From Antedon mediterranea (taxonomy: Eukaryota; Animalia; Echinodermata), in the NCBI RefSeq assembly GCF_964355755.1, contig NC_092680.1, forward strand, positions 20,717,045 through 20,781,044: 64,000 bases of DNA, given 5' to 3'. Both the position numbers and the translations under genes were made by a program. Below are positions 1 through 64,000 of this stretch, in pieces; position 1 is the stretch's first letter; every line of letters begins with the position of its first letter. Below the pieces are notes generated by a model. The model was not told where the DNA came from. It was given only the letters and a program-made list of their open reading frames with translations, and did no database searches.

Positions 1-3000
1 AATTTTAAACCCAGAATCCCCCTTTAATAATAATAATACATTTTACTCTGTTATGTTAGGTTTACAATATATACTATATTATTCATTATTATGATATTAC
101 AGGTATAACATTCTCAATGCAGTAAATAATCCTAATTACAGTATTTTTATTGATAAACAAGAAACAAAAAGTGATTAATTGATATTGCAACTTAATTCTG
201 TAGTAAATTTGTTGCAGTTAAGTTCATTAATTTACATCATTGTCTACCTTTGTTACAGTATCTTTACATAGTAATTTATGTAATCTTAGGAATCGTTATA
301 CAGAGTCTTGAAAATAATTGTATTTTGAAATGAGTAAATTATTTCATTTTTGATCCAATATAAGAAAACACAAAGTATGTAATAAGTATGTGTAAATGTG
401 TGTATGTACTGTCATACAGTAATTGTGTATTATTGTAAATAAAACAATTACCTTATTTTGCAATGATGCCCCATGCTGTTGTATGAGGAATGTCACTATT
501 TCCAAGGTACACTTTCCATAATACATATACAAATGAAGTGGAGTGTCTCCATCCTTGATGAACAAAATCATAATCATAAGTTCAATTATATTGATAAAAT
601 CTATATAAGTAATTGATAAGTGCTAAATAGACACAAAAAAAAGTATGTAATAAATGTATGTAAGTTTGTGTATGTACTGTCATAAAGTAATTGTGTATTA
701 TTGTAAATAAAACAATTACCTTATTTTGCAATGACAATGATGCACCATGCTGTTGTATGAGGACTTTCACTATTTCCAAGGTACAATTTATATTTCCCAC
801 ATACAAATGAAGTGGAGTGTCTCCATCCTTGATGAACAAAATCATAATCATAAGTTCAATAATATTTATAAAATCTATATAAGTAATTGATAAGTGCTAA
901 ATAGACACACAAAAAAAGTATGTAATAAATGTATGTAAGTTTGTGTATGTACTGTCATAAAGTAATTGTGTATTATTGTAAATAAAACAATTACTATAGC
1001 AAAACACATCTCATCACAGATGGTAAAGTATACTGTGTGTATTCTCTTGCAACTTAATCCTGTAGTAAATTTGTTGCAGTTAAGTTCATTATAATTTACA
1101 TCATTGTCTACCTTTGTTACAGTATCTTTACATAGTAATTTATGCAATCTTAGGAATCGTTATACTTAGTCGTGAAAATAATTTCATTTTGAAATGAGTA
1201 AATTATTTCTTTTTTGTTAATCCAATACAAGAAAACAAATAAGTATGTATATAAGTATGTGTAAATGTGTGTATGTACTGTCATACAGTAATTGTGTATT
1301 ATTGTAAATAAAACAATTACCTTATTTTGCAATGACAATGATGCACCATGCTGTTGTATGAGGAATTCCACTATTTCCAAGGTACAATGTTGATAATACA
1401 CATACAAATGAAGTGGAGTGTCTCCATTCTTGATGAACAAAATTATAATCATAAGTTCAATATATTAATAACAGCTATATTAGTAATTGATAAGTGCTAA
1501 ATAGACAACCAATAAATGTATAGCAAAACACATCTCATCACAAATGGTAAAGTATACTGTGTGTATTCTCTTGCAACTTAATCCTGTAGTAAATTTGTTG
1601 CAGTTAAGTTCATTATAATTTACATCATTGTCTACCTTTGTTACAGTATCTTTACATAGTAATTTATGTAATCTTAGGAATCGTTATACTTAGTCGTGAA
1701 AATAATTTCATTTTGAAATGAGTAAATTATTTCTTTTTTGTTAATCCAATACAAGAAAACAAATAAGTATGTATATAAGTATGTGTAAATGTGTGTATGT
1801 ACTGTCATACAGTAATTGTGTATTATTGTAAATAAAACAATTACCTTATTTTGCAATGACAATGATGCACCATGCTGTTGTATGAGGAATTCCACTATTT
1901 CCAAGGTACAATGTTGATAATACACATACAAATGAAGTGGAGTGTCTCCATTCTTGATGAACAAAATTATAATCATAAGTTCAATATATTGATAACAGCT
2001 ATATAAGTAATTGATAAGTGCTAAATAGACAACCAATAAATGTATAGCAAAACACATCTCATCACAAATGGTAAAGTATACTGTGTGTATTCTCTTGCAA
2101 CTTAATCCTGTAGTAAATTTGTTGCAGTTAAGTTCATTATAATTTACATCATTGTCTACCTTTGTTACAGTATCTTTACATAGTAATTTATGTAATCTTA
2201 GGAATCGTTATACTTAGTCGTGAAAATAATTTCATTTTGAAATGAGTAAATTATTTCTTTTTTGTTAATCCAATACAAGAAAACAAAAAAGTATTTAATA
2301 AGTATGTGTAAATGTGTGTATGTACTGTCATACAGTAATTGTGTATTATTGTAATTAAAACAATTACCTTATTTTGCAATGACAATGATGCCCTATGCTG
2401 TTGTATGAGGAATTTCACTATTTCCAAGGTATAATATCTACTACTCACATACAAATGAAGTGGAGTGTTTCCATCCTTGATAAACAAAATCATAATCATA
2501 AGTTCAATAATATTGATTAACAGCTATATAAGCAATTGATAAATGCTAAATAGCCAAAGAATAAATCTATAGCAAAACACATCTCATCACAAATGGTAAA
2601 GTACACTGTGTGCATTCTCGTGCAACTTAATCCTGTAGTAAATTTGTTGCAGTTAAGTTCATTATAATTACATCATTGTCTACCTTTGTTACAGTATCTT
2701 TACATAGTAATTTATGCAATCTTATGAATTGTTATACTTAGTCTTGAAAATAATTGCATTTTGAAATGAATAAATTATACATATCTTTTTGTTGATATAA
2801 TACAAGAAAAAAAAAAGTATTTAATAAATGTATGTAAGTTTGTGTATGTACTGTCATAAAGTAATTGTGTATTATAAAACAATTACCTTATTTTGCAATG
2901 ACAATGATGCCCCCTGCTGTGTTATGAGGAATTTCACTATTTCCAAGGTACAATGTTCATAACCCAAATACAAATGAAGTGGAGTGTTTCCATCCTTGAT

Positions 3001-4892
3001 AAACAAAATCATAATAATAAGTTCAATATATTGATAACAGCTATTATAAGTAATTGATAAGTGCTAAATAGACAACCAATAAATGTATAGCAAAACACAT
3101 CATCTCATCACAAATGGTAAAATATACGTAGTCCTGAAAATAATTAATTTTGAAATAAATAAATCATTTCCTTTTTGTTGATCCAATACAAGAAAACAAA
3201 TAAGTATGTAATAAGTATAAATAATAAATATAATAAATAAACAAATAAGTATGTGTAAGTTTGTGTATGTAATGTCATACAGTAAGTGTATAATAGAACA
3301 CATATTATAGTAAGAAGGCTATCAAAGGCAATGCAATGATCCATATTAGGTGAAATGCCTTTTAATGAACCAATCAATTTATGGTACATTTTTATATGTT
3401 TTATGATGTAAATTATTTTATTTGCTATTTTGTTGTTATTAATATATTACAAATAGTTAAAGACTTAAAGTAGAACTGAAAAAATCTTTATATAATTATA
3501 ATAATCATGAAGTTTAAAAAAAAAAACTAGATAAAAGATTTTTCCGACACATTAATAATTATACATTTTACTCTGTTATGTTAGGTTTACAATATATACT
3601 ATATATTATTCATTATTATGATATTACAGGTATAACATTCTCAATGCAGTAAATAATCCTAATTACAGTATTTTTATTGATAAACAAGAAACAAAAAGTG
3701 ATTAATTGATATTGCAACTTAATTCTGTAGTAAATTTGATGCAGTTAAGTTCATTAATTTACATCATTGTCTACCTTTGTTACAGTATCTTTACATAGTA
3801 ATTTATGTAATCTTAGGAATCGTTATACAGAGTCTTGAAAATAATTGTATTTTGAAATGAGTAAATTATTTCATTTTTGATCCAATATAAGAAAACAAAT
3901 AAGTATGTAATAAGTATGTGTAAATGTGTGTATGTACTGACATACAGTAATTGTGTATTATTGTAAATAAAACAATTACCTTATTTTGCAATGACAATGA
4001 TGTACCATGCTGTTGTACGAGGACTTTCACTATTTCCAAGGTACAATGTTGATAATACACATACAAATGAAGTGGAGTGTCTCCATTCTTGATGAACAAA
4101 ATCATAATCATAAGTTCAATATATTAATAACAGCTATATTAGTAATTGATAAGTGCTAAATAGACAACAACAAAAAAGTATGTAATAAATGTATGTTCGT
4201 TACAGTATCTTTACATAGTAATTTATGCAATCTTATGAATTGTTATACTTAGTCTTGAAAATAATTTCATTTTGAAATGAGAATTATTTCTTTTTGTTGA
4301 TCCAATACAAGAAAACAAATAAGAATGTAATAAGTATGTGTAAATGTGTGTATGTACTGTCATACAGTAATTGTGTATTATTGTAAATAAAACAATTACC
4401 TTATTTTGCAATGACAATGATGCCCCATGCTGTTGTATGAGGAATTTCACTATCTCGAAGGTATAATATATATTTCTCACATACAAATGAAGTGGAGTGT
4501 TTCCATCCTTGGTGAACAAAATCATAATCATAAGTTCAATAATATTGATAAAATCTATATAAGTAATTTATAAGTGCTAAATAGACAAACAATAAATGTA
4601 TAGCAAAACACATCATCTTATCACAAATGGTAAAATATACGTAGTCCTGAAAATAATTAATTTTGAAATAAATAAATCATTTCCTTTTTGTTGATCCAAT
4701 ACAAGAAAACAAATAAGTATGTAATAAGTATAAATAATAAATATAATAAATAAACAAATAAGTATGTGTAAGTTTGTGTATGTAATGTCATACAGTAAGT
4801 GTATAATAGAACACATATTATAGTAAGAAGGCTATCAAAGGCAATGCAATGATCCATATTAGGTGAAATGCCTTTTAATGAACCAATCAATT
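1..4892 (-). repeat. Ankyrin exon-intron tandem array, gene A distal block (8 exons)
   Basis: Units of about 270-1100 bp with near-identical intron blocks, each with one 102- or 108-nt ankyrin exon. Confidence 0.95.
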
Positions 4893-7800
4893 TTGTCGAG
4901 ATATTTTATCTTGCCAAGTCGACATAAATATGACTATTATGTCGACATAGTAACCATTATATGTCTACATAGCGAGATAGCTTATCTTGCCAAGTTGACT
5001 TCCTAATAACTACATGTCGACTAGACTAGATAGATTAACTTGCCAAGTTGACTATACTTCGACACTTGGAGCGTCCAAGTGCCATCCATTTGGCGACTTG
5101 TCGAGATAATTTATCTTGTCAAGTCGACATAAATATGACGACATCTAGATTATCTTGCCAAGTTGACTTTTCCAATGAGTTTATGTCGACATGACATGCT
5201 AGACTATCTTGCTAAGTTGACTTCACACAAGAGTGTATATCGACATAGGTATAGAAACAACAGCAGAATAAAGATACGTTGCCGCCAAGCAGAACATGTC
5301 TTGGCAAGTTGATGCTCAACGCGCGACACACGTGGGAAAATCTTTTTACTCGCCACCACATTGACAACCAACCATGATGGAAGGTGAAGACATCCCGGTC
5401 CTTGTGCATTTTGGCCAGCATGCCAAAAAAATGTTTGTAAAAAAAAGTAGTGGGAAAATGGAGATATTGGAGAAATGTGCTGAGGTACGTAAGGAAAAAT
5501 TTAAGCGTCTTTTGTTGCTTATTCTTGATTATGTTTTGTTTTGTTATTTGCAATTTCTCACTTAACTAGGCCTAGGCTATACTCTATCTATCCTGGGTGA
5601 CCCTATCCTCCCAGGTCTAACTGAAAACAACTTTAAACAACCGTAGGCCACCTTCTGTGTACCATGGCTAGCTTGCCCTGTACTTTATTGTTTGTACTGA
5701 TTTCCTATTATAAATAGAGATACTGTATTATTCATTTTTTTCTTCTTCTGGTTACCCAAATTAAATTTTCATGGTAACATAAACAATCATACAGTCAATC
5801 AAGGGGGAAGAGGGCTAATACATTAGTAAATTGATGCAATTCATTCATTTAAATCACAACTAGCAGTTAGTAAAACTGAATTGCATATGATGTACAATTG
5901 ATAACATGTAAACAGGTATATATAGATAAATGGGGAAAGAAATAAAATTAACAGCCAAATCAAAAGTTGTTGGGTAACAATTATTTAATTATTAATATTA
6001 TTTTCATTTATTTTATGTTTTTTATTTCAGTTATTTCCTGAGACAGAAAGCTTTTTTCTTCAAATTTTTGATGATGAGTTTGAAGAATGGGTTGATATAG
6101 GTGACACAACCTTAATTGTCAAAAAGACAGTCCTGAAAATGTTTGAAAAGGGTAAGAACCTAAACATTAATACATTTTAATGTGATGAGAAGTTATATCA
6201 TAAAACATAAAATATACAAATTTCATCACTCATCAGTTCAGGTAGGCATTACAAATGGAAAAATGAATGGCCTTCTGCAATTAGTAACTGTAACATAAAA
6301 TTCAGGAATCAGAGGAATAAACCATGACACAAAAGTGAACCCAAGAGGTTACCAAACCAATCACCAATGTGTGTGTAGGCCTACATGTTATTAACTTGTC
6401 TGTTTATTATTGTTGTAAATTACAGAAGAAAGACCCAGTAAAAGAGCAGCAGGAGCATCATCATCCTCTGATGATGAAAGAGGTAACCATAAGATGTTTA
6501 TTTAAATATTAGTCTAAACTTTAAAAATGTTCTAGTGTTGGTTACTATAATAACTATTATATAATGTATATTCAGAACAGGAAAATGTTAATTTATTTTC
6601 ATTCTTCATTGAAATACATAATATCTTGTAAAACCAAACAATATAAAAAGACAAAAAAGCAATAAAAATATTGCTTGCTTATCAACCTTACGCATCCAGA
6701 ACAAAAAGTTAAAATGATAATTAAATATACAATTTCAAGTATCAATAAATCAAACACACATTTAAGAGAATATTAGTGTAACATTTAATTATTTATTCAT
6801 TCATTTTTTATTTACAGGAAAGAGTCTGCTGCAAAAAATTTCTAATATCAAAAAAAAATTTAAGACAAAGCAATCAACAAAACCCAAAAAAACAAAACCT
6901 GTGGACGTAACAGTACAAATGGGCTGGTTGCATTTCAACATGAAAAAGAAGGAATATACACAAGTAAGAGCAATCAAAGGGGGAGGAACTACAACCGTAC
7001 GCACCAACAGATATTCAACGATTCAAGAAATTATTGAGTTGGGTACAAACATGTTCTTTCAAAATGGAAATTCCATATTTGGAAAACTTGATCAAATGTC
7101 CGTCCATTTAGCAGATTATCGTGCAAATGTTATAGATACAGAAGATTGGAGGCTAGATAACATTTTGGAAGCAGGTGTAAAAGTACGCCTGTATCTCTGT
7201 TCTAAACTTATAAAGGTAAGAATCATAATTATGTGTATGATCTATTTGTATACAATATTCCCTTGCCTTCCCATACAATGTATTCTTCCACCTGGCAAGT
7301 TGATACATGTGTGTGCTTTTATCAGCATAATATATATTATTATTATGACTTTTTTGTTTTAATTTAGTTTTTTGGTTATTTTATTTGTATTCATTATGTC
7401 CAGCTACTGATACCCACAGCATTGTCATTTTTTTCAGTAATTTGCCTTTGGAATAATTAATAAAAAATAAATAAATATAATATATAAATAAACACATGTT
7501 ATATATATTATATAATAAAGCTAAATCAAAACGATAAAGTAAAACAGCCAGAACGAAATTGCAGAGATTGGTAAGAACACTACCTTTTCTCGGTGCGAAA
7601 TATGTATCTATTTAAACATTTTAATAGCATACAATATTATAGTTTTCAGTTAGTTTGCATACATTTTTTATGCTTAATTTTAAGGTTGAAACATCCGATG
7701 GCAGCTGCAGTGACAGTAGTGAACTGCCCGATCCAGGATTATTAGGTAATTTTTTTAATTCATTTCATATGATACAAAAACAAAAAATATTATAATACAC

Positions 7801-10800
7801 ATGTGTGTACTTTTTTTCCAAAATAATAGCAGGGGTACAGTTTGAAACATTGAATAGCACGATGTTTGTTTTCTTCTTGTTTTGTATTAGATATTTTATG
7901 CAGTATCTATAATATATATAAACCGATATCTTTGTTTTCAGAATGCAGCAATAATATAGTACAATAATTTGATTTGGGACATTCATTTACAAATTGTTAA
8001 AATGAACAGTATAAGTATAAAAGTTGCACATAAAAAATCGCAAATGGAAAAAATATCAAGGTTTCCAAAACTGACTCATTTGATGGAGAGTCATTTGACT
8101 GTCTCAGGGTTGTCTTTCTTATTTGTCTGGTGGGACGTACTTTATGCTATGTATCATTGTGAAATAGAAATCTTTTGATACATTGTCAAAAATGAACCAA
8201 TAATTACTTTTAATTAAATTGAAGCTAACTAGTACTGTAGTTAAATCCTAATATTTAAATAAAAGATGCAGGAACTGTGTTTCTACTTATTTCCATAAAA
8301 TGTTGCTTATCTGCATATGCATTTTATATATCTTCCTGTAGCCGGACCATCAAGTTCTTTCTCCACTCCAGAATCTCCACAACCGCTTGAAACTCGTACT
8401 CCAGAATCTCCACAACCGCTTGAAACTCGTACTCCACAACCTCTTGAAACTTGCAAGCCACAACCTCTTGAAACTCAACCAGCCGGAACACCAACAGTAT
8501 GTATTTTCATTTAAATTGAGTTGTTTAGCATGTCACTATTTAGGCCATGACATATTTGGTTGTGATAATTTGATTTGATGTTAAAGGTAAAACTTTATTG
8601 TAAATTTATTGTTTTATCTTGATAATACAGTATCAATAAGAAATTTTTCTTACAAAAAACGCAGCTTGAATATTTACAGCATTACACATAAGTAATATAC
8701 AAAATTAATTACAACATGACATTTGACTTACCAAAAAACTAAACTCCTCTTTTAACACTAATTAATAGTGTTATAAGGCAAATTTATTTTGCATTATTTA
8801 ATATTATTAAAAACATAACGCAAATGAAAAGTGTGGATCACCAACCAAAACTAAGAAAAGTATAGGTCTAGGCCTTACATGTAGTCTGGTAAAAAATCAC
8901 CTGCACCATGGTATAAAAATGTACCCAAATAATATAATATAATATCATCTTTAGGTCCTATGTATATTGTTATAACATTTGTTATTGCTAAGTGTTTAGC
9001 CAGGCCATGGACCTACCTATAAAATGCATTATTATTGAATTAAAAAAAAAGTATTACATGTTTTACATTAATCCACGCTAATATTGCAATCTTTATATAA
9101 CCATATATCTGCTAAGCAAAGAAACTCTTATATGAATTTCAACATTATTTAGAAATATCAGTTTAAAAACTAAACTACGAAAGAGAAACATATACACTGT
9201 ATTTTACTTAACTATAGTGAAGTGCACACTCTTTCAGATAGACTCTCTATTCCCAGATGCACATCCAAATACTCCTTTTTTTAGCCTTAGTAAACTATAA
9301 GCTACCGCATTGTAACTGTTTCCTAATGCTTTCGTTCTCATGAATATAACTGCCTAAAGAAGCAGTACGAAAATACATTCTATAAAACATTTTTTTTCAG
9401 TATATTTCTATTTTGAATACCTCATTGGCAAGGTATATTCTATGCATTTGGTAAAAGATATTTCAAATTTTACCAAAATGGTTTAAATCATTAAACGACA
9501 CTATTAAAGGCTATGTTGTTTATTTAATTTTGCTTTTTTTTACATTTTAACCAGCTCTAAATTTGTTTCGTTTTACCTAAGATATGCAACTTTTATTTCA
9601 TTTATACAGATTATTTTCAAGACATCTCCTGAGGACTTATGCGGCATATGCTGTGATAGGCAAAAAAGTTGTTTTTTTATCACATGTGGACATACAATTT
9701 GTTTGCCATGCGCAACATACTTTGAGGAAACTAACACCAAGGAATGTCCTTTTTGTAAACAAGTAATTACTACTGTTCGCCACTTGTACTGAAAGTACAT
9801 ATGAATATCTGGTTGGTGTTTTTTTTAAACTGTTTTTATTTTTTTATTTATTACAATAATGTTCTTAAGGTTTATTTTAACAGAATATATTATTCATACC
9901 TCGTTTTATTTTAATTGGTGTTATGCTCAACGAATAATTATATGGTTATTATAGTCAATATAATTGATAAATAGAAACCTGTTATATACGGTACTATACT
10001 AAAAAGGAATGTTTTTTTTTAAATAGTTTAAAAATTGTTTAAATCAGATTGTAATTATATTTACTAATATTGCTAATTTTGGTGATGAGAGCTTAAACTA
10101 ATTTTAGAATTATATATCTTAATAAAAAGTACATCAATCACTGATAATAAATAATTTAAAAAATTGAAAAAAACATTAACAATGAGTCTTATGTTGTTAT
10201 TTCATGTTTAAAAAAATGTATAATACATTCCATATAATTGGAGATAAAAACTGCCACTTTCTGACCAGATTGCTAAATATTCGTATAGTATGAAAATATT
10301 CGCCCAACAGCTACCGAGATATAAAATGTGCTCTGAGTCAACAATATTTGTACCTGTTATATGTCAAAGTTCAAAATAATAATTATTGTCATTGTATTGG
10401 TTTTTATTGTATCAGAGCAATATAAACTAATTCTTTAAGAGTAATTTATGATCAAAATATCACATTCATGACCAGTGGTTGCTGAGATCACATGACAATT
10501 TTCTTGATAAGTGGTCAAAAAGGGGTTTAAGGTCACTTTGGAAAAAGATGTTCATTAGAATGAATAGAAATATAGGTCTTATGAGTATGTTGAAACCAAC
10601 TTTTTTTCAGTACACCCAGTAGTTCTGCAACCATGTTAACATTTGGACCGGTCTGTACTGACCAAGCATTCCCAATGTTTTTTTCAGCCAACAGCAAAAA
10701 ATTGATTTATATTGATATTAAGGAAGCAAAAAAAAAACCATATGAATAATAGTTATTGATGTTATTTATGCTAGATGATGCAGGTAAACCCTTTCTGGCT

Positions 10801-13800
10801 CCCCAAGTGTGTAAATTCATTTGACCATTGTTATGCTCTCCCTTCCTTATATTATAATCCTGGATTTTGAAATAACAGACAGACCGCGGACCAAGAAAAA
10901 TTTGTAGGCAAAATTCAAAGAATAATGTGTTGATAATCCTAAGCAATTGCCTTAATAAAAACTTAAACGACATCAACGTGGGGGTAAGAAAAATAATGGT
11001 CAGAATGCTTCCGGTAATAACACTATAAATAGATTAACAAAACCTAGATTTTATGAAATAGAAAAATATTTAACTCAATAATAAAGTAGAACTACTTGGT
11101 ATATCTGAAACATTTCTTAATGATAATAATTCTAACTTTAATGTTAATGGATATAATTGGAAATCTAAAATTAGAAAATAGGAGTGGGGGTGGGATTGGC
11201 TTTTTTATATCTATTTCTGACAACTTCTTAGACTCGGCATGAATGACACCCTTGAAAGACTTTGGGTTAAAGTTTGCAGCGATAGTGGCAAACCAGTATG
11301 TCTGTGTGGCTTATTTCCTTGTAGAAGGAGTTAACAATGAACTATAAACCTATGAACTTTATGTCCAATTATTATTCTAAATCATTAGAATAGAAAATGA
11401 TGAGGATGATCCAAATATTTTATTGATGGGAGATTTCAATGCGAGAATTGGAAGTAATACCAAATGGTGATCCCATAACAAACTCAAATGGTAATCGGTT
11501 ACTTAACTAAGAACAATGCAAACCTTACCATCTAAACTGCACTATCTTTGTGAGGAAAAGTTTACATGGTGTAAGGTAACCAAAAGAGCACAATGGATTA
11601 TTTGTTGTGTTCTAAATGGTTAATTAACCATACACAATCAGTTTTAATTGACGAAAAAGGAGAGTTTAATTTTGGTATTGATCATAATCTATGTTGTTAA
11701 CCCTTGGTATTACTCTTACCAAAATAAACTAAAATGATTTCACTTTATATCAAGAGAAATTACTGGTTGGGGTGTTTCTAATTTTTACCCCTGATTCAAT
11801 TTCGGAATCTTGGACAAATATTATTATGGAAGCAGCAAAAGGGGGTACTAAATTGCAAACAAAAACACGCCGGTGGCGTAAATGTGCTAACTCAAATAGG
11901 AATAATAATAATATAGACAATAGTGATGATAGTTGTGACGATCTATGGAATCTGTAATTAGAAAAACGACATAAAGTCACAATGCTTATTAAAAATAAAA
12001 TACAAGAAAAAAGGGTTAACAATTCAATAGAAAAAGCAAATGAAGGAGGTCCTTCTTGTAAAGATTTTTGGAAAAACTTAGGAGGCAATAGCATGAAGTG
12101 TAACATCATGGATTTTGATTGCATCCAAATTCCTGATTCTGAGGAAATAAAATTTTATAAGAAAACGATAAATCAATGTGTCTTACTGGGAAAACTTGGG
12201 CAAATGCAATATGATTTTGAAGGATTGTAATGCTTTTCTAACCAATTGCTTTGTTAAAGAAATCAGAAATAACCTTTCTCTTGAATATGACAACCAAGCT
12301 GATAATATTATAATGAAGAGTTCCTAAATGATACTTTTTATTGATTTTGATGTTGTAAAAGAAGCAGTATCCTTATTTATTACCGAAAAAGAACAAATCC
12401 CTGGTTTGGACAATATTACAAATGAATTACTGAAGAATGGAGGAAACGTCTGTATCAATAAAACATTACTTGGCCTTTTAAAGAAAATTATTGAATTGGA
12501 AGAAATCCCAAAAGACTGGAATATTATTATTTCTATTCATAAGAAAGGTAGCCATAGAATTTAGACAACTATCTTTTAACATTACTAATTATCTTGAAAA
12601 TAATGATATCGGAAGTTCCGGGAGGTTTTCGTGCAACTTATAGATGTGAAGATCATATGTTTACATTCAAAAGTATTGCTGCTTGCAGACTTAAAGAAAA
12701 TAAACACACCTATGGCCTTCCTGGACTTCCGTAAAGCTTTTGACAGTGTCTGGCTAAACGGTTTATTCAAAGCTGTTTGGTCATCAGGTGTATAAGGGGT
12801 AAGATTTGGCAATAACTTGATAAACTTTATGAAGATGCTAAAGGTTCTGTTAGAGTTGGAAATATAGTCACTGCATTTTTTGACATTGAACATGACAGGG
12901 TGTAAAGCAAGGTTGTGTTCTTTCTCCAATCTTATTTAACATCTTTATTAATGAATTATAGAAAATGCTTGTATCAAACAATCTAGGTATTAGAATAAAC
13001 AACACCTCGATAGGAAGATTATTCTGGGCAGATGACATTGAAGAAGTCAAACTTTAATTTTGATAAATCCAACGTTCTTGTTTTTACTCGGGGTACCCGT
13101 GTCTAGTACTCTTTTTCTTCTTCTATCGAGTAAAAAGTGCGATTTATGAAGTACTACTCATTCCTTATAGTTGTATTGTTGAGCTGGGATTTGGCATGAA
13201 TATACTACATGGACATGTTCTCAAATCTATAGAGCCGGATTTTTAAATTTCACACCGGATGCAGCCATATGACGTCTCGAAGATGGTACCGTATAGCCGT
13301 ATTTGGTAGCGAGGTTATTGATGTGTGATAAATTTATTGTTGAAGCATATTTCTAGAAAACTTAATGACAATGTACAGTTCCAAAATGTAATCACAAAAT
13401 GCAACAGGCTTAGCTTATATTAAATCATTAATTGACAAATGTAATAATTTAAATAGAGTATATTATGGAGATATATTATGGATATATTACCGCAATTAAT
13501 TACGGATCAGCTGTTTGGTGCTCTTTAAATAAAACTAATATTGAAAACTAGAAAAATTACAATTGCAGATGGCTAGATATATAATCTTAAAGCGTCAAGG
13601 AATACACCGCGTGCAGCATTATATGGCGAACTAGGTTGTTTGCCAATAAATGTTGCACATGATTGCTTGCGTATACAAAATTTTAATCGAAATGTACATA
13701 TGGAATCCCACCGTTGGCCAACATTTTTTGCTTAATACTCTGCTTCAACTTATTTGTAATAAGAATGATTTTCGTTTTAAATTTTTAATATGTTTACGTA

Positions 13801-16800
13801 ATGTTTTTTTTTCTTCAAATGTGACAAATTAATTTGTGACACTATTGATAATCCAAATGTAGATACGAACAGCTTTATTTTGTCAAAGGTTAAAGAGCAA
13901 GCTTATACTGACTGGAGAAACGATCTTGCACTAATAAAATCCTCTCTATCAGATTATCAAATTGTTAAAGAAATTCCCTACTTAGAAAAATATTTGCTTC
14001 AACCATTAGAAATTAAAGCGCAAGTATGAAATTTGTTGCGTTCCAACACGCTACCTTTAAATAGACGAATATCAAGCTGAACCAAAGAAAATAAAGCGGG
14101 TTTATGTCCTCTTTGTAATTGTAAAGCTACTAAAGATCTCAGGCATTTCCTTTTCTCATGCCCCGCCCTACAGAATATTAGACTGGAGGAATTGGCAATG
14201 CTTAAGCAGGATCTATCGAGTGCAATTGATGTATGGAACGCATTTTTATATGGATCGTTAGATCAAAAATTATGTTCTTGGTGCATCCATTTAACCTTTC
14301 TGCAAATATTGAGGTTGCATTCGTTAAACGGGCGTGGACGAAAAGAAATGAAAGCTAGTTCTTTGCATCTTACAATACTTCAATCCTGTATTACTTTTTT
14401 ATCAGTTTGTATATATACTTTGTTTATATTTTTTGTTTTTCTCTTGTAAATATTTTTGTTAATTGAATTTTTCATTCTTTTGTACTTTTATTTTAACTTT
14501 TACTTTATTATGGACGCACCTTTTTATTCGAGAAGTGTGCCACTGTTTCAAAAGTGTAGGCTTTCCAAGTAAATTATTATTATTTAATGTTAAATATGAT
14601 GCTATGGTTGGTCGGTTTGGTTAAAACAGAAAACTCTCAAATGCGACGCTAAATTAATTCATCTTTTGTACTTAAAGTGCTCTACCATTTTAATGGTAAT
14701 AATTGCTAAGTTCTTGTCTTTAATGATACGCCTATTATAGTGTGGATAATCAATTTTAACAGCTTGTTCTGAAATATGAAACAACAGCCAATACAAAATT
14801 ACAATTAAAGATATAACTAAAAATAAAATCAACTATGGTCCTGTTTATTAATAATGAATAGGGCTCTCAATAGTTATAATTTGTACATCTGCAAAATTTA
14901 AACAAATATTATAAAGGATTGTATGCATACAATAATGCCTCTGTATATGAGTATACTGTAAGTTTTCTACTCACAACTACTCTTTCTAAAAGGGAAACTT
15001 GTGGAAAGAACTAAAATTACTATTTCAATACTTTTCAGATTTTTATTTTGCATGAAAATGAAAAAAATGAAAATAATAAGCCTCTATTAAATTTATAACG
15101 TTCTGACTTAGAAACCAATATCATTTTCATCAAAAATATCGATAATATGAAGTAACAATTGTGTACTTTCTTCAAACGAATTTGGCATCGTATAATTATC
15201 CACATCATTTCCAATGACTTCAGCAAGTCCAGCAGCAAAGACCGGAGAGCATCCATACTTTGGAGGTTCATCGCAGTAGTTACGGTTTACCTCCTCAATA
15301 TCATCATCAGAAAATCGCAATGGAAATTTATAATCTCTTGTTCCATATATTTCGGGTAAGAAATACAGGACGTCTGGTTTCCCACATGGGACTTCCAGAT
15401 TAGTTTGATTGCGAATTCGATGTTGATTCCACATTTCGGCTATGCGAGAAACATCCCTCTGGATTAAGTCGTTAAAACAGAATCTAATACATTCAATGTG
15501 AAGTTCATTAGATGTATCTACCAGTCCCCTGTCTCGAAGATCTTTCAAGTGATTAATCCAAAAGCGAGTACAAAGACGCTGTAAGTAAGACCAAAAGGCC
15601 TCGATACGCTGATTTGCCACGGATCTGCCATACAAGAAACTTTTGGCACCACTCATTGAATCGCGATCATTTGATCTTAACGCTACCTGAATGAGTCTAA
15701 TCAAAGAGTTCTCGGTTCCTCTGTCAGCACGGATAACTCTAGGTACTCCGTGTATTTTCTGCACATATTCTAAAAAGAACTGTGCTATATATCTCGGATT
15801 CTTATTGCTGGGACAAACTTTGATCCACAATAGTCTTCTTGAGTATCCATCTATTGCAGCATGTACTGAAATTCCAAAAGGTTTTAATTTGTCAAATCCG
15901 TCAACATGTATCATGTAATTGGGACCTTTATTGGAGTAAAGGCGACGTCGAAAAGCTCTGGTCCATCTTGAGTCCACCCTTTCAGGATCTAACTCTCGAA
16001 GAATTATTCTCACAGTCTCCTGGGATACACTTAAGTGGTAACGTGTGGTTATCAAACGCCACATAAAACGGTAACCCACAGAATCCGGCAAATTATTTAG
16101 AGCACTTTGTACGACTTCCACTACATCTTCTAACGGTGAATGTACTCGACGGCGTAGACTTAACCTTGCCGATATATGTCGTATTTGACGTAAGCTTAAA
16201 ACTATGTCATGTCTTAAAAGCAGAAACCCGATTATTTCGACTGCAGTGTATCCAGCATAAAAGTAATGTTCTATTAACTCTTCTCTCGTAAAATCAGCGT
16301 TGTATCTTTCCAGTAGTTCTGCTGCCGTATACAATCCCGGAGCCGATACACATGGGAATGCGATTATCAAGTACACAAAAACCTGGTATAGGAAGTAAGA
16401 TTAGAACAATTATTTTGGCATTCCAAAGATTTTATTTTTCTGCCAAGGATAGCCATTTTCAAGTACTAAATAAATAAAACATAATTATTTGATTTGATTG
16501 AAATATAGTCGACATTATCACACAGACAAAGCCTACCTACAACTCTGCCTACAGTTTAAATAGGATCTACAATACATTAGTCTATCATAAAGAAAACAAT
16601 TTATGACGTAGGCCTACGGTACTATACACGGAGGGTACCGTATTTTATTTTATTTTTCAAAACTGCTTTGAAATGTTTTACTATAAACATATATTATTGG
16701 TTTTATATTATAAATAAAATACTAGGCCTAGGTCAAAATATAAATGGTAGGCCCTAATATAGGCCCAGACCAAGCTTGTTGGGCACGGGACTGGTTAATA

Positions 16801-19800
16801 GTGTGGCCTCAAATCAATAAGAATTCATATTCACTGCAGTGTACCCTAACTCAAGATTTAACAAAAGAGTATTGTAAATCTAAGCTTAAGTTAATAATTC
16901 TTACCTTCTTATAAAACATATACATGACAGCACTTCAGTGTAGAACTAACCGTTGAAACCAAACGAGCGGAATTATGGACACGTCAATTTGTCAATACAT
17001 GCTTTGCTTGGCGATAATGAATCTAGTCATACCGTTGTTTCTATATTAGCATGGCAATAATCTATCTTGTCATGTCAACATACACTCTTGTGTGAAGTCA
17101 ACTTGGCAAGATAATCTATCTTATCATGTCGACATAATTTTTTTGGTAAAGTCAACTTGGCAAGATAATCTATCTCGTCATGTCGACATAAACCTATTTT
17201 GTGAATTCAATTTGGCAAGATAATCTATCTGGTCATGCCGACATGCAATTTTGGTAACGTCAACTTGGCAAGATAATGTATCTCGTCATGAGATGACGAC
17301 ATATAATAGTTATTATGTCGATATAATAGCCATATTTATGTCGACTTGACAAGATATATTATCTCAACAAGTCGCCAAGTGGATGGCACTTGGACGCTTC
17401 AAGCGTCGAAGTAAAGTCAACTTGGCAAGTTAATCTATCTGGTCTAGTCGACATGTATTTATTAGGATGTCAACTTGGCAAGATAAGCTATCTCGCCATG
17501 TAGACATGTAATGGTTACTATGTCGACATAATAGTCATATTTATGTCGACTTGGCAAGATAAATTATCTCGACAAGTCGCCAAGTGAATGGCACTTTAAC
17601 GCTTCCGTACATTTTTATATATTTTATGATGTAAATTATTTTATTTGCTATTTTGTTGTTATTATATTACAAATAGTTTAAGACTTAAAGTAGAACTGAA
17701 AAATCTTTATATAATTATAATAATCATGAAGTATACAAAAAAAACTAGATAAAATATTTTTCTGACACATTAATAATAATAATACATTTTACTCTGTTAT
17801 GTTAGGTTTACAATATATACTATATATTATTCATTATTATGATATTACAGGTATAACATTCTCAATGCAGTAAATAATCCTAATTACAGTATTTTTATTG
17901 ATAAACAAGAAACAAAAAGTGATTAATTGATATTGCAACTTAATTCTGTAGTAAATTTGTTGCAGTTAAGTTCATTAATTTACATCATTGTCTACCTTTG
18001 TTACAGTATCTTTACATAGTAATTTATGTAATCTTAGGAATCGTTATACAGAGTCTTGAAAATAATTGCATTTTGAAATGAGTAAATTGTTTCATTTTTG
18101 ATCCAATATAAGAAAACAAATAAGTATGTAATAAGTATGTGTAAATGTGTGTATGTAATGTCATACAGTAATTGTGTATTATTGTAAATAAAACAATTAC
18201 CTTAGGCCTATTTTGCAATGACAATGATGCCCCCGGCTGTTGTATGAGGAATGTCACTATTTCCAAGGTACACTTTCCATAATACATATACAAATGAAGT
18301 GGAGTGTCTCCATCCTTGATGAACAAAATCATAATCATAAGTTTAATAATATTGATAAAATCTATATAAGTAATTGATAAGTGCTAAATAGACAAACAAT
18401 AAATGTATAGCAAAACACATCATCTTATCACAAATGGTAAAATATACGTAGTCCTGAAAATAATTAATTTTGAAATAAATAAATCATTTCCTTTTTGTTG
18501 ATCCAATACAAGAAAACAAATAAGTATGTAATAAGTATAAATAATAAATATAATAAATAAACAAATAAGTATGTGTAAGTTTGTGTATGTAATGTCATAC
18601 AGTAAGTGTATAATAGAACACATATTATAGTAAGAAGGCTATCAAAGGCAATGCAATGATCCATATTAGGTGAAATGCCTTTTAATGAACCAATCAATTT
18701 ATGGTACATTTTTATATGTTTTATGATGTAAATTATTTTATTTGCTATTTTGTTGTTATTAATATATTACAAATAGTTAAAGACTTAAAGTAGAACTGAA
18801 AAAATCTTTATATAATTATAATAATCATGAAGTTTAAAAAAAAAACTAGATAAAAGATTTTTCCGACACATTAATAATTATACATTTTACTCTGTTATGT
18901 TAGGTTTACAATATATACTATATATTATTCATATTATGATATTATACCATTCTCAATGCAGTAAATAATCCTAATTACAGTATTTTTATTGATAAACAAG
19001 ACACAGGAAGTGATTAATTGACATTGCAACTTAATCCTGTAGTAAATTTTTTGCAGTTAAGTTCATTTATAATTTACATCATCATTGTCTACCTTTGTTA
19101 CAGTATCTTTACATAGTAATTTATGCAATCTTATGAATTGTTATACTTAGTCGTGAAAATAATTTCATTTTGAAATGAGTAAATTATTTCTTTTTTGTTA
19201 ATCCAATACAAGAAAACAAAAAAGTATTTAATAAGTATGTGTAAATGTGTGTATGTACTGTCATACAGTAATTGTGTATTATTGTAAATAAAACAATTAC
19301 CTTATTTTGCAATGACAATGATGCCCAATGCTGTTGTATGAGGAATTTCACTATTTCCAAGGTACACTTTCCATAACACAGATAAAAATGAAGTGGAGTG
19401 TTTCCATTCTTGATAAACAAAATCATAATCATAAGTTCAATAATATTGCTATATAAGTAATTGATAAGTGCTAAATAGACACAAAAAAAAGTATGTAATA
19501 AATGTATGTAAGTTTGTGTGTGTACTGTCATAAAGTAATTGTGTATTATTGTAAATAAAACAATTACCTTATTTTGCAATGACAATGATGCACCATGCTG
19601 TTGTATGAGGACTTCCACTATTTCCAAGGTACAATTTATCATATTTCCCACATACAAATGAAGTGGAGTGTCTCCATCCTTGATGAACAAAATCATAATC
19701 ATAAGTTCAATAATATTTATAAAATCTATATAAGTAATTGATAAGTGCTAAATAGACACACAAAAAAAGTATGTAATAAATGTATGTAAGTTTGTGTATG

Positions 19801-22800
19801 TACTGTCATAAAGTAATTGTGTATTATTGTAAATAAAACAATTACTATAGCAAAACACATCTCATCACAGATGGTAAAGTATACTGTGTGTATTCTCTTG
19901 CAACTTAATCCTGTAGTAAATTTGTTGCAGTTAAGTTCATTATAATTTACATCATTGTCTACCTTTGTTACAGTATCTTTACATAGTAATTTATGCAATC
20001 TTAGGAATCGTTATACTTAGTCGTGAAAATAATTTCATTTTGAAATGAGTAAATTATTTCTTTTTTGTTAATCCAATACAAGAAAACAAATAAGTATGTA
20101 TATAAGTATGTGTAAATGTGTGTATGTACTGTCATACAGTAATTGTGTATTATTGTAAATAAAACAATTACCTTATTTTGCAATGACAATGATGCACCAT
20201 GCTGTTGTATGAGGAATTCCACTATTTCCAAGGTACAATGTTGATAATACACATACAAATGAAGTGGAGTGTCTCCATTCTTGATGAACAAAATTATAAT
20301 CATAAGTTCAATATATTAATAACAGCTATATTAGTAATTGATAAGTGCTATATAGACAACAACAAAAAAGTATGTAATAAATGTATGTTCGTTACAGTAT
20401 CTTTACATAGTAATTTATGCAATTTTATGAATTGTTATACTTAGTCTTGAAAATAATTTCATTTTGAAATGAGTGAATTATTTCTTTTTTGTTGATCCAA
20501 TACAATAAACAAATAAGAATGTAATAAGTATGTGTAAATGTGTGTATGTACTGTCATACAGTAATTGTGTGTATTATTGTAAATAAAACAATTACCTTAT
20601 TTTGCAATGACAATGATGCCCCATGCTGTTGTACGAGGACTTTCACTATCTCGAAGGTATAATATATATTTCCCACATACAAATGAAGTGGAGTGTTTCC
20701 ATCCTTGATGAACAAAATCATAATCATAAGTTCAATAATATTGATAACAGCTATATAAGTAATTGATAAGTGCTAAATAGACAAACAATAAATGTATAGC
20801 AAAACACATCATCTTATCACAAATGGTAAAATATACCTAGTCCTGAAAATAATTAATTTTGAAATAAATAAATCATTTCCTTTTTGTTGATCCAATACAA
20901 GAAAACAAATAAGTATGTAATAAGTATAAATAATAAATATAATAAATAAATATTAATAAGTATGTTTAAGTTTGTGTATGTAATGTCATACAGTAAGTGT
21001 ATAATAGAACACATATTATAGTAAGAAGGCTATCAAAGGCAATGCAATGATCCATATTAGGTGAAATGCCTTTTAATGAACCAATCAATTTATGGTACAT
21101 TTTTATATATTTTATGATGTAAATTATTTTATTTGCTATTTTGTTGTTATTATTATTACAAATAGTTTAAGACTTAAAGTAGAACTGAAAAATCTTTATA
21201 TAATTATAATAATCATGAAGTTTAAAAAAAAAACTAGATAAAATATTTTTCTGACACATTAATAATTATACATTTTACTCTGTTATGTTAGGTTTACAAT
21301 ATATACTATATATTATTCATATTATGATATTATAACATTCTCAATGCAGTAAATAATCCTAATTACAGTATTTTTATTGATAAACAAGACACAGGAAGTG
21401 ATTAATTGACATTGCAACTTAATCCTGTAGTAAATTTTTTGCAGTTAAGTTCATTTATAATTTACATCATTGTCTACCTTTGTTACAGTATCTTTACATA
21501 GTAATTTATGCAATCTTATGAATTGTTATACTTAGTCGTGAAAATAATTTCATTTTGAAATGAGTAAATTATTTCTTTTTTGTTAATCCAATACAAGAAA
21601 ACAAAAAAGTATTTAATAAGTATGTGTAAATGTGTGTATGTACTGTCATACAGTAATTGTGTATTATTGTAAATAAAACAATTACCTTATTTTGCAATGA
21701 CAATGATGCACCATGCTGTTGTATGAGGAATTCCACTATTTCCAAGGTACAATTTATATTTCCCACATACAAATGAAGTGGAGTGTCTCCATCCTTGATG
21801 AACAAGATCATAATCATAAGTTCAATAATATTTATAAAATCTATATAAGTAATTGATAAGTGCTAAATAGACACAAAAAAAGTATGTAATAAATGTATGT
21901 AAGTTTGTGTATGTACTGTCATACAGTAATTGTGTATTACTAGATGGTACGCTCGCTTCGCTCGCGTACCATCTAGGTCGTGCCCACAGATGGTTCTCGA
22001 ATACACAGTAATTTCAGCGTAACAAAACTGGCGATTTCAAATGTACGTACCGCAGGACTATAGGCCTATACATTGTCGTTTACAGAAACGAATAAATAGA
22101 CACGATGATTTATGTAGTCAACTAAAATTAGCACCCTGGGAATTACTTCCGAAGGAGAAACTTATCACAAAATGAGTCCAAGTTTTTGATTTGGACTCAT
22201 TTAAAGAAACCCAATTTGTGTTTGTATGTAACATTAGGGTTGAGAGGGATGGGAAAGCGGATAGGTACGAAGAGGAACAATTTTTAAATATATTCTTTAT
22301 CCACTCAGTAACGAAATATTTTTTTCATGTTTTATAGGCCTATAAATAATATACCTCTAAATACAGTAAAACATTTGCGATTTAATACTTTTTTTATTTT
22401 ATTTATTTATTTATTTCTTTTAAATATTCATTGTACACTAATTTTCCCCGTGTATGGCAAGAGATTCCTAATTATATTAGAGAACATTCTTTATTTAGTT
22501 TAGTTAAAACTGTCACTGTCATAATCGATTGAAATATTAAAGTACCATGTCACGATACACCACTACGACGTTTATATTTGGTAATTATTAATTAATACAA
22601 ACGTTGAGAAAGAACTGTCAGTATAAAGCTTATTTGTATATAATAATGTGTTTATATATCTAACAGTAGAGCCTATCCACAATCTGGCAAGTTTATTCTC
22701 AAAGGGCCCATATATTTACCTACCGTATGTGTTAAACCAAGGGCTCATAAATTTACCTACAGTACTTGTGTTAAACCAAACTCTGGCAGACTGAGAGATT

Positions 22801-25800
22801 GGGATGTTCCATTCATCGCAAATCAATAGATTTGTATAATCGTATATTAAATCTATCAAAATAGTATTTTTTAAAGAAAATCGGCCTGTCTTCAACATTA
22901 TGATGGTGTACTCTAGCTGTTCAACCGGTTTTCAGCTATTAAAAACAATTATCGTAGGAGGAGATAGGAAAATGCGAAGCCTCCTCGCATTTTTGTGGCG
23001 GGTATTTTTCAAGACGGACATCCATTATACAGTGTATACCACGGTCGGAAAACACCCCTATTTGGGGCAAATCTTGGAACCTAAATTCGTTTTAACCGTC
23101 AATAACTTATTATCTAACTTAATTTAATTAGTAAACAGGGTTACATAAGGTGGTTAAAATCAGTACCGAAAGTACGAACCAACTTTATATACCATCGAGT
23201 AAAAATTATAGAAGTAAGGCGCGATTTACCGAATTTTGCCCTTACGTAAATTTATATATAGATTGTAAATAAAACAATTTCTATAGCAAAACACATCTCA
23301 TCACAGATGGTAAAGTATACTGTGTGTATTCTCTTGCAACTTAATCCTGTAGTAAATTTGTTGCAGTTTAAGTTCATTAATTTACATCATTGTCTACTTT
23401 TGTTACAGTATCTTTACATAGTAATTTATGTAATCTTAGGAATCGTTATACTTAGTCGTGAAAATAATTTCATTTTGAAATGAGTAAATTATTTCTTTTT
23501 TGTTAATCCAATACAAGAAAACAAAAAAGTATTTAATAAGTATGTGTAAATGTGTGTATGTACTGTCATACAGTAATTGTGTATTATTGTAAATAAAACA
23601 ATTACCTTATTTTGCAATGACAATGATGCCCCATGCTGTTGTATGAGGAATTTCACTATTTCCAAGGTATAATATCTACTACTCACATACAAATGAAGTG
23701 GAGTGTTTCCATCCTTGATAAACAAAATCATAATCATAAGTTCAATAATATTGATTAACAGCTATATAAGCAATTGATAAATGCTAAATAGCCAAAGAAT
23801 AAATCTATAGCAAAACACATCTCATCACAAATGGTAAAGTACACTGTGTGCATTCTCGTGCAACTTAATCCTGTAGTAAATTTGGTGCAGTTAAGTTCAT
23901 TATAATTTACATCATTGTCTACCTTTGTTACAGTATCTTTACATAGTAATTTATGCAATCTTATGAATTGTTATACTTAGTCTTGAAAATGATTTCATTT
24001 TGAAATGAATAAATTATACATATCTTTTTGTTGATATAATACAAGAAAAAAAAAGTATGTAATAAATGTATGTAAGTTTGTGTATGTACTGTCATACAGT
24101 AATTGTGTATTATTGTAAATAAAACAATTACCTTATTTTGCAATGACAATGATGCACCATGCTGTTGTATGAGGAATTTCACTATTTCCAAGGTACAATG
24201 TTGATAATACACATACAAATGAAGTGGAGTGTTTCCATCCTTGATAAACAAAATCATAATAATAAAGTTCAATAATATTGATAACAGCTATATAAGTAAT
24301 TGATAAGTGCTAAATAGACAACCAATAAATCTATAGCAAAACACATCTCATCACAAATGGTAAAGTATACTGTGTGTATTCTCTTGAAACTTAATCCTGT
24401 AGTAAATTTGTTGCAGTTAAATTAATTATAATTGACATCATTGCCTACCTTTGTTACAGTATCTTTACATAGTAATTTATGCAATCTTATGAATTGTTAT
24501 ACTTAGTCGTGAAAATAATTTCATTTGAAATGAGTAAATTATTTCTTTTTTGTTAATCCAATACAAGAAAACAAATAATGTAATAAGTATGTGTAAATGT
24601 GTGTATGTACTGTCATACAGTAATTGTGTATTATTGTAAATAAAACAATTACCTGATTTTGCAATGACAATGATGCCCCATGGTGTTGTATGAGGAATTC
24701 CACTATTTCCAAGGTACAATTTCCATAAAGCAGAGACAAATGAAGTGGAGTGTTTCCATCCTTGATGAATAAAATCATAATAATACAGTAATAATTATTA
24801 TTATTATATTATTATTGACTGGTATATCTTTATTCAAAAATGTAAGTGTTTATTAGTGAAACAAGGCCAACAGCCATTAAGTCGCGTGCTACAATGCATA
24901 GTGATACCGGACCGACAGACAAACAGACCGACAGACAGACAGACCGACAGACAGACGGACCGACCGACATAGTGAACTATACTGATCGAAATTACTGAAC
25001 ATGTTTAAAAATGTTGAAATGTTTAAAAACATTTATATTTTTTTAATTTACACGTGCGTAGCCTGTCACTTTTGACGTGCTCGTATAACGTAATTTCGAG
25101 TTGAAAAGTAAGTCAAGAAAAGAGAAATCGGGCAAGAAGAGTGCGCAATAACATTTAACGCGCAGTGCGCGCGCAAAAATCTGCGCACTCATGGCAATTT
25201 TGTAAACGCTTAAAATTGCCTGAAACGTACTCTTATTTCATCGAAAATAAATTTTGAAAATTTTAAGCGCGCTTACGCATGCGTTACATGAGCTACGCAC
25301 GTAATTGTATTGCCATATGATGATTTATGCCCTGAAATTTATGAGTACCAAATTTTATTTAATTGTGATTCATGGTTGTTAAGATATGATTACAAACGTG
25401 ATTTCGTTAAATCGTGCGTAGACCACGTAATTTTTTATTGCGCACCGTGAAAACATAACCACATCGATTCCTGGCCATAAGGAATATTCTGTGAAAAATT
25501 GACTTAGCTAGATTAAACTGATATCAAGATAAGGTCATAAAGCGATAAAACGCATAGTGATACCGGACCGACAGACAGACAGACAGACAGACCGACAGAC
25601 AGACCGACAGACAGACCGACAGACAGACAGACCGACCGACATAGTGAACTATAGAGTCGCTTCCACGCGACTAAAAATTAACTTATTTTGCAATGTTAAT
25701 GATGAACCTTGATTTATAAAGAATGTCACCATTTCCAAGGTATACCTTCTATAACGCAGATACAAATGAAGTGGAGTGTCTCCATCCTTGATAAACAAAA

Positions 25801-27068
25801 TCGTAATCATAAGTTCAATAATATTTATAAAATTGCTAAAGTGCTAAATAGACGACCAATAAATGTATAGCAAAACACATCTCATCACAAATGGTAAAGT
25901 ATACTGTGTGTATTCTCTTGCAACTTAATCCTGTAGTAAATTTGTTGCAGTTAAGTTCATTATAATTTACATCATTGTCTACCTTTGTTACAGTATCTTT
26001 ACATAGTAATTTATGCAATCTTATGAATTGTTATACTTAGTCTTGAAAATAATTTCATTTTGAAATGAGTAAATTATTTCTTTTTTGTTAATCCAATACA
26101 AGAAAACAAATAAGTATGTAATAAGTATGTGTAAATGTGTGTATGTATAGTGTCATACAGTAATTGTGTATTATTGTAAATAAAACAATTACCTTATTTT
26201 GCAATGACAATGATGCACCATGCTGTTGTATGAGAAATTCCACTATTTCCAAGGTACAATGTTGATAATGCACATACAAATGAAGTGGAGTGTTTCCATC
26301 CTTGATGAATAAAATCATAATCATAAGTTCAATATATTGATAACAGCTATATAAGTAATTGATAAGTGCTAAATAGCCAACCAATAAATCTATAGCATAG
26401 CGTCATTTCATACAAGTGTGTTTTGTAAAAAGGAAACGTTCTCTGTAAATCTAAACTATGCATAATGTATGATTCTTTTTATATACCTCATCAGTAGTTT
26501 TTAAAATATCTGGATGTTTCCTGCAAATTTGTTCAATTTTCTTCAAGTCCTCATTACGCATAGCTTGTCTCAAATATTCCCTGTCAAAATGCAAGAAATA
26601 ATGCATTACTGTATTACCAGAGATTTGATGAGAATAACAGTTCAGGATAATAATATTTATAATTTTATAAGAAAATCGTACCGTAGTGTTTTTTTTAAAT
26701 TTTAATCTTGTAAATAATTATGTATGTTTACACTTAATTCAGCCAAGGATGTTTTTCAGGCACAGCCATAAATAAAATTATAAACACAAAAGAAGGAAAC
26801 CATTAAAAATATAATAATGTAGGTTAGTAAACTCATTTCACATTGTTTTTCAATTATTATACTTCTTATGCATTTGAGAATGAATATCTAGATGGTGGAT
26901 TTATAATAAAATTTAAAAATCCGTCCGTTTCACTTATTCTGATTAGTATAAAATGAAATTCAAGTTTTAATTATTTCTATATTTTTTAATGTTAGTGTAT
27001 ACATCGAGTCTTCTTGATTTTAATTAAAAAATAAAAACAACATACCAAGCATTCTGAATTGAAGACAT
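452..27068 (-). CDS. Gene A: ankyrin-cassette protein, paralog of ROCO gene B; 5' part only, continues beyond position 1
   Basis: ATG exon 27068-27046 (MSSIQNAW), N-cap exon 26580-26487 (EYLRQAMRNEDLKKIEQICRKHPDILKTTDE), then phase-0 AG/GT-flanked ankyrin exons at 26300-26193, 25786-25682 (donor mutated), 24760-24653, 24239-24132, 23713-23606, 21793-21686, 20703-20596, 20279-20172, 19678-19568, 19408-19301, 18314-18201, 4507-4400, 4087-3980, 2994-2887, 2475-2368, 1952-1845, 1428-1321, 827-720, 553-452. Consensus (D/N)G(D/N)TPLHLYxxxxx(C/Y)TLEIVxxLIQQHGASLSLQNK. ROC-COR is not in the window and is inferred from homology of the first exons and introns to gene B. Confidence 0.85.
5374..9792 (+). 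CDS. Transposon-borne 7-exon gene, about 361 aa, with C-terminal C3HC4 RING finger (putative E3 ubiquitin ligase)
   Basis: GT-AG exons 5374-5484, 6031-6151, 6426-6482, 6818-7215, 7685-7745, 8342-8496, 9610-9792 total 1086 nt and splice in frame. Motifs: LQIFDDEFEEWVDI; MGWLHF..YTQVRAIKGGGT..FFQNGNS; PQPLET repeats; CGICCDRQKSCFFITCGHTICLPC...ECPFCKQVITTVRHLY*. Confidence 0.8.
10760..14584 (+). mobile_element. Degraded non-LTR retrotransposon (APE endonuclease plus RT) nested in the IS3EU-like element
   Basis: Frame-broken motifs GISETFL, LLMGDFNARIG, PGLDNITNELLK, IPKDWN, AFLDFRKAFDSVW, KQGCVLSPILFNIFINEL, LFWADDI; 3' (TTA)n tail at about 14573-14584; many stops and frameshifts; 5' boundary approximate. 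Confidence 0.85.
13081..13310 (+). mobile_element. Helentron/DINE-like non-autonomous fragment interrupting the LINE RT
   Basis: TTTTTACTCG...CGAGTAAAAA inverted repeat with GGGTACCC palindrome at the point where RT homology breaks; 3' end approximate. Confidence 0.4.
15108..16925 (-). CDS. IS3/IS481-type DDE integrase-core transposase (IS3EU-like)
   Basis: Uninterrupted 422-codon ORF 16376-15108 with HVDGFDKL, RADRGTEN and NQRIEAFW (D-D-E triad) and an N-terminal HTH-like region. Probable first exon 16925-16905 (MYMFYKK, gtaag donor) spliced in frame to 16382 (acceptor cttcctataccag). Confidence 0.9.
21940..23262 (-). mobile_element. Non-autonomous Helitron, 1323 bp
   Basis: Minus strand starts TCTATATA and ends CTAG, with a 13-bp-stem hairpin at 21940-21976. 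Inserted between A and T with no TSD in the conserved intron motif gtgtatta|ttgtaaat. Confidence 0.9.
24861..25674 (-). mobile_element. Helentron-associated (DINE-1/HINE-like) non-autonomous element
   Basis: Minus strand: TTTTTAGTCGCGTG subterminal IR, (GTCT/GTCG)n microsatellites, CACGCGACT IR, GGCTGTTGGCC hairpin then TTGTT; inserted in a T-run of the intron motif gtgaaaaaattac. Confidence 0.8.
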
Positions 27069-27470
27069 ACTGCGTATTCATTTACCAGTATTTGTGTGCC
27101 AATGACTTAGTAAAAAAAGAAAATAGGAAAGGCAAGTAATAAATTATGTAATCTCTTCTGATAAAACTATTTTTTTTTCTTCTCATTTTCTGTCTGAATA
27201 ATTCTTTTCTGGGTACTTTTTAGGCATCAGTTTCAGTTTAAGCATTCAAATAGTTTTACTTTATAAGGGTCCCTTTATAATCAATAACACTAATTGTTTA
27301 GGTTACTGATTATTAGTTTTTGCTAGATTGACCACATAAATAAATATTAACAAATAACTTTTGTCATAGGCCTACTGAATCAAACTAAAAAGCAATACAA
27401 TAACTACTACTGTCTGTAAGTAACCTATATAGTATGGTACAAAAGAGGTACTATATATCCTTTCGCCTAA

Positions 27471-27653
27471 ATGCCAATTTAAACAGACGAGAGGTAACGG
27501 TAATAAAAATATAGAATCTTTGTTATTCCTTTTGACCATTTACACACAAAATGCGGAGTGGACAGGCGGTTTCCGTTCAGGATATATTATACGTTGGACA
27601 AGCTACGCGGTTTCCCACTTACTGTCTCAACGTTTGTCTGTGTAAATTGGCCT
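27471..27653. mobile_element. MITE (PIF/Harbinger-like) upstream of gene A
   Basis: TIR ATGCCAATTTAAACAGAC / GTCTGTGTAAATTGGCCT with TAA flanks; counterpart at 61802-61990. Confidence 0.7.
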
Positions 27654-30600
27654 TAATAGTACTCGATACTGAAATAGTGTATCTGACTCTTGTTAACAAA
27701 CAATAGGCCTGTATTACCATCGTGTAAAGAAAGACTGTACTGGTATTTCCAAAAAATGTACCAACAATTTAACTACTATTATGCAACAGAAAAACTTACA
27801 TATAATTACTGCACTTTCAGTAAAACTGTGTTACTTTAAAAACTATTATTTTATACTTACATAACTTGTTCAGGTGGAAACATTTACTCATAGAGATATT
27901 ATAGTGACCATCTCTATGATTTACTTAACAGTCATGGGATTGTGACAGAACCTGTCTCCTGACTGATGATGGTACAGTTATCTCAAGCTAATAAACTTTA
28001 GACTTTACTTTGGCTACAGAGTAAACTTTTATCTTTGGTGAAGATAAATAATGCCTATTGTTTAAAACTATAAACACCATGTTTACAAAACTTGAGGTTA
28101 TCATAAGGTTAACAAAGACTGGCTATAAAATATTCATAGTTAGATGTAATTAACACAAATACAATTGTATTTTACCTTGCCTGATCACCTGAGGGTACAG
28201 TAATAACGTGCAAACAAAAACCTAAAAATTAAAAATCTATTTTTGTCATTTATACCATCTTTAAAGAAGACCCTATTTCATTTCTTCTGCTGTAAAAAAA
28301 GATTTTTATTAGTAATAAAATTGCAAAATACAACAAGTAAAGAAATTAAATCATTACAGCATGGGGGTTTTGGGTGGGGAGCAGTTATTTGAGGAAAGCG
28401 TTTTGTTCGAGGGGAGGGTTTTGTTCGTTATTGTAGGCCTAATGCACACATAATAATCAATAATAATTGTAAAACTACAACACAATTAATATCAAGAAGT
28501 GATAAAATACAGTAAAAGCTGCATTGTAAAATTATAGATAATCACAGATACAAATAGAAATGTGTTTATAACAAATACATTTTATTTTCTGTATATGCAG
28601 AACATTGACCTAATAAAGGAATACTGTCCCATACCAAAGGAACACAATAGCAATATTAGCACATTGTAATTTAATTCTGGAAAGTCTATAAGATTGTATT
28701 ATATTATTATTAATGCTGCAGTTGTTTTGTGTTTTCAATGTAAACTAGTACATAATACAAGTAGTCTTACCAACTTACAAAAGCCTTTAGAGTAATCACA
28801 GTGATAATTTTTTAGTTCCAATTTATGATTGTGTGAATAAAAATGTGTAAGGTATACAGTAACAACAGACTACAATTTAAAACAAATTTCTTTATTTATG
28901 GTAATAAAAAAATCAGGTAATCTTTGACTCCAGAATGTCTGTTCCTATTACTTTACACAAATATTTAAGAGTACTATAATTCACCAATATTGCACTTACT
29001 CACTGAACATTTTATATCATACTGTATGTGGTTCTATAAGCTTTTTTTTTGTTTAAGTAATGTTGTTTTTTTGCTTAGATTCGGTCCCCATAAAAATCTT
29101 TCTGTTCTGTTGAGATGGGTTTATTGTGTAAGTTGCTTTACCAGTTTATGTTAACATGACCTATTATAGTTAGCACACACACACATGCTTGTCTGGTTTA
29201 TTTTCTGGTAAATCATACCATATAGCCTATTCAACTCCAATAAATAAATAGCCAGACACTACCATGGAATCCATTGTAATCTATTTACATGTAATAAATA
29301 GATAGCCAGACACTACCATGGAATCCATTGTAATCTATTTCATAATAAGAAGTGTAAATCTATTCCTTGAGAAGCTTCTGTTTCTGTATACACTTCCACA
29401 TCCATTTGTCATCAACAACTTTGGCAGATGAATCAAGTTTAATCTAAAATGAAAAAATGAATTGTTACATTGTGAATTTACTTTGGACAATCAGGCATGA
29501 TGGGAGTTTATCACAATTTCTCCAAGTATTTGTGTTCTGGCTTAGTTATAGCCTGAACTACAACATCTGGTTCAGACCTACTCACCAACGACACACTAGG
29601 ATAGTACATTACAGTAGGTATGTCTCCTGATAATCAGTTTAAAACATTATTTGTCGGTCACTAAAACCAAAATCGAGTCAACTAAAACATCCAAAACTCA
29701 ATCAACCAAATCAACAAATGAGTCAAACACATGAAACAAAACTACAAAAAATCATATTGATCATTTTATAGAAAAGTGTAGGTTTTGTAAATGAGGTAGA
29801 CTTACCATTTGAGAATTGTTGCCTTGTATGATGTGTGTGACTGATGGTTTAAGATCTTTTACAACATCACCATCATATGTAAGTAGCAGTTAAAAAAATA
29901 AAAATAATGAATTATTAATAATTACACTGACTATTAATTTTAGAACAATAATAATAATCAGTGTCTTGTTTATGTTTAAATACAAAAGGATATGCAATGA
30001 TGTAACGTGTCAACTTCTTTTGTTGATCGCTGTCAACACCTGAGAAATAAACACAAACACCTCGTAAAAAACTAGGCAAGCTAAACGTCTGTTCATGATT
30101 CGTTGGATTCATTGCTAAGCTTGAAGTTGATGGTTTGTCAACGTCTGATTGGGTCACTACAGTCTGTTTGACGTCTGATTGGCCGAAAGTCTGTTTGACT
30201 TGATTTTTCCTGCTTTTTCTTGGGTAATAATATCTGATTAATTAGTGAAGAATACTGAACAGAAAAATGTACAGTGAATATCACCATTTTAAACTTATTT
30301 ATTTGTTGGAATTGGAGATGAAACTTTTTACATTTAATACAAATCAAGAATTAACCAACCACCTGCACCAGCACTGTTTATTAAGTGAGCAGGATATTAT
30401 TTGTTATAATATTGTGTTAGGGTAATAATAGTGTAGATGATGAAAGTGACAGGGTAAGTATTACCAAGGGTTTTCTAAACATTACAGAACCCTTGAGCAT
30501 TCTCTAATGTTACTAACATTCATCTTCTAAAATCCCATTGCTACCATAAAGGATACATAAAAACAGGTATTCCTTTAGCTGTTTCCTTAGCAGTCGTTCT

Positions 30601-31195
30601 GTTCCATACCAATTAAAACCTGCTGTTGCATAGCCTATCCTTGGCAGGTAAACACTTGCTACAAAATTGATTCATTTAATTTTATTTCATATATTTCGTC
30701 AAAGAAGTATAAACACAGATATCTTATTTTTTAGACAATTCTCCTAGAGAGGCCATATTGTAAGAACAACAAGTAAAGAGTAACATTGTCAAGATAAAAT
30801 CTATGAAATTTTTTAATCATCGTCGTGGTATTTTAGAACAATATAATATATTTTTATTGCCTTATAAAAATGTTGATTATAATTATTATTGATGAAGTAT
30901 AATGGATAATAATAATAAAAGCAAGAGATGTTTACCTTTCTTTTTTTTGGCAATAACATAGATTTTTTGAAGAGCTGTCTCTAATGCAGATAACTTAATA
31001 CCTGATAGGTTGTTATACTTATCCCTATGCTGAGCCACTACTAATATCAGCTGCAAAATAATTTATATATTTGTTTATTTAATGTTATATTATGTTTATT
31101 TCTTTAAATTAAATCACAATTTTAATCGAATCAACATTCATGTGACATGTCGAAGCACTGTGTTGGAGAGTTATTGAGTTTTAGGTGTCCAAGTA

Positions 31196-31718
31196 AAGTG
31201 GTCTGTAGTCATAGTAATAGGTCATCCATTAAGTGGTCTGTAGTCATAGGGATAGGTCATCCATTAAGTGGTCTGTAGTCATAGTAATAGGTCATCCATT
31301 AAGTGGTCTGTAGTCATAGGGATAGGTCATCCATTAAGTGGTCTGTAGTCATAGTAATAGGTCATCCATTAAGTGGTCTGTAGTCATAGTAATAGGTCAT
31401 CCATTAAGTGGTCTGTAGTCATAGTGATAGGTCATCCATTAAGTGGTCTGTAGTCATAGTAATAGGTCATCCATTAAGTGGTCTGTAGTCATAGTAATAG
31501 GTCATCCATTAAGTGGTCTGTAGTCATAGGGATAGGTCATCCATTAAGTGGTCTGTAGTCATAGTAATAGGTCATCCATTAAGTGGTCTGTAGTCATAGT
31601 AATAGGTCATCCATTAAGTGGTCTGTAGTCATAGTAATAGGTCATCCATTAAGTGGTCTGTAGTCATAGTAATAGGTCATCCATTAAGTGGTCTGTAGTC
31701 ATAGTGATAAGTCATCCA
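31196..31718. repeat. 35-bp minisatellite, about 15 copies, intronic
   Basis: Unit aagtggtctgtagtcatagtaataggtcatccatt, no spacers. Confidence 0.95.
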
Positions 31719-33151
31719 TGGAACTAGTAAACCTACCCAATCTTTAGTATCTTTCTGTGATTTTATATCATCTAATTTCATAAGGTGTGCATCGCCAAGG
31801 TTTAAATCTAAAGAATAAAACAAAGACAAGAATCTATCCTTAATTATATCAATGATAATAACAACACTTTCAATCAAATTTACAGTAGTTTCACAATAGG
31901 TTATGTATATAAGATTCATAAACTCTAAATATTATTGATTTAATATCAATTTAATCAATATAAAATAAAATACAGCAAGCTATGCCAAAGTGTAATTAAT
32001 GACCACAGACATTAATTAAGGGTATGTTTGACTGTCATTATTTATCTTTATCTATATATTATTCAGGTGAACAGCATTACACACCTTTCATCTCACCAGC
32101 TAGTTCATACCTATCAGCTGGCGTTGGACTGCGTGCATCAATGGCAGAGAATAAACCACCTGAACCCCAACTACCGCTGTCATCTATACAAAAAGAAAAA
32201 AGAGATTTTACTTTTAATATGAACACTTAATTTTGTTTGCAAAAATTGAATTGATGAGGAAGTAATGATTAATGTCTATCTCTTTCTCTATGTTTTAATT
32301 TCTCATTTATTTCTTTTTTTGTTTTATCCTACATTTCCTTGCACATGGTTGTGGTTCTGATGATTTACAAATGTATCAATACTATATCAATTAATTCATT
32401 ACTACAAACAAGAATTGAAAGTACTGAAATCTGATAAAATAAAAAAGAAATGTTAATTTTAATATGAACTAAATTCTTTTTTATCCTCCATTTCTTCGCA
32501 TAACCTTTAAGCAAATATAGACGATTTAGTAGTGTATCTTAAGTACTGAAATCCAGTATTTAGAAAGGAACATTACATTTCAATGAAAAATGCACAATTT
32601 ACACTCTTCAAAAACTCACCAACACAATGAACAATGAGGGCGTCCTTGCCATTGGTATTTACTGGATGTGTAACGTCACCACCAACATAACCAAGAGGTG
32701 TGTCATCTTGGTCATCTAATTCATCTTCATCCTCTTCATCTTCAGATGGTACATTCAGAGATTCATAATCATTCTCTTTCCACATTTTCTCACTGAATAA
32801 AAAAATTCAAATATAATTATAATCTTTTCTGTCACCAATGTTACAAAGTTTTTTAAAAGGTCAAAGTTTACAGATAAATAAAATATAAGTTATCATTGGT
32901 TAGCGCTTACAGTTTTCGTCTTCTTTCTTCTGTTCGTTTCATTTCAGCTTCCTGCTTCAGTCTAGCACGTTTGGTGGCAGCATCTTGTCGTTTCTTCTTT
33001 AATTCTTCCTGTTCCTCATCTGTAAGAATCTTCCTCTTTCTATGTGGTAAGTCTTTTAATGACAATGATGATGTGTTCGTACTTCTCCGTGACCTTTCAC
33101 CTGATGTGCTCTGTTCATTTTCTATTATCTTGGCTACGTAGTAAAGTAACA

Positions 33152-33508
33152 TTTATTTTATTTTATTTATTTTATGTCTTTAGGCAATGTGGCCAAGGAT
33201 TACCAATAGTGAATTAATCACTGTCCTATCAGATAGGTGGTAATCCTCCTGATACAGGGGCTATTGTGTGAACCAGTTCACCGGGGTAACCCCCTACTCT
33301 TTTTCGAATAATGAACTGGGTTCTTTAAAGTACACACAGGTTATAACTGTGTACACTGGACCTACGGTTTATAGTCCTTATCCGAGAAGACTTGTTCCAC
33401 CACCAGAACTAGGAGCGAGTCGGCCTCGAACCCTTGCCGATGTTGTTGTTGGCTCTTTAGATACGGTAAACGGCGCCCCTGCCTTAACCGCTTGGCCATA
33501 TGACTCGC
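33152..33508 (-). mobile_element. tRNA-derived SINE with Deu/Nin-like central domain
   Basis: Minus strand: A box TGGCCAAGCGG, B box GGTTCGAGGCC, GCGAGTC/GACTCGC stem; core CTCGGATAAGGACTATAAACCGTAGGTCC and TCGAAAAAGAGTAGGGGGTTACCCCGG; (TAAA)n tail. Confidence 0.75.
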
Positions 33509-36500
33509 AATTTTGAATAGTTTAATTAACAAATTTGTGTTTTTGTTAATCCTTTAGGTACACAGCCATGGATTATTAAGAGAGACTGTGTCCACCCATC
33601 TGTTGAAGATAGAATTGTTTTGATATACAAGTACAAAAATATTTGCACATTTTTCAAGTATGCTTCAACCCTTATATTTTATATGACAATCACCATTCAC
33701 AAACATTAAAAATGATTACCTGCCAACATTTCATCAAAAGCATTGAGGGCAGCAGAGCTGGTTTCTTTCGAGTAATCTTTACCTTCAAACATGTACATGT
33801 GACAATCTAATATTAAAATGTATATCAAACAACAAATTATTAATATAAAACTTAAGAGGCCAATAGTAACTTTATTCAGTCTGTCCTACTACGATTGCTT
33901 GAGGCTGTACTACTGAATTGAAGTCAAGTTGTAATTTATTTTTCTCAATTCTACATTAAATAATAAATTAATTCCAATACCTTGCGTTTGGAAATCCTCA
34001 CATGAGTCACTTATCAACTCAGCATCATCTTTGGCAGCGTCTAAATCCTCGTTATTCATCTTCCATTCTCCATCTACACTTGGTCCTAGTATTCTCTCAA
34101 GATCAATTCCGTTTGTCTGTTCTTCTTCAAGGAGTTTATCAAGTCCAAACTTAAGCATTTCAGACAGCTAAAAAAAACCCATGTTCTACATTTGTTATAA
34201 ATTCTCACAAAAAAAAAAATAAAACAAAAGAAATGAATTTTACATGAAAATTCAATGGGCTCAGAACTACAACCACCAGGAAATAGATTTTGGTCCTAAA
34301 AAAATAATTTTTATATAATTAGTCATAACTAACACACCTGTTGTGGAGTTTCTGATGTACCATTCTTGGTGCCTAAGGAGAATTGACCGCCCTCTATCAC
34401 CGAATTGGTTAGCTTAAGCTTAGCATCTGCCCTTCGTAAAATCACTTCCTCAACTGAATCTTTTCCAATTAAACGAATAATCTTTACTGGCCTTAAAAAA
34501 ACAAAATAAACAAGTTTTGATTAACAATAAAAACAAAAGTTTAGAATTTAGAATAAAGCTATTAGAAACAGATTACAACTAACGTTTTCAAGAGTGCATT
34601 GAAAACCTATCTGCTTTGGTTTTCCACAAGCGCCTTGAGCACTTTGGTGGATATGTACGCCTAACAAATCCTATTATAATTTCTATGATGTATAAAGAAA
34701 AAATAAGATAACTTACCGAGATTGTCCAATTCTATGAGCACGTGCAGAAGCTTGTAGATCATTCTGTGGGTTAAAATCTGTATCCAAGAATATCACGGTG
34801 TCTGCACTAACCAAGTTTAACCCTTGACCTCCAGCTTTAGTACTTAGTAAGAATACAAATGTCTTGTCATCTCGATTAAAATTCTTAATTGCTAAGAATC
34901 GTTCTTCACCTCTCACTGATCCATCAAGTCTTTCATATGAGTAGCCTAGTGAGCACAATAAAGAAACATAGAATGTTAACAATACAGGTCTGTTTTACAG
35001 TACAGTGATGTAGCCTCAAGAAAGTGGTACAAGAAAAGGAAACAATATCTGTTTAAGTCACTTGGTTGTCAAAGGCCTCTGTAAAAAAGTGGTCAGGTTG
35101 AAACTTTACAAACCTTATTAGTGGCTGAGGCCCTGCAGTAGTTTTGATAGCTTTTTTAAATGTTATATATTATATGTATCTCCACTGATGTCCAGCCACT
35201 GATACACACGGCATTGTCAATTTTTTAAACAAGTTGCCTTTCGATATACAACTATATTAGTAATGTAACAGATGGATACAATTTGTATACTGTATTGTGG
35301 ATTTGTGGTGTAAATTATGTATTTATGTGTGTTTGACCTGAATAAATGAATACCCTCGGTACTCTTTGGTGTTTGTGTTCCTAAAACTGACCTCTGAATC
35401 CTAGGTAATCCTGTACTATGTCCAACATCCTAGTCATCTGAGAGAAAAGAAGGACCTTATGACCTTGTTGATATAGCAACAGAAGTAGTTGATCTAACAG
35501 GTGCAATTTACCACTTGCTTCAACCAGGTGTTCCCCAAGTTCAAATGGCTCTGGTTCCACACCTGCATAGAGAAAGTTTACCTTTCCTTACTTCAACTTT
35601 TTATGGTAAGATTTGATAATCTCTAAAGGAGGTACTGTATTAATAAATTGAACTACTGTATTAATTGAACTATTGACATTAAAAAATATTAAGTTGAAAA
35701 TTAGGATTAGTAAACAATGCCCAGGTGGAACTTAACATAAATTTTAAAGTGTATTATTCTCACAAATCATGTGCAAAAGTACATACAATACAAATATCAA
35801 AGCAATGAAATTCCTAAATAAAATTACCATCAAATAAATATGGGTGACTGACACATTTCCTGAGTTGAATCATAATGTTCATAAGTTGTGTCTTAGATGG
35901 TCCAATACAGTCTTGATTAAATGCAGCTGGAAAAAGAACATACAGAAACTATTATCTAGTACTCTTAATTACAAGTTGTACGTAATAACATTAAAAACTG
36001 TTGAACCAGAGGTGTACAGTACATGAGAAATGTCATTAAAGTGAAGCTACAGCTTGAATTAGCAAAATTAAACGATATTGCTTCGTAAAGCTCAGCTTTA
36101 TTAGATTCTTGGCCTTTTAAAATCGATTCAAGTTTTTTTTAACAAACGATTCAAACGATAGCTGGTCTTCGCTTTCGAATTCAGCAGGCTTGGTATTTGC
36201 TCGTGTAGATCGTGACATGGCTTGTCGTGATTGGCCTAGAGAAAATTAATATGCTAAGTAGTGCGTTTCAGGAGCTCGTTGTGTAAGCGTCTTACTCCGA
36301 TCGAATCATTGAACTGTATTGACCTAGTGCCAAGGTTGTAACTCACCACTCTTATCAACTCCACTCCCTAAGCCTCAAATGAGACTTAGTTTATAAGCAT
36401 GATAAATTATTAAATAGTTTATCCATCCTGTAATTGGCGAGTTTACTCACTGTTGGATATAAGTATGAAATTAAAAAAAAGGTGATATAAATCCGATTGA

Positions 36501-37516
36501 AAACTTGCTTTATAAATGTCACAAGATGGATGCACAGAATTCAACTGACCATAGTCTTTAAGAAGCACAGCTTTGTAGTACTTTTTCTGTAGGGCTGTTA
36601 TTCCATGAAATAGAACAACTTCAGTCTTCTTTGGCAGATCACTCAAAACTTCTGATTTAGTTCTTCTGAGTAGAAAAGGTGACAGCAAGTTGTGCAACTG
36701 GTTTTTCACTGTATGTGTATAATATAATAATTCATTATTTGGAAGGTTGAATTTCTATAGTTTTAGATTTTTAATACAATCATTTAGAAATGTCAAGAAT
36801 TTGTTAATATGCCTAATTTTTCAATTTCTTTGTTATAAAAGGCTGTAGAACAAATTAAGCAGAGTATATTTATAGACAAGAATTAACTCAATTGTTTTTG
36901 TTTTTAAATCCAATTTAGAACTACCTGAATCGTCATCTATATTTTCAAAATAATCTATGAAATCTTGCGAGTATTTCTGTTTGAATATCTTGGGTGCAAT
37001 GAATGCTAACAGGTTATACAGTTCCTTTAAATTATTCTGTACTGGTGTTCCTGTGAGCAGAAGACGTTGTGTCACATCAAACTAGAACAAACAAGAGGGC
37101 ATATTTGTAGTTATAAACATATCAAATAAAGACTGTGAGCTTGAACAGGATCATGTAGGCAAATACAGTAATCTAATTATAATACTTTTTTTGAACATAA
37201 AAACACCTTTAGTTAAATGATATTGACTTACATTACTGAGTGCTTGATGAAGCATAGAGTTTGAGTTTTTAAGTCGATGAGCCTCGTCAACTACCAAGGC
37301 TTCCCATAGTATGCTCTCGAGAAATGCAACATCTTTAAGCACCATCTGAAAATATATTGCTGGAGTATTAATATACACAGTAATAAATATTGCTTCCTTC
37401 TTCTAGCAATCGTGCTGGAGTTGACTCTATGTTGCAGGTGCAAACAGTGATGTTGTATATTCATATTCACATTCAATTTTGTTGTATCTATATTTTGCAA
37501 ATTTAACCTGAACTGT

Positions 37517-39953
37517 GACATGTACATGACCTGTACTACTATTAGTAATATTCAATGTAAGACTTATTTATTACAGATACCTCATAAGTTGTTAGTATCA
37601 CATGACCTGTACATTACCTGTACTACTATTAGTAATATTCAATGTAAGACTTATTTATTACAGATACCTCATAAGTTGTTAGTATCACATGACATGTACA
37701 TGACCTGTACTACTATTAGTAATATTCAATGTAAGACTTATTCATTACAGATACCTCATAAGTTGTTACTATCACATGACCTGTACATTACCTGTACTAC
37801 TATTAGTAATATTCAATGTAAGACTTATTTATTACAGATACCTCATAAGTTGTTAGTATCACATGACATGTACATTACCTGTACTACTATTAGTAATATT
37901 CAATGTAAGACTTATTTATTACAGATACCTCATAAGTTGTTACTATCACATGACCTGTACATGACCTGTACTACTATTAGTAATATTCAATGTAAGACTT
38001 ATTTATTACAGATACCTCATAAGTTGTTACTATCACATGACATGTACATTACCTGTACTACTATTAGTAATATTCAATGTAAGACTTATTTATTACAGAT
38101 ACCTCATAAGTTGTTACTATCACATGACATGTACATGACCTGTACTACTATTAGTAATATTCAATGTAAGACTTATTTATTACAGGTACCTCATAAGTTG
38201 TTACTATCACATGACATGTACATTACCTGTACTACTATTAGTAATATTCAATGTAAGACTTATTTATTACAGATACCTCATAAGTTGTTACTATCACATG
38301 ACATGTACATTACCTGTACTACTATTAGTAATATTCAATGTAAGACTTATTTATTACAGATACCTCATAAGTTGTTACTATCACATGACATGTACATGAC
38401 CTGTACTACTATTAGTAATATTCAATGTAAGACTTATTTATTACAGATACCTCATAAGTTGTTACTATCACATGACCTGTACATGACCTGTACTACTATT
38501 AGTAATATTCAATGTAAGACTTATTTATTACAGGTACCTCATAAGTTGTTACTATCACATGACATGTACATTACCTGTACTACTATTAGTAATATTCAAT
38601 GTAAGACTTATTTATTACAGGTACCTCATAAGTTGTTACTATCACATGACATGTACATTACCTGTACTACTATTAGTAATATTCAATGTAAGACTTATTT
38701 ATTACAGATACCGCATAAGTTGTTACTATCACATGACCTGTACATTACCTGTACTACTATTAGTAATATTCAATGTAAGACTTATTTATTACAGATACCT
38801 CATAAGTTGTTACTATCACATGACATGTACATGACCTGTACTACTATTAGTAATATTCAATGTAAGACTTATTTATTACAGATACCGCATAAGTTGTTAC
38901 TATCACATGACATGTACATTACCTGTACTACTATTAGTAATATTCAATGTAAGACTTATTTATTACAGATACCTCATAAGTTGTTACTATCACATGACAT
39001 GTACATTACCTGTACTACTATTAGTAATATTCAATGTAAGACTTATTTATTACAGATACCTCATAAGTTGTTACTATCACATGACATGTACATGACCTGT
39101 ACTACTATTAGTAATATTCAATGTAAGACTTATTTATTACAGATACCTCATAAGTTGTTACTATCACATGACCTGTACATGACCTGTACTACTATTAGTA
39201 ATATTCAATGTAAGACTTATTTATTACAGATACCTCATAAGTTGTTACTATCACATGACATGTACATTACCTGTACTACTATTAGTAATATTCAATGTAA
39301 GACTTATTTATTACAGATACCTCATAAGTTGTTACTATCACATGACATGTACATGACCTGTACTACTATTAGTAATATTCAATATAAGACTTATTTATTA
39401 CAGATACCTCATAAGTTGTTACTATCACATGACATGTACATGACCTGTACTACTATTAGTAATATTCAATGTAAGACTTATTTATTACAGGTACCTCATA
39501 AGTTGTTACTATCACATGACCTGTACATGACCTGTACTACTATTAGTAATATTCAATGTAAGACTTATTTATTACAGATACCTCATAAGTTGTTACTATC
39601 ACATGACCTGTACATGACCTGTACTACTATTAGTAATATTCAATGTAAGACTTATTTATTACAGATACCTCATAAGTTGTTACTATCACATGACATGTAC
39701 ATGACCTGTACTACTATTAGTAATATTCAATGTAAGACTTATTTATTACAGATACCTCATAAGTTGTTACTATCACATGACCTGTACATTACCTGTACTA
39801 CTATTAGTAATATTCAATGTAAGACTTATTTATTACAGATACCTCCTAAGTTGTTACTATCACATGACATGTACATGACCTGTACTACTATTAGTAATAT
39901 TCAATGTAAGACTTATTTATTACAGATACCTCATAAGTTGTTAGTATCACATG
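37517..39953. repeat. 87-bp minisatellite, about 28 near-identical copies, starting inside a CHD1L exon
   Basis: Unit gacatgtacatgacctgtactactattagtaatattcaatgtaagacttatttattacagatacctcataagttgttactatcacat; source of the spurious 818-aa ORF. Confidence 0.95.
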
Positions 39954-42665
39954 ATATCCTTGTGATCCATTTTTAATTCTTGTTTGAATGTCAGCTCTTA
40001 TCTCCTTATCACCAATGTACCGAACAATCTTTAAGCAAGGGGAAAACCTGTAATAAAACCATATAAGTCATATTTCGTTATTAAGTTATCATAAATATAC
40101 ATTACGTTATACTTTTTACACAATAAATAAGTTATTTTAAAGGTATACTGTATAATACATTTTATTATTATTTTTATTGTGAAAATTTGGATCTATTGTC
40201 TTGTTTATATTTATTTTACTTATATATTTTGTATGTTATTGTAACTTGTTATGTGAGCGATTGTGCCTGTCATGAATTTCCGCAAGGACCAAATAAATCT
40301 GAAACTGGATCTATGGTCTAATGTCAAATCTAAAACCCATTTAAGCGAAGCACACAATAGCCTGCGTCATTATCTTACTTTTCAAATTCATTTTTCCAAT
40401 TATCCATGACCGATAGAGGGCATACCACAATTAAAAGCGTTCCTTTTTGTTAACCATTGCCAGAACTGCAATTGTCTGCAAAAAAGTAAAAAAATAGTTT
40501 TATGATCAAAATCTTATGTCACCAATGATAAAAAATGATTGATGATGATGTATAAAATGCAATGCAAAATTACTGACTGTAGGTTTTGAAACGATAAATA
40601 AATGAACGATAACAAATTGACGATGATATATCTAGTATAATTGTTATGATATGAATGGGAAAGAAGAAATGATGGTCACGTACTTCACAGGTCTTTCCCA
40701 GACCCATTTCATCTCCCAGGATACATCCGTGGTTTTTCAAGCAGCGTGCAACCATCCATTTTACTCCTTCCACCTGATAAGGTCTTAAGTGTTATCCCTA
40801 ATAAAGATAAAATGTCGAAATAATAACAATCAATTAATAAATACAAAGTGACAAACGTCTGTGATTTAAAGCCGATTAGTGTAACATCTTTGTCGATTAT
40901 TAAGATTGATATTGATATCAGCATAGTTTGACACCACAATCAATAGTTAATCTTGACCTGCCCTTCAAACCACAATGCAGCCTGTAGGCTAGGCTAGCCT
41001 AAAATAAAAAAAGGCCAGCTACTTAGAGGTCGAGTATAGGCCTAAAACTAGGCCACTTCATTTATTAATAAACCATCCATATAACTTATTATAACAATAA
41101 CATATAAACATAAGCGCCTACCTTTCAAGAATGGTTCAATCATTAACAATTGAAACAAATTATTTTGCTTTTGTTTACAGACATCTTCATTGTCAAGTTT
41201 ATAAAGGAGTTGACTTATTTTATTCGTTTAGGAATCATCGTTCTAGGCCTAGGCCTACTAGTGTACTGGCTTCAGTGGGGAATCACACACGTCCAAACTT
41301 GTATGTCCACCGCCAGCACAATTCATGGTATGGAAATAGAGGGAGACATCAAACGTAGGCTAGGCCTTTTATTATTAGATAGTCTGTTTCTTTACCTAAT
41401 TTATTAGGTGATCCATAACCATTTAAACGGTTTAGACTCTACTTCAGTAATGTGGAGTTTCTAAAATAATATTAACTTTTATAGAATTTTTAAGATCGAA
41501 TATTTTGTTCACAGATGTTTACAACTGAGCAGCATGCATTACGTAACTAGTTTATGACGTAATTAGGGAAAATCCCTCTGCTGTACTTTTTGAAAAACAA
41601 ACAAATATATAATAATAATAACAATTATCTCGCATCTTCCTCTTCTATTTTATTGAAATTCATCTCTAGACTGTAAAAGTATTTTATAAATCTATATTAT
41701 TAATGCCATTAAAAAACATCAATGTTCACTTTTTACATAAACTTATTCAATTACAATTATGCCTATCAATCTAATAATTCGTATAAATATCAGCATTGGT
41801 ACAACATTTAAAACAAATTGTACTGTACCTATTTAATTATAGTTTTTTTTCTAAATTAACATTTTAAATTAATAATGGGTTTTCATAATTGTTCTATTTT
41901 AAGTATGTACTTTAGGAAAGTTAAGTAAATAACTCTAATTGTAAGACCATGATGTCGATAGGTAATGTGACAGGAACTTATAAGATACAATCAGATACCA
42001 CTCGATCATGCTAAGGAAATTTTTTTTTTACTGTATGAAAAAAAACTATAAAATCAGTAAAGTCAGAATAGCATTATTTATTCATTTAAATATACTGAAT
42101 TTACAGGCAAACAAATTCTAAATAGCCTGCTGAAATACTAACAATTCATTTTTAAGTGGTAAAAGCAAGGAAATCTGTGAGATATAGGCCAACAAAAAGA
42201 AGCAAAATTGAACAAATATACATGCTTTACAAATTGAAATAAGACAATTTTAGTACAAATTTAAAACTCAAGAAAGACATCACTACAGTAGGAACAAACA
42301 AGAAGGAAAAAAAAAAGAAATTGATATTATTAGAAATTGATATTATTTGAATTTGATAAATACAGTTAATCTGAGCACTAAACAACAAGAATACTATCAC
42401 AATTTATAACAATATAATAAATCATGGATTATTCATTAATCCATCAATAAATCTTGTACATTTTTCAGTCAAAAAAATTACTAAGGAATATTAATTTACT
42501 CTTATAGGCCACTTACATTTTATCATGTGACCCACAATTGTACAATTAAATGATAGGAATCTAGGTGTCATATAAACATGTATTGATATTCAGTAGTCTG
42601 AAGCATCTTGCTTTAATGTAGGTACAAAATTAATTTAATGTTTTAATTTAGGTTCTGAATTAAAG

Positions 42666-44284
42666 CAGGGGTGGCGCCAGGATCTTCCCGACGCGGGGGC
42701 TACATTCCCCGACGAGGGGGCTATGCGAGCGAAGCGAGCATCACTAGGCTGGGGGCCAGGGGGCCGCCAAGGGGCCCGGTGGGGGTCCAGGGGGCGAAGC
42801 CCCCGGAAGCAACGCGTTCTAACGTCATTTGAGGTCATTTTAATCATATTTAGGGTAGCCATTTTTTCCATTTTTTATAATGCATAAATAAAATACTGCG
42901 TGCAAATAAACGATGCGCGATGACTGTTTAAATCCATATTTTTCAATTTAAAAAATAAAAGTTCAAAGAAAATTTAGAAAAATAGAGTTGGAGGTCCCGG
43001 AAATTGGACTTATTATACTTCAAAACATGAAACAAAATATATAAGTCCCTATCACGGTTGTGACTGAGCTAAGAAAAATAGAGATGTTAGGTCCCGGAAA
43101 ATGCACTTCTTGTACTTCGAAATATGACCAGCTTTATTGTTTGGGCTGAGCTAAGAAACTGTTTAAAACTAGAGCAGCAGGTCTTCAAAAAATTGCATTT
43201 TATACTTTGGAAACATCAGGCCTAGAGGCTTAAAAAACGCAAGCGTAGACCTTTTTCAGTCGGGGAAATAAGTTTATTCCTCCCAAGTGTATGCGTGCGT
43301 ACCATCTGGACTTCCGAGTGGTGAGAAATTCATGACATACAGGACATTGAAAATGTAATAACTTAGCTATAATAAGATGTTGGCTAAGCGAAAATGGCAT
43401 GTTTTTTTTGTTTAGTAATGGATGAAAAATTTATTTTAGGTGCCCCACGGTACAGAAGGTTACTTGTAAATTAAAAAATTGGTGAACATACGAACAATTA
43501 ACATAATTCGTTTTTGCTGTAGTGTGTAGCGTACGTCGACGCAGTACACGACGTAACCGTCAGTAAACTTCGCCTGGAAAATAACTACAGTACACATTTT
43601 GGTCCCTGGATGGAACATGATATCACCCGTTTCGACCCAACGTTGAACGATTCGTACAAAGGGATACCGCCAGACAAGTGCGAACCTAGCTATTGTTTAG
43701 TAGTAAGTTAGATCGCTGGCAATAATGGATGCATATAAAGTGCATAATATCACTCTGACGTACTCTCACAGTCAATGAAACGTCGTGGTTTCCTAGGCGC
43801 TGAAACTTGCTACGAAGTGAACGCGAACGCTTTTTACTGTATATTATATTCCCCAACAAAAGTACCCGTGTTCCCTTCGGTAACCGTCGGTAAACTTCGC
43901 CTGGAAAATAACTACATTACACATTTTGGTCCCTGGATGGAACTTGATATCACGCGTCTCGACCCAACGTTGAACGATTCGTACAAAGGGATACCGCCAG
44001 ACAAGTGCGAACCTAGCTATTGTTTAGTAGTAAGTTAGATCGCTGGCAATAATGAATGCATATAAAGTGCATAATATCACTCTGACGTACTCTCACGGTC
44101 AATGAAACGGGGTCGCAGTTTTCTAGGCTCTGAAGCTAGCTACGAAGTGAACGCGAACGCTTTTTACTGTATATTATATTCCCCGACAAAAAGTACCCGT
44201 GTTCCCCGACGGGGGGGCTAGGCTCCCCGACGAGGGGGCTAGAGCCCCCGTAGGCCCCCCCCCCCCCCGCTGGCGCCACCACTG
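42666..44284. mobile_element. Non-autonomous hAT element, 1619 bp
   Basis: TIR CAGGGGTGGCGCCAG / CTGGCGCCACCACTG; perfect 8-bp TSD AATTAAAG (42658-42665, 44285-44292); internal direct repeat of about 327 bp at 43553-44206. Confidence 0.92.
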
Positions 44285-45299
44285 AATTAAAGGCACACAT
44301 TCTGTTGCCTGAAAAGTCTTGCTAATTATGTCCAATGTTATTTTCTTATGTACTGCATTTGAGTATTCATGAATACTCTAGTGGGAACCAAGCTTTAGTC
44401 TAAAGTTTGATGCAACTTTAACATTAAGGAGTAAAAAATGATAGTGAACTTACATAGAGATCCAATGAGATAATCGTAAAAACAAAACTACTATGTACAA
44501 TGTTGTAATAAGGAAAAACATTGAATCAATTGTGGTCTAATAGTTTGGATTTCCAGTTCTATTTCTGTGTAGCATATTTATTTATATTACTCTATGGTTG
44601 GTCAAGTTATGATTGGGCCTGGGTGCTAAACTACACATGTCATCTCTTAATTTCAATGTGGTGACTTCTGGGTGATTTAAACAGAAAATAACCTATAGAT
44701 ACAATACCAACTGTCAATTACCAAGACAATTTGGTCTAAATCAAAAACCTCTACTTTCACCTATATACAACATTTATAACAACAAAATATCAATTATCAG
44801 GGTATAATGCCTCTACCTTTATATTACGTAGGCCTCTGTGTCCAAAACAATCTGCACAGAAGTATATAGAGTATTATGGAGTGGAGAAGATATCACAAAT
44901 CTTTAAACAGCGAATCTTCAAAAGGTTGTCTGAAAATTATTAAAATAAGAACCAAACACGTTAACCACTTGATACGTGGTTCCCTAAACTTATTTGGTAA
45001 TAGTTCAAATCGGATCTATTCTAACTTTCCTGCAGCAACTGTCATCTTGTTCAAATTCAAATATTCTTTATTCATCCTCAATCATGAAAATATACAACAA
45101 CAATATATGAGAACAAAAAAAGGTGAAAGGGAAACACATAAAAACTCAAAAGAGCTTGATTAGTTGTGTCCCCCTATGTCCCTAACTAACCTAAAAAACT
45201 AAAACATAAATAATAAAAAAGCTAAATCCTGCAACAAGTATTATTTTTAAAATTATTTGTAAAATGATAATAAATGTTCTTTAAACAATGATTTAAATA

Positions 45300-45809
45300 T
45301 ATATATTGATTTGGTACTTTGTAGTTCGTCTTCATCTTATTCTTTTTCAAAGTTTTAACAAATGATTGCAATTTATTCTTCCCTTAGAATGCCCCTTTCT
45401 TCAAGATCTAGTATCACAGTCCACTGGTTGTCACGTTGTTTCCTAGAAACATCATTTAGATGAATGAGCTTTGTTACATTGTCTTGGGAAAAGCATTTTG
45501 CCGAAATCTATCGGCTTCTGTCGATACGTAATTGTAACATTTGTTACATGATGGTCGTATTCATCAAACGCGTTCTTAAGATATTTGTTAGCCTCAAGAG
45601 CACCTTGGGTACCGGTGACATTGCTGATATCGATAAGAACTTTAAAGTTGGTAGTGGTAAGATAGCCAGCCTGTTTCAACAAATTACTCCATGGTGGTAT
45701 CAGCCTTCTGTAGAGCATTGTAAGGTGTTATCAGATCTTTTCACAACACCTTCATCATATCAAGTGAGTCATGCTCATCATACCAATTGTCTGAATTTAT
45801 GATGTGATT
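45300..45809 (-). pseudogene. Decayed second tandem-DED-like exon downstream of the gene B stop
   Basis: Acceptor at 45811-45810; remnants FRQL, LKQAGYLTTTNFKVLIDISNVTG, ITYRQK, QWTVILDLEERGIL resemble exon 47266-46712 but carry stops and frameshifts; 3' end approximate. Confidence 0.6.
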
Positions 45810-45917
45810 CTGTATAAAAACAATACTTAATATATTAACATGATATTGTAGACATTGGTACACGAACGAGTAAGTAACAATCTATGTAGTTATTTTACTT
45901 AATATAAATATCGTTAC

Positions 45918-46505
45918 CTCCAAAAATCCTCAATGACACTAACTCTGACTTCGACTCTGACTTTGGCACTTACTCATGCTTTGGCTTTAGCTTTGGCACT
46001 GGCACCGACGTCTTTAGTTCTGGCTTTGGCACTGACTCTGGCTTTGGCGCTGGCACTGGCTTTAGATCTGACTCTGGTTTTGGCACTGACTCTGGCCTTG
46101 GCGCTGGCACCGGCTTTAGCTCTGACTCTCGCTTGGGCACTGACTCTGGCTTTGGCGCTGGCACTGGCTTTAGCTCTGATTCTCGCTTTAGCACTGACTC
46201 TGGCCTTGGCGCTGGCACCAGCTTTAGCTCTGACTCTCGCTTTGGCACTGACTCTCGCCTTGGTTTTAGCATTGGCTTTGGCGCTGGCACTGGCTTTAGC
46301 TCTCGCTTTGGCACTGACTCTGGCCTTGGCTTTAGCCTTGGTTTTGGCGCTGGCACCGGCTTTAGATCTGACTCTGGCTTTGGCACTGACTCTGGCCTTG
46401 GCGCTGGCACCGGCTTTAGCTCTGACTCTGGCTTTGGCACCAACTCTGACTCTAGATCTGATGCTGGCAATGATCCTAGCTTTGGTACTGGTTCTTTAGT
46501 AGGGC
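45918..46505 (-). repeat. Coding low-complexity repeat exon (PKPES/PVPA)n with in-frame TAA at 45972-45970
   Basis: Expanded copy (588 nt) of the 99-nt linker exon 47967-47869; same ends PTKEPVPK...VSLR(V/I)FG. Confidence 0.85.
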
Positions 46506-49500
46506 CTATATAATGCAATAACACAATACTAGCATTAGTATAGTTTTATTTTGATTGATAATGATGAATAGTGATGACAATGATTGAGAAATAATTATGA
46601 TGAAGTAGTGACGAAGATAAAGCATAACAGCCTAACGATACCTAACTATCCATAGCTTTCTTTCTACATGGAACAGAAATAAAATATTATAATACAAAAT
46701 TAAATACTTACATAAAATATTTCTTGCTTTCTTTCCAATACGTGCTGCAAACGCACTTAATTTGGATGGTTCATCCTCAAGCTGTAATTCACTTTCCAAG
46801 TTAAAAACCACGTCCCACATGTTTTGAAAACCAAATCTTCGTAGTCCATAATAAGCAATGACATCTTGTAACTCCTTTTGTCCCACTTCGTTCAATGCCG
46901 TAAACAATCGCTTCCGGTAAGAGGATAACTTATCACCAGTACATTTGACGTTGTTATCTTTCATATACTGCTTTACCTGATCTACAGCAAGCTGCAAACC
47001 TGATAATTCGGCAACCTCAAACAGGATGGTGACGTCATTAGGTTTGATTTCACAGTGGTCATGGAGTATATTGAACAAATCAGTTGCTATGAAATCAGTA
47101 CCTGTGAGGTATGCTCTAGGAATAACATCAAACAAGCAACATTTTAGCCAAAGGTATCTTTCCCCATCATAGTGTTTGCCAAGATTATATTTGAGGTTGT
47201 TGAACTTGGTTTGTAAGTCTGACATTTCACTAGATGTTGGTTTGGTCTGAGATTCTTCAGACAACTCTGTACAAAGACAAAATATAAGAAAATTATTTTC
47301 AACAAATAGTATTATTATGACACTAACACTGGAAATAATACAATTACAACAATATCAGGTCAATTGTAGAATTGAATTATGAATACCAGGAACCACACAA
47401 GATGAGAAAATAGGTGAAGGCAATTACACAGGATTAAGATGTTGTGGTATGTCTGTATATGCATATATGCTGTAAAAACCAACATATAAATTCAATACAC
47501 ATTATTGGTACAACCATGGACCTATTATAGGTCAAAGGTACAACTATGATTATATAAAAAATAAACACTGTGCATAAATTGATGGTATAAGAGCAAAGAA
47601 CTGGTACAAGTTCTTATCTTGTCAAGTATCTTGTTCCTTAGTTAACGTTGGTGCAAATTAAAACAAAAGATTGTATATTTGTAAGATGAGGTTTCTTTCT
47701 TTAGAAAATAATTATAACAAAAATGTAATTATAACAAAGCTGGTTAAGACAACGATAAAGCAAAAACAACACTTAATATATTAACATGATATAGTTTAAA
47801 TTGGGAAATACAACGAACGAATAAGTAACAATCTATATATTTATTTTACTATATAAAAATATCGTTACCTCCAAATACCCTCAATGACACTGACTCTAGC
47901 TTTGACGCTGACTCCGACTCTAACGCTGGCAACGACTCTGGCTTTGGTACTGGTTCTTTAGTAGGACCTATATAATGTAATAACAAAATACTAGCATTAG
48001 TATAGTTTTTATTTTGATTGATAATGATGAATAGTGATGACAACGATTGAGATATAATTATGATGAAGTAATGATGATGATAAAGCATAAAAGTCCAACT
48101 TACCAGTTGAAAAAAAGTGTTTGATGTGAGCAGTATCCATAGCTTTCTTTCTTCCACATGGAACAGAATCATTTTGCAAACACTTATCAAGATCAATTAA
48201 GTGATGCTCATATGGTTCACAAGCAGTGCATAACACACGTAGATTGTAGCCAATGCCCTTGTAGATATTGCAAACAGTTTTCAGTTGCTCCTGCAGGTAG
48301 TTTAGAACCTAAAACATGGATTGACATTTAATTTTTGGTAAATTTATTTTTATTCATTTTGTGTTATTTAAAACATATTTTTACAGGATAAAAATAATTC
48401 AGAAATATGGTAGTTTTCAATATGGTCCTGTTTAAAGTCATAACTAAAACAAATGTACTATTTGTTTGTTATTTTGTTTAAATGTAATAATCTAATATTG
48501 ATTACCTCTATGCAGACACTAGGTTGTGGTTCAGATATCAACTTTCGTTGAATTTCATCAGCTTCTGTACCAACACGACGCTTGATTTTATTCCAGCGTG
48601 ATATTTCAAGCTATTAAGGAAGATATTTATTTAATAACAAACTCATCAGATTTAATTGCTAATAATACACGATTTAATTTATTTTGCACCGTTTGTACAT
48701 TATTATGACCATACTAAGAAAGTAAAAGTGTGCAAAATAGACAGAGAGCAAATTGCATACACTACATTTCAACAATTTTATAATATTGAAATACAAAATA
48801 CTAAATCTTGAACTATAATATAATCTTTTTTTGATCAGGCGTTGAATGCAAATTTTACAAGATTTTTCTAGTTGTCTTTTAATGATTTTTTCTAGTTGTT
48901 GTGTTTATTTAATATTTTATTACTATATAATTTACATTTAATTTTACATATATATATATATATACATTTAGTTTTTATATATGTAAAATTGCCTGTATTT
49001 CTTTTATTGAATAAAAATATACCTTAAATAATAATAATGAATGAAATCTGTAATTTATTTCATACCTTTAATGCGTATGGTTTTTCCTTTTCATGGTTAA
49101 TTTTGACAGAACCTAAACTGACAGTGTGATTACTAAATTTGAAATCACTACGATTCCGGAACACTTCTGATTCATCACTACCCTTTTCAGTCATCAATTC
49201 GAGGAATGCAACAACCAAAGTGTTGTACACAGCGTCAGGAAGAAAGTCTGTCGGAGTCAGATAAATTGATACCGTTTGTGCGTCATCTGCTGTGACTTTC
49301 AGAATGTCTTTTTTGTCAACTTTCATTCGGCAAGGAACCAGGAATACCCGATTACCTTCTTCAATTCCCTGTTAATATAAACATCACAATTACACATAAA
49401 TTGGTACAAGTGATTAGTAAGAGCTTGATCAAAGAAACCGTTAAAAGTTTATAGTATTTACCAACCTTTCTCCTCTCAAAGAGCAAACGAAAAACTTTCA

Positions 49501-52500
49501 TCAATTCTACAAAGACATCAAAGAGATCTTCATCTTCGTTTCTCCACAAATAACGTAGTAACTTTTCCTCAAGAACCCCTTCATTGCTCAGCTTTTCCCA
49601 TAGCATCTGTAATTGCTTCCGATCTTCTGCTTCATTCTGTGCACAAAAAACACAGTAAATATAGAACAACTGATATATTAAAGCAACCAATATAATACCA
49701 AGTTTCAAAACTATAGAAGGCTACATTATTCTGGGTCATATTATTTTACTCTAATGTGAAATCTAGTATTATATATAATATTCCATGCCTATTATATATA
49801 CCTACCACCTCAATAGTTGGCGTAACTACTGTGATAACTTTAGTCAAAATTTGAATCATCCAGCAAAGATTTGTTATCACAATGTCTCTTAATTTCTCAT
49901 TATTCCTGGTATACATGATTATTCCAGTGTCATTCAGATACGTTATCACAGTGGTGAGCACATGTTCGGATATTCCACATTGAGTTGCCATCTCAGATAC
50001 CTAATACAGAATTAACATTTTATTATAATGGTATTACACGAAATTCACTCGACAAATAATAAAACAGGAAAGTACTAGTTTAGTACAGTAATAGTAGTTA
50101 CTGCAACTACAAGTCACTGTATTGGAAATATTATACCAGCTGCTCACGACCGTGTTAAAATGTTTGATTATAATTATTCACTTTCTAAAGTAAACATTCA
50201 GAGTACACATACAACAATTTGAAATGACAGGATACTCTAATTTGCACATATTGCTTCAAATTATCCTAAAATGGCATTTGTTTAAAAACGTTTGTATATA
50301 TACTGCTAATCTGATTTACATCTGCCTATGTTTACATGAAAACCAAATTCATTCAACCCTTACCTCTTTCAAGGTAATGTACAATCTTGTTTTTCCAATT
50401 ATTTGCAACTTTTCCTGCAAATTAACCCACTTTACAGGAACTTTCTCCACCATTGCTTTCATGTATCTACCAACGTTTCGTTTAAGTTTTTCAATACCTT
50501 CATGTGACTTTAAAGTGTTATCCACCATGTACATTTCACGATCTACATGCTTGGCATACGGCATTCCTTTCATTGCATCAAACATCTGCATGAACATCCC
50601 CTCAGCCTTTATTTGATGAAATTGTATAATCATAACATTACTAATTAATAAAGTATGTTTCTTTTCTTTCTTATACTACAAATTTGTTCAGTTTTATTGA
50701 ATAGTTATATAAATGTATACTACAGTTATTACCTTTATCTGTTTTTCTGTTGGTGTTCCTGACAATTTGTCCATATGTGTAGCAATCAAACAGATTGGAG
50801 GTGACTCTATGCTCTTGTCATCAACCAAAATGGGATTTCCTAAATCATGTTGTAACACAGTATGTTCATAGATGGACCTTATCCAGAACAAATTCATGTC
50901 CAAATTGGTCATTCCGAGTGAATCCTGAAATCAAAATCAAATTGTAATTTAAAGTTTACTAACATTATAACTATAATCAATACCAAGTTATGTTTTAAAT
51001 TAAACAATTGACTGTGAATAAATTTGACTTACTATTGACGAATCTCGTGGATTAGCTAATTCATTCAAGTTGTTCGTAACACAAAATGCCACACAATACG
51101 ACACTTTATTTGTGAGGAAAAACTAAAAAAACACAAAAGGCTAATAATGACCATATAATTTTTCCAGTTGGAATTTAAGATTCATTGTAGTTATCTGTGA
51201 ATGTCAAAATGGTCAAAATGTTATACATTGATGTGGGTTTATTTGTAGTAATTACATTACATTGTTTGTTGATAATATTTCCATATATTATTTAAACTTA
51301 AGAAGTTAACAAATGAAATTAGTCTTATCAACAGTATACCCATAAAGGCCAACTCAGACAGCATCGTACAATGAGGCCTGACGAGAAAATTAAACATTTT
51401 TAATGTTTTCCCAACAATCTAAAAACTATGCTCGACGCTATATGAAGACAACTCGTCAGGCCTCGTCTCGTCAACTCAGACAGAACCAATGAGTCAAGAC
51501 CTTTGGTTGGGCCTTAAGAAGGAAGCAAATGATACACTTTATTTAACTATACGCATAAGAAAGAAGCAAAAGATGCACATCTAGTTTTAAATATGATTTT
51601 ACAACACAAATTATCCCAAAATAAAAATAAACATACCCTGTGTGTTATGTAGTAGTCTAGTTGACCAGCGTAGTCCCATATAGTAGTTATGTCACTCACA
51701 TCTACTTTTCCTGTTGCCTTTGTAAAACCTTTCCATGCAATATTCACAACTTTAGCCCAGATTGTGCCATTGCCTTTTAAACACAATAAAAAAAATCACT
51801 ATGGTAATATTGCTTGATCAACCTAAATCTGCATATATAAAAAATAATAACATTCTAATGTTTTAGTATGTGCTTACCTTCATCTAATTCCTTTTCTAAT
51901 GCATTTGCACGAATTTGCTTGGATAGTTCAACACCTTTAATACAAAGCAAGAAAAATGAAACATGTATATTTATAGATCAACAATATTTAAAAATGAAAT
52001 ACATGTTTAAATACATTCTAACATTGTTCTATCATTCTGAACAATGCTTTGTTAGTTTGTTTGATGTAACTCACCATCTACATCTTTCACTTTTTTCCAC
52101 TCTCTACAATCCTTCTTTGTTGCTTGAAACACTGTAGTTGTTACGATACCATCGGTTGATGGCTCTCTGGAATTGAAGCTAATATAACAATGTATAGTAA
52201 AGTTAAACATAATTAAAGAATATTCAAGACTGAAACATATATTATTTACTGAAAAACAGAAATTATAAAAAAATTAAAAAGGCAATCCTAGCTAGCATAG
52301 GTTTACTTTTATACAACTATGCACTTGAGTAAAAAGTTAATACAAAAAATCATCTAATAATAATGTTTAAAATACAAAAATACTAATATTAAACAGGATT
52401 TTACAGTTTCTAAGTTTTCAATAATTCTGTCTGAAAATTCAATTCAATTCAACAGGGAATAATGTTTTTGAATAAGCAAACAGGCTTTCTTTTCAAAGTA

Positions 52501-55500
52501 CTATTGATACATTACTACAACAAATACTTATCGATTTTTTCAGGGAAGAGTGACAATAATTTTAGTATTCCCTGGTTATCTATTACCTTTCACCAAGCAT
52601 AGCCTTTACACAACTAGTCTTGCCAGCACCTTCTTTCCCAAGAAACATACATCTTGAATTCACAACTGCAATTTCACCATTTTGAAGCTCATATTTGTAT
52701 ATTTTAATAGCATATTTACCCTTGGAATATATCTCTGCTGGAACTAATATTTCTAATAAAAAAATATTATTATAACACTTTCAAAATGTCAAATTTCAAA
52801 TTCATTTTTTATTTGTTTTCATACATACCCTCTTACAAGCTAATAATATTAACATCTAAATAGACATTGATAAATAATTTAATTTTTGTCAAAGATGTAT
52901 TGTTCCCCCCAAAACATGAAAAATGAAGACTTTGAATAAGCCATTATCCAGTTATAATAAAGTTATTCAAATTCGTGGAGATAAAAAGAACAAAAATAAT
53001 AATAATTTCACATAACAGGCAAAATAATGTTTGACCGACAATTATGACTATTTTTGGCTTTCAAGTAGGCTACTGTAAATCAATATTTTTTTCGATCCAA
53101 ATTTTGGTCAAAGTGAACTAGCATATTTACCATTGGAATATACTGCTGGAATTAATAAATGTAATATAAAAATATCAAAATTTTAAACAATTTCAAATAT
53201 TGTTATTGTTCATAAATAACCTCCTACAAGTTAAAAATAACAAAGTAAGGCATCACTTACTGTCAAAGTCAAATTTTAAAATCTTCTTTCTTTCATCTGG
53301 GTATATGTATCTATTATTTTCTAAAACAGTCATTGGTGTATTTCCTTCCTATAAACAAATTAATGTTTTAGTTAGTATTAACAAATAATATGAATTGATA
53401 ATATTTGCTACTGAGCGGTACTATCCAGACACCATTATCAAATAAAAACCATTATCAATAGTAGACTATGATATCTATAAATGTGAAAGAGACACACATG
53501 CTAGTATGCTTCATATACAGACACTACTACTTGATAGACCCTACCATTAAAACAATGGTGATTTCATGCACTCTCAAAGTCAGATTAAATAGCAAACTCC
53601 TTTATTGTATTTATTTATTATTAATTAATTAATTTTTAAATTTAACAATTCAACGACATCAAATGAATAATAATAATTTTAAAACGGATATTGTCACTTT
53701 TTAATATATTGGTATCTTTGTTAAACAATAAAAACATATTGGTAAGGTATGGTAGGGACCCTTTCCAAATCTATTTGTGGTACACCCAAAATATCCATAT
53801 CTCTTCACACTACAAAGTTGCATATAATGGTGTGTGTAAATTTATTTCTTTTCTATTGGAAAGGAAATCGGAGATAAATCGGATAGAACCCATATTATAG
53901 TAAGAAGTCTATAAAGGCAATGCGATGATCAAAGGGCAAACTGCTTTTTAGTGAACTACCGTAATCAATACATTTTTATATATTTCATGATGTAAATTAT
54001 GTTATTTGCTAGTTTGTTGTTATTGTATTACAAATAGTTAAAGACTAAAAGTAGAACTGAAAAAATCTTTATATAACTATAATAATCATGAAGTTTTAAA
54101 AAAAACTAGATAAAATATTTTTCTGACACATTAATAATAATAATACATTTTACTCTGTTGTGTTAGGTTTACAATATATACTATATATTATTCATATTAT
54201 GATATTATACCATTCTCAATACAGTAAATAATCCTAATTACAGTATTTTTAATGATAAACAAGACACGTGCAGGAAGTGATTAATTGATTATCGTTATCA
54301 TGAGTGAGAGAAAATATGGCTACAGTTACTGTAACCATATTTTATAGTAAGAATTATCTTTGTAACCTTATGAAATGTTATACCTAGTCTTGAAAATAAT
54401 TTCAATTTGAAATTAGTAAAATTACTTCTTTTTTGTTGATCCACTACAAAAAAAACCCAAACAAGTATGTAATAAGTATGTTGAAGTTCGTGTATGTACT
54501 GTCACACAGTAATTGTGTATTATTGTAAATAAAACAATTACCTTATTTTGCAATGACAATGATGCACCATGCTGTTGTATGAGGAATTTCACTATTTCCA
54601 AGGTACAATATATATTTCCCACATACAAATGAAGTGGAGTGTTTCCATCCTTGATAAACAAAATCATAATCATAAGTTCAACAATATTGATAACAGCTAT
54701 ATAAGTAATTGATAAGTGCTAAATAGACAACCAATAAATGTATAGCAAAACACATCTCATCACAGATGGTAAAGTATACTGTGTGTATTCTCTTGCAACT
54801 TAATCCTGTAGTAAATTTGTTGCAGTTGGTTCATTATAATTTACGTCATTGTCTACCTTTGTTACAGTATCTTTACATAGTAATTTATGCAATCTTATGA
54901 ATTGTTATACCTAGTCTTGAAAATAATTTCATTTTGAAATGAGTAACTTATTTCTTTTTTTGTTGAGCCAATACAAGAAAACAAATAAGTATGTTTAAGA
55001 TTGTGTAAGTACTGTCATACAGTAAATGTATAATTGTGAAAAAAAAATTACCTTATTTTGCAATGTTAGTGATTCACCATCCTGTACGAGGCATGTCACT
55101 ATTTCTGATGCAGGTATATATCTATTACTCACATACAAATGAAGTGGAGTATTTCCATCCTTGATGAACAAAATCATAATCATAAGTTCAACAATATTGA
55201 TAACAGCTATATAAGTAATTGATAAGTGCCAAATAGACAACCAATAAATGTATAGCAAAACACATCTCATCACAGATGGTAAAGTATACTGTGTGTATTC
55301 TCTTGCAACTTAATCCTGTAGTAAATTTGTTGCAGTTGGTTCATTATAATTTACGTCATTGTCTACCTTTGTTACAGTATCTTTACATAGTAATTTATGC
55401 AATCTTATGAATTGTTATACCTAGTCTTGAAAATAATTTCATTTTGAAATGAGTAACTTATTTCTTTTTTGTTGAGCCAATACAAGAAAACAAGTAAGTA

Positions 55501-58500
55501 TGTTTAAGATTGTGTAAGTACTGTCATACAGTAAATGTATAATTGTGAAAAAAAAAATTACCTTATTTTGCAATGTTAGTGATTCACCATCCTGTACGAG
55601 GCATGTCACTATTTCTGATGTAGGTATATATCTATTACTCACATACAAATGAAGTGGAGTATTTCCATCCTTGATGAACAAAATCATAATCATAAGTTCA
55701 ATAATATTAATAACAGCTATATAAGTAATTGATAAGTGCTAAATAGACAACCAATAAATGTATAGCAAAAAACATCTCATCAAAAATGGTAAAGTATACT
55801 GTGTGTATTCTCTTGCAACTTAATCCTGTAGTAAATTTGTTGCAGTGTAAATTCATTATAATTTACATCATTGTCTACCCTACAGTATCTTTACATAGTA
55901 ATTTATGCAATCTTATGAATTGTTACACCTAGTCTTGAAAATAATTTCATTTTGAAATGAGTAAATTATTTCTTTTTTGTTAATCCAATACAACAAAACA
56001 AGTAAGTATGTAAATAAGTATGTGTAAGTTTGATGCGGAATTTCACTATTTTCAAGGTACAATATATATTTCCCACATACAAATGAAGTGGAGTGTTTCC
56101 ATCCTTGATAAACAAAATCATAATCATAAGTTCAATAATAATAATTAATTCCTTTTTGTTGATCCACTACAATAAAAAAGAAAAAAAAAAGTATGTAATA
56201 AGTATGTGTAAATTTGTGTATGTACTGTCATACATTAAGTGTTTATTAGTGAAAAAATTACCTCATTTTGCAATGTTAATGATGAACCTTGATTTATAAA
56301 GAATGTCACTATTTCCAAGGTACACTTTCCATAACACAGATAAACATGAAGTAGAGTGTTTCCATTCTTGATAAACAAAATCATAATCATAAGTTCAATA
56401 ATATTTATAAAATCTATTATAAGTAATTGATAAGTGCTAAATAGACAACCTATAAATTTATAGCAAAACACATCTCATCACAAATGGTAAAGTATACTGT
56501 GTGTATTCTCTTGCAACTTAATCCTGTAGTAAATTTGTTGCAGTTAAGTTCATTATAATTTACATCATTGTCTACATTTGTTACAGTATCTTTACATAGT
56601 AATTTATGCAATCTTATGAATTGTTATACTTAGTCTTGAAAATAATTTCATTTTGAAATTAGTAAATTTTTTCTTTTTTGTTAATCCAATACAAGAAAAC
56701 AAATAAGTATGTAATAAGTATGTGTAAATGTGTGTATGTACTGTCATAAAGTAATTGTGTATTATTGTAAATAAAACAATTACCTTATTTTGCAATGACA
56801 ATGATGCACCATGCTGTTGTATGAGGACTTTCACTATTTCCAAGGTAAAATTTATATTTCCCACATACAAATGAAGTGGAGTGTTTCCATCCTTGATAAA
56901 CAAAATCATAATCATAAGTTCAATAATATTGATAAAATCTATATAAGTAATTGATAAATGCTAAATAGACAACCAATAAATGTATAGCAAAACACATCTC
57001 ATCACAAATGGTAAAGTATACTGTGTGTATTCTCTTGCAACTTAATCCTATAGTAAATTTGTTGCAGTTTAAATTCATTATAATTGTAATAAATGTATGT
57101 AAGTTTGTGTATGTACTGTCATAAAGTAATTGTGTATTATTGTAAATGAAACAATTACCTTATTTTGCAATGACAATGATGCACCATGCTGTTGTATGAA
57201 GACTTTCACTATTTCCAAGGTACACTTTCCATAACACAGATAAAAATGAAGTGGAGTGTTTCCATTCTTGATAAAAAAAATCATAATCATAAGTTCAATA
57301 ATATTGATAACAGCTATATAAGTAATTGATAAGTGCTAAATAGACACAAAAAAAAAAGTATGTAATAAATGTATGTAAGTTTGTGTATGTACTGTCATAA
57401 AGTAATTGTGTATTATTGTAAATAAAACAATTACCTTATTTTGCAATGACAATGATGCCCCATGCTGTTGTATGAGGACTTTCACTATTTCCAAGGTACA
57501 ATTTATATTTGTCACATACAATTGAATTGGAGTGTTTCCATCCTTGATGAATAAAATCATAATCATAAGTTCAATAATATTGATAACAGCTATATAACTA
57601 ATTGATAAGTGCTAAATAGACAACCAATAAATGTATAGCAAAACACATCTCATCACAGATGGTAAAGTATACTGTGTGTATTCTCTTGCAACTTAATCCT
57701 GTAGTAAATTTGTTGCAGTTAAGTTCATTATAATTTACATCATTGTCTACCTTTGTTACAGTATCTTTACATAGTAATTTATGCAATCTTATGAATTGTT
57801 ATACTTAGTCTTGAAAATAATTGCATTTTGAAATGAATAAATTATACATATCTTTTTGTTGATCTAATACAAGAAAAAAAAAGTATGTAATAAATGTATG
57901 TAAGTTTGTGTATGTACTGTCATAAAGTAATTGTGTATTATTGTAAATGAAACAATTACCTTATTTTGCAATGAAAATGATGCAACATTCTGTTGTATGA
58001 GGACTTTCACTATTTCCAAGGTACACTTTCCATAACACAGATAAAAATGAAGTGGAGTGTTTCCATTCTTGATAAACAAAATCATAATCATAAGTTCAAT
58101 AATATTGATAACAGCTATATAAGTAATTGATACATATCTTTTTGTTGATCTAATACAAGAAAAAAAAAGTATGTAATAAATCTATGTAAGTTTGTGTATG
58201 TACTGTCATAAAGTAATTGTGTATTATTGTAAATGAAACAATTACCTTATTTTGCAATGACAATGATGCAACATTCTGTTGTATGAGGACTTTCACTATT
58301 TCCAAGGTACACTTTCCATAACACAGATAAAAATGAAGTGGAGTGTTTCCATTCTTGATAAACAAAATCATAATCATAAGTTCAATAATATTGATAACAG
58401 CTATATAAGTAATTGATAAGTGCTAAATAGACAACAACAAAAAAGTATGTAATAAATGTATGTAAGTTTGTGTATGTACTGTCATAAAGTAATTGTGTAT

Positions 58501-61443
58501 TATTGTAAATAAAACAATTACCTTATTTTGCAATGACAATGATGCACCATGCTGTTGTATGAGGACTTTCACTATTTCCAAGGTACAATTTATATTTCTC
58601 ACATACAAATGAAGTGGAGTGTCTCCATCCTTTATAAACAAAATCATAATCATAAGTTCAATAATATTTATAAAATCTATATAAGTAATTGATAAGTGCT
58701 AAATAGACAACCAATAAATGTATAGCAAAACACATCTCATTACTAATGGTAAAGTATACTGTGTGTATTCTCTTGCAACTTAATCCTGTAGTAAATTTGT
58801 TGCAGTTAAGTTCATTATAATTTACGTCATTGTCTACCTTTGTTACAGTATCTTTACATAGTAATTTATACAATCTTATGAATTGTTATACTTAGTCGTG
58901 AAAATAATTTCATTTTGAAATGAGTAAATTATTTCTTTTTTGTTAATCCAATACAACAAAACAAATAAGTATGTAATAAGTATGTCTAAGGGTCATTCTT
59001 CAGTAAGTGTCTAAAATCGTGTCCCGATACTTTGGTGGGATAGAGACTGAAAATTCATCAATAAAAAATAAAAATTCTTGACTTAAATCATAATCAACAT
59101 TATTGTTAATATAATTAATTACATAAAACAAAGATAATTACATTGATATTCTTAATTTTTATAAAAATGTTTCAGGCAACCCCCTAAAATCTTATGTCCC
59201 GATCGTACATCTTCAATTTTATGATCGCCGTATATATTTGATAACAGGACTTTTGTTATCGAAAATATTGTAAAAAGTTAGTTAATCATGATTTCATGCG
59301 ATTATCTCTACATACATTAAATCTCAAACTTTAAAGTTTTTGTTTGGAAAAAGCTTGTCCCGCAGTTTTGTGTCATTTCCGTCACATAATTTAAATGTAC
59401 CGTCTACAGTTTAATGAATGGCGGAAAAAAAATTGACTGTGCGTTGTAAACATACGAAGATATTGAAATTAAACTAGCCGCACATCATTTTCAATAAAAG
59501 AGGAAAAAAGCTAAAAAAACGAGGTTTTAGAAAAATTACAGCTGCGTACCTTTATTGAATGTCATATCCGAACGGTATAGAACTCATTAAATAATTATAA
59601 TTTCTGTTTTTTTTTCAACTGGAAGTACAAGTTATTCACGGTATCTAGAAGTATGCAATCCGTCTCCGCTGTCAGACATGCCTACGATGTGATCCTAGGC
59701 TGTCCAATGCTAAATACATCATCTCCGTCACGGTCAGCTCCGTCACATTTCCCAATGTTTCGTTGTGACGGAGATGACGGCCCGTGACGGATATGACTTT
59801 TTGTTATTGCCAGGGCCTTTTTTTGTTGTACATTTTGTTTTGTATATCTTTATTATGTTATTACATTGTATATCTATGTGACTCTGGTCAATAAACATAA
59901 TCAAATCATATATTAAAGTCATCTCCGTCACAAGATTTTTTAGGTTCGTCATATCCGTCACGGTTTCATCTCCGTCACATGGATATTTTATCCTTTTAAA
60001 TCCTAAAATATTTAAGTAATGAACGCAATTATGTGGTATATTGAAATATAAACAATATTCTTCTACTATGTCAATGGATAGTAATATTAGTTCAACAGAA
60101 TTTTGTAAAACATCAGTGACAGTCATACTATTTTCTGAAAATTATTATTTTTTGGAATAGTAAATGGTTTTGAACGTATAACATCATACTTATAAATGTT
60201 AAAACAATCATTTTTTTATTAATAGAGACAAAAATAATATATAGTATCAAAGAATTAATAATGGAAATAATTTTATAATTCCTGAACCATTATTTTTTCT
60301 ATCTTTGTATATTCCATAAATGTGACGGAAATGACAGTAACATAGAACCATGTATTTATAAATACGAATAAAATACGAAATATATAATAAAGATTGCGCC
60401 AAACATACGCTTGCCATGTAATACATGTTCATTTATCTGAATAAACTTTTAAAATTTAAAAAATGCAAATTTTAAAATCGATTTTTTATAAACCTGAAAT
60501 TAGACACTTACTGAAGAATGACCCCTAAATGTGTGTATAGTGAAAAAATTACCTTATTTTGCAATGTTAATGATGAACCTTGATTTATAAAGAATGTCAC
60601 TATTTCCAAGTTACAACTTCTATAATGCAGATACAAATGAAGTGGAGTGTTTCCATCCTTGATAAACAAAATCATAATCATAAGTTCAATAATATTGATA
60701 ACAGCTATATAAGTAATTGATAAGTGCTAAATAGACAACCAATAAATGTATAGCATAGCGTCATTTCATATAAGTGTGTTTTGTAAAAAGGAAACGTTCT
60801 CTGTAAATCTAAACTATGCATAATGTATGATTCTTTTTATATACCTCATCAGTAGTTTTTAAAATATCTGGATGTTTCTTGCATATTTGTTCAATTGTTT
60901 TCAAGTCCCTATTACGCACAGCGTGTTTCAACTCGTACCTGTCAAAATGCAAGAAATAATGCATTAATGTATTACCGTAGATTTGATGAGAATAACAGTT
61001 CAGGATAATATTTATAATTTTTATTTTCAGTGTAGCATATGACCATTGTACCCTGTGTTGTTTTTTTTAAATATTAATCTTTTAAATAATTATGCTTGGT
61101 TACACTTGATTCAGCCAAGGATGTTTTTCAGGCACAGCCATAAATAAACAATATAGACACAAAAGAAAACATTAAAAATATAATAATTTAGGTTAGTAAA
61201 CTCATTTCACATTGTTTTTCAATTATTATACACGTCAAAATAACATTTGAGAATGAATCTCATGGTGGATTTAAAATAAAATTTAAAAATCCCACTTCTC
61301 CATTTACAAACATTCATTCTGATTAGTATAAAATGAAATTTACATTTTAATCATTTCTATATTTTTTAATGTTAGCGTATACATCAAATCTTTGCTTGAT
61401 TTGAAGTAAAAAATAAAACAACATACCACTTAGTTGAAGACAT
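45970..61443 (-). CDS. Gene B: ankyrin repeat - ROC - COR - tandem DED-like ROCO family protein
   Basis: Exons 61443-61427 (MSSTKW), 60938-60845 (N-cap); ankyrin exons 60657-60553, 58629-58522, 58353-58246, 58067-57960, 57542-57435, 57266-57159, 56891-56784, 56366-56262, 55669-55562, 55159-55052, 54649-54542; C-cap 53348-53261; ROC 52752-52587 (P-loop GKEGAGKTS), 52178-52075 (STDGI), 51934-51878, 51773-51637 (WDYAGQ), 51122-51033, 50924-50733 (ATHMDK); COR 50606-50364, 50000-49806, 49636-49466, 49368-49066 (FLVPC), 48610-48506, 48308-48104; linker 47967-47869; death-fold exon 47266-46712; tail 46505-45970. Splice phases are consistent throughout. No kinase domain. Confidence 0.88.
46712..47266 (-). 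CDS. Tandem death-effector-domain-like exon of gene B
   Basis: FNNLKYNL..LKCCLFDVIP..ATDLFNIL..NDVTILFEV followed by LSSYRKRLF..EL..WDVVFNLE; pattern resembles tandem DEDs (recognised by eye, no HMM). Confidence 0.65.
51346..51514. mobile_element. MITE (PIF/Harbinger-like), intronic
   Basis: AGGCC...GGCCT ends, TAA on both sides, internal inverted repeat aggcctgacgag / ctcgtcaggcct. Confidence 0.65.
53890..60760 (-). repeat. Ankyrin exon-intron tandem array of gene B (11 intact exons, 1 truncated)
   Basis: Same unit family as the gene A arrays; half-exon at about 56103-56035. Confidence 0.95.
58990..60524. mobile_element. Non-autonomous TIR DNA transposon (Sola2-like), 1535 bp
   Basis: 25-bp perfect TIR GGGTCATTCTTCAGTAAGTGTCTAA, 4-bp TSD CTAA, internal CCGTCAC repeats; superfamily inferred from GRG..CYC termini and 4-bp TSD. 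Confidence 0.8.
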
Positions 61444-61801
61444 ACTGGGTATTCATTTACCATTAATCGTGTCAGTGACTTATTAAAAAGAAAATAGGAA
61501 AGACAAGGTGTAAATTATGTAATCTTTTCTGATAAAACTATTTTTTCTTCTCATTTTCTGAATAATTCTTCTCTGGCACTTTTTAGGCATCAGTTTATAA
61601 TCAATTATTTTTTCTGAAATTTTCATATCCATAACACTAATTGTTTAGGATTACTGATTACTTTTGCTAGATTAACCACATAAAAAAATAACTTTTGTCA
61701 TAGGCCTACTGAATCAGTAGCAAATCAATGCAAAAACTACTACTGTCTGTAAGTAACCTTTAGTATGGTACAAAAGAGGTACTATATATTCTTTCGCCTA
61801 A

Positions 61802-61990
61802 AGGCCAATTTACACAGACGAGCGGTAACGGTAATAAAAATATAGAATCTATGTTATTCCTTGACCATTTACACACAACGCAGAGCGGACGGGGGGGGGG
61901 GGGGGGTTTCCGCTAAGGATAGATACAGATACGTTGGATAAGTATGCAGTTTTCCGCTTACCGTCACCGTTCGTCTGTGTAAATTGGCCT
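61802..61990. mobile_element. MITE (PIF/Harbinger-like) upstream of gene B
   Basis: TIR AGGCCAATTTACACAGACG / CGTCTGTGTAAATTGGCCT. Confidence 0.8.
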
Positions 61991-62756
61991 CAATAGTACA
62001 TTCAAATAGTGTTAACAAACAATAGGTCTGTATTACCACCAGTGTAAAGAACGTCCTGGTATTTGAACAAATGTACCAACAATTTAACTTGACTGTAGTT
62101 TTGGAAATATAAAAATGTTGTGTTAGAGACATTGTATTTTCGATCATTTTTCAACGACATTTAATGTTCAAAAACAATAAATATTTATAAATTATTTACT
62201 GTTTTTGAGATCTTATATCAAGTCTCTACACACTTTGTAAATATTTCATAAATGATAGAAACGATCCGTCGGGTTGCAGACAAATATAAATACTGTAGTC
62301 ATTATTTGCTGTCGGAAGTTCGGCAACATTATTCCGTAAAAGCAGAGGCTGATATAAACTACTTAAAAAAGTCATTATTTTATTTTTTTAAAACAAGGGT
62401 GTTACTAACACACCTGCTTCCATGATAGCCACATCTGTGTAGATAATAACTTAGTAGTTCAATTGGCAGTGAGGCAAGACAAAATTTATGCAGCAAGACA
62501 TTATTTTACATCAAAGATCAAAGAGCTTATAAATACCAATCAAGCACCGAATAGTCATTTAATTGTTGCTAATTTGCAACTGTCATCGGAAGAGTGTTGG
62601 TGAGATAATATAAAAAAGGGTGAATACAGATGACATATATTAATATCTGTTGAGGGTTAGGGCTATCTATTTAGATATATTATAAAAGTATAAATAATTG
62701 ATTGATACTATCATTGCATAGTACAGCATGCTAAGATATGCCTCGCACGTTTTGAA

Positions 62757-64000
62757 ATTGTAAACTATATACAGCATGTCTATGGAAAGAGGTAAACAGA
62801 ATAATTAAAGCAGTAAACATAAATTGTAAACTATACAGTATGTCTATGGAAAGAGATAAACAGAATAATTAAAGCAGTAAACATACATTGTAAACTATAC
62901 AGTATGTCTATGGAAAGAGGTAAACAGAATAATTAAAGCAGTAAACATACATTGTAAACTATACAGTATGTCTATGGAAAGAGATAAACAGAATAATTAA
63001 AGCAAAACATACATTGTAAACTATACAGTATGTCTATGGAAAGAGATAAACAGAATAATTAAAGCAGTAAACATACATTGTAAACTATACAGTATGTCTA
63101 TGGAAAGAGATAAACAGAATAATTAAAGCAGTAAACATACATTGCAAACTATACAGTATGTCTATGGAAAGAGATAAACAGAATAATTAAAGCAGTAAAC
63201 ATACATTGTAAACTATACAGTATGTCTATGGAAAGAGATAAACAGAATAATTAAAGCAGTAAACATACATTGTAAACTATACAGTATGTCTATGGAAAGA
63301 GATAAACAGAATAATTAAAGCAGTAAACATACATTGTAAACTATACAGTATGTCTATGGAAAGAGATAAACAGAATAATTAAAGCAGTAAACATACATTG
63401 TAAACTATACAGTATGTCTATGAAAGAGATAAACAGAATAATTAAAGCAGTAAACATACATTGTAAACTATACAGTATGTCTATGGAAAGAGATAAACAG
63501 AATAATCAAAGCAGTAAACATACATTGTAAACTATACAGAATGTCTATGGAAAGAGATAAACAGAATAATTAAAGCAGTAAACATACATTGTAAACTATA
63601 CAGTATGTCTATGGAAAGAGGTAAACAGAATAATTAAAGCAGTAAACATACATTGTAAACTATACAGTATGTCTATGGAAAGAGATAAACAGAATAATTA
63701 AAGCAGTAAACATACATTGTAAACTATACAGTATGTCTATGGAAAGAGGTAAACAGAATAATTAAAGCAGTAAACATACATTGTAAACTATACAGTATGT
63801 CTATGGAAAGAGGTAAACAGAATAATTAAAGCAGTAAACATACATTGTAAACTATACAGTATGTCTATGGAAAGAGATAAACAGAATAATCAAAGCAGTA
63901 AACATACATTGTAAACTATACAGTATGTCTATGGAAAGAGATAAACAGAATAATTAAAGCAGTAAACATACATTGTAAACTATACAGTATGTCTATGGAA
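62757..64000. repeat. 64-bp tandem repeat, at least 19 copies, runs off the window
   Basis: Unit attgtaaactatacagtatgtctatggaaagagataaacagaataattaaagcagtaaacatac. Confidence 0.95.

Follow-up and report, generated by a model that had tools for sequence, protein, structure and literature searches.

On balance, a 64,000-nt stretch of the Antedon mediterranea genome (hereafter the window) is best read as holding two paralogous genes with expandable arrays of phase-0 exons, each encoding one ankyrin repeat, in which a six-residue patch evolves fast. The first of these, gene A, is likely an intracellular immune sensor, because its array is followed by a ROC-COR GTPase and then by what is predicted to be a tandem death-effector domain (DED). 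A BLAST search of the window with a single unit as query found 31 ankyrin units, all on the minus strand and grouped into two arrays, 12 in gene A (60657-54542) and 19 in gene B (26300-452), and none of the 31 matches lay in the opposite orientation. The arrays and the elements around them are as follows.

54542..60657 (-): gene A cassette array, 12 units, 5' ends at 60657, 58629, 58353, 58067, 57542, 57266, 56891, 56366, 56103 (truncated), 55669, 55159 and 54649
58987..60527 (.): 1.5-kb insertion bounded by 28-nt terminal inverted repeats, located in the intron that follows the first cassette of gene A
56262..56366 (-): recombinant gene A cassette, LCYGKC patch on a 105-nt helix-2 backbone
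56038..56103 (-): truncated gene A cassette, acceptor intact, 22 codons, then a deletion; donor absent
27046..27068 (-): gene B first coding exon
26487..26580 (-): gene B N-capping ankyrin exon
18201..26300 (-): gene B cassettes, part 1, 11 units, 5' ends at 26300, 25786, 24760, 24239, 23713, 21793, 20703, 20279, 19678, 19408 and 18314
25682..25786 (-): donor-less gene B cassette, frame open, TT replacing GT
4893..17607 (.): 12.7-kb transposon whose terminal inverted repeats are imperfect, in an intron of the gene B array; integrase open reading frame at 15111-16400 (-) (rva_4, E 9e-33)
452..4507 (-): gene B cassettes, part 2, 8 units, 5' ends at 4507, 4087, 2994, 2475, 1952, 1428, 827 and 553

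Thirty units are complete, phase 0/0, in frame and free of stop codons, and a Pfam Ank match was obtained for both units tested. The roughly 31 one-repeat exons in two arrays announced by an earlier sequence-only reading were thus recovered, as were its five frame-keeping length classes (among complete units, 102 nt in one, 105 in three, 108 in 24, 111 in one and 114 in one) and all 13 of the patch motifs that it had quoted; the complete units comprise 28 distinct exons and 18 distinct patch motifs. One correction is that both splice sites are intact in only 29 of the 31 units (the exceptions begin at 25786 and 56103). Near-identity of the flanking introns likewise describes the ~70 nt adjoining each exon, where diversity on the upstream side is 0.053 once three units whose flanks are not homologous are set aside (0.093 over all 30) and on the downstream side 0.081 without two such units (0.143 over all 30), whereas the gaps between units vary widely, from 158 to 1923 nt, plus one of 13.7 kb that contains the transposon.

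Outside its array, gene A comprises the following features.

61427..61443 (-): first coding exon with its ATG at 61443 and a phase 2 donor, predicted on the basis of frame and splice signals; paralog of gene B 27046-27068
60845..60938 (-): N-capping ankyrin exon, 67% identical to residues 1-40 of paralog P0001
53261..53348 (-): C-capping ankyrin exon, the one copy in the window
50733..52752 (-): ROC GTPase exons 52587-52752, 52075-52178, 51878-51934, 51637-51773, 51033-51122 and 50733-50924
48104..50606 (-): end of ROC and COR region, exons 50364-50606, 49806-50000, 49466-49636, 49066-49368, 48506-48610 and 48104-48308
47869..47967 (-): short proline-rich linker exon, phase 1/1
46712..47266 (-): predicted tandem DED exon, phase 1/1, 184 aa
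45970..46505 (-): long proline-rich repeat exon, in-frame TAA at 45972-45970, ~50 nt short of a GT donor
45333..45812 (-): decayed second tandem-DED exon, homologous to the P0001 C-terminus across three frames

After the array, 16 canonical exons form an open frame of 1081 aa with the order ROC, COR, predicted tandem DED and proline-rich tail, matching A. mediterranea XP_071964213.1 over 799 of 799 residues. The ROC assignment is based on the G1-G4 motifs GKEGAGKT, STDG, WDYAG and ATHMD and on Pfam Roc matches above cut-off in paralogs P0001, P0007 and P0009 (single exons gave weak P-loop matches only), and COR-A scores 67.7 bits (cut-off 35.3) on P0087, a protein identical to gene A's exons. 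For the DED exon, which has no Pfam match, the prediction draws on Atlas DED clusters (0.91-0.92), weak Foldseek matches to caspase-8/cFLIP DEDs (E 0.11 or worse; model pLDDT 53) and 25% identity to the DED region of P0001. The ROCO-type architecture originally proposed for both genes therefore stands for gene A; gene B shows its N-cap and cassettes within the window and runs past the window edge after its second cassette part, and no C-cap or ROC exons of it lie in the window. Gene B would also carry ROC-COR, since its 5' region is 82% identical to that of gene A. The 3' end of gene A shows signs of decay, namely the premature stop and the decayed last DED exon; neither this decay nor the predicted tandem DED figured in the sequence-only reading.

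Because every complete cassette is phase 0/0, any subset keeps the frame, and a variable subset per transcript could generate many binding surfaces. Such a splicing repertoire, which would be compatible with germline shuffling, is also favoured by the two dead cassettes, which must already be skipped, by a paralog on a different chromosome, whose RefSeq isoforms X1 and X2 (P0006, P0003) differ by exactly one 36-aa unit, and by the alternative splicing described for ROCO LRR exons of brown algae (PMC11378527). However, that isoform pair is the only one found, in a truncated paralog, none being labelled in the other 16 named clusters looked up; paralog models contain 2-13 units in tandem; and the splice sites are ordinary, with the consensus AAG/GTAATT at 27 of 30 donors. 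The acceptors, whose supposed uniform weakness it had been suggested could favour skipping, are not clearly weak: pyrimidine content (11-12 of 16 positions, vs 8-13 in 18 other exons) equals or exceeds that of the other exons, and the acceptors, all 30 of which end in AAG (vs 3 of the 18), are copies of one ancestral site. Dscam-type mutually exclusive arrays depend on docking/selector pairing or on steric or frame-based exclusion. Phase, gap and coarse duplex tests found no such feature in the cassettes: introns are at least 158 nt, so that steric exclusion between cassettes is not expected, and in a search of four candidate docks and two cassettes, one of 16 pairing tests beat all 20 shuffles, as chance would give. 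A repertoire generated chiefly by splicing is accordingly rather unlikely.

Diversity generated in the germline and retained by selection, the preferred reading, is supported by where the variation lies. At patch codons 10-15, piN is 0.41 and piS 0.093, as compared with 0.088 and 0.095 at the other codons and 0.05-0.08 in introns; amino-acid change in the patch thus exceeds intron divergence, a comparison on which the original proposal had hinged, and proceeds ~4-8 times faster than change at synonymous sites or in introns. Codon models (our own scripts, not PAML, applied to a patch with few synonymous sites) gave a likelihood-ratio statistic of 22-25 for M2a against M1a in the two tree sets containing the patch, and a patch dN/dS of 8.5-10 when each segment had its own tree (p 0.002-0.003). 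In uniform-neutral simulations, none of 280 packed as many amino-acid changes into any 6-codon window. The raw tree-free count for the patch, 24 nonsynonymous to 3 synonymous changes (p ~0.1), was not significant until calibrated by simulation. Helix-2 codons 21 and 22 likewise score as selected. Together these results support diversifying selection on the patch, as had been suggested for codons ~10-15.

An unstable AT-rich repeat duplicating neutrally in dying genes, its patch a mutation hotspot or an unconstrained loop, would account for a framework dN/dS of 1.3-1.9, indistinguishable from 1 and indicating no net purifying selection (38 nonsynonymous to 13 synonymous changes in the tree-free count, matching neutral expectation), for the two broken cassettes, three insertions, premature stop and decayed exon, and for the omission of the arrays from database models; the patch is, moreover, partly loop and tolerant of change. 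Yet none of the 30 complete cassettes has a stop or frameshift, no stop arose among at least 78 cassette substitutions (p ~0.001; ~0.01 if AT bias is ignored), and all five independent indels in complete exons are in frame, vs 28 of 173 intron gap contexts, from which the cassettes' reading frame can be said, at the level of sequence, to be kept open. The downstream 1081-aa frame is also intact. Synonymous change in the patch is not elevated (dS tree length 0.32-0.35, matching 0.38-0.55 in introns), and simulation under a neutral hotspot null gave p 0.008-0.043, so that a hotspot is modestly disfavoured; an unconstrained loop alone would yield a dN/dS of ~1, not 8-10. Neutral decay is for these reasons quite improbable.

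The patch is predicted to make up the final turn of helix 1 together with a lengthened loop leading into helix 2; stacking of the repeats would thereby produce a ridge of variable residues along the edge of the ankyrin groove. Both by sequence and by fold, the best matches of the cassettes are DARPins, and the most variable codon, 11, equals randomised library position 13, which has eight states among 30 units; position 14, randomised as well in classical DARPins, has three, as has position 10. The DARPin-like concave face that had been postulated is nevertheless supported only in part, as an inserted helix1-helix2 loop accounts for half of the patch, the hairpin is invariant or two-state (positions 3 and 5 are D/N, position 33 never varies and 27 of the 30 units have K at position 2), and codons 21/22 lie on helix 2. 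Like the DARPin and ANK-N5C libraries (PMC4308713; PMC8683736), the cassettes keep the ankyrin framework constant while varying residues that are predicted to lie at the surface; whereas the ANK-N5C design, as described, randomises positions 2, 3, 5, 10, 13 and 33 in the beta-turn and helix 1 (PMC4308713), cassette diversity has moved to positions 12-16 and a two-residue loop insertion.

The same patch is the most variable part of arrays amplified separately in RefSeq paralogs P0007 (8 units; patch identity 0.47) and P0027 (13 units; 0.39), vs 0.65-0.86 in surrounding positions, and, judged by eye, in P0262; patch lengths in paralog arrays reach 24 residues. The RefSeq model of gene A begins 218 codons past the array, leaving it out, and targeted protein searches gave no protein with the window's cassettes among the matches listed.

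Under the favoured reading, germline unequal crossing-over and gene conversion would create new cassette orders, numbers and patch-backbone combinations, and selection would retain patches that are new; a transcript would generally join most of the intact cassettes in series, and skipping, which keeps the frame, would be occasional. Binding of a putative ligand may then shift the monomer/dimer and GTP state of ROC-COR, and DED clustering could recruit FADD/caspase-8-type partners. The selection signal is silent on the partner, and the same sensor-GTPase-DED design might serve a conflict other than with pathogens (self/non-self, symbiont control, gametes or a selfish element). The gene A protein, 1512 aa with all cassettes included and lacking an N-terminal hydrophobic stretch, is predicted to be cytosolic, unlike allorecognition or gamete proteins of the cell surface. 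A family of ankyrin-ROC-COR genes on several chromosomes, with death-fold effectors, also suits innate sensing. Although repeat NLRs of fungi function in allorecognition (PMC13449251), a non-pathogen role is here improbable.

The exchange of cassettes that the preferred reading entails has left direct traces. Site incompatibility climbs with distance (none of 5000 permutations gave a value as low), at least nine recombination events are required, and gene B holds a counterpart, 95.7-98.4% identical, to seven of 11 cassettes of gene A, vs 82.4% identity between the genes' 5' regions; the 105-nt backbone of the recombinant cassette otherwise pairs with LHYRSC and LRYRRY. Comparison of the DNA thus shows cassettes that have been copied in single- and multi-exon blocks, recombine inside exons and are common to both genes, which bears out the in-frame duplication and swapping first surmised, in the germline. 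Somatic, VLR-like recombination of cassette DNA in individual immune cells, an idea proposed but untested for brown algae (PMC3341825), has the cassette architecture alone in its favour and is very improbable, as the cassettes stand in order within the gene with ordinary splice sites and none of 31 is inverted. False duplication in assembly, suggested by the highly repetitive region and by identical neighbouring gene B cassettes (1952 and 1428), is hardly credible given that the longest exact matches between array segments are 710 and 419 nt, no long duplicated block exceeds 96.6% identity and 28 of 30 exons are distinct.

Literature searches found no description of a cassette-array ankyrin-ROCO system in animals. 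The arrays are best read as belonging to a germline-shuffled ankyrin-ROCO-DED sensor that would be convergent on the LRR-ROC-COR genes of brown algae, in which one LRR occupies each exon (Zambounis et al., 2012, PMC3341825; Teng et al., 2024, PMC11378527). As far as these reports describe them, the two systems share a repeat domain that precedes ROC-COR, symmetric exons that each hold a single repeat, recombination both within and between genes, dead exons amid intact ones, gene birth and death, and positive selection at a few repeat positions, the algal example having 13-17 repeats per gene; they differ in that the present repeats are ankyrin rather than LRR, in phase 0 rather than phase 2, in an animal host, with a predicted tandem DED after COR and none of 31 exons inverted. 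Dyrka et al. (2014, PMC4986451) describe fungal NLRs whose ANK, WD or TPR repeats are highly conserved; these NLRs are similar in their near-identical ankyrin repeats, concerted evolution, positive selection on the binding side and sensor-NTPase-effector layout, but carry NACHT or NB-ARC and C-terminal repeats, whereas gene A has a ROC GTPase and N-terminal repeats, one per exon; repeat-number polymorphism is shown in the fungi, and the window represents one haplotype. As far as these sources describe the two groups, the analogy drawn beforehand with them holds. DAPK1-type ROCO proteins (PMC6320773), as described there, likewise place ankyrin repeats before ROC-COR and a death-fold module; gene A differs in its predicted tandem DED in place of a death domain, its expandable hypervariable array and the lack of a kinase domain (gene A starts with the N-cap ankyrin exon, and no kinase Pfam match occurred in nine family proteins scanned). 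Uncharacterized crinoid ankyrin-ROC-COR(-DED) proteins in RefSeq belong to the same family, XP_071964213.1 being the 3' half of gene A; relatives include A. mediterranea XP_071964214.1, XP_071964198.1, XP_071944718.1 and XP_071944626.1 and Anneissia japonica LOC117101475 and others, the Anneissia models seen having a few divergent repeats, in contrast to the near-identical cassettes of the Antedon window.

The cassette feature is real: six-frame scans and BLAST across the whole window recovered 31 ankyrin-coding units, every one on the minus strand, in agreement with the sequence-only reading of about 31 one-repeat exons in two arrays. The 30 complete units (hereafter cassettes) measure 102 nt (one), 105 nt (three), 108 nt (24), 111 nt (one) or 114 nt (one), have borders that fall between codons (phase 0/0), and lack stop codons. 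AG...GT splice sites are present in 29 of the 31 units; the donor of unit 25786 is TT, and unit 56103 (both named by 5′ end) breaks off after 22 codons. An exon pair coding for an N-cap precedes array A and array B alike. A 12.7-kb transposon splits array B, which reaches the window edge before any cap or ROC (GTPase domain) exon of gene B is found within the window.

Features of the window
60657-54542, minus strand: array A, 12 units, in gene A (the ankyrin-ROCO gene)
26300-452, minus strand: array B, 19 units, in the neighbouring gene B
24-183, 3293-3710, 4806-4883, 17608-17931, 18613-19021 and 21004-21409: terminal-intron pieces in array B
4893-17607: DNA transposon with imperfect terminal inverted repeats of about 350 nt, built of subunits of about 54 nt
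About 29900-42000, minus strand: CHD1L/ALC1 chromatin-remodeller gene, between genes A and B
37516-39954: tandem array in the CHD1L gene, period 87 nt, 28 copies with 97% matches
62757-64000, 31196-31719, 24880-25680 and about 21950-23270 (listed jointly): tandem arrays of 64-nt and 35-nt units, and two more gene B intron insertions

Downstream of array A come one C-cap exon and 15 more exons, with canonical acceptors throughout and an open frame of 1081 aa; inclusion of all 11 complete gene A cassettes would give a protein of 1512 aa, in which an N-terminal hydrophobic stretch is absent. The 1081-aa frame holds ROC motifs, COR-A, a short linker rich in proline, a helical module of 184 aa, and a tail, also proline-rich, that stops at a TAA about 50 nt upstream of a further donor, behind which lies a second, frameshifted copy of the death-effector domain (DED)-type exon. 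Gene A is a ROCO gene, and neither DAPK1 nor an NLR. The 184-aa module is predicted to be a tandem DED: it shares 25% identity with the DED region of the Antedon paralog P0001, scores 0.91-0.92 against DED clusters (Atlas), and, in a low-confidence AlphaFold model (pLDDT 53), has the tandem DEDs of caspase-8/cFLIP at structure ranks 1-8, though at weak E values (0.11-0.35); the gene A DED exon gave no Pfam match. The C-terminal modules (45333-47967) look shuffled, with phase-1/1 proline-rich and tandem-DED exons alternating, and in paralog P0011 a ZU5 domain is flanked by two DED modules in an order that differs from gene A.

The reading we favor, which seems probable though by no means assured, is that of a cytosolic sensor in which a ligand would bind a variable ankyrin ridge and shift the nucleotide and dimer state of ROC-COR, in keeping with the dimer cycles described for ROCO proteins (PMC6320773). 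The predicted DEDs may then cluster and initiate FADD/caspase-8-type signaling, and the repertoire would be renewed mainly in the germline, by unequal crossing-over and conversion.

A repertoire made by splicing is rather unlikely. Phase 0/0 allows any cassette subset to keep the frame, and RefSeq isoforms X1 and X2 of one truncated paralog, models of a kind that rests on transcript evidence, differ by one 36-aa unit; nevertheless, the acceptors, earlier read as weak and as possibly favoring skipping, turned out to be ordinary apart from AAG, forced mutual exclusion has left no sign (a Dscam-like docking site was sought in the arrays and not found), and as many as 13 units stand in tandem in paralog models. 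Similarly doubtful is the broader proposal of a deuterostome invertebrate with a large DARPin-like intracellular receptor repertoire, in which hypervariable cassettes, reshuffled from gene to gene in the germline, are combined with per-cell combinatorial splicing and coupled to ROCO-to-DED/caspase-8 death signaling; if true, it would represent an animal ankyrin-based diversifying immune system, parallel to Dscam and VLR. A one-repeat-per-exon structure alone is not unusual in animal ankyrin genes; what stands out here is that such exons combine a high internal identity with exchange and with a patch under selection.

That patch comprises codons 10-15, the remaining codons being the framework. 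The 30 cassettes include 28 distinct exons and 18 patch motifs, and amino-acid change is certainly concentrated in the patch: in codons 10-15, piN is 0.41 and piS 0.093, compared with 0.088 and 0.095 in the 30 codons outside the patch, and intron flank diversity is 0.053 and 0.081 once three and two non-homologous flanks are left out, or 0.093 and 0.143 when all are kept. By a tree-free count, the patch has undergone at least 24 amino-acid changes and no more than three silent ones (raw p about 0.1); uniform neutral simulation reached 24 changes in any six-codon window in none of the 280 runs kept, and 0.8-4.3% of neutral hotspot simulations were as poor in silent changes. These simulation-calibrated counts make the concentration certain and leave positive selection on the patch well, but not overwhelmingly, supported. 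In site models fitted with our own scripts, a class with dN/dS near 4 is favored (LRT 22-25), and codons 11, 14, 15, 21, and 22 are marked as selected. M0 estimates were set aside as an optimizer artefact (fixed at 1.00 in five of six fits), and M2a results from the tree that excluded the patch (LRT 93-100) were given no weight, as recombination inflates them. Because the units recombine, each segment was fitted on its own tree, which gave a patch dN/dS of 8.5-10 (p 0.002-0.003), with a patch synonymous tree length like that of introns, in line with the dN/dS above 1 anticipated at codons ~10-15; framework dN/dS was 1.3-1.9, not different from 1.

Against the selection reading stands the absence of net purifying selection on framework amino acids; neutral decay, the corresponding alternative, is clearly unlikely. 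The cassette reading frame is protected: at least 78 substitutions include no stop (p about 0.001), and all five independent exon indels are in frame, set beside 28 of 173 intron gap contexts that are multiples of three (contexts that are over-counted and not independent). Four of 12 exon gap contexts in the BLAST gap list are not multiples of three and are taken as offsetting patch alignment gaps or edge effects, given that all 30 complete exon lengths are multiples of three. The pattern is repeated in paralog arrays amplified separately from those of the window, in which patch identity is 0.47 (P0007, eight units) and 0.39 (P0027, 13 units, patch of 7-24 residues) and identity on either side is 0.65-0.86; in P0262, a further paralog, helix-1 and patch positions vary too, by eye. 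Selection through a conflict other than with pathogens is considered quite improbable. In composition, patch codons 11-15 of the window cassettes, which are not independent copies, hold 24% Tyr, 18% Cys, 12% Asn, and 10% Gly; Tyr and Asn are favored by AT-rich codons.

On alignment with DARPins, codon n corresponds to consensus position n+2, and codons 15-16 are inserted. The AlphaFold model of P0006, a paralog isoform, predicts a DARPin-like solenoid (block-mean pLDDT 72-92 over the repeats) with codon 11 at the end of helix 1 and codons 12-16 in the loop to helix 2. The ANK-N5C library randomizes positions 2, 3, 5, 10, 13, and 33, which lie on the beta-turn and in helix 1 (PMC4308713). The comparison proposed earlier with a natural DARPin repertoire is thus half right: position 13 is the most variable among window cassettes (eight states), but positions 3 and 5 merely switch between D and N, and positions 2 (the final codon ahead of the splice donor) and 33 are nearly fixed. 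On the predicted fold, the variable residues would form a ridge along the groove rim, not across the hairpins. The locus marks where selection diversifies an ankyrin scaffold, namely at the tip of helix 1 and in the loop between the helices (as many as 24 residues in a paralog), sites that differ from those diversified in designed ankyrin libraries.

Multi-exon blocks have been duplicated (e.g., 28-1521 vs 18872-20373, 95%), and cassettes have recombined: among 26 sequences, the share of incompatible site pairs climbs with distance, being 4% at 1-5 nt and 18% at more than 40 nt, a low nearby incompatibility matched in 0 of 5000 permutations, and at least nine recombination events are required. 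Cassette 56366 bears a patch of one type and a helix-2 backbone of another. Seven of the 11 gene A cassettes have a gene B twin (95.7-98.4%). Blocks of about 630 nt, mostly intron, are 94-95% identical between genes A and B, vs 82.4% for the 5′ regions; on the simplest reading, exchange between the genes would postdate their duplication. Fragments of the terminal intron (gene A 53883-54289) turn up six times within array B, so duplication blocks repeatedly stopped just short of the cap exon. Somatic assembly of the arrays is very improbable, and an assembly artefact is scarcely credible, as the longest exact match between array segments, 710 nt, argues against false duplication.

The closest relatives of the window genes are Antedon mediterranea RefSeq proteins, with related ankyrin-cassette proteins on five chromosome-scale contigs. 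XP_071964213.1 is identical to the gene A exons at 799 of 799 residues, which assigns the window to this feather star, and its model begins 218 codons past array A; the window's own cassettes are in no protein among the matches listed for two cassette-directed searches (5 of 5; best 120 of 481). As the arrays are missing from the database gene models seen, such systems may be overlooked in other genomes. Paralogs P0001, P0007, and P0009 are ankyrin-ROC-COR proteins, the first two also with sub-threshold DED matches, while a phmmer search with P0006 retrieved mainly generic ankyrin proteins, plus two Antedon paralogs. In Anneissia japonica homologues, the repeats are few and divergent. P0027 (XP_071943401.1) has 13 cassette-like units, of which some carry loop insertions of 17-24 residues at the patch; neither ROC nor COR is matched by Pfam in this protein, which suggests that the cassette is also paired with another C-terminus. 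Elsewhere, XP_048241358.1 of the abalone Haliotis rufescens combines a caspase-family Pfam domain with about 28 near-identical 33-aa ankyrin repeats that differ mainly at the helix 1 end, and P0010, P0023, P0129, and many like matches are long ankyrin-ROC proteins with internally similar repeats from metagenome contigs.

Gene A works like the brown-algal LRR-ROCO system (PMC3341825, PMC11378527) and like fungal NLRs whose ANK repeats are conserved and under selection (PMC4986451), yet it belongs to neither group, being set apart by repeat type or by NTPase. A literature search, mostly outside subscription journals and covering chiefly titles and abstract openings, turned up no account of an ankyrin-ROCO exon-cassette system in animals, and passages of PMC9334734, PMC13449251, and PMC12314368 contain none either. 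Brown-algal exon-per-repeat shuffling has apparently been reinvented with ankyrin repeats in an echinoderm. The locus bears on how invertebrates diversify intracellular recognition and on the role of most animal ROCO proteins, and offers a concrete, testable case of a ROCO GTPase placed, like the NLR ATPase, between a fast-evolving repeat sensor and a predicted death-fold effector.

Among the neighboring elements, the transposon contains an integrase ORF of 430 codons without introns (rva_4, minus strand), a gene of several exons on the plus strand with a RING finger at its end (about 6030-9789), and decayed retroelement-like pieces, and its left end is clipped. The ORF at 29918-30241, which gave no Pfam or PDB match, resembles a BRCT domain by eye. 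The 87-nt array is open for 841 codons on the plus strand, a frame that is probably incidental because the period is a multiple of three.
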